Assembly (NCBI GenBank): GCA_023265105.1
Contig: JAHFUJ010000005.1
Location: forward strand, 1 to 47,264
Direction of reading: 5' to 3'
DNA: 47,264 nucleotides
From: Acidobacteriota bacterium
GTDB taxonomy: Bacteria > Acidobacteriota > Vicinamibacteria > Vicinamibacterales > CAVVIG01
Under the pieces are notes generated by a model. That model did no database searches. It was not told the origin of the DNA and was given only the letters and a program-made list of their open reading frames with translations. The position numbers and the translations under genes are program-made. Positions 1 to 47,264 of this stretch are shown in pieces. Position 1 is the first letter of the stretch; every line of letters starts with the position of its first letter.

Positions 1-1341
<1,341 letters not shown>

Positions 1342-1353
1342 AAATTCCAGTTC

Positions 1354-1447
1354 ATCACGAAGTCGCGAAGAGCACGAAGGCCACGAAGAACTCTTTTTTT
1401 AACAAATGAATCTTCGTGTTCTTCGTGAACCTTCGTGTCTTCGTGAT
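1354..1447. repeat. Long imperfect hairpin of tandem CACGAAG-type units (termini ATCACGAAG / CTTCGTGAT)
   Basis: Left arm atcacgaagtcgcgaagagcacgaaggccacgaagaac. Right arm cttcgtgttcttcgtgaaccttcgtgtcttcgtgat is its imperfect reverse complement, around a T7 loop region. The same termini recur at 20527-20612. Confidence 0.85.
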
Positions 1448-1461
1448 AGACCGTCCGTGGA

Positions 1462-2457
1462 CTATGCCGCGGAGTGTTTCGTTCCCTTCTCCAGCTTCTG
1501 CAACGCCTCGAAGTGCGCCCGCTGCTCCGGCGTCACCTGACGCGGGAGCTGCACGTCGACGGTCGCGTAGAGGTCTCCGCGCTCGGCGGGCTTGCCGACC
1601 GCCGGCATCCCGTGGCCTTTCAACCGAAAGACTTGCGCGTTCTGTGTCGTCGGCGGAATCTTCAAGCGTAGCGACTTGCCACCGATCGTGGCGACCTCCG
1701 CTTCGCCACCGAGCACCGCCAAGGTGAGCGGGATTGCGACATGGGTGTAGAGGTCGCTGCCTTTCCGTTCGAACTTCGGATGCGGCGCCAACCGGATGCG
1801 CAGATACAAGTCACCAGACTGCGCGCCCCCGATTCCATGCTCGCCTTCGCCCGCCACGCGCACGCGGGATCCGTCGACGACGCCGGCCGGGATGCGCACA
1901 TCGACGGTGCGCGCGTGGCCGTCGAGCGCGATCGAGAGCCGGCGCATCGTGCCGTGATAGGCGTCTTCCAGCCCCAGCTCGAGCTCGTGTTCGACGTCGC
2001 GGCCTTTGCGCGCGCGGCCGCGCCCACCCCGGGAGCCGGCGCCTCGGTCTTCCGCGGCCATGCCGCCACCGAAAAACGTGTGGAAGAAATCGGAGAAGGG
2101 ATCGGCGTCGCCGAACATCTCCCGCATCTCTTCTTCGGTCATCGTCCGGAAGCCGCCGCCCGGCGCGCCACCGAAGGGAATATTCCACGCGCCGCTCGGC
2201 TGTCCGCCGGGGGCCGCGCCGGCGTGTTCGTACATCCGCCAGTTCGCGCCAAGCTCGTCGTACTTCTTTCGTTTGGCGGGATCGCCGAGGACCTCGTACG
2301 CCTCGTTGATCTCCTTGAACCTCGCTTCGGCGGACTTGTCGCCCGGATTGACGTCGGGGTGATGCTTGCGCGCCAGCTTCCGGTACGCCTGCTTGAGTTC
2401 CTTCGGCGTGGCGGTCTTTGCCACACCGAGCGTCGAGTAGTAGTCCTTGAAGTCCAC
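1462..2457 (-). CDS. cbpA: J-domain co-chaperone, CbpA-type (J domain, G/F region, no zinc finger, DnaJ C-terminal domains)
   Basis: MDFKDYYSTLGVAKTATPKELKQAYRKLARKHHPDVNPGD carries the HPD motif. A Gly/Phe-rich linker follows, no CxxCxGxG repeats are present, and the C-terminal DnaJ substrate-binding region is there. Confidence 0.9.
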   Translation of the reverse strand: MDFKDYYSTLGVAKTATPKELKQAYRKLARKHHPDVNPGDKSAEARFKEINEAYEVLGDPAKRKKYDELGANWRMYEHAGAAPGGQPSGAWNIPFGGAPGGGFRTMTEEEMREMFGDADPFSDFFHTFFGGGMAAEDRGAGSRGGRGRARKGRDVEHELELGLEDAYHGTMRRLSIALDGHARTVDVRIPAGVVDGSRVRVAGEGEHGIGGAQSGDLYLRIRLAPHPKFERKGSDLYTHVAIPLTLAVLGGEAEVATIGGKSLRLKIPPTTQNAQVFRLKGHGMPAVGKPAERGDLYATVDVQLPRQVTPEQRAHFEALQKLEKGTKHSAA

Positions 2458-2458
2458 G

Positions 2459-2806
2459 TCAGTCGAAGTCCAGGATTCGGATCAGCGCGTCGAGCTCGTG
2501 GGCCAGCCGGCGCCGCCCGTCGCGCGCAGACAGCGCCTCGTCCCGCATCAGCGGGCGAATACGCTCGACCACTTCGCCGATCGACAACAAGCGCTGCACG
2601 CCGGCCAGGTTGATCCCGCCATCGTCGACCAGGCGCTTGATGACCTTCAGTCGCTCCAGCTCGTCGCGCGAGTACAGACGCATGCTTCCGAGCGTCCGGC
2701 TTGGCTGGACCAACCCCAGCCGCTCGTACTTTCTGAGCGTCTGGGGGTGCATCCCGAGCATCCGCGCCGCCATGCTGATGAGATACAGGTCCTGATCGAT
2801 CCCCAT
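2459..2806 (-). CDS. hspR: HspR heat-shock transcriptional repressor (MerR family)
   Basis: MGIDQDLYLISMAARMLGMHPQTLRKYERLGLVQPSRTLGSMRLYS is a MerR-type HTH. The gene sits immediately upstream of the J-protein gene with a 1-nt gap. Start is placed at ATG 2806 because the longer ORF extension runs into the promoter and repeat. Confidence 0.85.
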   Translation of the reverse strand: MGIDQDLYLISMAARMLGMHPQTLRKYERLGLVQPSRTLGSMRLYSRDELERLKVIKRLVDDGGINLAGVQRLLSIGEVVERIRPLMRDEALSARDGRRRLAHELDALIRILDFD

Positions 2807-2846
2807 GCGTCTTTCGGTGCGCGGATTTAAACGCTGCGCCGATCCA

Positions 2847-2875
2847 AGTATAGGTATTGATACGACTCGTGTCAA
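2847..2875 (-). promoter_or_regulatory. Sigma70-type promoter for hspR operon: TTGACA-17 nt-TATACT
   Basis: The reverse strand reads TTGACAcgagtcgtatcaataccTATACT. The -35 is at 2875-2870 and the -10 at 2852-2847, about 40 nt upstream of the hspR ATG. Confidence 0.6.
2857..2875. promoter_or_regulatory. HAIR-like HspR operator palindrome TTGATACGA-c-TCGTGTCAA
   Basis: 19-bp inverted repeat with one mismatch. The TTGA-N11-TCAA spacing is identical to the HAIR consensus CTTGAGT-N7-ACTCAAG. It overlaps the -35 and spacer of the promoter. Confidence 0.55.
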
Positions 2876-2876
2876 G

Positions 2877-2977
2877 GTTCGCAGGGTTCGCAAGGTGCTC
2901 GGGGTTCGCATGGTTCGCGAGGCTCTCGAACCCAGAGAACCTCGCGAACCCCGAGAACCGTGAGAACCTCGAGAACC
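2877..2977. repeat. Long hairpin of nonamer units: 6x GGTTCGCNN followed by 5x ACCNNGAGA
   Basis: Read directly: ggttcgcag ggttcgcaa ggtgctcgg ggttcgcat ggttcgcga ggctctcga / acccagaga acctcgcga accccgaga accgtgaga acctcgaga acc. It fills the divergent hspR-terC gap. Confidence 0.85.
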
Positions 2978-2997
2978 AACCGTATACTGGCAGTTGA

Positions 2998-3777
2998 GTG
3001 TTCCAATTCTCTGATCTCTTCACCATCGCGCTGCTCGTCGCCCTCGAAGGATTGCTAAGCGCCGACAACGCCCTGGTGTTGGCCGTGCTGGTCCTCGGCC
3101 TGCCGAAACACCAGCGGAGCAAAGCGCTGCGCTACGGCATCGGCGGCGCGTTCGCGTTCCGGGCGATCGCGACGCTCCTCGCCGTGTTCCTGATCAGGCT
3201 GGGCTGGGTGAAACTGGTCGGCGCCGGCTATCTGCTGTACCTCTCGTACCGCCATTTCTTTGGGAGCGTGAGCGCCGAAGCTCGGCGCACGCCGCGAACG
3301 GCGCAGCCGTGGCTCGGCTTGCCGGCGTTCTGGGCGACGGTCGTCAAGGTGGAGCTGACCGACATCGTGTTCGCGATCGACTCGATTCTGGTGGCGGTCG
3401 CCATGTCGCCGAAGCTGTGGGTGATCCTGAGCGGCGGAGTCCTCGGGATCGTCATGATGCGGCTGGTCATCGGGCAGTTGTTGTCGCTGGTGGAGAAGTA
3501 TCCACCGCTCGTGGACGCCGCGTTCGTCGTCATCGCGTGGGTCGGCGTCAAGCTGCTGGTCGAGTTCCTGCACGTCGGGGGATTCATCGCGTTCGAGTTC
3601 CCGAAGTGGCTGGCGCTCGGATTGATTGTCGTCATCTTCGGCGTGGCGTTTCTGTACGCGCGACGGCAGGAGCATCACACCCGCACGCGAACCGAACGGG
3701 AGGCGGCGCTCTTACTGACCGAACGGGCCGATGAGGACCGCGAATCCCAAATCCCCACTCCCAAATCCCGTCAGTAG
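2998..3777 (+). CDS. TerC family integral membrane protein
   Basis: GTG start. LVALEGLLSADNALVLAVLV and a second AIDSILVAVAM motif are typical of the TerC/YkoY/Alx family. The protein is polytopic and hydrophobic. Confidence 0.85.
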   Translation: MFQFSDLFTIALLVALEGLLSADNALVLAVLVLGLPKHQRSKALRYGIGGAFAFRAIATLLAVFLIRLGWVKLVGAGYLLYLSYRHFFGSVSAEARRTPRTAQPWLGLPAFWATVVKVELTDIVFAIDSILVAVAMSPKLWVILSGGVLGIVMMRLVIGQLLSLVEKYPPLVDAAFVVIAWVGVKLLVEFLHVGGFIAFEFPKWLALGLIVVIFGVAFLYARRQEHHTRTRTEREAALLLTERADEDRESQIPTPKSRQ

Positions 3778-3779
3778 TA

Positions 3780-4187
3780 CTAGTCGTCACGCCCTTTGAT
3801 GCGCCGGAGGGCCCGCCGCTGGCGTTTGTCGGGTGCGCGGGGCGGCGTCATGGCCGCGCGAAACATCCGCTCCATCCGCCGTATGTCAATCTCCTCGCGT
3901 GTGGGCGCCGGCGTGAGATCTTCGTAAAGCAGCCGCGCCTCCGCTTTGGCCACGTGGCGATCGGCCAGCGCGCGCACCACGACGCGTTGTTTCCGCCCGT
4001 GGGGCCGGCTGATTTCGAGCTCGTCTCCGACCCGCACCAGGCGGTTCGATTTTGCCGCCTGACGGTTGATGTCGATCTTCCCGCCCTTGCATGCTTTCTG
4101 CGCTTCCGAACGCGTTTTGAACAGGCAGGCGACGTCGAGCCAGACGTCGAGCCGCACCGCTTGCGATCGCCCCTCGTCGTTGAGCAT
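3780..4187 (-). CDS. S4-domain RNA-binding protein, Hsp15 (HslR)-like
   Basis: The last 135 codons of track ORF 3780..5477 read MLNDEGRSQAVRLDVWLDVACLFKTRSEAQKACKGGKIDINRQAAKSNRLVRVGDELEI, an S4 fold signature. The upstream part of the track ORF is antisense shadow of the 4470 gene. Confidence 0.8.
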   Translation of the reverse strand: MLNDEGRSQAVRLDVWLDVACLFKTRSEAQKACKGGKIDINRQAAKSNRLVRVGDELEISRPHGRKQRVVVRALADRHVAKAEARLLYEDLTPAPTREEIDIRRMERMFRAAMTPPRAPDKRQRRALRRIKGRDD

Positions 4188-4336
4188 TTCAGTCCGACAT
4201 TCTACAGGTCCAGCCGAGGAGCCCGACTGCGATACCATCGGGCGGCCCTGAAACAACTCGTCGACCGCCGTCGTAACCACAACGTACGTAACCACAATGC
4301 GGTGTCCGCCTTCAGAGCCTGTGAAGAAACCGCTAA

Positions 4337-4407
4337 CCGCCGAGGCCGCAGAGACCGCGGAGAAGAAAATTCTAAGGATTCTCGGCGAGCTCTGCGTGCT
4401 CTGCGGT
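4337..4407. repeat. Imperfect hairpin of CGCAGAG-type units
   Basis: ccgccgaggccgcagagaccgcggagaag ... ttctcggcgagctctgcgtgctctgcgg. A half copy, gtgctctgcgtactctgcgg, lies at 13798-13820. Confidence 0.7.
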
Positions 4408-4469
4408 AAAACGTCGCATTTTTCCACACGCTCTTCAGGCGGACCAACGCGGTCTTGTAAGGAGGTTGT

Positions 4470-5507
4470 ATGCGTATGCGAGGAGTTCTGGCCGGCACGT
4501 TGGCGGTGGTCGCTCTCGGACTCTTCGCCGCGCGGCCTCATGCCGCGGACGGACCCTATCAACTCGTCAAGGACATTCAGATCGGCGGCGAAGGCGGCTG
4601 GGATTATCTGAATGTCGACAGCGCCGCAAAACGCCTTTACGTCAGCCATGCGACCAAGGTCGTCGTCATCGACCTGGCAAAAAACGAGATTCTCGGAGAG
4701 ATTGCCGACACTCCGGGCGTCCATGGCGCCGTCTCGACAGGGCCGCTCGGTCGCGTCTTCACCAGCAACGGCCGCGGGAACAGTGCCAGCATCGTCGACG
4801 CCAAGACGCTTCAGACGATCAGCAAGGTCGAGACGCCCGCCAACCCCGATTTCATCATGTTCGAGCCGAAGCAAAAAGAGGTGTACACGTTCAACGGAGG
4901 CGGCAGGTCGGCGACGGTCATTGATGCCGCGAGCGGAAAAGTGATGGCAACCATTCCGCTCGGCGGTAAGCCCGAGGCAGGCGTGTCTGACGGCGCCGGC
5001 CGCGTGTTCGTGAACGTTGAGGATAAGCACAACATCGCCGTGATTGACATCGCCAAGCACGAAGTGGTCGCGAATTGGCCGATTGCGCCGGGCGAAGAGG
5101 CGGCGGGGCTGGCGCTCGACATCAAGAATCATCGGCTGTTCATCGGCGCCCACAACAGCTTGATGCTGATGATGGATTCGACAACCGGAAGGGTGGTCGC
5201 GCAAGTGCCGATTGGTCCGGGCGTCGACGCGACGTGGTTCGATCCCGGCACCGGCTACGTTTTCTCGTCGTGCGGCGACGGCACACTGACCATCGCGCAC
5301 GAGGATTCGCCTGCCAAGCTGACGGTCCTGCAGACGCTCAAGACGGAGCGTGGTGCGCGGACGATGGCGCTCGATCCATCGACGCACAGGATTTACGTGG
5401 CGGCCGCGAGGTATGAGGCACCAGCGGCGGGCGCGCCGGCCAATGCCCGGCCGCAGATCGTGCCGAATTCGATGCACCTGCTCGTTTACGGCATTGACGG
5501 CAAGTAA
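4470..5507 (+). CDS. Secreted YVTN/YncE-family beta-propeller protein
   Basis: AAGGAGG RBS lies upstream. Signal peptide is MRMRGVLAGTLAVVALGLFAARPHA. Repeated propeller blades of the form YVSH..KVVVIDL, VFTSNG..SIVD, VYTFNGGGRSATVID are visible. Confidence 0.85.
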   Translation: MRMRGVLAGTLAVVALGLFAARPHAADGPYQLVKDIQIGGEGGWDYLNVDSAAKRLYVSHATKVVVIDLAKNEILGEIADTPGVHGAVSTGPLGRVFTSNGRGNSASIVDAKTLQTISKVETPANPDFIMFEPKQKEVYTFNGGGRSATVIDAASGKVMATIPLGGKPEAGVSDGAGRVFVNVEDKHNIAVIDIAKHEVVANWPIAPGEEAAGLALDIKNHRLFIGAHNSLMLMMDSTTGRVVAQVPIGPGVDATWFDPGTGYVFSSCGDGTLTIAHEDSPAKLTVLQTLKTERGARTMALDPSTHRIYVAAARYEAPAAGAPANARPQIVPNSMHLLVYGIDGK

Positions 5508-5582
5508 GGAACCACCCGGAAGCTCTTGTAACCTTGGCGTCGGTCAGCTTCATTGATGGGAAATTCTGGGAAGGGGCGAGTT

Positions 5583-7862
5583 ATGGCCCGTACAGAAGGT
5601 TTCCATCCGGAGGACAATAGTGGGGCTCGGCATGCGGCTTGCCCATGCCGGGCCGATAATAGTACGGATCTGACGACTGACGTGCGAAAACCGACGATTC
5701 TCGTAACTGCCATTACATTTTTAGCGCTCTCTTGGCCGGCGTGGGCCGCCGAACGTGTAGCCGCGGCCGGCGACGCCTTCATCGCCCGCGACGACGCCGC
5801 ACGCACGTGGACCATCGCCAATCGCCAGATCAGCGCGACATTCGAAATCGATCGCAGTCACGAAACGCGGTTGATCCATCTGACGAACCCGGCTACCGGT
5901 CACCATTGGGAGGCGACAGGCGGGTCCGACGCGGTGGCCAATATCGCCGGGCACAATAGTCAACTCGGTGCTCCCGGTGCCGGCTACCAACTGCTCGACG
6001 TGAGCGGCACGAGCACCGACAACGCGGTTCATCTTACCCTCGCCTTCGATCATCGCGACACGCATCTGCGTGTCACGCGTCATTACGTGGTGTATGCCGA
6101 CGTGCCGGCGATCGAAGCGTGGACGCGGTTCGAGGCAACTCAGACGGCCGGTGACGTCGAGGTCTCGAACTTGAACGTCTGGGACTTCACGGTTGTTGGA
6201 CAGCAGATCGAATGGATCAACGGGCTGCTCGGCGACGGCTTGGGCGTGGTCCAGAACGACGCGTTCTCGCTGCAGCAGCGGACGCTGGCACCCGGCGAGG
6301 GGCTCGATCTGGGCAGCGAGACGCGATCGTCGGACCGCGTGGTGCCGTATTTCAAGATCGTCGACCGCGGCGAGGCGATTGTCGGCGGTTTGCTCTGGTC
6401 GGGCGCGTGGCACCTGGGCCTGGCAGGCTATTCCAATGGGACCGCCTTTAAGTTCGGCCTGGCGCCGATGACGACCCTCGTCACGGCATCGCACCCCGTC
6501 GAGGGGCCGCACGGATTCCTGGCCGTCGCGAGCCGCGCCGAAGACGGCTCTAGCGCCGTTGGCGCGTACGTGCAGAAAGGGCTGCGTGGCGGCCGAGGAT
6601 TCGACGCGCTCGTGACCTACAACACGTGGTTCGCGTACGGCACGCGGGTCGACGAGTTGACGGTGATGAACGAGATGCAGCGCGTCTCGGAGCTCGGCAC
6701 CGAGCTCTTTGTGCTGGACGCCGGCTGGTACGCCGGGGCCGGGCTCGACGGGACGTGGGACTTCACGAACGGGGTGGGAAACTGGTACTCCGATCCGGCC
6801 CGCTTTCCGTCAGACCTCCACGCCCTGACCGACTATGCGCACAGCCTCGGCATGAAATTCGGGTTGTGGATCGAACCGGAACGCATCGCGCTCGAAAACC
6901 TGAAGGGCGACAATCCCGCCGAGGAGTCGTGGCTGGCGAACGCCGACGGGCGCTACGATCCGAACGCGCCAGCGAGCGGCGCGACCACGGCGCAGTTGTG
7001 CCTGGCCAGCGACAGGGCCCGCGCGTGGATCATCGGCGAGATCGTGCATCTGATCGACCGGGTGCAGCCGGACTACATCAAATGGGACAACAATTTCTGG
7101 ATCAACTGCGACCGGTCGGGCCACGGGCACGGCGCCTCGGACGGCAACTTCGCGCACGTGACGGGACTCTATCAGATGCTGTCCGCGTTGCGCGAGCGCT
7201 ATCCAAACCTTCTCATCGAGAACGTCGCGGGCGGCGGCAACCGGCTGGACTACGGCATGTTGCGCTACACCGATGCGGCGTGGATGGACGATCGCACCGC
7301 GCCGTCGATGCACGTCCGACACAACTTCCAAGGGCTCAGCACCGCGTTTCCTCCGTCGTATCTTCTCTCGTTCCTGATCGACTACGACACGGAGTCGCTC
7401 TACAACGGCACCGACCTTCCTCTGTATATCCGCAGCCGCATGCTCGGCGTGCTCGGCCTCACATTCAAGACCGTCGATCTGAGGCCATCGGCCGCCGCTG
7501 ACATTGCCAACCACGTCAGTCTTTACAAGGCGCTGCGCGACACGATCAAGGAGGGCAGCGCGATACTGCTGACTCGCCAGGCCTCGGTCGGCGACCCCCC
7601 GGCGTGGGGCGCCGTGCAGGAAACCGACGCCGCGGGACGCACGCTTCTCTTTGCGTTCCAGAACGATCGTGCCGAGGAGCGTATCGTCCTGAAGCCGCGT
7701 AACCTCATACCCGGCACGATGTACGACGTGCAGTCGGTCGACGTCGGTCCCCTCGGCATCGCCTCGGGTGCCGATCTGATGGCGGACGGTATCGAAGTCA
7801 ACGCGTCGCCCAAATCCGCGGCGCACGTGCTCGTCCTCACCGAGATCCACTCGTCTCCGTAA
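5583..7862 (+). CDS. Glycoside hydrolase family 36 alpha-galactosidase-like enzyme
   Basis: GH36 motifs ELFVLDAGW, DYIKWDNNF, IENVAGGGNRLDYG and AAWMDDRT are present. Start is uncertain: ATG 5583 has a GGAAGGGG RBS, while in-frame GTG 5682 would give signal peptide RKPTILVTAITFLALSWPAWA. Confidence 0.85.
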   Translation: MARTEGFHPEDNSGARHAACPCRADNSTDLTTDVRKPTILVTAITFLALSWPAWAAERVAAAGDAFIARDDAARTWTIANRQISATFEIDRSHETRLIHLTNPATGHHWEATGGSDAVANIAGHNSQLGAPGAGYQLLDVSGTSTDNAVHLTLAFDHRDTHLRVTRHYVVYADVPAIEAWTRFEATQTAGDVEVSNLNVWDFTVVGQQIEWINGLLGDGLGVVQNDAFSLQQRTLAPGEGLDLGSETRSSDRVVPYFKIVDRGEAIVGGLLWSGAWHLGLAGYSNGTAFKFGLAPMTTLVTASHPVEGPHGFLAVASRAEDGSSAVGAYVQKGLRGGRGFDALVTYNTWFAYGTRVDELTVMNEMQRVSELGTELFVLDAGWYAGAGLDGTWDFTNGVGNWYSDPARFPSDLHALTDYAHSLGMKFGLWIEPERIALENLKGDNPAEESWLANADGRYDPNAPASGATTAQLCLASDRARAWIIGEIVHLIDRVQPDYIKWDNNFWINCDRSGHGHGASDGNFAHVTGLYQMLSALRERYPNLLIENVAGGGNRLDYGMLRYTDAAWMDDRTAPSMHVRHNFQGLSTAFPPSYLLSFLIDYDTESLYNGTDLPLYIRSRMLGVLGLTFKTVDLRPSAAADIANHVSLYKALRDTIKEGSAILLTRQASVGDPPAWGAVQETDAAGRTLLFAFQNDRAEERIVLKPRNLIPGTMYDVQSVDVGPLGIASGADLMADGIEVNASPKSAAHVLVLTEIHSSP

Positions 7863-7924
7863 CGAAGCTTCGCCTCAGACCGCCGCGTCAGGGGTCTGCG
7901 GGGATCACGGCGAATCTTCGTTAC
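7859..7924 (+). terminator. Compound hairpin overlapping the GH36 stop codon (GTAACGAAG ... CTTCGTTAC with inner CAGACC/GGTCTG stem)
   Basis: A 9-bp outer stem, 7859-7867 pairing with 7916-7924, has a nested inner stem. There is no clear U-tract, so terminator function is only inferred. Confidence 0.35.
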
Positions 7925-8028
7925 TACCATTCCTCCGTGACTCCGTGTCTTCGTGGCATGTGAAAGTGAAGGCGCCGCGATGATATACTCCGCGCGTCTC
8001 AGCGCCTCTCACAAATCGCTTCGGCCCG

Positions 8029-10383
8029 ATGGTCCTTCTTCTCGCGCTCGCGGTCTTCTTCACGTCCGGCTTCGCTGCGCTGCTGTACCAGGTGATCTGG
8101 CAGCGCATGCTCGTGATCTTCTCTGGAGCCGACGTCTACTCGGCCACGCTCATCGTCGCGGCGTTCATGACCGGCCTGGGCGCCGGAAATCTGGCCGGTG
8201 GGCACATCGCGGACCGGCTGTCGCGGCGCGCGAGCCTGATCCTGTTCGGCCTGGCTGAGCTGGCCATCGCCGGCTTCGGCATCTTCAGCGCCGCGCTGTA
8301 CTACGACCTCCTGTACCAGCGGATGGGCCACCTCCACATCGCACCAGGAGTCGTTGCCGGAATCCTCTTCGCCAGCCTGCTGTGGCCGACGTTCTTCATG
8401 GGAGCCTCGCTGCCGCTCCTCGCTCGAAGTTTGACCGAGAGAATCGAACGTGCGGCCTTCACAGTCGGCACGTTGTACGGGTTCAACACGCTTGGGGCGG
8501 CCATGGGAGCCATGGTCGCCACGTGGTGGCTGCTTCCACGCCTCGGGCTTGAAGGCAGCCTGCAGGTGGGTGCCATTCTGAATCTCGTCTGCGCTGCGGT
8601 CCTGTTGCCGGTGGCGCTGCTGTTCACAGCCTCTCGTGCCGATGCGGGTCTCGCGGTCGCGGCCGACGCCGCGGCGCCGCCAGCTGCTGAACGTGCCGCA
8701 CCGCCGGAGACGAGTCCCAGAAGATTCACGTTCTGGGTCTGGGCCGCCATTTTCGGATTCTCGGGGTTGCTGGCGCTCTCCCTCGAGATCGTGTGGTTCC
8801 GGCTGCTCGGCGTGATGATGAAGTCAACCGCCTTCACGTTCGGAACGCTGCTGGCGCTCTACCTGAGCGGCCTTGGCCTTGGCTCCGTCGCCGGCAGCGT
8901 GATCGCGCTGCGGGTCCGCCGACCTGCCCTGGCCTTCCTGGCATTACAGGCCGCGGCCACACTGTCCGCGGGCGGCCTGCTAGCGGTCTTCATTGGCGTC
9001 GTCGATGGCGCGGGGTGGCTCTGGAGCTACTTCGGAAGCTACGAGCCGCTGAACGTGCGCGAGAGCGTCGGCACGCTCCCCACCTTCATGACCAGTGTCC
9101 TCTCGGCTGAAGCTCCCGATCAGCTTGCGTTGAAGTTTCTCGCGCTGTACTTCGTCCTGCCGGCCCTCCTCGTCGTTCCGACGACGTTCCTGATGGGCTG
9201 CAGCTTTCCGTTCCTGCAGCAGGTCGTCCAGACCGACCTCGCCCGGGTCGGACGCCGTGTCGGCGTCCTGCTGCTGGCCAACATCGTCGGCAGCATGCTT
9301 GGAAGCGTGCTCACAGGTTGGGTGTTGCTCGACCTGTTCGGAACGGCGAACACGCTGAAACTGCTTGCCGCCATGGGCGGTCTGTTCGTCCTGTTCGGCC
9401 TCCGGTTCACGATCGGGACGCGAACGATCGCGCTCGGCAGACAGCGAGTTCCCGCGCTGCGGGCCGCCGCGGGCGGGACCGTGATGCTGATGGTGCCAAT
9501 CCTTGCGTCCATGCCCGACAGCCATACGCTCTGGGCCCGCCTGCACGGCACGGGCGTGGACCGGATCATCGTTGGCGAGGATGGCTCGGGCGTGTCCGTG
9601 ATCAAGAGGGGGTCCGACGGCAGGGCCACGGTCTTCGTGAACGGTGTGGGTCAGAGCACGATGCCGTACGGCGGCGTGCACACGGCGCTCGGCGCCATCC
9701 CGGCGTTCGTCCATCCCGCTCCACGGGATGCGGCAATCATCGGGCTCGGATCTGGAGACACGGTCTACGCGGTGGCAGGCCGGCCGGAAATCGAGAAGGT
9801 CACGTGCGTGGAAATCATCAGACCGCAGCTCGACACCCTGCAGGAGTTGCTGCGGCGGTGGCCCTATGGGGGCTTGCGGGGGCTGCTCCAGGACCCGCGC
9901 ATCGAGCATGTCTTCGGAGACGGCCGCATCTTCCTCATGCGCGGCGGCCGCAAATACGACATCATCGAAGCCGACGCGCTGCGGCCGAGTAGCGCCTATT
10001 CAGGCAATCTGTATTCGGATGAGTACTTCGCGCTCGTCCGGGATCATCTGAAGCCGAACGGACTGGCCGCCACATGGTTGCCCACCGAGCGCGTGCACAA
10101 CGCGTTCGTTCGGGTGTTCCCGTTTGTCGTCAGCATTCCGGGAATTCTGCTCGGAAGCAGCGAGCCGATCGAGATCGACCGCGAAGCCATCGCTCGGCGG
10201 CTGGCCGCTGTCCGCGTTCGTCAGTACTACGAGGCGGCCGGCATCGACATCGAGAAAATGATGACGTCCTACCTGGCCGAGCCAGCCCGGTACGGACCTG
10301 ATTTCCCGCGCGATACGCTCACCGATTTCAATACCGACCTGTTCCCGAAGGACGAATATGATCTCGCCCGGCCGCGCCCCTGA
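8029..10383 (+). CDS. Fused polytopic membrane domain / spermidine synthase-like methyltransferase-fold protein
   Basis: The N-terminal ~500 aa are multi-TM (FFTSGFAALLYQVIWQRML). The C-terminal part has IIGLGSGDTVYAV...VEIIRPQL...DIIEADALRP, typical of the spermidine synthase family. Confidence 0.85.
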   Translation: MVLLLALAVFFTSGFAALLYQVIWQRMLVIFSGADVYSATLIVAAFMTGLGAGNLAGGHIADRLSRRASLILFGLAELAIAGFGIFSAALYYDLLYQRMGHLHIAPGVVAGILFASLLWPTFFMGASLPLLARSLTERIERAAFTVGTLYGFNTLGAAMGAMVATWWLLPRLGLEGSLQVGAILNLVCAAVLLPVALLFTASRADAGLAVAADAAAPPAAERAAPPETSPRRFTFWVWAAIFGFSGLLALSLEIVWFRLLGVMMKSTAFTFGTLLALYLSGLGLGSVAGSVIALRVRRPALAFLALQAAATLSAGGLLAVFIGVVDGAGWLWSYFGSYEPLNVRESVGTLPTFMTSVLSAEAPDQLALKFLALYFVLPALLVVPTTFLMGCSFPFLQQVVQTDLARVGRRVGVLLLANIVGSMLGSVLTGWVLLDLFGTANTLKLLAAMGGLFVLFGLRFTIGTRTIALGRQRVPALRAAAGGTVMLMVPILASMPDSHTLWARLHGTGVDRIIVGEDGSGVSVIKRGSDGRATVFVNGVGQSTMPYGGVHTALGAIPAFVHPAPRDAAIIGLGSGDTVYAVAGRPEIEKVTCVEIIRPQLDTLQELLRRWPYGGLRGLLQDPRIEHVFGDGRIFLMRGGRKYDIIEADALRPSSAYSGNLYSDEYFALVRDHLKPNGLAATWLPTERVHNAFVRVFPFVVSIPGILLGSSEPIEIDREAIARRLAAVRVRQYYEAAGIDIEKMMTSYLAEPARYGPDFPRDTLTDFNTDLFPKDEYDLARPRP

Positions 10384-10441
10384 ATGAACGGAAGATCGGC
10401 ATTGTCAAGTTGAGGGGATGGTTGGCAGACTCGTCTAAAGT

Positions 10442-12418
10442 CTACGGCTCGCGCGCTCGGCGTAGCGCGTACACACGCCCCGCGGCGTCGGCGTAGCGGA
10501 GCTCGAGCGCTCCCTGGAACGCTTCGATTCGACGCTCCACCCGCGCCCATTCACCCGGCGGATACAGATCGGTGTGCACGACCACGTAGTCGACACGAAA
10601 CTGTGTCAGCGAGCGCAGGCTATCCTCGTCCGGGAATCGCGTCAGCCGTTCGTACAAGTCCAGGTGAAGAGGCGGCTGAAGCCCGCTCCAGCCGTGGACG
10701 GTTTTCTGCCAATGCGCCATGGAGTGCAACATGTACTCTGCCTGTCGCTTCTCGAATTCCGATGCCCGCCTGGGATCGGGCCGCAGCACCGGCACCTCTG
10801 CGATGGTAAACGGTGTCGGCTGCCGTTCGAGCCAGCGATCGGCCGGCGGAATGGTCACACGGTATGGTGTCGGGTCGAGAGGGACTGCAAATTCAGCGAC
10901 GAGAAGAGCCGCGACAATCGCGGCAACCACAAGACGTGTGGAGGTAGCCAGGCGCCTGCTGGCGCGCTCGAATCCAGCCCCCGCCAGCACGCTCAGGCCG
11001 AGCACCGCGAGCAGGATGAAGCGGGACGGCGCGCGGATGAAATTGAAGCCCGGTAGCCAATAAACGAAGCGCCACAGTCCGAGCGGGGGCCCGATGGCGA
11101 GCCCGACGCTGAGCAAGACCAGCAACACGTAAAATGTCGTCGCATCCTGCCGACGCGTGGCCAGCCACCCCCTGAACCTGTTCACCACGCCGATCGCGCG
11201 AGGAACGACGGCGAATGGCGCCTGCCTGGAGATTCCGACCCGGACGGCCGCGCACATGGCGGCCGCGAACCACGCGCGCGACGGCGCTCGTGCCGAGAAG
11301 AAGACGATGGTCCCCAGCTTCAGGCGAAGGGGCCCCCGAACGCTGACGAGAACGGCGATCAACGTGCTCGCGAGGAAGGCGATCTCGGCTGCGAGGGCCG
11401 CGCGGGTCCACCGGTTTGAGTGCCCGGACGCACTCGACATCGCGGGGGCCCGTGGCAAGAGCGCGAGAGTGGCGAGCAACAGCGGAAGATATCCGGGGAA
11501 CAAGTACGCGCCGGCGTTCTGGTTGATCTGGGCGTCGGGGAACAGTCGCGCCAGCAGCAGACTGTGCACGTAAGTGGGCGAGGCCAGAAGGTCCGTGGGA
11601 CCGACGATCAACCAGTCGGCCAGCGCTCGCTTCGACCCCATGTCCGCCTGCACCCGAGCGTAAGTCAGACCGATCAGCACGACCGGCGCCAGCAAGAGCG
11701 CGCCGCCGGCTCCGAAGTCGCCCACGCGCCTCTTGAGCGCCAGCGGTTCACCCAGCACCACGCGATAGCCGACGAGGGCCGCGGCTGCGAGCGCCAGAAA
11801 GACCGCGCCGTGGCCGCTTGTCAACGCCTGCAGGGTGAGGAAGAACACCGCCATGCGAAGATCGAACCGGTTGCCCTCGTCAAGGTACGTGTGCAGGTAC
11901 GCGAGGCCGAACGGCACCCACGCGATCGTGGTGAGGAAGAGCTGGTCCAGCCGCAGAAAACGGGGCGGCGCAAACGCGAAGATCACGCCGCTCAGCACCG
12001 CCGCGGGCGATCCGACGCCGACTCGCCGAGCCAGCACGTACGCGCCGATACCACACAGCAGGCACGACAGCAACGCGACGAGGTTCATCGCGAGGACCGG
12101 ATTGTCTGTCAGCCACAGGATCGGGGCGGCGAAGATGCCGCTGCCGATGAGGTTCTCGGAGTACGCGAGCGTGCGGGGCTGTGGAGAGAAGATGTTCGCG
12201 TCGAAGATCGAGAACGGATGATGGGTGAACGCATATGTGTCCCACGAAAGCGCCCAGAGAAAGAAGTCGGTGTCGGCGTTGACTGACAGAACGCTGTCAG
12301 CGGCGTGGCGAGCGAGGGGGTAGGCGAGCGCCACGGTGAGCGCGGCGTACAGCAGTGCGGCGTGGCCCGTGCGAAACGCTCCCGGGTTGTGCCGTGGAGG
12401 ACGTCGGTCGCCACGCAT
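10442..12418 (-). CDS. Large polytopic membrane protein, GT-C-fold glycosyltransferase-like
   Basis: 658 aa with more than 10 predicted TM segments. An acidic motif NADTDFF sits in the first extracytoplasmic loop after TM1, and a soluble C-terminal domain follows. Family assignment is inference. Confidence 0.75.
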   Translation of the reverse strand: MRGDRRPPRHNPGAFRTGHAALLYAALTVALAYPLARHAADSVLSVNADTDFFLWALSWDTYAFTHHPFSIFDANIFSPQPRTLAYSENLIGSGIFAAPILWLTDNPVLAMNLVALLSCLLCGIGAYVLARRVGVGSPAAVLSGVIFAFAPPRFLRLDQLFLTTIAWVPFGLAYLHTYLDEGNRFDLRMAVFFLTLQALTSGHGAVFLALAAAALVGYRVVLGEPLALKRRVGDFGAGGALLLAPVVLIGLTYARVQADMGSKRALADWLIVGPTDLLASPTYVHSLLLARLFPDAQINQNAGAYLFPGYLPLLLATLALLPRAPAMSSASGHSNRWTRAALAAEIAFLASTLIAVLVSVRGPLRLKLGTIVFFSARAPSRAWFAAAMCAAVRVGISRQAPFAVVPRAIGVVNRFRGWLATRRQDATTFYVLLVLLSVGLAIGPPLGLWRFVYWLPGFNFIRAPSRFILLAVLGLSVLAGAGFERASRRLATSTRLVVAAIVAALLVAEFAVPLDPTPYRVTIPPADRWLERQPTPFTIAEVPVLRPDPRRASEFEKRQAEYMLHSMAHWQKTVHGWSGLQPPLHLDLYERLTRFPDEDSLRSLTQFRVDYVVVHTDLYPPGEWARVERRIEAFQGALELRYADAAGRVYALRRAREP

Positions 12419-12437
12419 GTGGTGTGGGGAGATTAGA

Positions 12438-12513
12438 TGGTGGCGAGGGGCAGAATTGAACTGCCGACACTACGATTTTCAGTCGTATGCTCTACCAACT
12501 GAGCTACCTCGCC
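12438..12513 (-). tRNA. tRNA-Phe (anticodon GAA), CCA encoded
   Basis: The reverse strand reads GGCGAGG TA GCTC AGTTGGTA GAGC A TACGA CTGAAAA TCGTA GTGTC GGCAG TTCAATT CTGCC CCTCGCC A CCA. This is a full cloverleaf with GAA in a 7-nt loop. Confidence 0.95.
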
Positions 12514-12577
12514 ACGCAGGAATTGCTCTCAGGAGGGACCAAAAATCATAGCATGCGCCTGTCGGCCAGACAAAGCT

Positions 12578-12667
12578 CTACCACGGAGATCACGGCAAAC
12601 AAGAACAGAGGCCACAGGCCACAATATCTACCGTGTTCCCCCGTTGCTTCCGTGTGACCCGTGGTAG
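12578..12667. repeat. Long hairpin of CACGG-type units, perfect termini CTACCACGG / CCGTGGTAG
   Basis: ctaccacggagatcacggc ... ccgtgttcccccgttgcttccgtgtgacccgtggtag. A related element with ACCACGGAG/CTCCGTGGT termini lies at 23239-23336. Confidence 0.8.
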
Positions 12668-12674
12668 CGCTTTG

Positions 12675-13721
12675 TTATCCGACGGTCGCCACTTCCGCTT
12701 CGCGGGTGAGACCCAATTCGCGGCGGACACGTTCCTCGATCGCTTTGCAGACGTCTGGATTGTCTTTCAGGAACTGCTTCGAGTTCTCGCGGCCTTGGCC
12801 GAGCCGTTCGCCGCCGTACGCGAACCACGCGCCGCTCTTTTCGACGATCCGCTTGTCGACGGCGAGATCGAGCAGATCGCCGGTGCGCGAGATCCCTTCG
12901 CCGTACATCACGTCGAATTCCGCCTCGCGGAATGGCGGCGCGACCTTGTTCTTGACCACCTTCACGCGCGTGCGCCCGCCGACCACGACGTCGCCGTCCT
13001 TGATGCTGGCGATGCGCCGGATGTCGATGCGCACCGACGCATAGAACTTCAGGGCGCGCCCCCCGGTCGTCGTTTCGGGGTTGCCGAACATGACGCCGAT
13101 TTTTTCGCGCAACTGGTTGATGAAGATCAGGCAGGTCTTCGACTTCGACACGACGCCGGTGAGCTTGCGAAGCGCCTGCGACATCAGACGCGCTTGCAGC
13201 CCCATCTGCGCCTCGCCCATCTCGCCTTCGATTTCCGCCCTGGGGACGAGCGCCGCGACCGAGTCGACCACGACCACATCGACGCCGCCGGAACGGATGA
13301 GCACCTCGACGATCTCGAGCGCCTGCTCGCCGTTGTCGGGCTGCGACACGAGCAGGTTGTCGAGGTCGACGCCCAGCTTCTGCGCGTACGCGGCGTCCAG
13401 GGCGTGTTCGGCGTCGACGAAGGCGGCCATGCCGCCCAGCTTTTGCGCTTCCGCAATCACCTGCAGCGCCAGCGTCGTCTTGCCCGACGATTCCGGCCCG
13501 AAGATTTCGACGACCCGGCCGCGCGGGACGCCGCCGACACCGAGCGCGTAATCGATGCTGATGGCGCCAGTGGGAATCGCATCGATCGGCTGAATTGCGC
13601 CCTTTTGGCCAAGGCGCATGATCGAGCCCTTCCCGAATTGTTTTTCGATTTGACCGACCGCCAAATCGACGGCTTTGAGGCGTTCGCGGTCCTGGCGATC
13701 GTCGCGTTCAACTAGCGGCAT
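12675..13721 (-). CDS. recA: Recombinase RecA
   Basis: [19 protein letters not shown], Walker [22 protein letters not shown] and the [23 protein letters not shown] loop L2 region are all present. Confidence 0.98.
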
Positions 13722-14007
13722 GCGGCTCTCCTTTGGACAAGCCTACGAAAACAACCGCAGCGCTCGCTGAGATGGCCGAGCGCACTTGTTTCTCAACGTG
13801 TGCTCTGCGTACTCTGCGGTCAACGTGCCTGGCCAAACGCTGGCTATTCTAAAGGCGTGCCGAGCGAAAGTCAATCGCAAAAACGTGCATGTTCATCAGG
13901 AACTGACTACGTAACAGTCACTTACGAGACCTGAGACTTTCGCCCCTCAGGCTGGAGTTTGCAGTTTCTGCCGCAATGGCGCCTGTGAAGGAGTGATAAA
14001 AGAGCAC

Positions 14008-14571
14008 ATGCCAAGTTCTGTCGGACATGTCATGGCCGGCGTCGCGGCCGCCTGGGCCGCGGACCTCGTCCCCGGGCGCCGGGCCAGGCGGTCGGCGCCA
14101 CGAACGGCGTCGTGGTATTCGCGCGCGGGGAACGGCCTGACCGCGGCGTGCGCGCTCGTTGGCGCCGCGCCGGACCTCGATCTCGTGTTTCACATCCACC
14201 GAACCTTCACGCACAGCGCCGGCGCGGTGATCTTCGTGGGGTTGTGTGCGGCCGCGCTGGCGGCGAACGCCGAGCGTCCGATTGCGCGCGTCGCGCTCAT
14301 GTGCGCGGGGGCGTACGGCTCGCACTTGCTGCTCGATTGGCTCGCGGCTGATTCGTCTTCGCCGTTCGGCCTCCAGGTGCTGTGGCCGTTCAGCGATGGG
14401 TGGTTTATCTCTGGGTGGAATGTGTTCCCTCAGACCGCGCGCCGCAATTTCCTGACGCTCGCGGTGGTCGGCCAAAATCTGCGGGCCGTCGCACAAGAGG
14501 TGGCGATTCTCGGGCCGCTACTCGTCGGGTTGTGGGTAGTCCGGGCAAGGGCGCTGGCCCGCACCGATTAA
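14008..14571 (+). CDS. YdjM-like membrane-bound metal-dependent hydrolase (DUF457)
   Basis: HVMAGVAAAW, HRTFTHS and GSHLLLDWL histidine motifs lie in a 4-5 TM protein. The gene is divergent from recA. Start is taken at ATG 14008; GTG 13993 directly abuts the AAGGAG. Confidence 0.7.
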   Translation: MPSSVGHVMAGVAAAWAADLVPGRRARRSAPRTASWYSRAGNGLTAACALVGAAPDLDLVFHIHRTFTHSAGAVIFVGLCAAALAANAERPIARVALMCAGAYGSHLLLDWLAADSSSPFGLQVLWPFSDGWFISGWNVFPQTARRNFLTLAVVGQNLRAVAQEVAILGPLLVGLWVVRARALARTD

Positions 14572-14594
14572 CGCTGGCGTGAAACCCACGCTGG

Positions 14595-14650
14595 CCACGA
14601 AGTCACGAAAGCACGAAGAAGACCTGTTTTTCTTTTTCGTGTTTTCGTGG
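14595..14650. repeat. CACGAA-unit hairpin between convergent genes
   Basis: ccacgaagtcacgaaagcacgaagaaga cctg tttttctttttcgtgttttcgtgg. Confidence 0.75.
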
Positions 14651-14696
14651 TTGCATTTGTGCCCTGCGGGCTCCGCGGTGTCTGCGTTGCTCGTCG

Positions 14697-15878
14697 TTAC
14701 ACGCGCTCGACCGCGAGCGCGACACCGTTGCCGCCGCCGAGGCAAAGCGTTGCGATGCCGCGCGTGAGGTTGCGCTGCTTGAGCGCATAAAGAAGCGTCG
14801 TCAGGATGCGGCCGCCGCTCGAGCCGATCGCGTGGCCCAGCGCGACGGCGCCGCCGTTGACGTTCACTTTCGCCGGATCGATGCCGAGCTCGTTGAGCAC
14901 GGCCACCGCTTGAACGGCGAACGCCTCGTTCAGCTCGAACAGATCCACGTCCTGGAGATTCCAGCCGATCTTTTGCGACAGCCGGCGGACCGCCTCGACC
15001 GGCGTCATGAGCACCAATTTCGGCGGCAGCCCGCTCGTCGCCTGTCCGACGATGCGCGCGAGAGGTGACAGGCCGAGCGCCTTGGCGCGTTCCGCCGCCA
15101 TCACCACCAGCGCGGAGGCGCCGTCGTTGACGCCCGGTGCGTTGCCTGCGGTCACCGAACCGTTTTCCTTGAAGGCTGGTTTCAGCGTCGCGAGCGATTC
15201 CACCGTCGCTTCCGGCCGAATCGGCTCGTCGCGGTCGATGACGGTCGGCGCGCCTTTTTTCTGCGGAATGGAAATCGGCAGCATTTCCTCCTTGAAGCGT
15301 CCCGCCGCGGCGGCCGCCGCTGCTTTCTGGTGACTGCGGGCGGCGTACTCATCCTGCGCCTGACGGCCGACGTTGTATCGTTCGGCGACAACTTCGCCGG
15401 CGTTGCCCATGTGGCACTGCTCGAAGGCGCACCAGAGGCCATCGTTGATCATCGAGTCGACGACCTCGCCGTTGCCCAGCCGCAACCCCTCGCGCACGCG
15501 CGGCAACAGATACGGACAGTTGCTCATCGATTCCATCCCGCCGGCGACCGCGATGTCGATGTCGCCGGTCGCGACGCCCTGCGCGGCGAGCATGACCGCC
15601 TTCAGGCCCGATCCGCAGACTTTGTTAATCGTGAGCGCGGCGACATGATCGGGCAGACCGCCTTTGAGCGCCGCCTGTCGTGCCGGATTCTGGCCGATCC
15701 CGGCCGAGACGACGTTGCCCATGATGCATTCGTCAACCATCGCCGGATCGACGCCGGCGCGGCGGACGGCTTCGGCGACGGCGAGCGCCCCCAGCTCGGG
15801 CGCCGTGAGCGCTTTGAGCGCGCCCAGGAACTTGCCGATCGGCGTGCGGACGGCGCTGACGATGACGGATTCATGCAT
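14697..15878 (-). CDS. Acetyl-CoA C-acetyltransferase (thiolase II)
   Basis: [13 protein letters not shown], the active-site region [12 protein letters not shown], and C-terminal [17 protein letters not shown]...CLGGGNGVA are present. Confidence 0.95.
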
Positions 15879-15884
15879 AAAATG

Positions 15885-15979
15885 AGGTTCACAAGTTCTC
15901 GAGGTTCACAAGGTTCTCGAGGTTCGCCAGGTTCTCGGGGTTCGAGGTTCGGTTCAAAGTTCCGGGTTCGGGGTTCGCA
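15885..15979. repeat. Direct tandem array of about 12 GGTTC-containing 7-9 nt units
   Basis: gaggttcacaagttctc gaggttcacaaggttctc gaggttcgccaggttctc ggggttcgaggttcggttcaaagttccgggttcggggttcgc. It overlaps the last codons of the DUF721 gene. Confidence 0.8.
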
Positions 15980-16244
15980 CGGTGATGCTCGTGATAGTGT
16001 CCTTGCCGAGAAGCGTCTGGAGCCGCGTGAGGATGAGATCGGCGGAACGCGTCACCTCGCGCGCCCACTGCGGGCCCGAGGCTTCGACCACGAGCACTCG
16101 GCCGTCCAGCTTGACGGATGTCACGCGATCGACGGCCGGTCCGACCGCCGCTCGCCACGCAAACCCGACCTTGCCGGGCGAGAGCGGCGTCCCGCGAAGC
16201 AGTTCGACGAGCGCGCCGGGCACTGCGTGAATAATGGGCCGCAT
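15954..16244 (-). CDS. DUF721 (DciA-like) small protein
   Basis: GKVGFAWRAAVGPAVDRVTSVKLDGRVLVVEASGPQWAREVTRSADLILTRL matches the DUF721 pattern. Start is taken at ATG 16244; the longer track ORF N-terminus is encoded by the GAACC repeat. Confidence 0.7.
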   Translation of the reverse strand: MRPIIHAVPGALVELLRGTPLSPGKVGFAWRAAVGPAVDRVTSVKLDGRVLVVEASGPQWAREVTRSADLILTRLQTLLGKDTITSITVRTPNPEL

Positions 16245-16247
16245 GAC

Positions 16248-16281
16248 GAACCCCTGAACCCTGAACGCTGAACCGAGAACC
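16248..16281. repeat. GAACC-unit array, reverse complement of the 15885-15979 array
   Basis: gaacccc tgaaccc tgaacgc tgaaccg agaacc. Together with 15885-15979 it brackets the DUF721 gene in inverted orientation. Confidence 0.7.
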
Positions 16282-16299
16282 ATTCGATCTTATCATTCA

Positions 16300-17049
16300 G
16301 TGATGCGCCTGATTCTGGCGTCCGCGTCGCCGCGCCGGGCCGAGTTGTTGCGCGCCGCCGGTTTTCCCTTCGAGACCTGTGCCGTTGATGTCGACGAGCG
16401 TGTGCGCGCCGGAGAAACGGCCGCGTCCTACGTGCGGCGGCTCGCGGCGGAGAAGTCGGCGCTGGCGGCGATTGCGGTCCACGGGCCGGCTAGAGAAGGT
16501 CCGGCTAAAGCCGGACGCCACGTACTGAATGGTCCGGCTGAAGCCGGACGCCACGGACAGGAAGGTCCGGCTAAAGCCGGACACTACGTACAGACTCACA
16601 ACGTACAGACTCACCCACCAAGTACGGCACAGCAAGTCGTCGTCCTTGGCGCGGACACGGCCGTCGTCATCGACGGCGAGATCCTGGGAAAACCGCGCGA
16701 CAACGGCGACGCCGCGGCAATGCTTCGGCGTCTTTCCGGACGCCGCCACGACGTGATGACCGGCGTCAGCGTGCGGGTGGGCGTTCAGGAAGTCGGTCGT
16801 GTCGAGACGACAGCCGTGTATTTCGTGCCGCTTAGCCCCGCCGAAATCGCGTGGTATGTGGCGAGTGGGGAAGGTCGGGACAAAGCGGGAGCGTACGCGG
16901 CCCAGGGGCTTGCCTCGCGCTTCATCCCCCGGATCGAGGGGTCGTACTCGAACGTTGTCGGTCTGCCGCTCGGGTGCGTGTACGAGTTGCTAAAGGAGCT
17001 CGGCGTGGACTATTCTGGTGGGCAATCCGGTTCCGGGAAGTCCTTATGA
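16300..17049 (+). CDS. maf: Maf-family nucleoside triphosphate pyrophosphatase carrying a ~47-aa repeat-derived insertion
   Basis: LILASASPRRAELL, VLGADTAVVIDGEILGKPRD, MLRRLSGRRHDVMTGV and DKAGAYAAQG are present. The protein is 249 aa against a usual ~190-200 aa. The extra segment HGPAREGPAKAGRHVLNGPAEAGRHGQEGPAKAGHYVQTHNVQTH maps to the repeats at 16499-16614. Confidence 0.9.
   Translation: MMRLILASASPRRAELLRAAGFPFETCAVDVDERVRAGETAASYVRRLAAEKSALAAIAVHGPAREGPAKAGRHVLNGPAEAGRHGQEGPAKAGHYVQTHNVQTHPPSTAQQVVVLGADTAVVIDGEILGKPRDNGDAAAMLRRLSGRRHDVMTGVSVRVGVQEVGRVETTAVYFVPLSPAEIAWYVASGEGRDKAGAYAAQGLASRFIPRIEGSYSNVVGLPLGCVYELLKELGVDYSGGQSGSGKSL
16499..16614 (+). repeat. Three tandem GTCCGGC-NNNN-GCCGGAC hairpin plus (G/A)C(C/T)ACG(T/G)AC elements, then 2x GTACAGACTCAC, inside maf
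   Basis: Hairpins lie at 16499-16516, 16532-16549 and 16565-16582, with tails gccacgtac, gccacggac and actacgtac. Spacing is 33 nt. Confidence 0.9.
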
Positions 17050-17453
17050 CACATCGATATATCAAAATAGGCGTGACGAGCGTCGTACTGGTGGTCGCCT
17101 TCGCCGGCCTGCTGTGGTCCACGCTGCGCGAGGGGACCGAATACTACAAGCACGTCGACGAAGTGATGACCAGTCCGCAGGACTGGGAAGGGAAGCGGCT
17201 GCAGCTCCACGGTTTTGTCGTCCCCGAGTCGATTCTCCGCAAGCGTGACTCGCTCGATTACAAGTTCAAGGTGCAGAACAAAGGTCAGGTCGTCGAGGCG
17301 TCGTACAACGGCATTGTCCCCGACACGTTCAAGGATGACGCGGAGGTCGTGCTGAAAGGGCGGCTGTCGTCGGACGGTTTCCGCGTGGAGCCGAACGGCG
17401 TGATGGCGAAGTGTCCATCCAAGTACGAGCCGGCGAAGAAATCGGTTTCATAA
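17046..17453 (+). CDS. ccmE: Cytochrome c maturation heme chaperone CcmE, CxxxY variant
   Basis: An N-terminal membrane anchor is followed by an OB-fold region (LQLHGFVV, VPDTFKDDAEVVLKGRL). The heme-binding position reads VMAKCPSKYE instead of the canonical AKHDENY. The ATG overlaps the maf stop (ATGA). Confidence 0.9.
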   Translation: MTHRYIKIGVTSVVLVVAFAGLLWSTLREGTEYYKHVDEVMTSPQDWEGKRLQLHGFVVPESILRKRDSLDYKFKVQNKGQVVEASYNGIVPDTFKDDAEVVLKGRLSSDGFRVEPNGVMAKCPSKYEPAKKSVS

Positions 17454-17454
17454 A

Positions 17455-19935
17455 ATGGCTTCACTGGGCACGTTCCTGCTGTTCGCCTCCTTCGTCGTCT
17501 GCAGCTACGCGGCCGTCGTCTCGGTCGTCGGCGCGCGGCGCGGATCGCGCCGGCTGATTGAAAGCGGCATCGGAGCGTTCTATCTCGTCTGCGCGCTGAT
17601 GACGGTCGCCTCGGCCGTCATAATCAACGCGTTTCTCACCGACGATTTCTCGATCAAGTACGTCGAGCACTACTCGGACAGCGTGCAGCCGCTCTTCTAC
17701 AAGATCACGTCCTATTGGGGCGGCCTCGACGGGTCGATCATGTTCTGGGTGTTTCTGTTGTCGGTGTTCGGCGCCATTGCGGTGTACGTGAACCGCGAGG
17801 CCCACCGCGAGCTGATCCCATACGTCGTCGCCACCATTTCGACCGTTGAGATGTTCTTTCTCTATCTGATGGTCGTCCACAAGAACCCGTTCACGACGTT
17901 CCTGACCACCGTGCCCCAAGACGGCCAGGGACTCAACCCGCTCCTCCAGAACTACTGGATGGCGATTCACCCGCCGTCGCTCTACACCGGTTTCGTTGGG
18001 ATGACGATTCCGTTTGCGTTCTGCATTGCCGCGTTGATCACCGGTCATCTGGACGATTCCTGGCTGCGAGCGGTTCGCCGCTGGACGATGTTCGCGTGGC
18101 TGTTCCTCACCTTCGGGCTGACGCTCGGGATGATCTGGGCGTACGAAGTGCTCGGGTGGGGCGGCTACTGGGGCTGGGATCCGGTCGAAAACGCGGGCCT
18201 CCTGCCGTGGTTTACGGCCACGGCCTTCCTGCATTCGGTGATGGTGCAGGAGCGGCGGAGCATGCTGCGCGTCTGGAACGTCACGCTCGTGATCATGACG
18301 TTCTTCCTGACGATCTTCGGGACGTTCATGACCCGCTCCGGCGTCGTGCAGTCGGTGCACGCCTTCGGCGACGACCCGATGCTCGCGCGGCTCTTCACCA
18401 TGTTCATGATCGCCATCGTGACCTTCAGCTTTGGCCTCGTGATCTACCGGCTGCCGCTGTTGCGCGCGCGCAACGAGCTCGACTCGTGGATGTCGCGCGA
18501 GGCGGCGTTCCTGGTGAACAACTGGGTGCTGCTGTTCTCGGCGCTCTTCATCCTGTTCGCCACGATGTTCCCGACGCTCAGCGAAGCGGTCACCGGAACG
18601 CGGTTGACCGTCGCCGCGCCGTTCTTCAACACGTGGATGGTGCCGATCGGCCTCATCTTGCTGTTCCTGACCGGCGTCGGTCCGATGCTTGCCTGGCGCA
18701 AATCAACCCTCAGCAACCTTCGCGATCAGTTCATGTGGTCCGGGGCCACTGCCGCCGCCGTCGGCCTGCTCGTCGCCGCGCTGGGTGTGCGTCTGTGGTC
18801 GTCGGGCCTCTGTTTCGCGCTGTGCGGCTTCGTCACCGGCACAATCGTGCAGGAATTCTGGCGCGGCGGAAACGTGCGCCGGAAGAACACCGGCACCGAT
18901 CTGTTCACGGCGATCGTCGGTCTTGTCGGCCGGAACAAGCGTCGGTATGGCGGCTATATCGTTCATCTCGGCATCGTCCTGATGTTTCTCGGATTCGGCG
19001 GCAACGGCGCGAAAAAGGACGAGACGGTCCGGCTCAAGCTCGGGCAACAGGCGACGGTCGGCGAGTTCACTGTCCGGAACGACGGCGTCAAGCTCAGCGA
19101 CGACGGCCAGAAGCAGATGATCACCGGCTACATCCCCGTGTTCAAGGACGGGAAACAAATCGACACGATGTATCCGGGTCGATCGATCTTCCGGAAGCAC
19201 GAAAAGGAAGAAGCGAGGACGGACGTCGCGATCCGGCGTTCTCTTGCGCAGGATTTGTACATCGTCCTGCCGGGCGATATCGATTTCGGGACGCAGTCGA
19301 TCAGCCTGCAAGTCGTGGTCAACCCGCTCGTGGACTGGATCTGGCTGGGGTTCGGCGTGCTGGCGTTCGGGACGGGCATCGCGCTGCTGCCCGAGCGAGC
19401 GTATTCCTTTGCGCTCGCGAAGCTGCCCGCTGAAGTCGCCACAGGCGCTATCGCTCTGTTCATCACGGTCGCGTTGAGCGCGGTGTCGCTCTCCGCGCAG
19501 CAGCATGAGGACGATCCCACCGCCGCGATATCGACCCCCAAGAACGCGCTCGAGCAGCAGCTTCGGCAGGAGATGGGCTGCGTCTGCGGCACGTGCGCGC
19601 ACGAGCCGCTCACCAAGTGCACCTGCGGCCAGGCGCAGCGCATGCGTGCCGAGCTTCGCGCCCAAATCGACCAGGGCAAGAATCACGACGAGATCGTCCA
19701 GGCGTTTATCGGCCTCTACGGCGGGCAACAGTTTCTGACTGCGCCGATCGACAAGGGCTTCAACCGCGTGGCCTGGCTGTTCCCGTACCTGCTCGCCGGA
19801 TCCGGGGCGGTGGCGCTCGGCTTCACGGCCGTCCGCTGGTCGCGGCGGCACGCGTCCGCGTCCCCCGACCCGTTCGACCCCGCCGACGCGCAGCTCGAAG
19901 AGCGGCTCGACGATGAGCTCAGAAACCTCGACTGA
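17455..19935 (+). CDS. ccmF: CcmF heme lyase fused to a C-terminal CcmH-like domain
   Basis: The CcmF WWD region WGGYWGWDPVENAGLLPW and conserved His residues are present. After ~650 aa comes LRQEMGCVCGTCAHEPLTKCTCGQAQRMRAELRAQIDQGKNHDEIVQAFIGLYGGQQFLTAPIDKGFNRVAWLFPYLL plus a TM segment, which aligns with CcmH/NrfF. Confidence 0.9.
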   Translation: MASLGTFLLFASFVVCSYAAVVSVVGARRGSRRLIESGIGAFYLVCALMTVASAVIINAFLTDDFSIKYVEHYSDSVQPLFYKITSYWGGLDGSIMFWVFLLSVFGAIAVYVNREAHRELIPYVVATISTVEMFFLYLMVVHKNPFTTFLTTVPQDGQGLNPLLQNYWMAIHPPSLYTGFVGMTIPFAFCIAALITGHLDDSWLRAVRRWTMFAWLFLTFGLTLGMIWAYEVLGWGGYWGWDPVENAGLLPWFTATAFLHSVMVQERRSMLRVWNVTLVIMTFFLTIFGTFMTRSGVVQSVHAFGDDPMLARLFTMFMIAIVTFSFGLVIYRLPLLRARNELDSWMSREAAFLVNNWVLLFSALFILFATMFPTLSEAVTGTRLTVAAPFFNTWMVPIGLILLFLTGVGPMLAWRKSTLSNLRDQFMWSGATAAAVGLLVAALGVRLWSSGLCFALCGFVTGTIVQEFWRGGNVRRKNTGTDLFTAIVGLVGRNKRRYGGYIVHLGIVLMFLGFGGNGAKKDETVRLKLGQQATVGEFTVRNDGVKLSDDGQKQMITGYIPVFKDGKQIDTMYPGRSIFRKHEKEEARTDVAIRRSLAQDLYIVLPGDIDFGTQSISLQVVVNPLVDWIWLGFGVLAFGTGIALLPERAYSFALAKLPAEVATGAIALFITVALSAVSLSAQQHEDDPTAAISTPKNALEQQLRQEMGCVCGTCAHEPLTKCTCGQAQRMRAELRAQIDQGKNHDEIVQAFIGLYGGQQFLTAPIDKGFNRVAWLFPYLLAGSGAVALGFTAVRWSRRHASASPDPFDPADAQLEERLDDELRNLD

Positions 19936-20509
19936 TCCCGGCCTTCAACCCTGGCAATTTTTCGTGCTTGCGGGCCTCGCGTGTGCGACTGTTGCGACCT
20001 TCATGGTGCGCGGGCAGGGCGTTGTCGCCGTCGTGCTGCTCAGCGTGCTGATGGCGGCGACCGCGCTCGTCGGTATTGCGGTGTTGCGCGCCCTCGGTCC
20101 CCTCGTGTCTCCGCGGGACGACCGTACGTCGATGATCGGTCACCGAACGAGAGCGGCGCTCGAACGCGAAAAGATGCTCGCGCTGCGGTCCATCAAAGAA
20201 CTTGAATTCGATCGCGCGATGGGCAAACTGTCCGACGCCGATTGGCAGGAGATGTCGGGCCGGCTGCGCGCGCGCGCCGGCCGGTTGATGCGCCAGCTCG
20301 ATGCGGGCGCCGGGTATCGCGAGCAGATCGAGCGCGACCTCGCGACCCGCCTCGCGCACACGCCGGGTCCTAATGACGCGGCCTCCGTACGTGGGGCGGA
20401 CGCTGTGGGTCCGCCAACCCACGTTGTGAGTCCGGCGGCCTGCGCCAACTGTTCGACGGTCAACGACACCGACGCGCGCTTCTGTAAGTCGTGCGGGCAG
20501 AAGCTGTGA
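19913..20509 (+). CDS. Membrane protein with cytoplasmic coiled segment and C-terminal zinc-ribbon, unknown function (ccm-embedded)
   Basis: Two TM segments (FFVLAGLACATVATFMV, VVAVVLLSVLMAATALVGIAVL) are followed by LEREKMLALRSIKELEFDRAMGKLSDADWQEM and the C-terminal CANCSTVNDTDARFCKSCGQKL. The gene overlaps the ccmF end by 23 nt. Confidence 0.7.
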   Translation: MSSETSTDPGLQPWQFFVLAGLACATVATFMVRGQGVVAVVLLSVLMAATALVGIAVLRALGPLVSPRDDRTSMIGHRTRAALEREKMLALRSIKELEFDRAMGKLSDADWQEMSGRLRARAGRLMRQLDAGAGYREQIERDLATRLAHTPGPNDAASVRGADAVGPPTHVVSPAACANCSTVNDTDARFCKSCGQKL

Positions 20510-20526
20510 CTCCGCCGCGCCGTTTC

Positions 20527-20612
20527 ATCACGAAGACACGAAGAAACGAAGGAGCACGAAGTTCTTTGATCAAGAGTTTCGTGATCTTCGTGGGTTTTCG
20601 TGCCTTCGTGAT
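20527..20612. repeat. CACGAAG-unit hairpin, termini ATCACGAAG / CTTCGTGAT, followed by 3x CCTTGGTGT (20626-20658)
   Basis: atcacgaagacacgaagaaacgaaggagcacgaag ttctttgatcaagag tttcgtgatcttcgtgggttttcgtgccttcgtgat. This is the same family as 1354-1447 and lies inside the ccm gene string. Confidence 0.85.
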
Positions 20613-21834
20613 ACCGCTGTCGATTCCGTTCCTTGGTGTCCTTGGTGTCCTTTGTGTCAGCCGAGCGCAGCTGGCGGCGCAGATCGAGATGCCCGATCCC
20701 AAACAGATGTCGGGCATTCCACGCCCAGTGACCGACCTGCCCGACGGCTCGGTGTCGGTCCGGTTGATTCGCGGCAGTCTCTCGAACAACATCACCAATC
20801 ATCCGGTCGAGCTTCACGTCGGCTCCAAGGTCCAGACGGCGAAGACCGACGACAGTGGGCGCGCGCAGTTCGACGGCCTCACGGCCGGCGCGTCGCTCAA
20901 AGCGGTGGCGGTCGTCGATGGCGAGCGTCTGGAGTCGCAGGAATTCCCCGCGCCGGCTCGAGGCGGCGTCCGGCTCTTGCTGGTTGCCACCGACAACACC
21001 AAGAAGCCCGAGCCGGCCGCAACGGCGCCCGTGTCTGGTCAGGTCGCCCTCGGGGGAGACTCGCGCGTCGTCCTGGAGCCGGGCGAGGAAACGGTGCGGA
21101 TGTACTACATCCTGGACATCGTCAACAGCGCGCGCGCGCCGGTCAACCTGGCGACGCCGTTCGTGTTCGACATGCCCACCGGCGCCGTGGGCACGACGGT
21201 CATCGAGGGATCGTCACCGCAGGCGAAGGTCAGCGGCACTCGCGTGAGCGTGCAGGGGCCATTTGCGCCCGGTCGCACATCCGTGCAGATCGGGTGTGAG
21301 CTGCCGGTGCCCGCTGACACGCTGCACGTGACGCAGCAATTTCCAGCGCCGCTCGAGCGCCTCGCCGTCATCGTGAAAAAGGTCGGTGCGACGACGTTGA
21401 GCTCGCCGCAGATCACCAGTCAACGGGATCTCACGGCCGAGGGCCAGACCTTCATCCTTGCGACGGGCGGCGCGGTCGCCGCCGGGCAGCCCCTCGTGAT
21501 GTCGCTCGGCGAGCTGCCACACCACAGTTCGGCGCCACGCGGGATCGCGCTCTCGCTCGTCGTCGCCATTGTCGCCGCCGGCGTCTGGGCGTCACGCCGG
21601 CCCGGAGACACGGCGGCGCGCGTGGCCGAGCGACGGCGCCTCATCGCGCGGCGTGACAAGCTGTTCAACGACCTCGTCCGCCTCGAGCGCGAACGTCGAA
21701 CTGGCCGCGGGGATGAGGCGCGCTATCGGGCGCGCCGTGAAGAGATGGTGGCCGCCCTCGAGCACATCTACGGCGCTCTCGACGGCGACGATACCGGCCC
21801 CGAGCCTGCGACCGGCGCGGGTCTCGCGGCGTGA
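20566..21834 (+). CDS. Exported protein with carboxypeptidase-regulatory-like beta-sandwich, C-terminal TM anchor and cytoplasmic charged helix; unknown function (ccm-embedded)
   Basis: HVGSKVQTAKTDDSGRAQFDGLTAGASLKAVAVV is beta-sandwich-like. A late TM segment IALSLVVAIVAAGVWA is followed by RRRLIARRDKLFNDLVRLERERR. Start is uncertain: TTG 20566 gives a signal peptide IKSFVIFVGFRAFVIPLSIPFLGVLGVLCVSRA encoded by the repeats. Alternatives are 20491 and ATG 20689. Confidence 0.65.
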   Translation: MIKSFVIFVGFRAFVIPLSIPFLGVLGVLCVSRAQLAAQIEMPDPKQMSGIPRPVTDLPDGSVSVRLIRGSLSNNITNHPVELHVGSKVQTAKTDDSGRAQFDGLTAGASLKAVAVVDGERLESQEFPAPARGGVRLLLVATDNTKKPEPAATAPVSGQVALGGDSRVVLEPGEETVRMYYILDIVNSARAPVNLATPFVFDMPTGAVGTTVIEGSSPQAKVSGTRVSVQGPFAPGRTSVQIGCELPVPADTLHVTQQFPAPLERLAVIVKKVGATTLSSPQITSQRDLTAEGQTFILATGGAVAAGQPLVMSLGELPHHSSAPRGIALSLVVAIVAAGVWASRRPGDTAARVAERRRLIARRDKLFNDLVRLERERRTGRGDEARYRARREEMVAALEHIYGALDGDDTGPEPATGAGLAA

Positions 21835-22532
21835 TGAGTGATTTCGACCAGGTGCGGCTGGTCGATGTGTCACGGCACTTCGGCCGGCGGCGGGCCGTGT
21901 CGCACGTCTCACTTTCGGCCCGGTCTGGCGAGATCGTCGGCCTCCTCGGTCCCAACGGCGCAGGGAAGTCGACGCTGATCGGCGTTCTCGCGACGCTCGT
22001 CGCTCCGACGAGCGGCGGTGTCTACTATGGCGACGGTTCACGCGGCGCGGACGCGGCGCTGCGGAAACGAATCGGTTTGCTGGCGCACGAGCCGCACCTG
22101 TACCCCGAACTTTCCGCGCGCCAGAACCTGACGTTTTTCGCCGAGCTCTATGGAGTGAAGGCCCGCGAGACGGTCGATCGCGCGCTCGACGCCGCTGGGC
22201 TCGGCGACCGCGGCGAGGACGAGGTCTCGGGATTTTCGCGCGGCATGCGCCAGCGGCTCGCGCTCGAGCGCGCGTTGCTGCATCGGCCGCGACTGGTGCT
22301 GCTCGACGAGCCGTTCACGGGCCTCGACGACCGCTCGGTCGGGGTTGTGACGGATCGGCTGCGGCGTCTCGCGGCGGACGGCGCTATCGTCTGGCTCGCC
22401 ACGCACGATCTCGATCTGGCCGACGGCCTGGTCACCCATGTCGCGCTCATGCGCGACGGCCGGATGCTTGTGAACGAGCCGGCGGCCCCCGGGCTGCGCG
22501 CCCGCTATCGGGCGCTCATCGGAAGCGCGTGA
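21831..22532 (+). CDS. ccmA: Heme exporter ABC ATPase CcmA
   Basis: Walker A GPNGAGKSTL, signature SGFSRGMRQRL and Walker B LVLLDEP are present. The gene is adjacent to ccmB and ccmC. Confidence 0.9.
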   Translation: MMSDFDQVRLVDVSRHFGRRRAVSHVSLSARSGEIVGLLGPNGAGKSTLIGVLATLVAPTSGGVYYGDGSRGADAALRKRIGLLAHEPHLYPELSARQNLTFFAELYGVKARETVDRALDAAGLGDRGEDEVSGFSRGMRQRLALERALLHRPRLVLLDEPFTGLDDRSVGVVTDRLRRLAADGAIVWLATHDLDLADGLVTHVALMRDGRMLVNEPAAPGLRARYRALIGSA

Positions 22533-22551
22533 CCGCGGCTGCGGAGACACC

Positions 22552-23229
22552 GTGTTTCTGAAAGTCGCGCTGCTCGTGCTGCGGAAAGACTTCGCGATCG
22601 AGGTTAGGAGCCGCGAAATCCTTTTCACGACGCTGTTCTTCGCGCTGTCGTGCGTGCTGGTGTTTTCGTTCGCCTTCGTCAAAGAGGGCGAGCCGCTCGA
22701 AGACGCGGCGTCCGGCATTCTGTGGATTGCGATCGCGTTCGCCGGGACGCTGGCGCTCGGGCGGACGTTCGAGCGCGAGCGGTACGGCGAAACGCTGCGG
22801 GCGCTCTTGCTCGCGCCGGCGCCGCGGCCGGCCATTTACGTCGGCAAGCTGATCGGCATCGTGCTCCTGCTCGTGGTCGCCGAGGCGCTCCTGGTTCCGC
22901 TCGTGGCGCTGCTGTTTCAGGCCACGCTCTTTGCGCGTCCGTTGCTGCTGAGCGGGCTGTTGCTGGCGGGAACCATCGGATTCTGCGCCGTCGGGACGCT
23001 GTTCGCGGCGATGCTCGTGCGGGCCCGGACGCGCGACGTCATGCTGCCGATCTTGTTGTATCCGATCACGGTTCCGGTGATCATTGCCGGTGTGCGTGGG
23101 ACCTCGGCGTTGCTGCAGGCCACGCCCGACGAAGCGGCGGCGACGATGTGGATCGCCTTGCTGGTGTGTTTCGATGTCGTCTTCGTCACGCTGGCGTTGT
23201 GGACGTTCGAACCGCTCATGACAGAATGA
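22552..23229 (+). CDS. ccmB: Heme exporter membrane protein CcmB
   Basis: GTG start. A 6-TM protein with LRKDFAIEVRSREIL...FERERYGETLRALLLAP, typical of CcmB. Confidence 0.88.
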   Translation: MFLKVALLVLRKDFAIEVRSREILFTTLFFALSCVLVFSFAFVKEGEPLEDAASGILWIAIAFAGTLALGRTFERERYGETLRALLLAPAPRPAIYVGKLIGIVLLLVVAEALLVPLVALLFQATLFARPLLLSGLLLAGTIGFCAVGTLFAAMLVRARTRDVMLPILLYPITVPVIIAGVRGTSALLQATPDEAAATMWIALLVCFDVVFVTLALWTFEPLMTE

Positions 23230-23238
23230 CGACGAGGA

Positions 23239-23336
23239 ACCACGGAGGACACGGCCTACTCTCGCCGGCATAACGGAGAACACGGAAATCTCTAGTATGC
23301 CCGTGACCTCCGTTCGTCTTCCGTGCTCTCCGTGGT
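23239..23336. repeat. CACGGA-unit hairpin, termini ACCACGGAG / CTCCGTGGT, between ccmB and ccmC
   Basis: accacggaggacacggcc ... aacggagaacacggaaatctctagtatgcccgtgacctccgttcgtcttccgtgctctccgtggt. Confidence 0.8.
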
Positions 23337-23347
23337 AGAGCTTTCCT

Positions 23348-24004
23348 ATGCGAAAGATATTTACGCCCCTCACTGTCCTCGTCGCCCTGATGTTCGTCTA
23401 CGCCCCGGTGATGATCGCCAACGCGCCCTACGAGTCGACCATGGGGCTCGTGCAAAAGATTTTTTACTTCCACGTGCCCGCGTGGTGGGCGATGTTCACG
23501 GGCGTGCTCATCTGCGGGATCGGGAGCGCGATGCACCTCTTTCGCCGCGCGCCGGCGGCAGACCGTCTGGCTGCCGCCGCGGGCGAGCTGACGGTGCTGT
23601 TCGGCGCGATCGGCCTGGTCACCGGACCGCTCTGGGGCCGCAAGGCGTGGGGCGTGTGGTGGCAATGGGACGCGCGGCTCACCATGGCGCTGCTGCTTGA
23701 ATTGATCTTCGTCGGCTACTTGCTGGTGCGAAAGTACGGCGGCCCGGGCTCGGACAAGCTGGGCGCCGCGATGGCCGTGTTCGGCATGGCCAACGTGCCG
23801 TTCGTGTACGTCTCGGTGAACATCTGGCGCACCGTCCATCCGAAAACGAGCGTAGTGCCGACACTCGGCCCCGGCATGTTCGGCGCGTTCTGGTACAGCG
23901 TGCTGTCATTCATGCTTCTGTTTACGTTGCTGCTGACGATCCGGTTTCACCTCGAGCAGCAGCGCGCCGAGCTCGATCGGCTCTATCTTGCGGAAGAGGA
24001 GTGA
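23348..24004 (+). CDS. ccmC: Heme exporter/heme handling protein CcmC
   Basis: The WWD motif WGVWWQWDARLT and conserved His (FYFHVPAWW) are present in a 6-TM protein. Confidence 0.92.
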   Translation: MRKIFTPLTVLVALMFVYAPVMIANAPYESTMGLVQKIFYFHVPAWWAMFTGVLICGIGSAMHLFRRAPAADRLAAAAGELTVLFGAIGLVTGPLWGRKAWGVWWQWDARLTMALLLELIFVGYLLVRKYGGPGSDKLGAAMAVFGMANVPFVYVSVNIWRTVHPKTSVVPTLGPGMFGAFWYSVLSFMLLFTLLLTIRFHLEQQRAELDRLYLAEEE

Positions 24005-24011
24005 CGTGGTG

Positions 24012-24287
24012 ATGCGACGCGTCTTGATCGCGATGTCTTCAATGATCTTACTGACCGCGCCGGCGTACGCCTTCCAGCCTGCGGCTGGGCAGAGCGAGTT
24101 CGTGCCGGTCAACCAGTTGCCCCCCGCCGACCAGCTTCCGGCGGCGCCGCTGCTCATCGCCGCCTACGCGTTCGTGTGGGTCGTGCTGATGCTGTACTTG
24201 TGGTCGATCTGGCGGCGGCTCGGCAAGGTCGAGGTCGACATGCGCTCGCTCGAGCAGCGAGGAGCCGCCCGGAAGGGCGGGCGATGA
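24012..24287 (+). CDS. ccmD: CcmD-family small membrane protein (long form with signal-like N-terminus)
   Basis: The single TM LLIAAYAFVWVVLMLYLWSIWRRLGKVE resembles CcmD, and the gene lies directly after ccmC. Start is taken at ATG 24012. Confidence 0.65.
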   Translation: MRRVLIAMSSMILLTAPAYAFQPAAGQSEFVPVNQLPPADQLPAAPLLIAAYAFVWVVLMLYLWSIWRRLGKVEVDMRSLEQRGAARKGGR

Positions 24288-24433
24288 CCGCCGGACACTT
24301 TATCTTTATCCCGGCGGTCCTGCTCGTGGGCGTTGTCGTCGGCTGGATCCTCGGGTCGCGCGCCGCTCGCGACGCCTACGCGGTGGAGTTGAAACGGCGG
24401 GAGGAACGCGCGGCCAAAGGCGGCCCGCGATGA
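24284..24433 (+). CDS. 49-aa single-TM protein, unknown function
   Basis: MTAGHFIFIPAVLLVGVVVGWILGSRAARDAYAVELKRREERAAKGGPR. The ATG overlaps the preceding stop (ATGA), suggesting translational coupling. Confidence 0.45.
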   Translation: MTAGHFIFIPAVLLVGVVVGWILGSRAARDAYAVELKRREERAAKGGPR

Positions 24434-24441
24434 GCGCCGGA

Positions 24442-24539
24442 GGAATTTGGAATTAGGAATTAAGAATTAGGAATTAAGAATTAGTTTAGGAACTCGAGTT
24501 CTTAATTGTTCTTAATTCTTAATTCACAATTCCAAATTT
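24442..24539. repeat. AT-rich long hairpin of AATTARG heptamers around a GAACTCGAGTTC centre
   Basis: ggaatttggaattaggaattaagaattaggaattaagaattagtttaggaac tcga gttcttaattgttcttaattcttaattcacaattccaaatttc. It fills the whole gap between convergent genes. Confidence 0.9.
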
Positions 24540-25286
24540 CTACCGTCCCACCGCCAACCGGTGCGCCAGCACCTCGGGCAGCCCCGCCATCACCAGCTTC
24601 GCCTGCGTCTCTTCGACGGCGTACCTGATGCGAAACAACTCGACGGCTCGCGCCGCGGTGTCCACAATCGCGTACGCCGCGCGCGGATCGCCGTCGCGCG
24701 GCTGGCCCACCGAACCGGGGTTGACGAGATACTTCGATCGGGGACGCATCGACAGCAGCTGCATTTCCGCGGCGGCGATCGGGTCGATGCTGTCGAACAT
24801 CCCGTCGGACAACTCGAAGGAGACGGGGTAGTGGGTGTGACCGAACAGGCAAAGAGGACGCACCGACGTTTTCAGCGCGTGTACGGCATCGAGCTCGTCG
24901 AAGATGTAGGAGTCTTCGTCAAACGGCGCTCCGTGGCAGATTTCGACCACCTCGTCGACAATCGTCGGCCCCAGCGGAAGCGACGCCAGCCATTCGCGGT
25001 TCGCGGGCGTCAACACCTCGTGGGTCCATCGGGCGGCGTTCTTCGCCACGGTGTTGAAGCCGTCGGGCGGCTCCAGTCCGGATGCCACTTTGTCGTGATT
25101 GCCGCGCACGATGGCCATCGGAGCCAGGTCCTGGATGCGCTTGACGGCGGCGTTCGGCTCGGGGCCGTAGCCGACCAGATCGCCCAAGACGAGGGCGCCA
25201 TCGTAGCCGCGCGCGGTCGCGTCGGCGAGACAGGCGTCGAGCGCCTCCATGTTCGCGTGAATATCGGTCAGGACAAGATAGCGCAT
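24540..25286 (-). CDS. Metallophosphoesterase (calcineurin-like, YfcE/MJ0936-type)
   Basis: MRYLVLTDIHAN, VLGDLVGYGPEP, RGNHD and FGHTHYP motifs are present. Start is taken at ATG 25286. Confidence 0.88.
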   Translation of the reverse strand: MRYLVLTDIHANMEALDACLADATARGYDGALVLGDLVGYGPEPNAAVKRIQDLAPMAIVRGNHDKVASGLEPPDGFNTVAKNAARWTHEVLTPANREWLASLPLGPTIVDEVVEICHGAPFDEDSYIFDELDAVHALKTSVRPLCLFGHTHYPVSFELSDGMFDSIDPIAAAEMQLLSMRPRSKYLVNPGSVGQPRDGDPRAAYAIVDTAARAVELFRIRYAVEETQAKLVMAGLPEVLAHRLAVGR

Positions 25287-25289
25287 CAG

Positions 25290-25385
25290 TGCACGGACAG
25301 ACCAATGCACGAATGCACGAATGCACGAATGCACAAGTCGAAGCGGTGAACCCCGTGCATTATTGCATTGTTGCATTCCTGCATT
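25290..25385. repeat. Hairpin of AATGCACG octamers versus TGCATT units
   Basis: ccaatgcacgaatgcacgaatgcacgaatgcac ... gtgcattattgcattgttgcattcctgcatt. Confidence 0.85.
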
Positions 25386-25886
25386 TCAGTGTTCCAGCCA
25401 GTCCACCAATTGTTCCGCCAGCGCGTCGACGCCGAGGCGTCCCGCGTCGAGCCTGACGTGCGCCTGCTCGTAGGCCGCGCGCCGCACATGATACAGGCGC
25501 TCGAACTCGGCGCGGTCGGCGGCCAACGGGCGGCGTCCGTCGGCCGGCATGCGCGCAATCGCTCTCTCCAGCGGCACATCGAGCCAGACCGAGACGCCGT
25601 CGCGGTTCATCGCCGCGCGATTCTGCGGATCGACGAACGTGCCGCCGCCCGTGGCCACAACCAGGTGGCGAGGGGCGAGATGCTCCAACAGCACCGCGCG
25701 CTCGGCGGCACGAAAGTACGGCTCGCCGTGCTTCGCGAAAATCTCCGCCACGCTGTGATGCTCGCGCTCCTCGATGCGCTCGTCGATATCGACCGCCCGC
25801 CAGCCCAGCCGCTTCGCCAGCGCGCGCGCCACGGTCGTTTTCCCCGCGGCCATGAAGCCGACCAGGTACACCTTGTCGGCTTTCAC
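25386..25886 (-). CDS. aroK: Shikimate kinase
   Basis: VYLVGFMAAGKTTVARALAKRLGWRAVDIDERIE and VVATGGG are present. The gene overlaps the aroA stop by 4 nt. Confidence 0.92.
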   Translation of the reverse strand: MKADKVYLVGFMAAGKTTVARALAKRLGWRAVDIDERIEEREHHSVAEIFAKHGEPYFRAAERAVLLEHLAPRHLVVATGGGTFVDPQNRAAMNRDGVSVWLDVPLERAIARMPADGRRPLAADRAEFERLYHVRRAAYEQAHVRLDAGRLGVDALAEQLVDWLEH

Positions 25887-27214
25887 GCCACGAGCCGGTC
25901 CAGCGTCTCGAAGAAGCTGGGATAGGAGATCGCCACCGAGTCGGCGCCGAGAATCCGCGATGGCGACCGGCCGGCCAGCGCCGCAATGGCGAACGCCATC
26001 GCCATGCGGTGGTCGCCGCAGGCGTCGGCCGCGCCGCCCGACAACGGCGCTCGCCGGCTCGAGCCGGCCGAACGCGGCCCCGTGCCCGTCGAAGGACCGC
26101 CGACGACGAACCCGTCCGGGCGTTCGTCGGCGGAAATGCCCAGGCCGCGGAACCCGGCGACGAGCGTCGCGATGCGGTCGCTTTCCTTGACGCGCAGCTC
26201 GGCCGCGCCGCGAACGCTGACCTCGCCGCCGTGCGAGGCGAGCGCGGCGATGGCCGGCAGCTCATCGATCAGCCCCGGCACCTCCTCGGGCGAGATCTCG
26301 ATCGCGTCCGTGCGATCGCCCTCGACGACGATCGTGCCGCGGGGTTCTCCGGCCTCGCTTCCGGTGATCTCGACGTGGACGCGCGCCCCGAATCGTTGCA
26401 GCACCCCGACCAGCGCCGTGCGCGTGGGATTCAGCCCCACCTCTTCGATCTCGATGCGCGAGCCGGGCAGCGCCGCCGCCGCGACCATCCAGAACGCGGC
26501 CGAAGAAAAGTCGCCGGGAACCGACAGACGTTGAGCCGCCAGCGCCTGCTTGCCGGCGACGGTCACGGTCATTCCCTCCGCCGTGACGCCGGCGCCAAAC
26601 GCCGCGAGCGCCCGCTCGGTGTGGTCGCGTGTCTGCGCCGGCTCGACGACCGTCGTGGATCCATCCGCGTGCAGCCCGGCGAGCAGGACGGCACTCTTCA
26701 CCTGTGCGCTCGGCACGTCAGCGCGATGGATAATTCCGTGCAGCGGCGCGCCGTAAATCGTCAGCGGCGCGTGACCTTCCGTCGCTTCGATGCGGCACCC
26801 CATCCGCTCGAGCGGCGCGATGACGCGTCGCATCGGCCGGCGGGAGAGCGACGCGTCGCCGACGAGACGGCTGACAAAACCGTGGGCCGCCAGCAAACCG
26901 GCCAGCAGTCTCATCGTCGTGCCCGAATTTCCGGCGTCGAGCGGCTCGGCGGGCGAGCCGAGGCGGCCCATCCCTCGCCCCAACAATGTCATGGCGCCGG
27001 ACGCGTGCTCGTCGATCTCGATGCCCAGCTGGCGCAGGCAGGCGAGCGTCGAGCGGCAATCGGCGCCGGGGGCGAAATTCGTCACGCGTGACTGGCCGTC
27101 GGCCAGCGCGGCGGCGAGCGCGTAGCGGTGCGAGATCGACTTGTCACCCGGGACGCGCACGCGACCGCGGACATGCCGGGCCGGCGCGATGGTGGCCGCG
27201 GGAACCGTGGACAT
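25883..27214 (-). CDS. aroA: 3-phosphoshikimate 1-carboxyvinyltransferase (EPSP synthase)
   Basis: VRVPGDKSISHRYALAAALADG, LDAGNSGTTMRLLAGLLA and DHRMAMAFAIAAL are present. Start is taken at ATG 27214. Confidence 0.93.
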   Translation of the reverse strand: MSTVPAATIAPARHVRGRVRVPGDKSISHRYALAAALADGQSRVTNFAPGADCRSTLACLRQLGIEIDEHASGAMTLLGRGMGRLGSPAEPLDAGNSGTTMRLLAGLLAAHGFVSRLVGDASLSRRPMRRVIAPLERMGCRIEATEGHAPLTIYGAPLHGIIHRADVPSAQVKSAVLLAGLHADGSTTVVEPAQTRDHTERALAAFGAGVTAEGMTVTVAGKQALAAQRLSVPGDFSSAAFWMVAAAALPGSRIEIEEVGLNPTRTALVGVLQRFGARVHVEITGSEAGEPRGTIVVEGDRTDAIEISPEEVPGLIDELPAIAALASHGGEVSVRGAAELRVKESDRIATLVAGFRGLGISADERPDGFVVGGPSTGTGPRSAGSSRRAPLSGGAADACGDHRMAMAFAIAALAGRSPSRILGADSVAISYPSFFETLDRLVA

Positions 27215-27310
27215 TCTGCTCGATCTTACGTCACGCGGCTTGACATCGCCCAACAGATGGTATTCACTCGGGCGACGGTCGCCCGGCGGTCGTCCCAGAT
27301 CCGCGTGCCC

Positions 27311-27781
27311 ATGACACCCAACGGCCATCAGGTCGTCCGCCTCGAGTTCACCAGCGCCTTCGAGATGCTCGATTTCGTGCAGGTGGTCAGCGACCACGTC
27401 GCGCGCGGCGTCGGCCTCGACGAAGACTCGCGGCATTGGGTCGGCGTCGCCATCCGCGAGTCAGTCATCAACGCCATCAAGCACGGCAATGGCAACGACG
27501 CGACCAAGCACGTCTTCGTCGAGTTCGAGACGACGGTCGACGAGGAGGCGTGCGAGCTGAGAATTTGCGTGCGGGACCAGGGCGAGGGCTTCGATCCGGC
27601 GGCGGTGGCCGACCCGCTCGCGCCGGAAAACCTGCTCAAGACGAGTGGCCGCGGCATTTTCCTCATCCGCAACTTCATGGACGACGTCCGGCTGCGGCGT
27701 GCGCCGGAAGGCGGAATGGAAATCCGCATGACCAAACGCGTACAGCCGCCCGGGGCGGCCGGCGATTCGGTCAAGGCCTAG
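27311..27781 (+). CDS. RsbW/SpoIIAB-like anti-sigma factor serine kinase (HATPase_c fold)
   Basis: AIRESVINAIKHGN (N-box), VRDQGEGFDP (G1) and TSGRGIFLIRNFMDDV (G2) are present in 156 aa. Confidence 0.8.
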   Translation: MTPNGHQVVRLEFTSAFEMLDFVQVVSDHVARGVGLDEDSRHWVGVAIRESVINAIKHGNGNDATKHVFVEFETTVDEEACELRICVRDQGEGFDPAAVADPLAPENLLKTSGRGIFLIRNFMDDVRLRRAPEGGMEIRMTKRVQPPGAAGDSVKA

Positions 27782-27815
27782 TGCCTCGTTGCGGATTTCT
27801 GCAGCGAGGCACTAG
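27778..27815 (+). promoter_or_regulatory. Perfect 11-bp stem hairpin spanning stop codon of 27311 gene and first base of the 27815 GTG start
   Basis: CTAGTGCCTCG (27778-27788) pairs with CGAGGCACTAG (27805-27815) across a 16-nt loop. Confidence 0.5.
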
Positions 27816-28606
27816 TGCCGTCCGACCCGCTGTTCCTCACGACCGCCATCGAAGCGGTCGTCCGCGCCGGCGATCTCCAGATGGCGCGCCTGGGCCACGA
27901 CATCCGCGTCGACAAGAAGGGCACGATCGATCTTGTGACCGAGGTCGACGTCGCCGTCGAACGCATGTTCCGCGATCTCATCGCAGGCAGGTTTCCCGAT
28001 CATCAGGTGCTGGCCGAGGAGCTCGGGGGAAGCGCAACCATTCCACCGGGGCCCTGCTGGGTCTTCGACCCGATCGACGGCACGACCAATTACACGCACG
28101 GCCTGCCAATTTTCTGTGCATCGCTGGCGCTCGAGATCGACGGCATCGCCCAGGTGGCCGCCGTCTACGATCCAAACCGCCGCGAGCTGTTCACGGCCGA
28201 GCGCGGAGAAGGCGCGTTTCTCAACGGCCGTCCGATCCGCGTCTCGTCGGCGCAGTCGCTCGTCGACGCGATGCTCGTCACCGGATTTCCTTACGACGTG
28301 CACGATCGCATCGACGAAATCGTCGGATTGTTCGGCGCATTCGTCGGTCGGGCGCAGGCGGTGCGGCGGCTGGGATCGGCGGCGATCGATTTGTGTTATG
28401 TCGCGGCCGGGCGTCTGGATGGGTTCTGGGAAAGCGATCTCAGGCCGTGGGACATCGCCGGCGGCGCCCTTGTGGTCGCCGAAGCCGGCGGCCGGGTGAC
28501 CACCATGCAGGGCGCGCCGTTCACCTCGCGCGGCCGGCACGTGTTGGCGACCAACGGCCTGCTGCACGAGGCCATGCTCGAAGTGATCCAAACCTTCAGT
28601 ACGTAG
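27815..28606 (+). CDS. Inositol monophosphatase family protein (SuhB-like)
   Basis: EELGG, WVFDPIDGTTNYTHG and WDIAGGALVVAEAGG motifs are present. GTG start. Confidence 0.9.
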   Translation: MPSDPLFLTTAIEAVVRAGDLQMARLGHDIRVDKKGTIDLVTEVDVAVERMFRDLIAGRFPDHQVLAEELGGSATIPPGPCWVFDPIDGTTNYTHGLPIFCASLALEIDGIAQVAAVYDPNRRELFTAERGEGAFLNGRPIRVSSAQSLVDAMLVTGFPYDVHDRIDEIVGLFGAFVGRAQAVRRLGSAAIDLCYVAAGRLDGFWESDLRPWDIAGGALVVAEAGGRVTTMQGAPFTSRGRHVLATNGLLHEAMLEVIQTFST

Positions 28607-28625
28607 TGTCCGCCTTCTAGGCGGA
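28598..28625 (-). repeat. Single GTACGTAGT plus GTCCGCC-ttcta-GGCGGAC element
   Basis: The TAG stop of the 27815 gene (28604-28606) lies inside the GTACGTAGT arm. Confidence 0.8.
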
Positions 28626-28796
28626 CCGTCGTCGGTACGATTGTCGACTGGACTGGACGGGGTGATATCCCGGAGAGACAGCCCCCAGGATACAAGCAGG
28701 TTTTCCGCCTGTTTTTTCCAACTCGGCTGGCATCGCTTCTGCTACATCACTGCGTCGACGGACCGAGAACGGCCCGTCCTACACGTGAGGTGTCGC

Positions 28797-29501
28797 ATGC
28801 GTCGATGGCCATTGTCCTTGAGCGCGATCGTGCTCGTCACCGGGTTCGTCGCGACTCCGGTTGCCTCCGCTCAGCAATCACTCAACTTGTACGTCGGCGG
28901 CTTCGCGCCGCGCAGCGAAGATGCGAGGATCGGCGACGACGTGCTCGTGCAGAATCGCGATTTCCTCGTCTTCAACATCAACGACTTCAACGGCGGCACC
29001 GTGGGCGGCGAATGGCTGATTGCGCTCGGCGACAAGTTCGACGCCGGCCTGGGGCTCGGCTTCTACCAGCGCACGGTGCCGACCGTCTACACAAACTTCG
29101 TCAACAACGACGGGAGCGAGATTCAAGCCGATTTGAAGCTGAGGATCGTGCCGTTCACCGCGACCGTGCGCTTCCTGCCGTTTGGGCACCGCTCGGCGAT
29201 TCAGCCGTATATCGGTGCCGGCGCCGGCGCCTTCCGGTGGCGCTACAGCGAGACGGGGCAGTTCGTCGACTTCACGGACCCGAAGCGCACGATCTTTCGC
29301 GGGAACTTCGTGGGCAGCGGCAGCGCGGCCGGTCCGGTCGTTCTCGGCGGCGTGAGGGTGCCGATTGGATCGACCGCGATTGGCGGGGAGATTCGGTATC
29401 AGTCGGCCGAGGCCAATCTGCCGGCCGATCTAGGATTCGCGGGGTCGAAGATCGATCTTGGCGGGTTCGCCTATCTGCTGACGTTCAATATTCGATTCTG
29501 A
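28797..29501 (+). CDS. Outer-membrane beta-barrel protein (OmpW/porin-like)
   Basis: Signal peptide MRRWPLSLSAIVLVTGFVATPVASA, alternating beta-strand pattern, and C-terminal YLLTFNIRF ending in Phe (OMP beta-signal). Confidence 0.8.
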   Translation: MRRWPLSLSAIVLVTGFVATPVASAQQSLNLYVGGFAPRSEDARIGDDVLVQNRDFLVFNINDFNGGTVGGEWLIALGDKFDAGLGLGFYQRTVPTVYTNFVNNDGSEIQADLKLRIVPFTATVRFLPFGHRSAIQPYIGAGAGAFRWRYSETGQFVDFTDPKRTIFRGNFVGSGSAAGPVVLGGVRVPIGSTAIGGEIRYQSAEANLPADLGFAGSKIDLGGFAYLLTFNIRF

Positions 29502-31078
29502 CGCTGATAGAGCGCGAGCCCCGCACCCTCGCACACGCGCACGTACCCGTCGAGAAAATGCGGGCGCGCGCGCGCGATTCTCGCCAGCATGTCGCCGCCT
29601 TCCGCCTTCTCCTCGATCAGTACCCACCCGGCGTACGGCCGCGGGCCGTTCAGGGCCGCGAGCCAGATGTCGCCGTTGCCTTCGTGCAGAAAATCGGCGA
29701 TGTCGAACCCCTCACGCGACGCCTCCTGCATGTAATGACCGAGCGAACCCATGCTCGCCATGATCGTGTCGCCGTCGTAGCGCGCCCGCAGGTAGTCGGT
29801 CACCTGTGTGCGTACCGGGACGTTCGGCCCATCCCATTGCGCTTCGACCACCATCGGCGCGGTCCGGTCGAGCGGGTGTAGTTCGTACGCGATGATCAGC
29901 GCGACCGCCACCGCTGCGATGAAGCGGGCGCCCCTGAAGAAGTTCACCAAACCAACCGCCACGCCCACGCCGACCGCCTCGATCGCGATGAGCGGCACCA
30001 GGTAGCGGATGCGGAAGGGATGACCGTCCACGAATGCCAACCAGGGAACGACGGCGGTCGCCACGAGCGACAGTACGATAAAGGCGTCCGCCCGCCGACG
30101 GCTAAACACGCCCGTGGCGAGAAGCACCGCGACACCGGCCGCGGCGATCGCGATGATCACGGTTCCGCTCAACTGGTCGGCGCCCCACCAGACTTCGGCC
30201 GCCGCGAGCAGTGGTTGGCCGAGCGACTTGTTTTCGGGCACGAAGAACCCGGTCTCGACAAACCACTGGCCGATCACGACGCGGCTGAAGATCGCGAACG
30301 CGACGATGGTGACAGCGGGGTAGCAGGCGATCGCCGCGACGCGTCGTGACGCGGCCATCAAGGAATCGCCGCGCCGCCACTGAGTCCACACGGCCGCCGC
30401 CAGCGCGCAGACCGTGACGGGCCACGCCTCGTAGCGCGTCAGACACGCGAGCGCGAATGTCCACCCAACAGTGCTCGTAGCGTAGGGCCTCAGCCCTGCC
30501 GTACTCGTGGCGGGGGACTTTAGTCGTGCCGTACTCGTGGTGGGGGACTTTAGTCCTGCCGTACTCGTGGCGCAGGACTTTAGCCCTGCGTCAGCGTCGA
30601 CCCACCTCATCAATAGCGCGACGGCGAGCGTCGTCAGTGCCAGCAGCAGCGGCTCGGTCATCGGCGTCGCCTGCAAATACACGACGTTGGGATTGAGCGC
30701 AAACACTGCGGCAGCCACAAGCGCGGCGCCGGCCGACTGCGTGTGTTGCAGCACCATCCAGGCGAGTGCGCCCGTGGCGATCGCGAAGGCGACGATCGAG
30801 ATCGCGACCGCCGAGGCGCCCGTTCGGTAGAAGGCGTCGATCTGGACGGGCACCGCGTTCAGCAGATGCGGCAGCGGCAGCCACACGGCGCCGACTTGCT
30901 GCCACCCCGGGGTGATGCTGTCGACGATGCGGCGCGCGACGACGAGGTGACCGCGCGCGTCGTAGTGGCTGATCGTGAGCCCGAGACGATGGTAGTGGAG
31001 CGCCGCGATCGCGCCGCCGATGGCGGCGGCGATCGCCGTGGCGAAAGGAAGCGCCCGCTGCCGCAACGGTATAATCAC
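29471..31078 (-). CDS. Polytopic membrane protein, GT-C-fold glycosyltransferase-like, with 40-aa repeat-encoded insertion
   Basis: GTG start. TM1 is followed by the loop SHYDARGHLVVARRI, then more than 10 TM segments and a soluble C-terminal domain. The segment AGLKSCATSTAGLKSPTTSTARLKSPATSTAGLRPYATST is encoded by the 4x30-nt array. Confidence 0.8.
   Translation of the reverse strand: MIIPLRQRALPFATAIAAAIGGAIAALHYHRLGLTISHYDARGHLVVARRIVDSITPGWQQVGAVWLPLPHLLNAVPVQIDAFYRTGASAVAISIVAFAIATGALAWMVLQHTQSAGAALVAAAVFALNPNVVYLQATPMTEPLLLALTTLAVALLMRWVDADAGLKSCATSTAGLKSPTTSTARLKSPATSTAGLRPYATSTVGWTFALACLTRYEAWPVTVCALAAAVWTQWRRGDSLMAASRRVAAIACYPAVTIVAFAIFSRVVIGQWFVETGFFVPENKSLGQPLLAAAEVWWGADQLSGTVIIAIAAAGVAVLLATGVFSRRRADAFIVLSLVATAVVPWLAFVDGHPFRIRYLVPLIAIEAVGVGVAVGLVNFFRGARFIAAVAVALIIAYELHPLDRTAPMVVEAQWDGPNVPVRTQVTDYLRARYDGDTIMASMGSLGHYMQEASREGFDIADFLHEGNGDIWLAALNGPRPYAGWVLIEEKAEGGDMLARIARARPHFLDGYVRVCEGAGLALYQRQNRILNVSR
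30471..30590. repeat. Four exact-period 30-nt tandem units GTACTCGTGGCGNN-GGACTTTAGTCC-TGCC inside CDS
   Basis: Units lie at 30471, 30501, 30531 and 30561. Each contains a small GGAC-TTTA-GTCC type hairpin. The same unit family occurs at 46501-46590. Confidence 0.9.
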
Positions 31079-31083
31079 CTGTT
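30973..31083. repeat. Left copy of 111-bp direct repeat (functional 5' end of GT-C gene)
   Basis: tcgtgagcccgagacgatggtagtggagcgccgcgatcgc...ggtataatcacctgtt. It is identical to 32641-32751 except for 2 adjacent-region mismatches (ctgccgc vs ctctcgc). Confidence 0.95.
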
Positions 31084-31098
31084 AGACCTTGGCGTCAG

Positions 31099-31124
31099 AA
31101 AAGGCCCGGTTTTCCGGGCCTTTT
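31099..31124. terminator. Bidirectional intrinsic terminator AAAAGGCCCGG-TTTT-CCGGGCCTTTT
   Basis: A 7-bp GC stem (31103-31109 / 31114-31120) with a TTTT loop is flanked by A4 and T4. Confidence 0.65.
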
Positions 31125-31329
31125 GCTTCAGGCCCGACGAAAACGCTAACGGTTCGCTAACGCGAGGAAGGGAAGGGGGGTCCTGATGGTCCACTTCAAG
31201 CTCTCTGACGACGATCCGGTGAAGCACAAGAGGCAGAGTATCTTGCATTCCTAGGCGTTCGGTCCTTCAGACATAGTCCCGGAGGACGCGTTCAAATCAC
31301 AGTGCAATCATCAAAGTTGGAGAAGCACG

Positions 31330-31796
31330 ATGGCTCGAAGGAGTAAAAAGAACTCGGGTCTGAATGGTCCGTACGTGTGTTACGCCGCATTCTGCGAAAA
31401 GGTGCTGCAAGAGAAAGATGGTGTCTTCAGCTTGATCCGTATTGTCGATCGAATAACGGTGACGCCACCGCCAAGCGTCACATTCGAGCAAGCAAGTTTA
31501 CCAGCTCTCGCCCTGACGCTTGCGATCGGGTTGAATCTGGGGACGCAAGAGGAACGCACCAGCTAAGCATCCGCGGTCGTTCTCCCGCCGGCGGCGAGGG
31601 CGAGGTGAACATGAACCGGTCCGCGCTCTTCGAAGGCGATGACCGGGGGGTTGGCCTGTTTGCCACGGTCAGCTTGCAGCTGAAGGAGGACGGACTCCAC
31701 TGGTTTGATGTGTTATTCGAAGGCCAGCGGCTTACGAGCGTTCCGCTTAGGGTGCTTGTACAGCAAACGCAACTTGGGACGTCAACTGCGGGTTGA
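31330..31796 (+). pseudogene. Frameshifted small beta-rich protein gene (two overlapping frames 31330-31566 and ~31545-31796)
   Basis: Frame 1 ends ...LALTLAIGLNLGTQEERTS*. The adjacent frame continues GTHQLSIRGRSPAGGEGEV...GLFATVSLQLKEDGLHWFDVLFEGQRLTSVPLRV. Together they read as one coherent ~150-aa protein if 1 nt is added or removed near 31545-31560. Confidence 0.5.
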
Positions 31797-32097
31797 TCGT
31801 CGTCGTGGAGCTCCCAAGCTGCACGACGCTGACTCCCGGCTGGGCGTTCATGGTGACACGGTACGTGCTGACGAGTGGGCGCAGAAGGTGGCGCAACTCG
31901 CCTTCGGTCCAGTCGCCGTTCGAGAACTCAGCCACGCGCAAGGCCACCTCGTACGCGAGTTCCTCCAGCGTCTGCCGGCCCTGAACCTGGCCTAATCGAG
32001 CCGCGAACCACTGGACGGACTCATCGATCGCGAGCGAGCCAGAGACAAGTCGACCCAATTGCCGTCGCAGCGCGATTTCAAGGGAGGTTTTCGACAT
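31747..32097 (-). CDS. Hypothetical 116-aa protein
   Basis: MSKTSLEIALRRQLGRLVSGSLAIDESVQWFAARLG... A GGAGAG-like RBS lies upstream, composition is normal, and no family was recognised. Confidence 0.45.
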   Translation of the reverse strand: MSKTSLEIALRRQLGRLVSGSLAIDESVQWFAARLGQVQGRQTLEELAYEVALRVAEFSNGDWTEGELRHLLRPLVSTYRVTMNAQPGVSVVQLGSSTTTINPQLTSQVAFAVQAP

Positions 32098-32098
32098 T

Positions 32099-32398
32099 GT
32101 GGCGACCGTGAAAATTGTCTCTCCTAAGGATATACGAAAACTCTTCAGCGAGAACGGGTATGCCGAACGACTGGCAAATGGGGAACTTCGGTCTGTGTTG
32201 AAAAAGAACACGCACCCAACATCGCCTAAAGCACCTGTTCCGTTTTGCACTCGGAGTCAATTGGGCGTCTATTTGGACGGCAAGAAGGCCGTGGCGATCG
32301 TTCACCAATACCTGAAGCCTGACGGCAAACTCGGCGCGAGCGGAAAGCCCGATCCGAAGTGGCTGATCCACGCTGGAACCATTTACCAAGCGCTTTGA
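32099..32398 (+). CDS. Hypothetical 99-aa protein
   Basis: GTG start. ...SQLGVYLDGKKAVAIVHQYLKPDGKLGASGKPDPKWLIHAGTIY looks protein-like. The start lies 1 nt from the divergent 32097 start, so one of the two calls may be wrong. Confidence 0.4.
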   Translation: MATVKIVSPKDIRKLFSENGYAERLANGELRSVLKKNTHPTSPKAPVPFCTRSQLGVYLDGKKAVAIVHQYLKPDGKLGASGKPDPKWLIHAGTIYQAL

Positions 32399-32640
32399 AC
32401 CGCGGCAAGCAACCGCTCGACGGTCAGCCGCGGCTCGGGCAGTTCGCGGTCTGACGGAGCAGACAGCCGGCTCCCGACCCATACGCGGCCAGTCTCGGCG
32501 CCTGGACGCTTTCTGCTGGCGGACAGGAGAAAACGCCCGACGTCGTCGCGCCGGACCTGCGCCAGCCCCACCGCGTTGTCCACGTCGGTTTCCGCCGGGG
32601 TAAAGGCAATCTGCAATCGGCGTATCGCCTTCCGCAACAT
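32383..32640 (-). CDS. Hypothetical 85-aa ORF abutting the right direct repeat
   Basis: MLRKAIRRLQIAFTPAETDVDNAVGLAQVRRDDVGRFLL... No recognisable family. The ATG lies 1 nt inside the insertion boundary. Confidence 0.25.
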   Translation of the reverse strand: MLRKAIRRLQIAFTPAETDVDNAVGLAQVRRDDVGRFLLSASRKRPGAETGRVWVGSRLSAPSDRELPEPRLTVERLLAAVQSAW

Positions 32641-32751
32641 TCGTGAGCCCGAGACGATGGTAGTGGAGCGCCGCGATCGCGCCGCCGATGGCGGCGGCGA
32701 TCGCCGTGGCGAAAGGAAGCGCCCGCTCTCGCAACGGTATAATCACCTGTT
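32641..32751. repeat. Right copy of 111-bp direct repeat (orphan 5' remnant encoding MIIPLRERALPFATAIAAAIGGAIAALHYHRLGL)
   Basis: See 30973-31083. Downstream of the repeat the reading frame degenerates into Arg/Ala-rich nonsense (track ORF 32078..32746). Confidence 0.95.
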
Positions 32752-32757
32752 TATTCT

Positions 32758-33357
32758 ATGGGCAGATTCGTCGACCGGGTTCAAACGCTCGCCCTCGCGC
32801 TCGGTGCCCCCGGACTCTTCCTCGTCACGTTCCTGGATTCTTCATTTTTCTCGCTGCCCGAAGTGGCCGATCTCCTGGTCATGTGGATGGTGATGCGGCA
32901 CAAGGCGCGGATGGTGCTCTACGTCGTCAGCGCGACACTCGGGTCAATCGTCGGCTGCCTCTTGCTGTATTTCCTCGGCCGTAAGGGGGGCGAGGCGCTC
33001 GTCCGCCGGCGCTTCAATTCGGCGAGCGTCGATAAAGCGATGGCCACGTTCCGGCGGTACGGGATCATGGCGGTCCTGATTCCCTCCATCCTCCCGCCGC
33101 CCACTCCCTTCAAGATTTTCGTGATCCTCGCCGGTCTCGCCGGCATCAACGCCACGCGCTTCACGACGGCGATTGTCGTCGGTCGCGGCACCCGCTACCT
33201 GGTCGAAGGGTTGCTCGCCGCCTGGTACGGCGATCGCGCGATGGCGTTCATGCGCACGCACGGCACGACGGTGTCGCTCGTGGTGGTCGGGCTGCTCACC
33301 CTGGGCTTGGCCGGCTACGTCCTGTCGGGCAAAGCGCGGACGGGAAAGGGCCGATAA
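32758..33357 (+). CDS. DedA/YqaA-family (VTT domain) membrane protein
   Basis: FLVTFLDSSFFSLPEVADLLVMWMV, YFLGRKGGEALV and AVLIPSILPPPTPFKIFVILAG are typical of DedA/YqaA. Confidence 0.85.
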   Translation: MGRFVDRVQTLALALGAPGLFLVTFLDSSFFSLPEVADLLVMWMVMRHKARMVLYVVSATLGSIVGCLLLYFLGRKGGEALVRRRFNSASVDKAMATFRRYGIMAVLIPSILPPPTPFKIFVILAGLAGINATRFTTAIVVGRGTRYLVEGLLAAWYGDRAMAFMRTHGTTVSLVVVGLLTLGLAGYVLSGKARTGKGR

Positions 33358-33373
33358 AGTCGCGTATCATGGG

Positions 33374-33466
33374 GTCCGGCTGACCTGTCCGCCGAAGCTT
33401 CTGCGAAGGCGGGAAGCCGGGCGCCACGTACAGATCACGGTCCGGCTGAAGCCGGACACTACGTAC
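33374..33466 (+). repeat. Two GTCCGGC-hairpin/ACGTAC elements, the first with a second hairpin nested in its loop
   Basis: The first element is gtccggct[gacctgtccgccgaagcttctgcgaaggcggga]agccgggc gccacgtac. An intact copy, gtccggctgaagccggac actacgtac, lies at 33440-33466. CGTAC(TGAGC) debris follows to ~33500. Confidence 0.85.
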
Positions 33467-33505
33467 TGAGCACGACGTACTGAGCGCCGCGTACCGACCG
33501 TACCG

Positions 33506-34483
33506 ATGAACCCAGAACTCACGATTGTCATTCCGATCCGCAACGAGGCGCCCGCGCTGCAGGAGCTCCATCGGGAACTGACCGCGACGCTTGCGGCGTG
33601 GGGACGGTTGTACGAGATCATCATCGTCGACGATGGGAGTACCGACGAGAGCTTCGACATCCTCACGCGGCTGCAGGCGGCCGATCCGCGACTGCGGGTC
33701 ATCCGCTTCCGCCGCAACTTCGGACAGACCGCGGCGTTCGCCGCCGGCTTCGATCACGCGCGCGGCCGGCTGATCGTCACCTCTGATGGCGACCTCCAGA
33801 ACGATCCGCGCGACATCCCCGCGATGGTCGACGCCCTCGAGCGCGGCGCCGACATCGTGTGCGGCTGGCGGAAGGATCGGAAGGACACGTGGCTGTCGCG
33901 ACGACTGCCGTCGACAATCGCCAACCGGCTGATCTCGGTGGCCACCGGCGTTCGCCTGCACGATTACGGCTGCTCGCTGAAAGTGTTTCGCGCCGACGTC
34001 GTCAAGCCGCTGAAGCTCTACGGCGAGATGCATCGGTTCCTGCCGGCGATTGCGAGCGAGCAGGGCGTCGCCATCGCGGAGGTCGTCGTCAATCACCGCC
34101 CGCGCCGGCACGGCCGATCGAAATACGGCATCGGGCGGACGGTGCGCGTCCTGCTCGATTTGCTGACGGTCAAGTTCCTGCTGAGCTACTCGACGCGGCC
34201 GCTGCAGATCTTCGGCCTGATTGGCTCGGCGATGGGGCTGCTTGGGACCGGGATTACCGGATGGCTCGCGTACGTGCGGTTGACGGGGCAGGAATCGATC
34301 GCCAACCGGCCGCTGCTGCTGTTTGGCATCCTGCTGGTGTTCACCGGCGTCCAACTGGTGACGCTGGGCCTGCTGGCGGAGCTCATCGCGCGCACGTACC
34401 ACGAATCGCAGGACAAGCCCACGTACGTGATTCGCGAAATCCTGCAGGCGCCGGCGCCGGAACGCGCCGTGGCTGGCCGATAG
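33506..34483 (+). CDS. GT2 polyprenyl-phosphate glycosyltransferase (GtrB/ArnC/DPM1-like)
   Basis: IVIPIRNE, IIIVDDGSTDES, FRRNFGQTAA and TSDGDLQNDP are present, plus two C-terminal TM helices (LQIFGLIGSAMGLLG, LLLFGILLVFTGVQLVTLGLLAE). Confidence 0.9.
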   Translation: MNPELTIVIPIRNEAPALQELHRELTATLAAWGRLYEIIIVDDGSTDESFDILTRLQAADPRLRVIRFRRNFGQTAAFAAGFDHARGRLIVTSDGDLQNDPRDIPAMVDALERGADIVCGWRKDRKDTWLSRRLPSTIANRLISVATGVRLHDYGCSLKVFRADVVKPLKLYGEMHRFLPAIASEQGVAIAEVVVNHRPRRHGRSKYGIGRTVRVLLDLLTVKFLLSYSTRPLQIFGLIGSAMGLLGTGITGWLAYVRLTGQESIANRPLLLFGILLVFTGVQLVTLGLLAELIARTYHESQDKPTYVIREILQAPAPERAVAGR

Positions 34484-34486
34484 TAC

Positions 34487-34515
34487 TTGACGACAAGATC
34501 AGAAAACCGTATTCT
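34487..34515 (+). promoter_or_regulatory. Candidate promoter TTGACG-17 nt-TATTCT upstream of lipoprotein gene
   Basis: ttgacg acaagatcagaaaaccg tattct. It lies about 140 nt upstream of ATG 34657. Confidence 0.35.
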
Positions 34516-34656
34516 TTGAGTTCCTTCACGGCCGCCGGCAAGCTTCCCAGCCTTTGTCGCGGCTCACTTTTGTCAGGTGTTTTGCGCAAGTTGAAATATC
34601 GACGTGCGAAGTGTGTCGCGACGCCGTTAACCCGATCTCGTTGGTGGCAGGAGCCC

Positions 34657-35973
34657 ATGACGCTGAAATCTTTGACTGTGGTGAGCGCGCTTGCACTGCT
34701 CGTGATGGCCGCCGCGTGCGAAAAGAGTCCCACGCGGCCTTCGATCACCGAGACGAAGTCCGTCGCTGAGGCGGCGGTCACCGATGCGACGTCGGTCGCC
34801 GAGAAGAGCGGCGTGTCGTTGACAACGCCGACGCCCGTCTCGCCCGCCGACGGCGCGCAGATGACGTTCGCGAGCCAGCCGGCGAGGTTGGTGGTCGGCA
34901 ACGGCGTGACGACCGGATCGACCGCGCTCACGTATACGTTCGAGGTCGCGAGCGATTCGGGTTTCGCCAACAAGGTCTACACGAAAGACGGCGTGGCGGA
35001 AGGCGGCGGCGGCCAGACGAGCCTGACGATCGACAGGCTGACCGGCGCCAGGACGTACTTCTGGCACGCGCGGTCCAATAGCGGGACCACGCAAGGTCTG
35101 TTCTCGACGGCGCGGAGCTTTACGGTCGGACCGGAAGTCGTCCTGGGAACGCCGGTGCTTGCTTCGCCCGGCGCCAACGCGACGGTGAGCGGGCAGCCCT
35201 CGCTGACGGTCAACAACGTGACCAGGACCGGTCCGGCCGGCCAGATTGTTTATCGCTTCGAGGTCAGCACCTCGTCGTCGTTCGCATCACTTGCGTTTGT
35301 GCAGACGGTCAACGAGCAGTCCGGCGCATCGACGTCGGTGACGGTGAGCGCAACCCTCACCGACAGAGCGACGTACTTTTGGCGCGTCCAGGCGAGCGAT
35401 CCGTCGAACGCCGTCACGACCGCCTTTTCGGGCGCGAATTCCTTCGTCGTCCAGCTGTTCAGCATGAGGGATGCGTTCATTCACGACAACCCGCCCGACC
35501 TCGGCTTTTGGCCCGAGACGGCGAAGATTACGAGCATCGTCTTTACGCCGGGCTCCTTTGAAGTCGATTTCGATCGGCGAACGGGACCAAACCGTTGGCT
35601 CGATGTGCCCTTCGGCACCGGGGACCTCCAGTACACGCTAGGGATCTGTCTTAATTTCGGCGGGGCGTGGCACTGCTCAGCCGTCGTCCAGTTTTGGTTC
35701 GGCCGCAACTTGGGTGACTCCGCCCCGCCAACGGATATCGCCTTGGAATGGTTTTACGACGCGCGTTGGGGGGCGTTGAACGGCCATCAGCCTGTTCCCG
35801 GTGAAATCGTCGGCATCTTCGTCGCGGCCGGCAATCTGCGCGATGCCAGCTACATTCAGGCGACGTGCCCACGGATCTGCGAACGGTCGAACGTCGCGCT
35901 CGTCCCGTGGTCGTTCGGCGGGGTCACCTATACGTTTTCGGGGGATCGTCTGCAGCTCTCGAGCCGACGGTAG
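34657..35973 (+). CDS. Lipoprotein, two beta-sandwich modules plus unassigned ~190-aa C-terminal domain (paralog A)
   Basis: The GGCAGGAG RBS and lipobox LLVMAAAC are present. Repeated modules read YTFEVASDSGFANKV...TYFWHARS and YRFEVSTSSSFASL...TYFWRVQASD. The C-terminal motifs WPETAKIT, YDARWG, QPVPGEIVGIFVAAGN and ERSNV are shared with 37610-38956. Confidence 0.8.
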   Translation: MTLKSLTVVSALALLVMAAACEKSPTRPSITETKSVAEAAVTDATSVAEKSGVSLTTPTPVSPADGAQMTFASQPARLVVGNGVTTGSTALTYTFEVASDSGFANKVYTKDGVAEGGGGQTSLTIDRLTGARTYFWHARSNSGTTQGLFSTARSFTVGPEVVLGTPVLASPGANATVSGQPSLTVNNVTRTGPAGQIVYRFEVSTSSSFASLAFVQTVNEQSGASTSVTVSATLTDRATYFWRVQASDPSNAVTTAFSGANSFVVQLFSMRDAFIHDNPPDLGFWPETAKITSIVFTPGSFEVDFDRRTGPNRWLDVPFGTGDLQYTLGICLNFGGAWHCSAVVQFWFGRNLGDSAPPTDIALEWFYDARWGALNGHQPVPGEIVGIFVAAGNLRDASYIQATCPRICERSNVALVPWSFGGVTYTFSGDRLQLSSRR

Positions 35974-36026
35974 CTCTCGCCTCGAAGGGGCGACGTGAGC
36001 AGACGCTGATAGGCGCAAGATAACAA

Positions 36027-37538
36027 GTGACGACGTCTCAGAGGCTGGCGCGGGCGACAGACGCCCGGGTCGGCCTCTTTGTTTTTTCGGTCGCGATCGC
36101 GATTGCGGTGTACGCCGCGCGGCCGACCAGGCTGCCGACGACCGGCGATGAACCGCACTACCTGATCATGGCCGACGGTCTGGTCCACGACCTGACGTTT
36201 GACGTCCGAAACGCCTACAGCCGCGAGTCGCAAACGCGGCAGCTCCACGGCGCGCCGCTCGATCCGCACGTGGTCATCGTCAACCATCGATGGGCACCGT
36301 ATCACGCACCGGGTCTTGCGATCCTTTTGGCCGTCCCATTTCTTGCTGGCGGGGTCGCCGGCGCGAAGATCGCGCTGTGCTTGGCCGCAGGCCTGCTGCC
36401 GCTGTCACTTGTCGGCTGGTTCGACCGAAGGATGCCGCATGCAACGGCCGTCTGGCTGACCGTCGGCGTCATAGTCGCGCTGCCGTTTTGCTTTGGGGCG
36501 TCGCAGGTGTATCCGGATCTCGTTGCCGGCGTCGCGTCGATCGCGCTCGCGCTGTGGCTCGTCGAACGTGGGTCCCGCAGTCGACAGCGGATGGCCTGGT
36601 TTCTGTTCTGGACCGGCGCCGGCGCGCTTGCATGGCTCAACGTCAAATTTCTGCTGACGACAATTGTCCTCGCGGCCGGCGGCGTGGTGACCGCGATGAA
36701 CGCGGAGCGCGCCGAGCGCGCGGCGGAAACAGGCTCTGCGGGCTCAGCGGCCTCTAGTGCACGCGGATTTCCGCAGCGAGGCACCAGGTTGAGCGTCGTC
36801 CGACGCGCCATCGTCGGCTGTGGGCTCGTGGCGATCGGTCCTGCCTCGCTTGCGGCGTTCCACATCTGGGGCGTCGGATCGCCGTTCGGCCCGCGCGGCG
36901 GAGCGGAATTGGCGACCTCGTTTTCGCGCGCCGCGATGATGTTCCTGGGTCTGCACCTCGACCAGAGTCAGGGTCTGTTCGTGCAACATCCGCTGATGCT
37001 GGCCGGCATCGCGGCGTGGCCGGCGTTCGCGCGGCTTCGGCCGCGCGCGGCCGCCTTCTGGCTTGCGTTGTACGCATCGCTCATCGTCCCCAACTCGCTC
37101 GAGCTCGCGCGCTTCGGCGGGGGAGGACCGGTCGGCCGATTTGCCTGGTCGGCGCTCTGGCTTTGGGCGATGCCGATAGGGGTCGTCGTCGGCGAGTATC
37201 ACGACGCCATCGGTCGGTGGGTGAAGCCGGCCGTGCTTGCGTCGCTCGTCTACCAAGCGCTGCTGGCCGTCCGGTGGCTGCCGGACCTCGGGGTGCTGTT
37301 TCCGCGGCTCGAGGAGCACCTTTCGGCGAGGGACAGCTTGTTTCCGGTCGGAGCTCGATCCGCGCTGCCCTCGTTCTACTTCTGGGACTTTTCGAGTTAC
37401 TGGACCTATCCGCCAAATGTTGTGGCGTACTTGGCCGTTGGTGCGCTCGTCGTCGTGGGTGTGTGGCTGAGCGGTTTGGGCCGCCCGCCGGCGCCGTGGT
37501 ATCATAAAGATCTGCTGCAGGCACGGCGTCCAGAGTAA
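36027..37538 (+). CDS. Polytopic membrane protein, GT-C-fold glycosyltransferase-like
   Basis: GTG start. TM1 is followed by the loop TTGDEPHYLIMADGLVHDLTFDV (acidic DE motif in the first loop), then more than 10 TM segments. 503 aa. Confidence 0.75.
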   Translation: MTTSQRLARATDARVGLFVFSVAIAIAVYAARPTRLPTTGDEPHYLIMADGLVHDLTFDVRNAYSRESQTRQLHGAPLDPHVVIVNHRWAPYHAPGLAILLAVPFLAGGVAGAKIALCLAAGLLPLSLVGWFDRRMPHATAVWLTVGVIVALPFCFGASQVYPDLVAGVASIALALWLVERGSRSRQRMAWFLFWTGAGALAWLNVKFLLTTIVLAAGGVVTAMNAERAERAAETGSAGSAASSARGFPQRGTRLSVVRRAIVGCGLVAIGPASLAAFHIWGVGSPFGPRGGAELATSFSRAAMMFLGLHLDQSQGLFVQHPLMLAGIAAWPAFARLRPRAAAFWLALYASLIVPNSLELARFGGGGPVGRFAWSALWLWAMPIGVVVGEYHDAIGRWVKPAVLASLVYQALLAVRWLPDLGVLFPRLEEHLSARDSLFPVGARSALPSFYFWDFSSYWTYPPNVVAYLAVGALVVVGVWLSGLGRPPAPWYHKDLLQARRPE

Positions 37539-37609
37539 TTCCGTCCAGGCCCCCAGCCCTGGGTGACACTGCACTTCTCGGTTTTTCGGTCCGATACAAA
37601 CGGTTGCGT

Positions 37610-38956
37610 ATGTCCAGATCTCTGCGTTCCGCGGTCGGTGCGCTTGCCGCGATGTGCGCGCTCAGCGCGTGCGAGTCGGCGAAGAGCTCGAATCCGTTGA
37701 GCCCGACGGTTGCCGGTCCGATTCCCGGCGTCAATATCACTGCGCCGACAACGGTCGATCCGGCGATGGGCGCGAGAATCGCCGTCGACAAGCAGCCGCT
37801 CACGCTGACGGTCCAGAACGCCTCGACGTCCGGCGTGAGGCCGCTTAATTATGTCTTCGAAGTCGCGACCGACGTCGACTTCAACAGCAAGGTGTTCGTG
37901 CGCGAGAGCATCGCGCCGGGCGACGGTGGACGCACGAGCTTGCGCCTGCCGGATCCGCTCGCCACGGGCCGGACGTACTACTGGCGCTCACGCGCGCAGG
38001 ACGGCGCCAACACCGGCCCGTATTCGGGGGCCGCGAATTTCAACGTCTTCACGCCGATCGTGATCGACGCGCCGGTGCTCCTGGCGCCGATCAACAACGT
38101 GAGGACCGATAATCTGCATCCGACGTTCCAATTCACCAACGCGCCGCGCTCTGGGCCTGTCGGCGAGATCGGCTACGTGATCGAGCTCTCAGACGCCGAC
38201 AGCTTCGCCAACAAGCTGGCCATCTGGACGGTCGGCGAGCAGCCGAATCAGACGTCGCTCGCCTCGCCGCAGGATCTGTCGCCCAACAAACAGTATTTCT
38301 GGCACGTGCGCGCGTACGATCCGACGACAACCGGCCCCTTTTCGGCGACACAAGTGTTTCAAACGCCGGCTCCGGTTGTGGTGGCGCCACCACCTCCACC
38401 CGGCGGCGGCGGTGGCGGTGGCGGGGGAGGTCCGGCGCCGAACGACGCGATCAATCTGAGCTCCGCCGGGGTGTACAACTCGCCCGGCGACATTGCGAGC
38501 TGGCCCGCGACGGCGACGATCACGCGGCTCGACATGTCGAGCTCGGCCGGGCTCTCTTTCGAGTTCACGACCAAGCAGAGCTGGCCCGACTACACGCCGC
38601 CGGGATGGGACGGCCCGATCGAGTACACCGTTTGGGCGGTGGTGAATGTCAACGGCCGATGGTACACGTCGGGATTCATCCAGATGTGGCGGAGCCGTGC
38701 GAGCACAGGCGCCCCCATCCTGTCGGACTTCGCGAGGAACTGGGCGTATGACTCGCGCTGGGGACCGATGATGGGCTATCAGCCGCACGCTGGCGAGCAG
38801 ATGGGGTTCTTCGTGTCGGCGGGCAATGCGCGCGGCGAAGGCGCCGTGACCTCCCGCCGAGAACGGTCGAACGTGGTGAGCGTCGCGTTGCCCGCGGGCG
38901 ACAACGGCAGCTTCCCCTTCTCGTTGTCGAGCTTGCCATTCTTCACGCTCCGATAG
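37610..38956 (+). CDS. Lipoprotein, two beta-sandwich modules, Pro/Gly linker, unassigned C-terminal domain (paralog B)
   Basis: The lipobox is AMCALSAC. Modules read YVFEVATDVDFNSKV...TYYWRSRAQD and YVIELSDADSFANKL...QYFWHVRAYD. The linker is PPPPPGGGGGGGGGGP. The C-terminal motifs are WPATATIT, YDSRWG, QPHAGEQMGFFVSAGN and ERSNV. Confidence 0.8.
   Translation: MSRSLRSAVGALAAMCALSACESAKSSNPLSPTVAGPIPGVNITAPTTVDPAMGARIAVDKQPLTLTVQNASTSGVRPLNYVFEVATDVDFNSKVFVRESIAPGDGGRTSLRLPDPLATGRTYYWRSRAQDGANTGPYSGAANFNVFTPIVIDAPVLLAPINNVRTDNLHPTFQFTNAPRSGPVGEIGYVIELSDADSFANKLAIWTVGEQPNQTSLASPQDLSPNKQYFWHVRAYDPTTTGPFSATQVFQTPAPVVVAPPPPPGGGGGGGGGGPAPNDAINLSSAGVYNSPGDIASWPATATITRLDMSSSAGLSFEFTTKQSWPDYTPPGWDGPIEYTVWAVVNVNGRWYTSGFIQMWRSRASTGAPILSDFARNWAYDSRWGPMMGYQPHAGEQMGFFVSAGNARGEGAVTSRRERSNVVSVALPAGDNGSFPFSLSSLPFFTLR
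38387..38431 (+). repeat. Simple CCN/GGN tract encoding P5G10
   Basis: ccaccacctccaccc ggcggcggcggtggcggtggcgggggaggt. Confidence 0.9.
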
Positions 38957-39035
38957 TTGAACGGGCGGGACGCGCGAATCGTCTCGGGCCTCGCCTTGAC
39001 CCTGTTCGCGCGCCGACGTTAGTGTGTTCTGAGGC

Positions 39036-40085
39036 TTGCCCCGCACATTTCGCTCTCTTCGCTCGGACCTGGCTGCACTCGTGGCCGCCCTTCTGCTCCC
39101 CGCGTGCGGCGGTAGCCCGTCTCAACCCACGCCCACGCCTCCGCCACCGGTTGTGCCCGATCCGCCGAAGATTTCGTGTCCGGCGCCCGTCAGTGTGCCC
39201 TCGCCAAATGGGCAGCCGGTCCCTGCCGTGTACGGCGCCACGACGACGTCGTTAGGTGCGCCGCCGGTGACGACCGAGTGCACGCCGGCAAGCGGCTCGA
39301 CCTTCCCGGTGGGCACGACGACCGTGACGTGCACGGCGACCGATGCGAGGCAGCGCACCGACTCGTGCGCGTTCACGGTGACGGTCACGCCGCCACCGCG
39401 CATCAGCCTGACCCGGTTCCTCGCCTTTGGCGACAGCATGACGGCGGGCGAGGTTGTCGACCTGAACAGCTTCCGCGGTTTGGCGGTTCGCGACGATTTG
39501 TCGTATCCGACCGACCTGCGCATTACGCTGGCGAGTCGCTACACGGCGCAGACGACGACCGTCGTCAACGGCGGCCGCTCGGCCGAGGCCATCGTCAACG
39601 ACCGCGCCCCGTCGCGATTGTCGAGTTACCTGGCGACGCGCCAGTACGACGTCGTGGTGATTCTCGAGGGCGCGAATGACATCGGCAGCCGCGACTCTCG
39701 GGACATTCCCCCGGCCATCAATGGACTGCGGACGATGGTTCGTGACGCGGCGAGCCGCGGCGTGCGGCCGTTCCTCGGCACGCTGCCGCCCGAGAATCCC
39801 AACGGCTGCTGTCCCAACCGCGGGCTGGCGTGGTCGCTTGTCGAGCCGTTCAATGCGCAGCTCAAGGCGATGGCCTCGGCCGAAAACGTGCCGGTCGCTG
39901 ACGTGTTTCAGGCGTTCAGCGGCGATTTCTCGCTGCTCGGCAGCGATGGGCTGCATCCGAACGCTGCCGGCTACCAGAGGATTGCGGACACCTTCTTCCT
40001 CGTCATCAAGCAGAACCTCGAGCTGCCGCCGACGGCGAGTCTCACGGGGTCGCTGCCGTTCTTCGCCTTGCCTCGCCGACGATGA
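39036..40085 (+). CDS. Lipoprotein with HYR-like Ig domain and SGNH/GDSL hydrolase domain
   Basis: TTG start. The lipobox is LLLPACGG, followed by a Pro-rich linker. ISCPAPVSV...GTTTVTCTATDARQRTDSCAFTVTV resembles HYR. SGNH blocks FLAFGDSMTAG, ILEGANDIG and GLHPNAAGY are present. Confidence 0.8.
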   Translation: MPRTFRSLRSDLAALVAALLLPACGGSPSQPTPTPPPPVVPDPPKISCPAPVSVPSPNGQPVPAVYGATTTSLGAPPVTTECTPASGSTFPVGTTTVTCTATDARQRTDSCAFTVTVTPPPRISLTRFLAFGDSMTAGEVVDLNSFRGLAVRDDLSYPTDLRITLASRYTAQTTTVVNGGRSAEAIVNDRAPSRLSSYLATRQYDVVVILEGANDIGSRDSRDIPPAINGLRTMVRDAASRGVRPFLGTLPPENPNGCCPNRGLAWSLVEPFNAQLKAMASAENVPVADVFQAFSGDFSLLGSDGLHPNAAGYQRIADTFFLVIKQNLELPPTASLTGSLPFFALPRRR

Positions 40086-41227
40086 ATCTCACCGCGGCGG
40101 CGTTGAGGCGGCTGACCGCCGGGAGCGTCGCTCTGGCGGTCGTCTCTTGGGCGCTGCTTGCGGTTCGAGGCGAGTTCCAGGTCGGGTGGCTGAGCGGCTA
40201 CGAGGGTGCACTGCGTGCCCTGTTCGGTGCCGGGCTGGCGGGCACCGCCCTCGGCTGGAGCGCCCAACGATGCGGCGCGTCTCGAATCTCGGCTGTTATC
40301 CCACGAGTCGCGGTCGCCGGTGCCGCAACCGTCGCCACGCTCGTTGTGGCCGAGTTCGGGCTGCGCTATGTCTTCCGCGACGTGCACTCGAGCGCCGACG
40401 GACGCACGTTCTTTGCGCGCCGCGGCGGGCCGAGCCTGCGAACCAACGCCCTGGGCTTTCGCGAACGGGAGGTCGGCGCTAAAACCGCCGGTCGCTACCG
40501 GATTGCGATCGTCGGTGATTCGTTCACGTGGGGACAGGGCATCGAGGAGCGCGAGCGGTTTTCCAACGTGCTCGAGGCGTCCCTCGGGTCGTCGTACGAG
40601 GTGCTGAACTTCGGCATCCCGGGCAACAACCTGCCCGAGCACGTGCAGGTGCTCGAGCAGGTGCTGAAGGTTTCGCCCGACTTCGTACTGCTTCAGTTGT
40701 ACGTCAACGATTTCGAGATGCCGGAGATGATCCGACCGGAGGCCCATGCACTGTTGCCGTGGCCGACGATCGATTATTGGCTGCTTCGATCGTCCGCTCT
40801 CTACGATCTGCTGAACGACGAGTGGGGACAGCTGCAAGAAGCGACCGGGATGGTCGAGAGCTACACTCGCTATATGGAGCGCAGTCTCCGCGACCCGGCG
40901 TCGATCAACTCGCGCGCGGCATTCGGGCTGTTCAGTAAGTTCATCGAACGGGCGCGCGCGGCCGGCGCTCCGAGCGGAACGGTGTTGTTTCCCAATCCAG
41001 GATTCCTCAGCAGGAACTATCCGTTCGGGTACCTGCACGATCGCGTGCAAGCGGCCTGCGCCGGGCAGCGCATCACATGTCTCGATCTGCGGTCGTCGTT
41101 CGCGGCATCATTCCGCAATCCGCAAAGCATGTGGGTCAGCCGGTTCGATCCACACCCCAACGCGCGCGCCAATGCTCGGGCGACGCAGGAAATCCTTGCG
41201 GCGTTCCGCGAAGCCTGGCATCGCTGA
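40082..41227 (+). CDS. Membrane-anchored SGNH/GDSL-family hydrolase
   Basis: N-terminal TM segments are followed by IAIVGDSFTWGQG (block I), GIPGNN and LQLYVNDF, and a C-terminal FDPHPN (block V). The gene overlaps the preceding stop (ATGA). Confidence 0.78.
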   Translation: MNLTAAALRRLTAGSVALAVVSWALLAVRGEFQVGWLSGYEGALRALFGAGLAGTALGWSAQRCGASRISAVIPRVAVAGAATVATLVVAEFGLRYVFRDVHSSADGRTFFARRGGPSLRTNALGFREREVGAKTAGRYRIAIVGDSFTWGQGIEERERFSNVLEASLGSSYEVLNFGIPGNNLPEHVQVLEQVLKVSPDFVLLQLYVNDFEMPEMIRPEAHALLPWPTIDYWLLRSSALYDLLNDEWGQLQEATGMVESYTRYMERSLRDPASINSRAAFGLFSKFIERARAAGAPSGTVLFPNPGFLSRNYPFGYLHDRVQAACAGQRITCLDLRSSFAASFRNPQSMWVSRFDPHPNARANARATQEILAAFREAWHR

Positions 41228-41233
41228 TCGGCA

Positions 41234-41502
41234 GTACGTCGTGTCCGGCTTCAGCCGGACCGTGATTACTGACAGTACGTAGTGTCCGGCTTTAGCCGGA
41301 CCCCGGTACGTAGTGTCCGCCTTCAGCGGCCCACGCGACGCGTCGCGACACATCGCACCAGGAACTGACCTCCGCACAGGTCAGTTCCTTAGGAGGCGGA
41401 CCCTGATCGGCTTCAACCGGACCTCGGTACGTAGTGTCCGCCTTCAGGCGGACCGTGATCGGCCGAACCCTGATCAGTCGTGGTGTCCGCCTTTAGGCGG
41501 AC
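41234..41502 (-). repeat. Cluster of five or six GTACGTAGT plus GTCCGSC-hairpin elements, one interrupted by nested palindromes
   Basis: Hairpins lie at 41243-41260, 41284-41301, 41436-41453 and 41485-41502. A split copy (left arm 41315, right arm 41394-41401) encloses CGCGACGCGTCGCG and AGGAACTGACC-N8-GGTCAGTTCCT. Confidence 0.9.
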
Positions 41503-43023
41503 CATGAGGTATACCCCGCACCCGAGCCACACGAGCGCGAGCGGGATCAGGCTTGCGTGCCCGTCGAGACCGATCTTCATGCCGAGGTTGAACGCCGCCT
41601 TCGGTTCGACGTGACGGCGCCAGCCTCCGACGTCGACGCCGGCGTCGGTGAACCGCTGCGTGTTCAACGCCAGGTCGCCGTCGTGAAAGGCGGGAAGCAG
41701 AAGCTCGCGGACCGGGCGCGAAAACTGGGCCGGAGGCGACGCCATTGTGGCGACGGCCACTAGTGAGAGCGCCGTGCCCCACGCCGAGAGCCCGGCAAGC
41801 CCGGCACGAAAGATCGCTGGGGCCTGGGTCCACAAAATCGCAAGACCGACACAAAAAAACGGAATGCCAGGCGTCAAATGCCTGGGGCCGTACGACCATC
41901 CGCCTTCCCAGTACGTGTAGCCCGCGTTGAGCAGCACGTAATACACGCCGATGAGCAGGGCGACGAGCGCCGCCCGGTGAGCGCGGGCGCCCTGGAAGAG
42001 GAGAATCGCAAGGCCAAGCGGGGCGAGGGCGAGTTCGGGGGCCAGCGGCAGGAGTCCGCGATACTCGCCCAGCAGGATCTGGTACAGGCGGGTCAACCGC
42101 GGCGTGCCGATTCCAAACACGCCCTGTTGCAAGCCCTCGTATCCCTGCTCGCTGGAGTATGCGAGGTGAAACGGCGATCCAAAGCATAAGTACTGATACG
42201 CCATCAGGACCGCGGCACAGGCGAGCGCCCCGGCCGCAAGGGCGCCGAGCACGCGCATCACTCGAGCGCGTCCGAGCGGCCGCACCTGAACCGCGGCGAG
42301 CCCAGCCAGCAAAACGGCCGGCACGGCCGCTGGAAATTCAGACACCGTCGCCCAGCCGGCGCCCAACCCAACAACGAGGCCAAGCCGGACGTCCGACCGG
42401 TACGTGGTGTCCGGCTCGTACGTGGCGTCCGGCAGGTACGTGGCGTCCGGCTTTAGCCGGACCTTCTCTCGCCCAATCCGCACCGCCGCCGTAAACGCGA
42501 ACACGAGGCACGCGGCAGAAAACGCGTGGCCGATGAACTGGGTCGCGAGCGCCCAGATCGGCGATGCAAGACCGAACGACAGCACCGCAAACAATGCTCC
42601 TGTGCGCGTCGCGCCCAAGTCCGTGCAGACCTGATAGAGCGACACGCCGGCCGCCGCCGTCAGAAGTCCGACGGTCAGCACCGTGGCGAGATACGAGAGA
42701 AACGCGATGCCGCCGTAGGACTCCGGGTCATCGCCGCCAAGTGCCATGATCGGGCGCGCGAGGGCGACGATCGGAACCGCCGTCAGCGCGAGCCCAGGCG
42801 CTTTGTCGGTGTAGTAGTGCCCGTCGAAGAACGCCTTGTCGCCCGTCGCTTTCTGGAACGGGTCGATGCGAACCGAGTGCTCGTTGGTGATAGCGCGAAC
42901 GAGCGCAAACCGCGAGTTCTGATTCCAGCCGCCCGCCTGGTAGAAATACGCATACGAGGCGAACAGGAGGAAGAAGATCAGGGGAAAAGGGACTGTCCCT
43001 GTTCCGCTTTTTGCGTACATCAT
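41413..43023 (-). CDS. Polytopic membrane protein, GT-C-fold glycosyltransferase-like, with repeat-derived internal segment and C-terminal tail
   Basis: Start is at MMYAKSGTG (ATG 43023, overlapping the upstream stop). The first loop reads GGWNQNSRFALVRAI...ATGDKAFFDGHYYTDKAPG, followed by more than 10 TM segments. Internal KPDATYLPDATYEPDTTYRSD and the tail RLKADTTTDQGSADHGPPEGGHYVPRSG are encoded by repeats. Confidence 0.8.
   Translation of the reverse strand: MMYAKSGTGTVPFPLIFFLLFASYAYFYQAGGWNQNSRFALVRAITNEHSVRIDPFQKATGDKAFFDGHYYTDKAPGLALTAVPIVALARPIMALGGDDPESYGGIAFLSYLATVLTVGLLTAAAGVSLYQVCTDLGATRTGALFAVLSFGLASPIWALATQFIGHAFSAACLVFAFTAAVRIGREKVRLKPDATYLPDATYEPDTTYRSDVRLGLVVGLGAGWATVSEFPAAVPAVLLAGLAAVQVRPLGRARVMRVLGALAAGALACAAVLMAYQYLCFGSPFHLAYSSEQGYEGLQQGVFGIGTPRLTRLYQILLGEYRGLLPLAPELALAPLGLAILLFQGARAHRAALVALLIGVYYVLLNAGYTYWEGGWSYGPRHLTPGIPFFCVGLAILWTQAPAIFRAGLAGLSAWGTALSLVAVATMASPPAQFSRPVRELLLPAFHDGDLALNTQRFTDAGVDVGGWRRHVEPKAAFNLGMKIGLDGHASLIPLALVWLGCGVYLMVRLKADTTTDQGSADHGPPEGGHYVPRSG
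42384..42462 (-). repeat. 18-nt-period partial copies (GTACGTGGYGTCCGGC x3) ending in a full GTCCGGC-TTTA-GCCGGAC hairpin, inside CDS
   Basis: gtacgtggtgtccggctc gtacgtggcgtccggcag gtacgtggcgtccggctttagccggac. Confidence 0.85.
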
Positions 43024-44237
43024 GGCTGTTTCTGCAAAAGGCTCCCGACCCCAATGATCAACACTGCCATGCTGACGAGCTCGCCGGCGACGGTGGCCAG
43101 CGCGGCGCCCTCCGCACCCATGCGAGGAATGACGTACAGGTTCAGGCCGACGTTGGTCGCGAGTCCAATCACGGCGGTCTTGACCAGCAGGCGCTCGGCA
43201 TTGACCGAGATCGCGATAGCGTGGAGCACCCAAATCGTGAAGACGAACACGAGGCCGAGGCACAGGATCCGGAAGGGTGCGGCAGCCCGCGCGAACGCCG
43301 GTCCGAATAGCCATCCGATCAGCGATCCGGACAGCGCGTAGGCGGCGGTCCCCATCGCCAGCGCGAGTGCGACCGCGCCGGCCACGCCCCACAACGCCAC
43401 GCGGCGGTGCGCGGCCCGATCGGACTCGAACAGGCCCGACAGTCTGGGCGTCAGAACGGCGGCAATGATGGAACACGCATAGGTGAGCCCCTCGTACACG
43501 CGGTAGGCCGCCGTGTACACTCCCGTTTCGACGTCCGTACGCATCACGCCAAGCATCACGGCGTCGATGTAAGAATACAGATTCAACACCACGAGGAACA
43601 ATCCGAGCGGCACCGCCGTCTTCTGGAGCTCGCGCCACACCACGCGATCGAAGCGCAGCCCCACACCGCCGACCTGCGCGCGCGTGATCCACGCCGTCAG
43701 CGCGAGCGCCGTGGCGCGAGCCGCCACGAACGCGATCACCAGGCCGCGCAGGCCTGTGCCCGCCACGAGCGCCACAGCGCCGAACAACAGAAGAATTCCG
43801 CGGTCGGACGCGACGACCACACTGTCCCAGCCGAATCGCTCGAGGCCCTGCAACACGCCACGAATCGTCAACATGTAGGATCGCAGCACGAGGGAGCCGC
43901 CCACGAAGTAACACGCCAGGCGGACATCCCACTCCGATCGCAAGAGTGTTGCGGTCCCAACCAACGCCGCGAATGCGCCGGCCCCCCACACCAGCTTGAT
44001 GCCGAGCGTGTGGTGCAGCAGCTCGGTCGCCCGCGACTTGTCGCGCGCCACGGCGCGAATGGTCACTTGGTGCAGGCCGAAATCCATCAGCGTCTCGAAA
44101 ATCATGCCGAGCGCGAGCGCGAACGAGAACTTGCCGAACTCCGCGTCACCGAGCGTGCGGCCCGCGATGATGAAGAGGATGACGAGCAAGCCGGCACTTG
44201 CCGCCGACACGCTCGCATAGGCCATGTTCTTGAACAT
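43020..44237 (-). CDS. MOP-superfamily polysaccharide/oligosaccharide flippase (Wzx-like)
   Basis: 405 aa with about 12 TM segments. LGDAEFGKFSFALALGMIFETLMDFGL is typical of the polysaccharide biosynthesis protein family. Confidence 0.8.
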   Translation of the reverse strand: MFKNMAYASVSAASAGLLVILFIIAGRTLGDAEFGKFSFALALGMIFETLMDFGLHQVTIRAVARDKSRATELLHHTLGIKLVWGAGAFAALVGTATLLRSEWDVRLACYFVGGSLVLRSYMLTIRGVLQGLERFGWDSVVVASDRGILLLFGAVALVAGTGLRGLVIAFVAARATALALTAWITRAQVGGVGLRFDRVVWRELQKTAVPLGLFLVVLNLYSYIDAVMLGVMRTDVETGVYTAAYRVYEGLTYACSIIAAVLTPRLSGLFESDRAAHRRVALWGVAGAVALALAMGTAAYALSGSLIGWLFGPAFARAAAPFRILCLGLVFVFTIWVLHAIAISVNAERLLVKTAVIGLATNVGLNLYVIPRMGAEGAALATVAGELVSMAVLIIGVGSLLQKQP

Positions 44238-45436
44238 CAGCGCGTCCCGGCGGCTCGTTCGATGAGCTGGGCGTATCGATCCATCAACACCTGTTCGTCG
44301 AACTCGGCGATGACTGTTTTGAGCGCCGCCTCCGCCAGGCGGGCGCGGAGCGAGGAATCAGCAAGAGCGCGCGCAATTGCCGCCGCGATCGACGCCGGCG
44401 AACGCGGCTCGTGCAGCAGGGCGTTCTGGTTGTCGGCGAGAAAGTCGCGGAGTCCGCCGACGTTGGACGCGACGATGGGTACGCCGCTGGCCATCGCCTC
44501 GATGGCCGACAACCCAAACGCCTCGAAGTGCGAGGGCTGCACAGAGAGATCGGCCGCGCGGAACAGGGGCGCCGTGTCCGTGACGGGTCCTTCGAATCGC
44601 ACGCGGTCTTGGAGCCCATGCTGCGCGACCAACGCGCGCGCCTTCTGCCCGGCGTCCCACGGATGCGCCGGCATGTCGGGCCCCACGAGCACGAGGAGCG
44701 CGTCGCGGCGATCGACTAGCCGCCAGGCTTCCACCAGGTCGAGCACTCCTTTTTCGATGCTGAGTCGGCCGACGAACAGGACGATCGGGCGGCCGGTGGG
44801 CCAGCCGAGGCGGGTGCGCAGCACGTCGCGGTCGCCCGGCGCCGCGGGATGAAAGCGGCCGAGATCCACGCCGTGGGGCAGGTAGTGCACCCGCTCGCGG
44901 GGCACGCCGGTGTCGAGCGCCTCCCGTTCGATGTCGTGCCCGATGCACACGATGTGATCGGCGCGGCGGTAAATCGCCCGGGGCGCCCGCTTAACGGCGC
45001 GAACGATGCCCGGTTCCGGCGGCAGCCCGGACGACGATCCGTGGTTCGCGCTGGCGAGCACTCCACCGGTTTCGGCCTGAAGAATCACCGCACGATGCAA
45101 GAGCCTGCCTGCGGCGAGGGCCGCGATGCCGGTCGCTCGGAAATCGATGCAGACGATGACGTCGAACGTTGACTTGAGCTGAAGGGCTTTCGCGAAAAAG
45201 CGCGGCAGCGCAACCCATTTGCCGCGACCCCGACGCTCCCCGATCGGCCCCACCCGGTGCACGCGCACATCGTCGACGATCGCTTCGACCGGATGTTCGC
45301 GGCTGACCCGTTTGGTCACGACCTGCACCTCGAAGCCGGCGCGATGCAGGTACGAGACCAGCCGGCGCGCGTGCGTCTCCGCGCCGCCCAGCACGGGATG
45401 ATAGTAGGTACTGAGCACGAGCACGCGCGGCTTCAT
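44237..45436 (-). CDS. GT4-family (GT-B fold) glycosyltransferase
   Basis: MKPRVLVLSTYYHPVLGGAETHA, LFVGRLSIEKG and the E-x7-E region PSHFEAFGLSAIEAMASGVPIV are present. Only the last 399 codons of track ORF 44237..46387 are used. Confidence 0.9.
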   Translation of the reverse strand: MKPRVLVLSTYYHPVLGGAETHARRLVSYLHRAGFEVQVVTKRVSREHPVEAIVDDVRVHRVGPIGERRGRGKWVALPRFFAKALQLKSTFDVIVCIDFRATGIAALAAGRLLHRAVILQAETGGVLASANHGSSSGLPPEPGIVRAVKRAPRAIYRRADHIVCIGHDIEREALDTGVPRERVHYLPHGVDLGRFHPAAPGDRDVLRTRLGWPTGRPIVLFVGRLSIEKGVLDLVEAWRLVDRRDALLVLVGPDMPAHPWDAGQKARALVAQHGLQDRVRFEGPVTDTAPLFRAADLSVQPSHFEAFGLSAIEAMASGVPIVASNVGGLRDFLADNQNALLHEPRSPASIAAAIARALADSSLRARLAEAALKTVIAEFDEQVLMDRYAQLIERAAGTR

Positions 45437-46617
45437 CGCGTCAGCACCGTGCGCTTCAGTAAATTCCAGTAGCCATCCAGCAGCCGCTCGTAGAGCGCCC
45501 GTCCGTGGCGGACGATGAAGGTGGAGGCCAGGTCGCCGCGGACGACCAAGGGCCCGCTGATGAGCAGATCGCGATCCGGTCTGCGCCGGATCCGCCGGGC
45601 CAGCGCGCGATCGCGCGGCAGCGCGGGCAGCATCGTGATGAGGCCGGCAACGGCTCGGAGGTACGTCAGACCGTGGCCTTTCGCGACCAGCACCAACAGC
45701 TGCAGCGGCTCGTGAACGAGCAGCGGCGGAATGAGCCATACGATCGTCCGTGCCTCGTAATTCTTCAAGATGAAGTGCCAGCGGTTGCGAATCTGATAGT
45801 AGAAGAGCCACGCGCCGCGCGGACGGCTGAGGTGCAGCACGAGCGAGTGCGGCAGCTCCATGATCGTGTAGCCCGCCATCTTGATCCGGTGCGCGAAGTC
45901 GCCGTCTTCCTTGCCGATGAAATACCGCTCGTCGAACAGACCGACGTCGATGGCCGCCTGCCGGTCGAGAAGCAACGCGCAGGTCGGCGCGGCGCCGATG
46001 TCCTGCGGAGTATGACCTCGATCGACCAGCGGTCGATCGAGCCACGGGTTGATCGCTTCGCAGATGTAATGCAACGCGCCGCCCGCGTACTGAATCACTT
46101 CCGGGCGGTCCGCGTGCACGACGATCGGGCTGCCGACCTTGATGGACGGATCGGCGAGCATCGCAGCGTGCAGGAGTTGAACAGTGTCTGGTTTGATGCG
46201 GACGTCGGCATCCATGAGTAGCACAAAGCGGCTCGTCGCTTCCGTGATCCCGACGTTTCGTCCTGGACTCGGGCCGTCGTTGCGGTCGAGACGACGAACG
46301 CGGACGGCCGGCCATTCGCGTGCGAGCCACTCGCGCGTGCCGTCGGTGCTCGCCACGTCGACCACGGTGATGCGGTCCGCTGGACAACCCGCGGCCGTCA
46401 GCGACTGCAGCGTTGCCGGCAGCGCACCGAGATTGTTGTGAGCGACGATGGCGACCTGGATATCGGCAGGGAAGTCACTGCAGCCTGTTTCGCGATCTGC
46501 AGTGGCGCAGGCCTTCAGGCCCGCGAACGCAGGCTCGTGGCGCGGGACTTTAGTCCTGCCGTTCTCGTGGCGCAGGACTTCGGTCTTGTCCTCCTCGTGT
46601 CGACGCTCGCCAGTCAT
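45433..46617 (-). CDS. GT2-family glycosyltransferase with repeat-encoded N-terminal extension
   Basis: VAIVAHNN, VVDVASTDGT, LLMDADV and FIGKEDGDFAHR are present. The N-terminal ~40 aa (MTGERRHEEDKTEVLRHENGRTKVPRHEPAFAGLKACAT) derive from the 30-nt repeats. ATG 46617 overlaps the upstream stop. Confidence 0.85.
   Translation of the reverse strand: MTGERRHEEDKTEVLRHENGRTKVPRHEPAFAGLKACATADRETGCSDFPADIQVAIVAHNNLGALPATLQSLTAAGCPADRITVVDVASTDGTREWLAREWPAVRVRRLDRNDGPSPGRNVGITEATSRFVLLMDADVRIKPDTVQLLHAAMLADPSIKVGSPIVVHADRPEVIQYAGGALHYICEAINPWLDRPLVDRGHTPQDIGAAPTCALLLDRQAAIDVGLFDERYFIGKEDGDFAHRIKMAGYTIMELPHSLVLHLSRPRGAWLFYYQIRNRWHFILKNYEARTIVWLIPPLLVHEPLQLLVLVAKGHGLTYLRAVAGLITMLPALPRDRALARRIRRRPDRDLLISGPLVVRGDLASTFIVRHGRALYERLLDGYWNLLKRTVLTR
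46501..46590. repeat. Three 30-nt units of the GTNCTCGTGGCGCA-GGACTTTAGTCC-TGCC family
   Basis: Units start at 46501 (degenerate), 46531 and 46561. Same family as 30471-30590. Confidence 0.85.
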
Positions 46618-47264
46618 CGGACCGTCGTGAAAAACCACTGGCGGCCGCGGCCGGGCAGGCAAGTCAGGAACTTGCTGTTGAGGCGCATGAGCTGGAATCG
46701 ATCGTCGCCCGCGTGCACGCCGCGGCGTCTGAACGGCCGCTCGGCAAAGGCGGTTTCGTGTCCGGTCTCGGCCAGCGCGCGGCGCGTTACCTCGCCGGCG
46801 ATGCCCCACGGCAGAGCGACGTGGCGGACCGTCGTTGTGCCGAGCTTCTCGTTGAGCAGGGCCCGGCCGAGCGCGAGTTCCTCGCGAATGGCGGCGCCCC
46901 GCGCGGCTTCAGTTTCGATAGTGCCGGCGCCTGTTCGTGCAATGTGTTGCAGCTCCTGACGCCACTCCGCGCGCGTGAAGAAATCGGCGCCGCCGCGGCG
47001 CCGCACGTGATCGCGGCATTGTTCGGCGACGCCCTCGTCCGCGACAAGGCGACGCGCGTCCGACATCCGCGAGCGTCGCAGATAGAGCGGCGTGCCGAGC
47101 GCGTCAGGCTCCACGAATCGCATTACGCCATTCGCCAACGCCAGCGGCCGGTTGAGCAGCGGCTCGCGGGCGAACTCCGGCGTCACGAATCCGGCGAGGT
47201 GTTCGTCGCTGAATATCATCGCGTGCGATCGCGTATGCGACTGGACGTCGACGATGCCGCTCGC
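46614..47264 (-). CDS. Polysaccharide deacetylase-like protein, C-terminal part (5' end beyond window)
   Basis: The frame stays open to the window end and reads ASGIVDVQSHTRSHAMIFSDEHL (NodB-type HxxxH-like motif), then LPWGIAGE... The track ORF 46614..47219 is its internal-Met version. Confidence 0.65.
   Translation of the reverse strand, partial: ASGIVDVQSHTRSHAMIFSDEHLAGFVTPEFAREPLLNRPLALANGVMRFVEPDALGTPLYLRRSRMSDARRLVADEGVAEQCRDHVRRRGGADFFTRAEWRQELQHIARTGAGTIETEAARGAAIREELALGRALLNEKLGTTTVRHVALPWGIAGEVTRRALAETGHETAFAERPFRRRGVHAGDDRFQLMRLNSKFLTCLPGRGRQWFFTTVR

Follow-up and report, generated by a model that had tools for sequence, protein, structure and literature searches.

Most intergenic hairpins of the window, by which we mean the whole 47,264-nt stretch of Vicinamibacterales-like acidobacterial chromosome analysed here, appear to be empty copies of a widespread GxxExxY element. 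We put at roughly 55% the probability that these sites are copies, lacking the gene, of small palindromic intergenic elements whose full form encloses a GxxExxY gene. Each arm of the element would be a head-out array of 7-9 nt units.

Intergenic hairpins of the window

Between positions 1354 and 25385 the window has nine hairpins of 56-101 nt in its intergenic gaps, together with three partial arrays. In every array with an inverted partner, units of 7-9 nt are succeeded by their reverse complements, and all sites listed in the original prediction are present where it placed them and fold. Each of the nine full sites forms one long bulged hairpin (minimum free energy -27 to -56 kcal/mol), and its z-score against 200 dinucleotide-preserving shuffles, on one strand or on both, lies between -3.3 and -10.4. 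The helices correspond to the 7-9 nt unit cores and the internal loops to the 1-3 nt spacers between units. TRF detects the arrays with a period of 7-9 and higher orders of 14, 18 and 27, and a detector of word chains followed by reverse-complement chains found seven sites in the window versus none in 1.39 Mb of shuffled sequence; adjacent CRCRRAG units were observed 11 times against about 0.18 expected. About 15 gaps of at least 50 nt occur in 1-25.4 kb, nine with a full hairpin, three with a partial array, one with REP-like repeats and two empty, while the word-chain detector found no such hairpin from 25.4 to 47.3 kb. The host is a soil acidobacterium.

Two pairs of hairpins share termini, as had been claimed. 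Those at 1354-1447 and 20527-20612 both have 4+4 CACGAAG units, AT/AT heads and the termini ATCACGAAG/CTTCGTGAT. The first (CACGAAG/CTTCGTG units, -46 kcal/mol, z -7.4/-8.0) has helices of 9, 7, 8 and 8 bp with spacer loops between them and lies between the - strand genes dnaJ (stop at 1462) and clpB (start at 1342); the second (z -6.0/-7.7) is 17 nt past the stop of a zinc-ribbon protein gene and extends over the start annotated for the following gene. The termini ACCACGGAG...CTCCGTGGTAG are common to hairpins 12578-12667 and 23239-23336. The former (ACCACGGAG termini; fold z -3.3 on the + strand, -4.5 on the - strand) begins 7 nt past the recA stop (12675) and ends just short of a predicted tRNA-Phe promoter (-35 at 12573), its stem being lengthened by flanking bases to about 12570-12675. 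The latter, with ACCACGGAGG/TCTCCGTGGT termini and a degenerate interior (z -4.4/-5.2), is in the ccmABC operon, 9 nt past the ccmB stop, and is identical in strain contig L209.

The hairpin at 14595-14650 (3+2 CACGAAG/CACGAAA units, z -6.3/-4.1) separates the convergent ydjM and thiolase genes and is the only window site that also matches a hairpin-plus-T-run pattern. An AT-rich hairpin (GC 0.26) at 24442-24539, found by TRF and folding (z -10), pairs AGGAATT/AAGAATT heptamers with AATTCTT/AATTCCA and separates a small ORF from the stop codon of a metallophosphoesterase gene. At 25290-25385, four AATGCACG copies (100% identical) face four TGCATTNN copies (TRF; fold z -3.7/-3.8) and occupy the gap from the aroK stop (25386) to the metallophosphoesterase start (25286).

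Position relative to genes and promoters

Seven of the nine hairpins are 0-46 nt 3' of a stop codon, several of them within operons (dnaJ-clpB, ccmB-ccmC, aroK-mpe), and co-transcription is therefore probable. This placement favours a possible, if doubtful, alternative in which the sites are host-functional RNA hairpins, that is, 3'-end or intercistronic stem-loops that halt transcription, direct processing or protect against 3'-to-5' exonucleases. Local slippage would have built and rebuilt them, since any left unit can pair with any right unit, and GxxExxY genes would merely home in on them. A like role has been proposed for STRR hairpins and Xanthomonas arrays (PMC2670836, PMC4692102). There is no enrichment of canonical terminators, and their task may therefore fall to something else. 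The G-U asymmetry test was split, with three results for, one against and one tie.

The two hairpins between divergent genes speak against host-functional RNA. That at 4337-4407 (CGCCGAG/CGCAGAG/CGCGGAG vs CTCTGCG, AC/GT heads, z -3.8/-4.3) lies between an S4-domain gene and a beta-propeller gene, and that at 2877-2977 (about 5+5 nonamers, GGTTCGCNN vs NNGAGAACC/GCGAACC, -56/-61 kcal/mol, z -5.8/-6.9) between merR/hspR-like and terC genes. A consensus promoter scan predicted promoters on both sides of the latter; on the merR side (TTGACA-17-TATACT, 2875->2847) the hairpin is directly upstream of the predicted -35 box (2875-2870). Being upstream of both predicted -35 boxes, hairpin 2877-2977 is probably untranscribed. 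Strain SNPs within it (2948A>G, 2911T>G) keep or add G-T pairs. The original prediction that the hairpins are not plain terminators agrees with these two sites, and hairpin-plus-T-run sites are not above the level of shuffles.

The location of 2877-2977 exactly between two divergent promoter-like sites, and the abutment of other hairpins on -35 boxes, could also point to DNA-level elements, either binding-site arrays for a DNA-binding protein or cruciforms that absorb supercoils between transcription units. The regular 8-9 bp spacing and the 3+3 format described below suggest a protein platform. We give this little credence: a single genome contains several unrelated words, with an 8-9 bp period neighbouring sites face different sides of the helix, and no candidate host protein was identified apart from GxxExxY, which is part of the preferred explanation.

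One superfamily in the window and in metagenomes

The several distinct families first proposed largely merge. The CACGAAG, ACCACGGAG and CGCAGAG types make up one CRCRRAG-type superfamily, to which the AATGCACG type (a rotation of CACGAATG) probably belongs too. Its traits are a CRCRRAG unit, an 8-9 nt period, AC/GT heads and the purine arm first. Six hairpins and two half sites represent it in the window; unit, period and chirality are alike in 6/6 copies and the AC/GT heads in 4/6.

CRCRRAG arrays of the CACGAAG type with conserved heads were found in more than 120 metagenome contigs, again with a period of 8-9 nt. Their outer flank is conserved as G (.86), T (.83), K, A, A, with the mirror TTMAC on the opposite side. 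The 3+3 format is present in 24 of 46 CRCRRAG hairpins, and array chirality is FR in 32 cases and RF in 0; RF (reverse) arrangements are present in L035, L064 and L171 and count against the GxxExxY reading. So do three word families without a gene link here, namely GGTTCGC/GAGAACC, AGGAATT and the 8-mers of strain L203. The MITE-like dispersal originally suggested is upheld in its recurrence, conserved heads and metagenomic spread; the classical MITE sense is not supported, since there is no target-site duplication at any offset and there are no near-identical hairpin copies within the window. These two absences also count against the GxxExxY reading, as they give no support to recent mobility.

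The window also contains partial members. At 7904-7955, between melibiase and spermidine-synthase-like genes, one ATCACGG faces three CTCCGTG/CTTCGTG units (TRF at 7933-7955, pattern matches and folding of gap 7863-8028). The CGCAGAG half copy reported earlier at 13798-13820 is real: two CTCTGCG units, which read CGCAGAG on the - strand, lie within the predicted 5' untranslated region of recA, and the promoter scan places a recA promoter-like site at 13874->13846. At 15884-15977, about ten GAGGTTCNC nonamers form a direct array that has no inverted partner (TRF period 9/18, 90%), flanked by the thiolase start and the 3' end of dciA; its word is related to the 2877-2977 units, and it does not fold significantly against dinucleotide shuffles (z -1.9).

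Tandem duplication, earlier ascribed to slippage, is evident in a perfect 8-mer x4 at 25304-25334 and in 14-mer and 18-mer higher-order repeats. Perfect recent duplications on one arm only, these 14-18 nt repeats, the three partial or degenerate members and the mostly non-complementary inter-arm spacers (56/76) would all fit a neutral mutational by-product, in which slippage expands units on small palindromes in poorly constrained DNA and neither function nor mobility is involved. Heptamer repeats are over-represented in many bacteria, according to work cited in PMC4692102. We regard such an origin as unlikely, because it leaves unexplained the recurrence of one word, its heads and the 3+3 format in different phyla, the 32:0 chirality, the precise association with one gene family and the absence of unit-number variation among strains.

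Arms enclosing GxxExxY genes

Elsewhere, CRCRRAG arms, usually of 3+3 units with TTCAC/GTGAA heads, tightly flank genes of about 123 aa of the GxxExxY family (TIGR04256, PF13366), which has a PD-(D/E)xK nuclease fold and invariant D...ExK catalytic-type residues in the alignment. The left array reaches the ATG or stops just short of it, and the right array starts a few bases past the stop. Such genes lie between arms in metagenome contigs L105, L109, L134, L146 and L171. Among homologues picked independently of arrays, L232 and L222 have the layout CACGAAG GA CACGAAG .. ATG...TGA..CTTCGTG.. GTGAGA, and arms also surround the genes of Bacteroides finegoldii, Sphingomonas parapaucimobilis, Bernardetia and Gemmatirosa kalamazoonensis; the Prevotella nigrescens gene has arrays with a different word, ACAAATN. 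The association between arms and GxxExxY genes thus spans phyla, and the earlier reading, made from the window sequence alone, could not reveal it. Folding of the cassette RNA makes the two arrays its closing stem. PF13366 is reported to have no known function and to have undergone multiple transfers between divisions (PMC3424549). Our literature search found no paper describing heptamer arrays linked to GxxExxY genes.

We infer that the window hairpins descended from, or are serviced by, gene-bearing selfish elements, and so represent empty shells. The GxxExxY protein may recognise the heptamer arrays or their hairpin or cruciform and drive their spread, while the arms would drift through unit slippage, each independently. 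Purine-first chirality could reflect use of the upstream array as a Shine-Dalgarno-like leader (GAAGGA) for the enclosed gene. In the host, co-transcribed hairpins might act like REPs, as 3' exonuclease barriers, processing sites or weak terminators. Heads, word, 3+3 format and chirality common to different phyla would be unexpected if host RNA hairpins had grown by local convergence.

Other observations run against the empty-shell reading. Neither the window nor the 21-kb syntenic loci of its relatives contain a GxxExxY gene, and 2/8 plasmid-borne GxxExxY genes are without clear arrays. The Gemmatirosa gene is not inside one hairpin; it is flanked by two complete gene-less hairpins. On the supporting side, these two are 100% identical and carry the CGCAGAG unit and AAC head of hairpin 4337-4407. 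The gene could instead be a secondary invader of host hairpins.

Strains and related lineages

An NCBI MAG contig with 99.7% identity to the window carries the sites without change, as do several ENA contigs. An assembly or sequencing artefact was rejected on the ground that identical hairpins occur in independent assemblies. Short-read contigs sometimes break within hairpins (L211, in the loop of 25290-25385), but such hairpins are carried by megabase-size MAG contigs (L002, L064, L232) and by finished plasmids of cultured strains, making an artefact extremely improbable. L232, besides its GxxExxY gene, has a gene-less AATGACGA hairpin that fills an lpx operon gap, in support of the GxxExxY reading.

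Among strains at least 99.5% identical the hairpins are the same, without variation in unit number, and this sameness counts against the empty-shell reading. In strain L203 (98.8% identical) the dnaJ-clpB site holds an unrelated 8-mer hairpin, of the same architecture with another word. Downstream of recA, L004 has a T-run terminator, and the window, L003 and L009 have unit-array hairpins. Both cases favour host-functional RNA. Related lineages have unrelated unit words at the same intergenic site, which supports the GxxExxY reading, and replacement between lineages is wholesale.

Comparison with known repeats

The original prediction knew of no element class with this build, but heptamer arrays in inverted pairs are already known from Xanthomonas (PMC4692102), and STRR repeats able to form hairpins from cyanobacteria (PMC2670836). 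The GGGAATC arrays of Xanthomonas and GGGGAYT arrays of Nostoc form inverted pairs (Rehm et al. 2015, PMC4692102), with 70-75 cases per genome of two convergent arrays able to form stem-loops, on average 28 nt past the upstream ORF in Xanthomonas. Like the window arrays, they are intergenic tandem 7-nt units, mostly just downstream of the upstream ORF, whose length and sequence differ between close species. Each of those genomes has a single G-rich word, which was investigated for quadruplex formation, and conserved heads, a 3+3 format or an associated gene are unreported; the window has several words, mostly without G-tracts, and the GxxExxY link.

Cyanobacterial STRR are likewise intergenic, hairpin-capable 7-bp tandem repeats, but are described mainly as direct arrays. 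Their words, CCCCAGT and others, are unlike those of the window, and we know of no gene associated with them. Examples lie between hupS and hupL and upstream of hoxW, with proposed roles in transcript stability or termination (PMC2670836). TAACTGA repeats, present in Beggiatoaceae, cyanobacteria and Bacteroidetes, are nearly all direct, with one inverted case in 170 sets (PMC4679880). They too are an intergenic heptamer array common to distant phyla, and the array often ends beside a start codon, a position also taken by the CACGAAG array of GxxExxY genes, but a hairpin and an enclosed gene are undescribed.

Bacterial MITEs (Correia, ERIC, RUP and similar) are short non-coding imperfect palindromes with conserved ends and variable interiors, co-transcribed with neighbours and related to a longer protein-coding element. 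The present elements resemble them in palindromic build, ends, interior, probable co-transcription and a proposed tie to a longer coding element. Classical MITEs derive from DDE insertion sequences and have target-site duplications, whereas no duplication was found here and no known transposase is encoded by the partner gene.

REP/BIME-RAYT (REPtron) systems include TIR-flanked tyrosine transposases of Acidobacteria (Di Nocera et al. 2013, PMC3733652). REP/BIME are also small palindromic extragenic repeats, mostly 3' of genes, probably transcribed and without target duplication, and in REPtrons the gene of the presumed mobilising enzyme is flanked by repeats, which the hairpin-gene-hairpin order of Gemmatirosa resembles. 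A REP, however, is one palindrome of 20-40 bp that carries its GTAG or CGTC tag on a single side, and the REP enzyme is an HUH tyrosine transposase rather than a PD-(D/E)xK-fold protein; the elements described here have arms made of unit arrays, with a head on either side. True REP-like repeats are also present in the window.

Structure of the intergenic hairpins

All nine complete hairpins listed in the original prediction exist (1354-1447, 2877-2977, 4337-4407, 12578-12667, 14595-14650, 20527-20612, 23239-23336, 24442-24539 and 25290-25385, hereafter named by their starts), each folding as a single long bulged stem-loop that beats 200 dinucleotide-preserving shuffles (z -3.3 to -10.4). Sliding RNAfold energy thresholds and counts of unbranched pairs did not separate the hairpins from coding DNA of 65% G+C. 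As energy thresholds are of no use in this G+C-rich DNA, they were replaced by reverse-complement alignment scores and a word-chain detector, which requires a 5-mer to recur every 6-12 nt and its reverse complement to form a second chain. In self-reverse-complement alignments of 140-nt windows, no shuffle scored as high as 1354, 2877, 20527 or 24442, and 4337 and 25290 reached at least the 99th percentile, while the detector returned seven sites in the window against none in 1.39 Mb of shuffled loci. Most sites escaped a BLAST self-search for inverted repeats, Rfam searches of the window and 12 metagenome loci gave only tRNA-Phe and chance miRNA-like matches, and a G-U asymmetry test did not single out which strand folds.

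The helices correspond to the unit cores (7-9 bp) and the internal loops to the 1-3 nt inter-unit spacers; arms are arrays of two to six units, and all hairpin loops are 5-25 nt. The unit words in the window are CRCRRAG, GGTTCGC, AGGAATT and AATGCACG. CACGAAG, CACGGAG and CGCAGAG differ by transitions only and are intermixed within arrays elsewhere, so they are taken as one CRCRRAG superfamily; adjacency of two such units was observed 11 times in the window against about 0.18 expected. The hairpins at 1354, 4337, 12578, 14595, 20527 and 23239 are of this type (purine-rich arm leading, a period of 8-9 nt, and AC/GT(GAA) outer flanks or heads), the heads being AC/GT in four of the six and AT/AT in two. 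Those at 2877 and 24442 are not, and 25290, which is probably a member, fits only with AATGCACG read as CACGAATG, of which it is a rotation. Copies within one family are about 70% alike outside the units. AATGCACG occurs four times at 100% identity in the left arm alone of its hairpin, and some arms contain higher-order repeats (a 14-mer and an 18-mer, 90-93% identity); such very recent tandem copies on single arms indicate that slippage on single arms occurs.

Genomic setting and position relative to genes

The window has a G+C content of 65% and encodes clpB (partial), dnaJ, a MerR/HspR-like regulator, terC, a melibiase, a spermidine-synthase-like protein, recA, tRNA-Phe, ydjM, a thiolase, dciA, maf, ccmE, ccmF/H, ccmABC, aroK and aroA, followed by a polysaccharide gene cluster. 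This is ordinary chromosomal gene content, and no transposase was found in the window. Its RecA is 90% identical to that of a Vicinamibacterales metagenome-assembled genome (MAG), the next best matches being from Acidobacteriota. Contig JAHFUN010000008.1 of MAG GCA_023265075.1, which encodes the same RecA, comes from a separate assembly and is 99.7% identical to the window (63 differences). Eight of the 63 differences between the window and the NCBI MAG fall within about 130 nt in the S4/beta-propeller intergenic region (4298-4424), around ten times the average SNP density, with an indel at 4333 among them. The ccmF and ccmH genes are fused into one 826-aa ORF (17455-19935), of which 714 nt are replaced by a scaffold gap of 100 N in the contig of the NCBI MAG (L001 4705-4804). 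Hairpins of this kind can break short-read assemblies.

Based on the gene calls of the NCBI record, the first 25.4 kb contains about 15 gaps of at least 50 nt, nine of them with a complete hairpin, three with partial arrays (7904-7955, 13798-13820 and 15884-15977), one with REP-like repeats and two with nothing notable. The second half of the window has no unit-array hairpins, its gaps holding a different, REP-like repeat. Read in the sense of the gene, seven of the nine hairpins follow a stop codon at a distance of 0-46 nt, and two lie between divergent genes. Stop-to-hairpin distances calculated from coordinates are 0 nt for the metallophosphoesterase gene (mpe) and aroK, 7 nt for recA, 8 nt for orf49, 9 nt for ccmB, 14 nt for dnaJ, 17 nt for a zinc-ribbon gene, 23 nt for ydjM and 46 nt for the thiolase gene. 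Several hairpins are likely to be inside operons (dnaJ-clpB, ccmB-ccmC and aroK-mpe), and they may set mRNA ends in the ccmABC and dnaJ-clpB operons, canonical terminators appearing scarce in the phylum.

The hairpins share with intrinsic (Rho-independent) terminators a position just behind stop codons, but not the build of a G+C-rich stem-loop with a T-run directly after it: their GC fraction is 0.26-0.62 compared to 0.65 for the window, and only 14603-14650 has the hairpin-plus-T-run pattern. Terminator-like sites in the window were no more frequent than in shuffles (14 vs 16.1 and 16 vs 14.6). A promoter role for the GTGAA head was rejected, there being no -10 signal 16-18 nt outward. Hairpin 2877-2977 is immediately upstream of a strong promoter-like site serving merR-dnaJ-clpB (TTGACA-17-TATACT, 11/12), and on its other side is a weaker terC-directed promoter-like site whose -35 is within the right arm; being placed among divergent promoter-like sites, this hairpin is probably not transcribed. 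The surrounding region (2845-2990) is a symmetric divergent promoter region with TATACT -10-like boxes on both sides and a TTGACA -35 for merR-dnaJ-clpB, and contains TTGATAC..GTGTCAA (2857-2875), an inverted repeat and candidate HspR/MerR operator.

The hairpins also shift annotated start codons, those at 20581 and 25376 overlapping hairpins; the start at 20581, inside 20527-20612, is probably wrong. Just after that hairpin, no further than the true start of the gene that follows, TCCTTGGTG is repeated 3.2 times (20630-20658, 95%).

Variation among strains and distribution

Strain contigs retrieved via identical MerR, CcmB, AroK and CcmE proteins (98.5-100% identity to the window) carry the same hairpins, with four point changes in all and a constant number of units. 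The exception is L203, a strain 98.8% identical overall, in which the whole dnaJ-clpB gap is a non-homologous 8-mer hairpin (ATCTGGTA/ATTGGATA units versus TACCAGAT/CACCCAAT). The replaced gap is flanked by SNP clusters in clpB and dnaJ (10 differences at 1180-1237 and eight at 1477-1518), which points to a short recombination tract imported from a more distant lineage. Downstream of recA, syntenic Vicinamibacteria-like MAGs have a hairpin of CAGTNNN units (L003), a hairpin of GAGATGA units (L009), a plain hairpin (L010) or a T-run terminator (L004), so that the architecture recurs at the site and the sequence does not. The other gaps of these syntenic loci are too short for a hairpin.

Unit-array hairpins, each with its own words, were also found in other classes of Acidobacteriota (e.g. 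L035, L052 and L064), and are rare in other phyla across a panel of recA-bearing loci. In this panel, arrays of at least three CRCRRAR units occurred in five of about 33 Acidobacteriota loci compared to none of about 47 others. A metagenome scan for three CACGAAG units gave at least 120 contigs of 41-70% G+C, of which L082-L161 were used for most measurements and L082-L201 for unit numbers and spacers. In these loci the period is 8-9 nt and the outer flanks are conserved, with TTMAC before the first unit and GTKAAW followed by a T-rich stretch after the mirror arm. Neighbouring arrays have the purine arm first in 32 cases and the reverse in none. The orientation of single arrays relative to genes, in a crude analysis, showed a weak bias (14 purine-sense vs 6). 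A 3+3 unit format was seen in 24 of 46 distinct hairpins. With each arm read in the CACGAAG sense, the inter-unit spacers of both are rich in purines, and those of one arm complement those of the other in only 20 of 76 cases; the arms thus resemble a pair of independent head-out arrays more than an inverted duplication. In one lineage (L096, L097, L109 and L149) the CACGAAG hairpin is nested in a conserved palindrome of greater length (CAGCGCGGCAAAGCCGCAACCAAAG - A-rich - TTTCAC - units ... mirror), forming a composite element of about 170 nt.

Association with GxxExxY genes

In five contigs selected by their arrays, a CRCRRAG array and its mirror array enclose a gene of about 123 codons. The enclosed protein is GxxExxY (TIGR04256, E 1e-40 to 1e-44; PF13366, PDDEXK_3), and the same arrangement was found round GxxExxY homologues that had not been chosen by their arrays. 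At L232, a locus on a 2.69-Mb contig, the gene is preceded by CTAC CACGAAG GA CACGAAG GT CGCGAAG ATG and followed by TGA AAGTG CTTCGTG CTTT TTCGTG TC CTTCGTG GTGAGA, and L222 has similar arrays. In the predicted fold of the L232 cassette RNA, the molecule is closed on itself by its two arrays, and L232 also has a AATGACGA hairpin, without a gene, that takes up the space between two lipid A genes. In Bacteroides finegoldii the annotated GxxExxY gene has TTCAC CACAGAG GA CGCAGAG GA CACGGAG on its left and CTCTGTG AC CTCTGTG TC CTCTGTG GTGAA on its right. The same layout occurs in Sphingomonas parapaucimobilis, with CGCGAAG units and the gene between fabD and fabG, and in Bernardetia with CACAGAG units. 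In Gemmatirosa kalamazoonensis the gene lies between two complete gene-less CGCAGAG hairpins, 500 nt apart and 100% identical to each other. A more distant GxxExxY gene in Prevotella nigrescens is flanked by arrays and gene-less hairpins that are both built from a different word, ACAAATN, a Treponema gene by a plain inverted repeat, and two AT-rich records with a GxxExxY gene had no clear arrays.

Twelve homologues all have D67, E77, K79 and the GxxExxY motif. At least 8000 relatives came from one search, the best 120 all being at least 86% identical to the query. PF13366 is reported to be a family of unknown function with transfers between bacterial divisions (PMC3424549). No relative was found in the PDB by sequence, an AlphaFold model from a shallow alignment was unusable (pLDDT 40), and no close relatives were found in viral contigs. 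The literature covered, which was incomplete, held no description of the array sequences or of repeats round GxxExxY/PF13366 genes.

Gene-less hairpins and GxxExxY-bearing copies have TTCAC/GTGAA heads and CRCRRAG arrays in common. The CRCRRAG hairpins of the window share the unit, period, chirality and, mostly, heads of the GxxExxY shells and are therefore read as gene-less copies of a GxxExxY-associated element; the window has no PF13366 ORF, and with loops of only 5-25 nt "gene-less" is the appropriate term. The upstream array may act as a ribosome-binding leader of the enclosed gene, with GAAGGA a few bases before the ATG, in which case the purine-first chirality would make sense. The protein itself may move the element, home into pre-existing hairpins, or regulate only itself. 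Taken further, GxxExxY proteins, with thousands of near-identical copies in soil metagenomes, could be the recognition and mobility nucleases of unrecognised cross-phylum mini-elements with head-out heptamer-array ends, the window hairpins being their non-autonomous offspring and the unit words matching GxxExxY subfamilies. This reading is tentative, with a probability of roughly 0.3. The Prevotella case suggests that the GGTTCGC/GAGAACC and AGGAATT families of the window may be part of other subfamilies.

What is new and testable here is that hairpin arms are associated with GxxExxY genes. If this link holds, it would give the first functional handle on a very abundant orphan family, explain a type of intergenic repeat that fills most gene gaps in some soil bacteria, and point to a new way of building and spreading small selfish elements without target duplications. 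As G. kalamazoonensis and B. finegoldii are cultured and have the full system, the idea is directly testable.

Other small ORFs (64-124 codons) lie between or abut CRCRRAG arrays (L086 1763-1786 and 4575-4956, L136, L121 and L159), and the shells may carry cargo other than GxxExxY. The single ORF of these compared with NCBIfam had no match, and one begins CACGAAG ATG GCG AAG.

Comparison with known repeat systems

REP/RAYT systems, which include TIR-flanked tyrosine transposases in Acidobacteria (PMC3733652), are the closest in logic. A REP is a single 20-40 bp palindrome with a GTAG/CGTC tag on one side, whereas the window hairpins are unit arrays with AC...GT heads on both sides, and the gene flanked by REPs is an HUH tyrosine transposase (Y1_Tnp), whereas that within the hairpin arms is GxxExxY/PF13366. 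The relation of hairpin to GxxExxY gene is comparable to those of REP to RAYT and of MITE to insertion sequence, but differs from both in build, enzyme fold and lack of target duplications. The effect of the hairpins on the host, judged from their position only, is likely to be REP-like.

Dispersal as MITE-like elements had been proposed, and this is supported in modified form. As in classical MITEs, the terminal inverted repeats are shared with a putatively autonomous coding element, here the GxxExxY copies; the target-site duplication of a classical MITE is absent, no direct repeat above chance being found at offsets of 0-40 nt in 30 hairpins. The accompanying idea of a new element class has to be softened in view of two precedents. 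GGGAATC in Xanthomonas and related Nostoc words form inverted pairs of heptamer arrays downstream of genes (PMC4692102), and cyanobacterial STRR heptamers form hairpins (PMC2670836). Like those of the window, these are intergenic tandem 7-nt units, often in convergent array pairs, but their words (GGGAATC, GGGGAYT and CCCCAGT) have G-quadruplex potential and are not those of the window hairpins. TAACTGA arrays, common to several phyla, are almost always direct (PMC4679880). The defining features of telomerase-like end healing, DNA-uptake sequences, Chi sites and integron attC sites are absent, and these ideas were dropped.

Other repeats in the window

One array does resemble the GGGGATT/GGGAATC quadruplex-type heptamers of Nostoc and Xanthomonas, the only one in the window to do so: AATCCCA (reverse complement TGGGATT) is repeated four times at 3743-3769, at the 3' end of terC and the junction with a convergent S4-domain gene.

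A second, unrelated class consists of GTCCGGCTNNAGCCGGAC hairpins (10 good copies vs 0.68 expected), located at 16499-16582, 33440-33457, 41243-41301, 41405-41502 and 42445-42462. They occupy gaps without unit-array hairpins, often in 15-49 nt tandem arrays and beside GTACGTAG/GTACGTGG, and look like GTAG-tagged REP elements, being single 20-40 bp palindromes with a one-sided GTAG/CGTC tag. The annotated start of maf (16303) probably runs through an array of this type.

Tandem 30-nt repeats of CTCGTGGCGGAGGACTTTAGCCCTGCCGTA (30474-30589 and 46534-46599; 3.9 and 2.2 copies, 80-83%) are possibly another REP-like family. The first lies within a 535-aa ORF that matches nothing in Pfam and is perhaps not a genuine gene. 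Between the HATPase and inositol monophosphatase genes (27770-27815) there is a near-perfect 17-bp palindrome, CTAGTGCCTCGTTGCGG ATTT CTGCAGCGAGGCACTAG, an ordinary hairpin without the unit build.

Follow-up and report, generated by a model that had tools for sequence, protein, structure and literature searches.

The 1557 bp (31084-32640) that lie between two 111-bp direct repeats, next to a GT-C-fold glycosyltransferase gene and the divergent dedA gene, are, judging by the related loci, a derived insertion into an otherwise empty site. The inserted DNA is read as foreign and horizontally acquired, because its composition and codon usage differ from those of the host and its gene module spans several phyla. 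According to our best explanation, to which we give a probability of about one half, the segment is an acquired and decaying islet in an 11-bp divergent promoter spacer, and the repeats are attL/attR-type recombination junctions. The window, i.e. the whole stretch of DNA analysed, is 47,264 nucleotides long; its features are listed in Table 1.

Table 1. Coordinates of the features discussed in the text; positions refer to the window.
Feature	Position	Strand	Remarks
GT-C-fold membrane glycosyltransferase gene	29471..31078	-	intact, 535 aa
Left repeat copy	30973..31083		GT-C codons 1-35 and 1 nt, plus 5 nt upstream of the start
Bidirectional intrinsic-terminator hairpin	31099..31124		11-bp stem, A-run before, T-run after
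Heptamer motif CGTTAGC-N4-CGTTAGC	31145..31162	-	two direct heptamers one helical turn apart
DUF6941 gene	31330..31796	+	inactivated by a frameshift near 31525-31550
o116	31747..32097	-	conserved 116-aa gene, no match in family searches
o99	32099..32398	+	conserved 99-aa gene
GC-rich tail of the insert	32399..32640		68% GC, host-like
Right (orphan) repeat copy	32641..32751		keeps the ancestral dedA junction and the dedA -10 box TATAAT (32738-32743)
GT-C -10-like box TAGAAT	32753..32758	-	-12 to -7 of the start, overlaps the dedA ATG
dedA, DedA/VTT-domain membrane protein gene	32758..33357	+	PF09335, E 1e-12
ArnC-like GT2 polyprenyl-phosphate glycosyltransferase gene	33506..34483	+	PF00535, E 5e-34

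The repeats are identical at 109 of their 111 positions (98%), and only these two copies occur within the window. The mismatches are adjacent (GC at 31060-61, CT at 32728-29) and correspond to a change from Q7 to E7. The left copy supplies the GTG start (31076-31078) and the first 35 codons of the intact ORF. The right copy reads MIIPLRERALPF...HRLGLT and is out of frame thereafter, and this orphan reading frame lies 11 bp from the dedA ATG; its junction, CAT-AGAATAAACAG-GTGATTATACC, and the 11-bp spacing are the same as in 30 relatives. Both edges of the repeat are sharp, and one of them is located 5 nt upstream of the start codon, within sequence conserved across related species. Coordinates and alignment therefore agree with the sequence-only reading, which had taken the left copy for the real gene start and the right one for an orphan abutting dedA.

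An empty site, which that reading had suggested looking for in related genomes, is found in 30 of the 80 Vicinamibacterales species loci, where GT-C and dedA are separated by an 11-bp gap of conserved sequence. The gap is also 11 bp in the closest relative found (P0025, 80% amino acid identity), and the sites of the nearest neighbours by GT-C identity are empty. Among conspecific contigs, all eight that could be read carry the insertion (one NCBI MAG contig and seven from ENA/Logan, obtained from several samples). They have the same arrangement at 99.5-100% identity, and three of them span both repeats. The empty allele is seen in none of the four conspecific contigs with an identical DedA, and no excised-circle junction is present among the contigs retrieved. 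As far as assembled contigs show, the insertion is fixed in one Vicinamibacterales species. The host is a soil or groundwater Acidobacterium.

The insert had been described as AT-richer than its surroundings, and its GC content is indeed 58.8%, whereas the window averages 65.1% (sd 2.1); no other 1557-bp stretch of the entire sequence has a lower value. The GC3 of the cargo genes is 0.58-0.74 vs 0.78-0.86 for the host genes, i.e. the codon usage, the other check suggested at that time, marks the insert as foreign and not native. An intrinsic terminator and a frameshifted gene had also been recognised in it, and both are present. The frameshifted gene, DUF6941, reads as a 78-aa ORF and a C-terminal part in a different frame, and the same 78+61-aa gene calls recur in the conspecific contigs that cover the gene. 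Its C-terminal half matches Pfam PF22091 with an E-value of 3.5e-4 and 21.4 bits, below the curated cut-off of 27 because the gene is frameshifted. It aligns over its full length with intact homologues, for which the PF22091 match is unmarked (L097 and one other contig) or weak (L098 and L101).

With its 3' end o116 extends into DUF6941, and a distance of 1 nt separates its start from that of o99. Compared with the variant L095, o116 has 95% nucleotide identity and six amino acid changes, and its homologues adjoin o99 in L085, L086, L091, L097 and L101. The o99 protein is characterised by the motif HPSxPKAxVPxCTRSQ...VAIVHQYLxPDGxLGASGKPDPK; we found 23 homologues and 1,103 clusters at 50% identity, and the family has no Pfam model. 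Its AF2 model has a pLDDT of 84, and no PDB fold match was found for it. In the other loci examined, o99 always adjoins DUF6941. Among the two to three small ORFs reported initially, o116 and o99 are real conserved genes, whereas the third, an 85-aa ORF at 32383-32640 on the minus strand, is not conserved in frame and is probably not a gene. The tail is 88% identical to that of L095; the differences include indels of 1 bp and 3 bp and numerous non-synonymous changes, and the L095 counterpart forms an in-frame fusion with the orphan N-terminus of GT-C. No homologues of the tail were seen among the fetched related loci, and it has no family matches.

The DUF6941/o116/o99 module is found in Acidobacteriota, Chloroflexota, Ktedonobacteraceae and deltaproteobacterial contigs, and directly adjoins a tRNA gene in two contexts. 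There it comes without integrases, and in 12 other loci it has no flanking repeats. No close copy of the element was detected in the other GTDB species representatives, where the best o99 match has 61% amino acid identity, and an exact 28-mer from the right end of the insert has no match in JGI metagenomes. L095 is 92% identical to the element and has exactly the same right junction; the divergence between the two repeats of one genome is 1.8%, compared with this 92% identity.

The GT-C protein has more than 4,300 homologues. The GT-C fold combines an N-terminal multi-helix membrane module with a C-terminal soluble domain, and by fold search the protein belongs to it. Its AF2 model has a pTM of 0.77, and the top 18 Foldseek matches in the PDB are all GT-C enzymes, including DPY19, STT3, AftA/B, ArnT, PMT and ALG9/12, at E-values of 1e-5 to 0.4 and TM-scores of about 0.4-0.5. 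However, neither the protein nor a profile of 26 sequences matches Pfam, NCBIfam or PDB sequences, so that membership of a curated GT-C sequence family (PMT, PMT_2, ArnT etc.) is not supported and the original GT-C call holds by fold and not by sequence family. Among the 120 GT-C homologues listed, one carries PF02366. A GT-C role is plausible because the ArnC-like GT2 (NF007986, E 8.5e-65, below the curated cut-off) is a functional partner. DedA is weakly similar to the undecaprenyl-phosphate transporter UptA (NF052605 and NF052604, E 1e-5, far below the curated cut-offs).

The two genes have their -10 boxes back to back. The dedA box is formed by GT-C codons 2-3 on the opposite strand and is conserved in 28 of the 30 relatives. 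Since the 111-bp repeat contains this box, the orphan copy keeps it in place, and dedA should retain its promoter inside the first GT-C codons. A second copy of the box, in the left repeat (31070-31075), points into the insert. The GT-C box is TAGAAT in 24 of the 30 empty-site relatives and TAnnnT in 29. In the window TAGAAT precedes the orphan copy only; the intact copy has AAGGTC at the same position. The terminator hairpin, AAAAGGCCCGG-TTTT-CCGGGCCTTTT, has a folding energy of about -26 kcal/mol (z -2.8 to -3.9), and 16-17 nt separate it from the CAGGTGATT core, which lies at the GT-C start. The sequence-only reading had the insertion restore the gene. This is correct for the coding sequence, which is intact, but expression is probably reduced or rewired, and probably not restored, because the insert separates the gene from its conserved -10 box and places a bidirectional terminator in front of it. 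Transcription from the native GT-C promoter is now predicted to enter the orphan ORF and to follow the minus strand of the insert in the direction of o116.

Insertions of kilobase size occur at the GT-C/dedA site in at least seven of the 80 related species. Two of them resemble the insert of the window: the insert of L033 measures 2.3 kb and has a 21/22-bp repeat, that of L053 measures 4.3 kb, and its repeat about 20 bp. Both carry cargo unrelated to that of the window, and their nearest relatives have empty sites. All three share the CAGGTGATT core and a near-identical terminal hairpin at 16-17 nt from it. This hairpin type was found only three times in about 1 Mb of related loci, always at one and the same end of an insertion flanked by repeats; the search pattern was derived from these three cases, and genome-wide and metagenome-wide scans added no further case. 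In L030, L034 and L071 the insertions lack repeats, and a remnant of the GT-C start is left beside dedA. The heptamer motif has one exact match in the window and one in 1.15 Mb of related loci; the latter lies within an unrelated insertion that L006 carries at this site.

The shared core, short repeats and hairpin hint at a cassette family. In its full form, which we consider doubtful, this proposal says that the inserts of the window, L033 and L053 would belong to a family of small cassettes that have no recombinase and combine variable cargo with a conserved hairpin end and 16-17 nt. A recombinase acting in trans would direct them to the CAGGTGATT core in Vicinamibacterales, within the divergent GT-C/dedA promoter, which is conserved and leaderless. 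Duplication of the core would keep the dedA promoter, and the CGTTAGC repeats near the ends would be candidate protein-binding sites of the arm type. As had been noted from the start, the insert encodes no integrase or transposase: no recombinase was detected among the ORFs scanned in it (Pfam, PHROGs, NCBIfam, PADLOC) or among 20 further window genes scanned, nor was one found in the other insertions examined at this site. A DDE or other transposon with a target-site duplication was also considered and rejected, as there is no transposase, terminal inverted repeats are not among the inverted repeats listed, and the duplication, for which a short, fixed length is expected, measures 111 bp in the window but 20-22 bp in L033 and L053.

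For the origin of the repeats, we favour a reciprocal crossover. One partner would be the chromosomal 5' end of GT-C and the other a copy of the same 5' end on circular incoming DNA, and the two 111-bp repeats would be the resulting junctions, in an attL/attR-type layout. RecA may have made the crossover, using the 111 bp of homology, or a site-specific recombinase may have acted in trans. Such an attL/attR-type origin is plausible. The geometry of the repeats fits it, with sharp edges, one of them within conserved sequence close to the start codon, and 98% identity, and so do the insertions of L033 and L053 at the same core and the right junction shared with L095. Against it stand the missing recombinase, the repeat-free module elsewhere, the lack of a close copy in the searches described above, and the identity of 98% itself, for which either a near-conspecific donor or later gene conversion would be needed. 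Of the integrative element proposed by the sequence-only reading, the foreign insertion, the empty site and the kept ORF stand, but the attL/attR nature of the repeats is unproven, as neither a circle, an empty conspecific allele nor a recombinase was found. A less probable alternative, though one that deserves weight, is a single illegitimate insertion, in which DNA of foreign origin was picked up when a staggered break was repaired or when replication switched templates, 111 bp of target were duplicated, and the product survived since the dedA promoter stays attached. The missing recombinase in all the scans above would fit this, as would the repeat-free cargo module elsewhere and the repeat-less insertions with a GT-C start remnant. 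The site would also tolerate only promoter-preserving insertions, because both -10 boxes lie inside the start of the neighbouring gene. However, random repair predicts no shared core, short repeats and hairpin at 16-17 nt in three independent insertions, and 111-bp target duplications are not known as a regular product of bacterial repair.

It is very improbable that the occupied site is ancestral and that the relatives came to the 11-bp state later, through precise deletion between the repeats on repeated occasions. Such recombination would recreate the exact empty site, and several lineages do have something between GT-C and dedA, but the spacer is identical in 30 species, every occupied lineage has empty nearest relatives, the cargo is unrelated among the inserts, and the codon usage of the window insert is foreign. 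An assembly artefact, raised earlier as an alternative, can practically be dismissed. The window does come from a MAG-type assembly, and several short contigs end within the repeats, as a repeat-induced chimera would have it; however, three independent assemblies (NCBI MAG JAHFUN010000008.1, ENA ERZ27280021 and ERZ27276474) cover the insert completely, together with its two repeats, at 99.7-99.8% identity, and Logan unitigs are 100% identical over each junction, so that the arrangement is real.

Under the favoured crossover reading, the islet would now be a remnant, either immobile or mobilised in trans only, because one of its cargo genes is broken and it encodes no recombinase. It has the look of an integrated islet left stranded without a recombinase, which is an object of a rather ordinary kind, and related species show repeated insertions at its site. 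If the repeats are true att junctions, it offers a clean case of gene gain at a shared divergent promoter in Acidobacteriota, a dominant but little-studied soil phylum, in which the duplicated gene start acts as the promoter of the neighbour and not as coding sequence. If it goes back to a single repair accident, the insertion is only a local curiosity. The analysis also flags the GT-C/dedA spacer as a recurrent insertion hotspot and DUF6941, the 116-aa protein and the 99-aa protein family as a widespread uncharacterised three-gene module, and predicts that the insertion silences or rewires a conserved GT-C glycosyltransferase.

Several known elements are comparable. SXT/R391 integrates in the 5' end of prfC. 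In icd, a 163-bp pseudo-icd duplicate is what the insertion of e14 leaves behind, and the 5' end of ttcA is the integration site of Rac (PMC6379469). As in these three, the islet has a long direct repeat of a target gene end, with the ORF kept by one copy, an orphan fragment at the opposite end and empty relatives. Unlike them, it has no integrase or excisionase and is only 1.56 kb long, it gives the 5'-truncated gene no recognisable new promoter but a terminator in front, and it targets a divergent promoter whose two -10 boxes stand back to back. CIMEs derive from ICEs or IMEs and are still flanked by att sites, but no longer have the genes for integration and transfer (PMC5704250). The islet resembles them in its att-like flanking repeats, its decaying cargo and its lack of recombination and transfer genes. 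It differs in that no parental ICE/IME or cognate integrase was identified in the relatives' insertions examined or the window genes scanned, in that it shows no tandem accretion with a functional element, and in its host, an uncultured Acidobacteriota lineage with no known conjugative partner. In Prochlorococcus, degenerate tycheposon remnants and cargo islands are found beside tRNA genes (bioRxiv 10.1101/2020.12.28.424599). The islet differs from these in that no integrase-bearing family member was found and its target is the start and promoter of a protein gene instead of a tRNA gene, but it shares with them a recurrent hotspot with unrelated cargo and partial copies of the attachment sequence that flank integrase-less fragments.

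The two direct repeats described by the sequence-only reading are real: both copies are 111 nt long, they agree at 109 of 111 positions, and the window contains no third copy. The mismatches are two adjacent positions, GC at 31060-61 and CT at 32728-29. As had been claimed, the left copy supplies the true start and first 35 codons of the GT-C gene, while the right copy is an orphan remnant abutting the divergent dedA gene; the coordinates are collected in the table. The 1557 bp between the repeats, said to be AT-richer, have 58.8% GC (window mean 65.1%, sd 2.1) and form the lowest-GC stretch of that length in the whole 47 kb. A codon usage comparison, which had been suggested, gives a GC3 of 0.58-0.74 for the cargo ORFs against 0.78-0.86 for the host genes. 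The last 240 bp of the insert (32399-32640) are 68% GC, like the host. The intrinsic terminator and the frameshifted gene, here a DUF6941 gene, were also found.

An assembly artefact, raised earlier as a possible explanation, is ruled out by independent contigs carrying the same arrangement at 99.5-100% identity: JAHFUN010000008.1, a MAG contig at NCBI, and seven ENA/Logan contigs that were readable and came from other samples. Three contigs span both repeats. We regard as solid that the segment is an insertion, that it is foreign and that a duplication flanks it.

Coordinates of the repeats, the insert and related features in the window and in related loci (L-numbers)
Feature	Locus	Position (strand)	Remarks
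Left repeat copy	window	30973-31083	start codon GTG (31076-78), codons 1-35 (ORF 29471-31078(-), 535 aa)
Right repeat copy	window	32641-32751	orphan start MIIPLRERALPF...HRLGLT, then out of frame; 11 bp from dedA ATG at 32758
Perfect hairpin	window	31099-31124	11-bp stem; A-run and T-run on its flanks
Near-identical bidirectional terminator hairpin, AAAAGGCCCG...CGGGCCTTTT	window; L033; L053	31099-31124; 5880-5904; 5932-5957	
CGTTAGC-N4-CGTTAGC	window; L006	31145-31162; 2987-3004	
DUF6941 gene	window	frameshift near 31525-31550	identical split gene calls in conspecific contigs covering the gene
o116	window	31747-32097 (-)	
o99	window	32099-32398 (+)	
GC-rich tail	window	32399-32640	last segment of insert
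Hotspot insertions, 1.4-4.3 kb	L006; L030; L033; L034	2953-5967; 4298-5967; 3651-5952; 4223-5976	
Hotspot insertions, 1.4-4.3 kb	L053; L068; L071	1708-5976; 3489-5994; 4556-5982	
Cargo module next to tRNA	L085; L098	5060-5134; 5998-6083	L098 place also as L099, L100
REP-like GAAGSCGGACACTACGTACTGA	window	16507, 16573, 28596, 33448, 41231, 41272, 41303, 41424	

The insertion lies in the core chromosome of a member of the Vicinamibacterales (Acidobacteriota), among genes for DnaJ, TerC, RecA, thiolase, CcmF, EPSP synthase and inositol monophosphatase, and there is no tRNA near the GT-C/dedA site. An Rfam search gave sub-threshold matches only, driven by the terminator. The GT-C assignment of the gene beside the insert stands by fold and context, and not by sequence family: the 535-aa protein has no match in Pfam, NCBIfam or the PDB sequences, a 26-sequence profile included. 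Its AlphaFold model (pTM 0.77) has only GT-C glycosyltransferases among its top matches in a PDB fold search (DPY19, STT3, AftA/B, AglB, ArnT, PMT, ALG9/12), and the neighbours, a DedA protein with weak UptA similarity and an ArnC-like GT2, fit a polyprenyl-phosphate-sugar pathway. Inside the gene a 30-bp tandem repeat (3.9 copies, 30474-30589) encodes an (A/T)GLKSxxTST-like loop of low model confidence (residues about 170-196) whose length varies among homologues; a related sequence is found at 46534-46599 in another glycosyltransferase gene. The window also holds eight copies of a REP-like 22-nt element (0 expected by chance), mostly just 3' of genes, the IMPase and dedA genes included.

The gene order IMPase - outer-membrane protein - GT-C - dedA - GT2 is kept across 80 species-level relatives. 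Thirty of them have a spacer of exactly 11 bp between the GT-C and dedA start codons and read CAT-AGAATAAACAG-GTGATTATACC there, and the same gap is seen in P0025 (ENA ERZ27297570), the closest relative found (80% aa identity in GT-C). The empty site that the sequence-only reading proposed to look for is thus present in 30 species and in P0025. As the right repeat together with dedA is an exact copy of this ancestral junction, and the sites of P0025 and of the nearest neighbours by GT-C identity are empty, the insertion is derived. Among four contigs of the species with identical DedA there was no empty allele.

At the empty site, 24 of the 30 relatives have TAGAAT (29 have TAnnnT) at -12 to -7 relative to the GT-C start, overlapping the dedA ATG (window 32738-32760; L005-L064 near the GT-C start). 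In 28 of the 30, GT-C codons 2-3 are ATTATA, which spells TATAAT when read on the strand of dedA. ATT and ATA are rare codons, and the TATAAT-forming codons are kept despite a genome-wide GC3 above 0.8. We infer two back-to-back -10 boxes, each within or touching the start of the other gene, which suggests that the divergent transcription is leaderless or near-leaderless.

Because the orphan copy retains the TATAAT of dedA with about 100 bp of the sequence 5' of it, the insertion is expected to leave dedA expression unchanged. In the left copy the TATAAT (31070-75) is directed into the insert, with the terminator about 25 nt on, and the native TAGAAT (32758-53) would now drive the orphan ORF, reading the minus strand towards o116. 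The earlier statement that the element restores the gene holds for the GT-C coding sequence and probably not for its transcription, because AAGGTC stands in place of TAGAAT, the T-run of the terminator ends about 15 nt 5' of the intact start codon, and no room for a promoter was found between the two.

From left to right on the plus strand of the window, the insert consists of the terminator, the CGTTAGC motif, DUF6941, o116, o99 and the tail. Two or three small ORFs had been noted. Judged by their conservation in L095, a 92%-identical variant, o116 and o99 are real genes (o116 differs by 17 nucleotides and 6 amino acids). The start codons of this pair (32095-32101) are divergent and 1 nt apart, overlapping by 7 nt in L097, which is the same layout as in the host GT-C/dedA pair. 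The third, an 85-aa ORF (32383-32640, minus strand), is rejected as a gene and as a piece of a recombinase: no family matches it, and in comparison with L095 a 1-bp indel breaks its frame and non-synonymous changes predominate. The idea that the tail derives from an earlier, decayed copy of the GT-C 5' region is also rejected, as its sole tblastx match is out-of-frame, arginine-rich and of low complexity. L095 (1-919, SRR14366766) corresponds to window 31741-32663 and has an identical right junction. Here a 1-bp deletion joins the tail in frame with the orphan GT-C N-terminus, giving a chimeric ORF of >110 aa in which the GT-C part is one transmembrane helix. Sample ERZ27297570 contains both the 92% variant, on a 953-bp contig, and P0025, on a 4865-bp contig with an empty site.

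DUF6941, o116 and o99 recur with their gene order unchanged in Acidobacteriota, Chloroflexota, Ktedonobacteraceae and deltaproteobacterial contigs. The o99 family comprises 1,103 clusters at 50% identity and has a strongly conserved motif; it has no Pfam model, and its structure model has no PDB fold match. The cargo proteins had no match in PHROGs, NCBIfam, PADLOC or, beyond DUF6941, Pfam, and a literature search found no paper mentioning DUF6941. Elsewhere the module is a small islet amid housekeeping genes, directly 3' of a tRNA gene in two contexts (tRNA-His in L085, tRNA-Leu in L098). tRNA genes are classic sites for island integration. There was no integrase in the loci examined; in L101 one gene adjoining the module gives faint transposase-domain matches. 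Flanking repeats are not a general trait of the module, being absent from 12 other loci, and a 9-mer, ATCGCTAAC, on both sides of it in L098 is within chance expectation.

Kilobase-scale insertions with unrelated cargo occupy the GT-C/dedA site in at least 7 of the 80 relatives. They carry two-component systems, a Crp-family regulator and an ECF sigma factor; among these are a response regulator fused to a thioredoxin-reductase-like domain with a cNMP-binding histidine kinase, and a response regulator with a Crp-family regulator. A remnant of the GT-C start stays beside dedA in L021, L030, L034 and L071. In L021 the spacer (5636-5985) is enlarged by about 350 bp with ~32-64-bp tandem or dispersed repeats (GTGAGCTTGTCGAACCGATGGACCCGCTCATG...), and resembles an expansion of the MITE or REP type, not gene cargo.

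L033 (2.3-kb insert, repeat 21/22 bp) and L053 (4.3-kb insert, repeat about 20 bp) have flanking repeats that include CAGGTGATT, the core at the GT-C start. Both share their GT-C-side end with the window's insert: AAAAG(G/C)CCCG...CGGGCCTTTT, 16-17 nt, then CAGGTGATT. This hairpin type was found in those three places only in about 1 Mb of related loci, with a search pattern derived from the same three cases. The closest relatives of L033 (85-88% aa) have empty sites. The window's insert and the unrelated insert of L006 at the same site each have one exact copy of the CGTTAGC pair, a possible protein-binding site, with no other copy in 1.15 Mb. In L098 (6089-6122), an inverted pair, GCTAACGGCG...CGCCGTTAGC, separates tRNA-Leu from the DUF6941 module. 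A GTCTC(G/A)TG(T/C)(C/G)GTG-like motif at the dedA-proximal ends of L006 (2969), L033 (3682) and L053 (1752) is absent from the window's insert.

The 111-bp repeats would have arisen by att-type, reciprocal recombination if the insert is an integrative element, a reading that we consider plausible but unproven, with a probability of about 0.5. It is favoured by the sharp repeat edges, one of them within the conserved core, by independent hits on the same core elsewhere, as in L033 and L053, and by the recurrence of the hairpin end and the CGTTAGC motif in other insertions at the site. There are also precedents: e14 in icd carries a substitute gene end with a 163-bp duplicate, Rac/ttcA does so at a 5' end (PMC6379469), and CIMEs are att-flanked remnants without an integrase (PMC5704250).

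A serious rival is a one-off illegitimate capture that duplicated 111 bp of the target; such an event would persist by preserving the dedA promoter. It counts against the att-type origin that no recombinase, circle junction, empty allele or close copy was found. As stated earlier, no integrase or transposase remains in the insert, nor was one found among 20 further window genes; no locus scanned gave a recombinase for the insert, and the scanned ORFs of the other hotspot insertions included none. In L015 and L029, two larger loci with rearrangements, a search for integrases found no recombinase; they carry an nSTAND NTPase and a FadL-like outer-membrane protein. The junction ...GCCTTCCGCAACAT-[111 bp]-AGACCTTGGCGTCAG... 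of an excised circle was not seen in the contigs retrieved. The search for other copies of the 1.56-kb segment gave no close one: protein-based scans found none in other GTDB species or in IMG/VR, and a 28-mer from the right end had 0 exact matches in JGI metagenomes. It also counts against the att-type origin that the hairpin pattern derives from the three cases it finds, and that wider scans gave no further hairpin-core cases: a strict GTDB scan returned L033 and L053 only, a relaxed one 27 matches, about the chance expectation, with 0 adjoining GT-C or dedA, and a relaxed JGI scan two chance matches.

The recurrent hotspot, the common hairpin end and the uncharacterised cargo module add to the interest of the locus. 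According to this comparison, the window's insert is a variant of the same kind as the known att-flanked, recombinase-less island remnants, and differs from them in its unusual target, a shared divergent promoter.

Follow-up and report, generated by a model that had tools for sequence, protein, structure and literature searches.

GTAG-tagged REP-like hairpins of Vicinamibacterales and their association with RAYT transposases

REP elements (repetitive extragenic palindromes) are short repeats whose copying is the work of RAYT, a domesticated transposase. To our knowledge, research on REP/RAYT systems has dealt almost exclusively with Proteobacteria, and the Vicinamibacterales are an abundant but almost uncultured soil lineage. 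GTAG-tagged REPs have been described in several reports (Nunvar 2010, PMC2817692; Di Nocera 2013, PMC3733652; Corneloup 2021, PMC8266576). In the Marinomonas element REPMb, which has the loop TTTA, positions T12, T13 and A15 are essential while position 14 is free, and stem mismatches lower cleavage (PMC8266576). Bradyrhizobium GTAG-14 carries a long self-complementary loop with GCGG/CCGC termini and an inner region of up to 27 bp, and for those Acidobacteria that it covered the same 2013 survey reported only TIR-associated Y1 proteins (TIRYTs) (PMC3733652).

Here we analysed a stretch of 47,264 nucleotides from an Acidobacteriota bacterium of the order Vicinamibacterales, referred to below as the window, which contains many copies of a short G+C-rich hairpin. 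Our data make it very probable that these hairpins are GTAG-tagged REP elements of a REP/RAYT system (REPtron) that is common to Vicinamibacterales. The family is of an ordinary kind but previously undescribed: the stem GTCCGSC was not found in the published REP literature searched, and nothing relevant turned up when the literature was searched for the sequences of the REP and the module or for reports of REPs from Vicinamibacteria.

Anatomy and inventory of the hairpins in the window

The repeated unit, which we call REP type 1, has the consensus (C)GTAC-GT(A/G)G-Y-GTCCGSC-TTYA-GSCGGAC-C; its foot, (C)GTAC-GT(A/G)G, stands 5' of a 7-bp stem, perfectly paired and rich in G+C, which encloses the loop TTYA. 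It carries the GT[AG]G foot, which is the REP-defining feature, and with 23-27 nt, seven perfectly paired positions and a 4-nt loop it is a short stem-loop of the REP kind; folded as DNA, the hairpin reaches -8 kcal/mol (z -3.7 to -4.3). Exact matches to GTCCGSC-N3-5-GSCGGAC number 10 in the 47-kb window against 0.01 expected, and none of 100 shuffles came near this count. For the inventory we used an ungapped scan with the 23-nt degenerate consensus GTRGYGTCCGSCTTYAGSCGGAC, which gave no match at up to 4 mismatches in simulated windows and retrieved nine units without mismatch from the real one, together with one unit with 1 mismatch (41238) and one with 3 mismatches (41310). An inventory by fuzzy regular expression (up to 5 errors) was dropped, since simulated windows yielded 3-12 matches, equal to the real window. 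Altogether, 11 full and about 5 partial type 1 units lie at five sites within the 47 kb, which agrees with the at least 14 copies, and with their positions, that a first-pass annotation of this DNA had assigned to a REP-like family. A second family, REP type 2 (GTGGC-GCAGGAC-TTTA-GTCCTGC), is also present. The features are as follows.

16499..16525, minus strand: full type 1 unit, GTAC-GTGGC-GTCCGGC-TTTA-GCCGGAC, the first member of a three-unit tandem array (33 nt) in maf
16532..16554, minus strand: full type 1 unit, GTGGC-GTCCGGC-TTCA-GCCGGAC, inside maf
16565..16591, minus strand: full type 1 unit, GTAC-GTAGT-GTCCGGC-TTTA-GCCGGAC, inside maf, and after it a direct 15-nt duplication of its head flank (ACGTACAGACTCAC twice, 16582-16614)
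28599..28626, plus strand: type 1 unit, GCC stem variant, with the 5-nt loop TTCTA; the TAG of its GTAG head is a gene stop
33374..33431, minus strand: composite (split) type 1 unit, GTAC-GTGGC-GCCCGGC-TT[CCCGCCTTCGCagaaGCTTCGGCGGACAGG]TCA-GCCGGAC as read on the minus strand
33440..33466, minus strand: full type 1 unit, after which its head flank is duplicated over 14 nt (ACGTACTGAGC twice); the neighbours on either side, a VTT/DedA-domain gene and a GT2 gene, are plus-strand genes
41234..41260, plus strand: full type 1 unit with the degenerate head GTCG, 7 nt past the stop of a GDSL-lipase gene (40082-41227)
41275..41301, plus strand: full type 1 unit, GGC stem, loop TTTA
41306..41401, plus strand: type 1 unit, GCC variant, interrupted by a 69-nt insert
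41405..41422, plus strand: degenerate REP-like hairpin without a head, GATCGGC-TTCA-ACCGGAC, which belongs to a 49-nt higher-order repeat (41394-41507)
41427..41453, plus strand: full type 1 unit, GCC variant, loop TTCA
41476..41502, plus strand: full type 1 unit, GCC variant, head GTGG, loop TTTA
42384..42462, plus strand: type 1 cluster inside a gene, with an orphan right arm (42384-42390), two partial units of head plus left arm at an 18-nt period (42400-42417 and 42418-42435) and one full unit (42436-42462)
30474..30589, plus strand: four type 2 units at a 30-nt period, with mismatched stems, in frame inside a 535-aa membrane-protein ORF (29471-31078, minus strand)
46503..46589, plus strand: three type 2 units in the 5' part of a GT2 ORF (45433-46809, minus strand), possibly its 5' leader

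The foot reads GTAG or GTGG in 10 of the 11 full units and GTCG in the remaining one. As the first-pass annotation had recognized, the stem exists in two versions whose G/C swap is matched on the opposite arm: seven full hairpins are of the GGC type and three of the GCC type, all compensated, and the interrupted copy at 41306-41401 is a compensated GCC-type unit too. The same annotation had described the loops as tetraloop-like, whereas we find one oriented TTYA motif, TGAA and TAAA being TTCA and TTTA read from the other strand. Within each cluster all units point the same way (on the minus strand near 16.5 and 33.4 kb, on the plus strand near 28.6 and 41-42 kb), and the spacings are 33, 41, 31 and 49 nt. 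The window clusters are all same-orientation arrays, with neither the inverted doublets of REPINs nor the alternating orientation of BIMEs. Of the five type 1 sites, three lie between genes or reach into a gene end, and two are located in frame inside genes. The window is 65% G+C and its GC skew is flat. A tblastn search found no Y1 transposase gene in it (best E = 0.66), in line with the earlier remark that RAYT or TnpA is missing here.

Wide distribution and association with RAYT lineages

The type 1 element is not limited to the window: we found its exact 27-mer in at least 115 stretches, which come from at least 57 species-level (species-representative) assemblies, and, among the matches listed, nearly all hosts are Vicinamibacterales or unclassified Acidobacteriota. 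The same 27-mer is also present in bins labelled Bifidobacterium, Gemmatimonadales and Acidimicrobiia. Genomes related to the window organism are almost all metagenome-assembled. Eight loci of 5-9 kb from related genomes contained no type 1 copy. Single copies dominate in other genomes (109 of 153 clusters), where we also detected 14 tail-to-tail inverted doublets with a tight spacing of 24-27 nt.

Across 266 oriented hairpins from other genomes, about a third of which (98) came from a search pattern that fixes foot and stem, the four foot positions are G in 97%, T in 98%, A in 89% (G in 8%) and G in 98%, and the loop is T in 97%, T in 98%, C or T, and A in 97%, with C at position +18 in 76%. 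This pattern of conservation matches the positions that are essential in Marinomonas REPMb. The G/C swap is compensated in 258 of 259 type 1 copies with a recognizable right arm and uncompensated in one; in a further 35 copies the right arm is decayed, truncated or interrupted. When units were picked by foot and loop only (n=166), all seven pairs were formed in 133 of them, with 44 distinct arms in the set. Stem cells were paired in 87.6% of cases compared to 54.1% after shuffling (0 of 500 shuffles), and the covariation score was 0.781, against 0.196 for shuffled and at most 0.23 for slid controls. Stem covariation, on which the first-pass annotation had based its case for selection on the hairpin, is therefore significant once copies from other genomes are included. 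G-U pairs are rare, at about 3% of cells. Rfam has no family that matches the REPs or the nested module described below; a mir-1304 match in one locus (L233) was sub-threshold and set aside.

The first-pass annotation had proposed a search for a RAYT or IS200/IS605 TnpA elsewhere in the genome, and RAYT genes accompanied by exactly this REP do exist in related genomes. One such locus, L106, encodes a 167-aa protein with an HVH motif (PDHVHLLIEG) and the Y of YVLENP (ARYVLENP). The protein scored 90.5 bits against the NCBIfam model REP_Tyr_transpos (NF047646, cut-off 80) and 37.9 against Pfam Y1_Tnp (PF01797, cut-off 23), but only 30.7 bits, below the cut-off of 55, against the IS200 model NF033573. 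Its best match among solved structures is E. coli TnpAREP (4ER8, residues 18-148, E = 1.5e-5). Judged by its HUH motif, catalytic tyrosine, Y1 fold and score above the model cut-off, the L106 protein is a predicted RAYT. Two forward REPs of the window type are located upstream of its gene and at least two inverted ones downstream, and this REPtron layout with GTCCGSC flanks recurs at about 25 further loci in related genomes, including L123 in gp6 AA44, the closest available relative of the window organism.

We found 241 RAYT relatives and examined 79 further loci. Tagged hairpins around RAYT homologues are oriented 75 forward to 16 reverse upstream of the gene and 93 reverse to 20 forward downstream. 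The 79 loci have the same layout and display at least 28 stem types; GT[AG]G, the TTYA loop and C:G as the closing pair are common to them all. Stem type and RAYT lineage co-vary: identity is 57% between RAYTs with the same REP type and 46% between RAYTs with different ones (0 of 1000 permutations). Co-evolution is nevertheless loose, because nearest-neighbour RAYTs have their REP type in common in only 35 of 64 cases.

Copies within genes and in the loops of other copies

The designation extragenic does not apply to two of the five type 1 clusters (16499-16591 and 42384-42462), which are located inside coding sequences. Counting both families, three REP arrays lie in frame inside genes within the 47 kb, namely in maf and in two membrane-protein genes. 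The periods of these tandem arrays (33, 18 and 30 nt) are multiples of three, and in all three the GT[AG]G/TTYA strand is antisense to the host gene. The host genes of the type 1 arrays are listed here.

16300..17049, plus strand: intact maf gene in which the three REPs form an in-frame insert of about 48 aa (REGPAKAGRHVLNGPAEAGRHGQEGPAKAGHYVQTHNVQTHPPS)
41413..43020, minus strand: gene of about 535 aa with no Pfam match, host of the 42384-42462 REP insert and with a REP-derived C-terminal tail

Neither E. coli YhdE nor any of five related Maf proteins from Acidobacteria has this Maf insert. From reading its sequence, we call the product of the second gene a putative membrane protein; the REP at 41476..41502 together with 41413-41475 encodes, on the minus strand, its last 30 or so codons and its stop. 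Relative to the ortholog in locus L196, the 42384-42462 cluster represents an in-frame gain of exactly 20 aa. The ortholog in the closest relative lacks exactly the 20 REP-encoded residues, and at the orthologous locus of that genome the spacer between the GDSL and membrane-protein genes is free of REPs. These differences, like the lack of the insert in related Maf proteins, speak for mobility of the element. We do not regard an 858-aa ORF (41413-43989) as one gene, since about 320 codons at its start are the alternative frame of a Polysacc_synt gene. REPs can also end genes: an inositol-monophosphatase-family gene (27782-28606) has the REP-head TAG (28604-28606) as its stop codon. In other loci, about 8 of 143 REP clusters fall in coding-like ORFs, which were not validated by homology.

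Two type 1 copies had been reported in the first-pass annotation as split in their loops by further palindromes. For the copy at 33374-33431 this view stands: its loop holds a truncated version of a conserved palindromic module of about 53 nt, although the copy itself has one left-arm mismatch and folds no better than shuffles. The consensus of the module is CCGCCTTCGC-N-GCTTCGGCGG-A-CCGCCGTAGC-N-GCGGAGGCNGG. In REPs whose outer arms are of 47 different kinds it is always found at the same position of the loop; it is oriented 54:1 in one direction relative to the REP foot and contains a GTAG and a C-TTYA-G motif of its own; its excision leaves an exact TTYA loop. One possibility, which we put forward tentatively, is that the module is a miniature element in its own right, which specifically invades TTYA loops of REP hairpins while these are single-stranded and is thus a parasite or passenger of the REP/RAYT system, which would explain how one conserved sequence comes to be present in the REPs of dozens of RAYT lineages. 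The module is also the one part of the system that could be new biology.

The second copy, at 41306-41401, fared differently. Head, left arm and TTCA loop (41306-41325) are separated from the right arm GGCGGAC (41395-41401) by the 69-nt insert (41326-41394), which contains CGCGACGCGTCGCG and an 11-bp hairpin, AGGAACTGACC/GGTCAGTTCCT, and the copy forms the first unit of the 49-nt higher-order repeat. Neither the insert nor its hairpin had a match in GTDB species representatives, and loci L001-L203 contained no convincing match to the hairpin, so that the insert is unsupported as a repeat in these two sets. Alternatively, the copy may be read as a decayed complete unit (41310-41332, 3 mismatches) plus a remnant. 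The three in-frame arrays, the REP-donated stop, the second REP family and the conserved palindrome of about 53 nt had not been part of the first-pass annotation.

Transposition model, rival explanations and known systems

By analogy with the published biochemistry of TnpAREP enzymes (E. coli, Stenotrophomonas, Marinomonas), single-stranded DNA would allow the GT[AG]G strand to fold into a hairpin. A HUH/Y1 tyrosine transposase, whose gene would be present in single copy at another place in the genome, would bind this hairpin at its foot, intact stem and loop positions T1, T2 and A4. The enzyme would cleave and rejoin DNA beside the hairpin, so that copies spread and local arrays build up; for the L106 RAYT, the predicted single-stranded substrate strand is GTACGTAGTGTCCGGCTTCAGCCGGACC. 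In this scheme stem pairing would be required, but the identity of most pairs would be free, which would account both for the compensation of the G:C/C:G swap one pair below the closing pair and for the presence of both stem variants around the same RAYT. Inserted copies would be tolerated downstream of genes or as stop-codon donors, and as in-frame peptide inserts where the array length is a multiple of three.

Compensation could also reflect selection on RNA folding if the hairpins were kept mainly as RNA elements, that is, as terminators or mRNA 3'-end stabilisers. The copies at 28599, 41234 and 33440 do lie just past gene ends, the hairpin folds stably as DNA (-8 kcal/mol, z about -4), and REPs have been reported as mRNA stabilisers located mostly downstream of ORFs (PMC3733652). 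However, the stem is followed by C/G-rich sequence from +18 onward rather than by the T/U tract of an intrinsic terminator, and a terminator scan of 40900-42600 reported none of the REPs. The foot and TTYA loop are kept on one DNA strand irrespective of how the neighbouring genes are oriented, and in all three intragenic arrays this strand is antisense to the gene. The scarcity of G-U pairs and the lack of an Rfam match also speak against a main role as RNA, which would in addition leave unexplained why each stem type flanks its own RAYT lineage. We consider such a role unlikely; the stem compensation is better explained by hairpin recognition by a transposase on single-stranded DNA, a reading that is compatible with a secondary RNA role of the hairpins.

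That the units are miniature IS200/IS605 derivatives (palindrome-associated), moved by a multi-copy TnpA and not by a domesticated RAYT, is highly improbable. The L106 protein has the Y1_Tnp fold, and IS200/IS605 ends possess subterminal hairpins with a 5' guide tetranucleotide (PMC8266576). Yet this protein scores far better on the RAYT equivalog than on the IS200 model, and its best solved relative is TnpAREP and not the TnpA of IS608 or ISDra2. Moreover, its gene is flanked by inverted arrays of identical short REPs instead of distinct left and right IS ends, and the units measure only 23-27 nt and have the GT[AG]G foot. Chance palindromes in 65% G+C DNA, or an assembly artefact of a metagenome-derived contig among almost exclusively metagenome-assembled relatives, can practically be dismissed given 10 exact hairpins where 0.01 are expected, an identical 27-mer in independent assemblies from many studies, and copies that sit in intact reading frames with homologues aligning on both sides.

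Read as GTAG-tagged REPs, the hairpins reveal a large and diversified REP/RAYT set in Vicinamibacterales, in which each of at least 28 stem types has a RAYT lineage of its own. The acidobacterial REPs represent a natural mutagenesis series that agrees with the SELEX rules for one Marinomonas enzyme. For annotation, REPs explain ORFs that run through hairpin arrays, donated stops and low-complexity inserts in conserved proteins such as Maf, and they may break or confound assembly and binning.

With E. coli REP/BIME elements and their TnpAREP (group 2; 4ER8), the system shares the HUH/Y1 protein, the GTAG foot and the REPtron layout. E. coli REPs, however, are longer (29-37 nt), need a stem bulge and alternate in orientation within BIMEs, whereas the stems described here are perfect 7-mers and the window arrays all run one way. 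REPINs, which are inverted doublets, are thought to be the mobile unit in Pseudomonas. Similar inverted doublets of the present REP occur in other genomes but not in the window (REPINs: Bertels and Rainey 2011, PMC3116915). In-frame insertion into apparently functional genes is also seen for Rickettsia palindromic elements and the intragenic REPs of Di Nocera 2013; compared to these, the elements here are much shorter and stand in tandem arrays. The nested module resembles Bradyrhizobium GTAG-14 in being a G+C-rich palindrome within a loop, here with CCGCC/GGCGG ends, but differs in its length of about 53 nt, its conservation across 47 outer arms and its single orientation. SMAG elements of Stenotrophomonas maltophilia and the group 3 (subclass 2.5) REPs of Pseudomonas and Marinomonas likewise have GT[AG]G immediately 5' of a stem that is short, perfectly paired and rich in G+C. 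They also share with the REPs described here a loop of 3-4 nt, the occurrence as singles, inverted doublets and direct arrays, the use of the foot TAG as a stop codon, occasional in-frame intragenic copies and a cognate RAYT with inverted REP flanks. What sets the present family apart from them is its host, the order Vicinamibacterales of the phylum Acidobacteriota, the extra conserved 5' extension (C)GTAC, and an identical 27-mer common to at least 57 species-level genomes.

Type 1 and second-family repeats in the window

The first-pass annotation had described a REP-like family, with a repeated hairpin at 41234-41502 and at four other named sites, and we found the hairpin at all five; this main observation and the interpretation as a family of short palindromic repeats (REPs) are correct. 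In a pattern search, GTCCGSC-N3-5-GSCGGAC was matched 10 times in the window compared to 0.01 expected. Scanning without gaps for the 23-nt consensus GTRGYGTCCGSCTTYAGSCGGAC, we recovered nine units with no mismatch, one with one and one with three, and simulated windows used as a control contained no match at four or fewer mismatches. Including partial copies, about 16 REPs of this type (type 1) are present, and copies within each cluster share the same orientation. Read as a single strand, the unit is (C)GTAC-GT(A/G)G-Y-GTCCGSC-TTYA-GSCGGAC-C, in which GT(A/G)G, 5' of the stem, is termed the foot, and the foot with its 5' extension the head. The four loops previously listed separately (TAAA, TGAA, TTCA and TTTA) are one motif, TTYA, read from either strand.

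We also identified a second family with the consensus CTC-GTGGC-GCAGGAC-TTTA-GTCCTGC-CGTA, which is arranged in tandem at 30-nt intervals, with mismatches in many of the stems (8 matches in the window at three or fewer mismatches, 0.03 expected).

REP features of the window
16499-16591: three type 1 REPs in the intact maf gene (16300-17049; Pfam Maf, 189.8 bits); 33-nt period, 48 additional residues
30474-30589: second-family array (GTGGC-GCAGGAC-TTTA-GTCCTGC), in frame within the membrane-protein ORF 29471-31078; 30-nt period, about 39 additional residues
33374-33431, minus strand: split copy, a partial type 1 copy
41405-41422: headless decayed hairpin, a partial type 1 copy
42384-42435: two head-plus-left-arm units and an orphan right arm, partial type 1 copies
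42384-42462: REP cluster in a gene of about 535 codons (41413-43020); 18-nt period, 20 additional residues
46503-46589: second-family array (GTGGC-GCAGGAC-TTTA-GTCCTGC)

The 18-nt tandem triplication at 42400-42452 comprises the foot and left arm alone (GTACGTGGYGTCCGGCNN); since a loop and a right arm exist in the last unit only, a single hairpin is possible there. Sequence just beyond the foot is directly duplicated at 16582-16614 (ACGTACAGACTCAC, two copies) and 33457-33494 (ACGTACTGAGC, two to three copies), which may be a trace of how units become linked or copied at this side. Tandem Repeats Finder detected further short arrays, tandem or inverted and with no relation to the REPs, at 2873-2977, 15884-15943, 24441-24525 and 25304-25385, examples being GAGGTTCTC (6.8 copies), adjoining thiolase and DciA genes, and AGGAATT (six copies) with an inverted partner. 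The sole Rfam match in the window is a tRNA gene on the minus strand (12441-12513, 73.7 bits).

The three intragenic arrays leave their host genes intact and in frame. Their periods (33, 18 and 30 nt) are each a multiple of three, and in 3/3 the host gene has GT[AG]G on its antisense strand. Insert-free homologues confirmed the in-frame inserts in maf and in the 41413-43020 gene, which has no Pfam match and which we read from its sequence as a putative membrane-protein gene; for 29471-31078, the assignment is based on a coding signature on both sides of the array (GC3 of 0.87 and 0.84). REPs also form gene ends: REP sequence at 41413-41502 encodes the last 30 or so codons and the stop of the 41413-43020 gene, and the stop codon of an inositol-monophosphatase-family gene is the TAG of a GTAG foot (28604-28606). 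REPs within genes and REPs that donate a stop codon have both been described before (PMC3733652, PMC6006769); three intragenic arrays within 47 kb are dense.

For two genes of the window (65% G+C), the best relative was found in the MAG 'Acidobacteria bacterium gp6 AA44' (72-74% amino-acid identity), and further relatives are Vicinamibacterales. The window organism is probably a so far unrepresented member species of the Vicinamibacteria (acidobacterial subdivision 6). Between the GDSL-lipase gene and the membrane-protein gene convergent with it, the window has six units and the orthologous spacer of gp6 AA44 has none; exactly the 20 residues that 42384-42462 encodes are missing from the orthologous membrane protein of gp6 AA44. 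Neither E. coli YhdE nor any of five related Maf proteins has the 48-residue REP-encoded insert. These differences are evidence of REP gain.

A transposase in related genomes and covariation of the stem

No gene for a REP-associated tyrosine transposase (RAYT, or TnpAREP) was found in the window, as the annotation had stated, and the search it had proposed for the rest of the genome was successful in related genomes. Every ORF of the loci fetched from other genomes was screened for an HUH and then a Y..NP motif, which yielded one candidate, a 167-aa protein of locus L106. This protein passes the NCBIfam RAYT model (90.5 bits, cut-off 80), fails the IS200 model (30.7 bits, cut-off 55) and matches Pfam Y1_Tnp; among solved structures, E. 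coli TnpAREP (4ER8) is the closest. The RAYT start is preceded by two window-type REPs in forward orientation, at distances of 51 and 86 nt, and REPs in inverted orientation set in 9 nt ahead of the stop; the TGA (L106 2785-2787) sits within the loop of the first inverted REP. This is the published layout of a REPtron, a RAYT gene with flanking REPs (PMC3733652, PMC6006769).

Using the L106 protein as query, we retrieved 241 relatives from species genomes, almost throughout from Vicinamibacterales, and inspected 79 further RAYT loci. GTCCGSC hairpins flank the RAYTs nearest to the L106 protein, as well as that of gp6 AA44, the closest relative of the window organism (L123); more distant RAYTs are flanked by other GT[AG]G-tagged hairpins, for example CTTCCGCC, GGCTCAAC, GCCCGCC, GGGCCGCC, GCCGACC and GCAGGGC. 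RAYT lineages cognate to the second-family stem type occur in L161, L186 and L191. With the S position collapsed, there are at least 28 flanking types. Tagged hairpins are mostly forward upstream of the RAYTs (75 forward, 16 reverse) and reverse downstream (93 reverse, 20 forward), and RAYT identity is 57% in pairs with the same REP type versus 46% in pairs with different types (0/1000 permutations).

The compensated central G/C swap reported at first pass held up in 1.3 Mb, where the right arm was compensated in 258 of 294 occurrences of the type 1 foot and left arm, uncompensated in one, and decayed, truncated or interrupted in 35. The covariation analysis suggested there was also carried out across types, on units near RAYT genes chosen by foot and loop alone with no pairing required. 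All seven pairs were formed in 133/166 units, representing 44 distinct arms; 87.6% of cells were paired compared to 54.1% after shuffling (82 distinct sequences, 0/500 shuffles), and the covariation score was 0.781 versus 0.196, with slid controls at or below 0.23. Double changes occur at all seven stem pairs. C:G closes the stem in 71/82 sequences. At the adjoining pair, 31 sequences have C:G and 30 have G:C, and the G/C swap is therefore general to the whole superfamily. Both versions often occur beside one RAYT (L133, L144, L151, L152, L159).

Split copies and a module nested in the loop

The annotation had read two copies as split in their loop by further palindromes, which stands for one of them. 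The 33374-33431 copy reads GTACGTGGC-GCCCGGC-TT[CCCGCCTTCGCagaaGCTTCGGCGGACAGG]TCA-GCCGGAC on the minus strand, and its bracketed part is a shortened form of an imperfect palindrome of about 53 nt (CCGCCTTCGC...GCTTCGGCGGACCGCCGTAGC...GCGGAGGCNGG). We found this conserved module in REP loops of L025, L030, L054, L112 and L127, in L059 within a perfect stem of 9 bp that lacks a GT[AG]G foot, and in at least 120 soil-metagenome contigs (L219-L338). An outer 7-nt stem with at most one mismatch surrounds it in 82/111 testable cases, and these stems have 47 different arms. The foot of the REP lies on the 5' side of the module 54 times, on the other side once and on both in two further cases. Since the junctions read stem-T-T-[module]-T-Y-A-stem, removal of the module restores TTYA. 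The full composite folded into a single long hairpin (-26.6 kcal/mol, z -5.9), and the truncated composite of the window gave no such fold (z -0.2). The module had no Rfam match and was not found in the literature searched; REPs with long self-complementary loops have been reported in Bradyrhizobium (PMC3733652).

The second copy (41306-41401) opens a 49-nt higher-order repeat and is broken directly 3' of its loop by a 69-nt insert that matched nothing in the species representatives or in loci L001-L203; it may instead be a decayed unit plus a remnant.

Distribution and comparison with known REP/RAYT systems

Copies are not confined to the window: the exact 27-mer GTACGTAGTGTCCGSC-N4-GSCGGAC was located in at least 115 stretches, which belong to at least 57 species-representative assemblies (counted by accession prefix), nearly all of those listed being labelled Vicinamibacterales, Vicinamibacteria or Acidobacteriota. 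A few bins carry the labels Bifidobacterium, Gemmatimonadales, Acidimicrobiia or Solirubrobacteraceae, and contaminated bins or mis-assigned contigs are the simplest and likely reading. Bins labelled Bifidobacterium or Bifidobacteriaceae account for L020, L037, L053, L085 and L141, the last of which also has a RAYT; L004, L010, L049 and L050 are further loci in bins labelled as unrelated phyla.

A role in RNA, as terminator or stabiliser, may exist as a side effect; against it, a T tract is absent, the strand asymmetry is independent of gene direction, G-U pairs are rare and every stem type is tied to its own RAYT lineage. TnpAREP binds the single strand with GTAG in its folded form, not the complement, and its cut falls on a dinucleotide to either the 5' or the 3' side of the hairpin; among the group 3 REPs, which are short and perfect, cleavage drops with a stem mismatch and the identity of some stem pairs is irrelevant (PMC8266576). 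Because the loop conservation seen here equals the published requirements of Marinomonas REPMb, given below, we take the hairpin as a putative DNA-level recognition element for RAYT, and compensation would reflect the requirement for an intact stem among the copies that are propagated.

A REP/RAYT system in this phylum was not described in the literature searched, and the element is a new addition to a well-known kind, of which the arrays within reading frames and the module nested in the loop merit following up. Its loop is conserved as T (97%), T (98%), C/T and A (97%), and this pattern equals the requirements of Marinomonas REPMb, in whose TTTA loop T12, T13 and A15 are needed and position 14 can be any base (PMC8266576).
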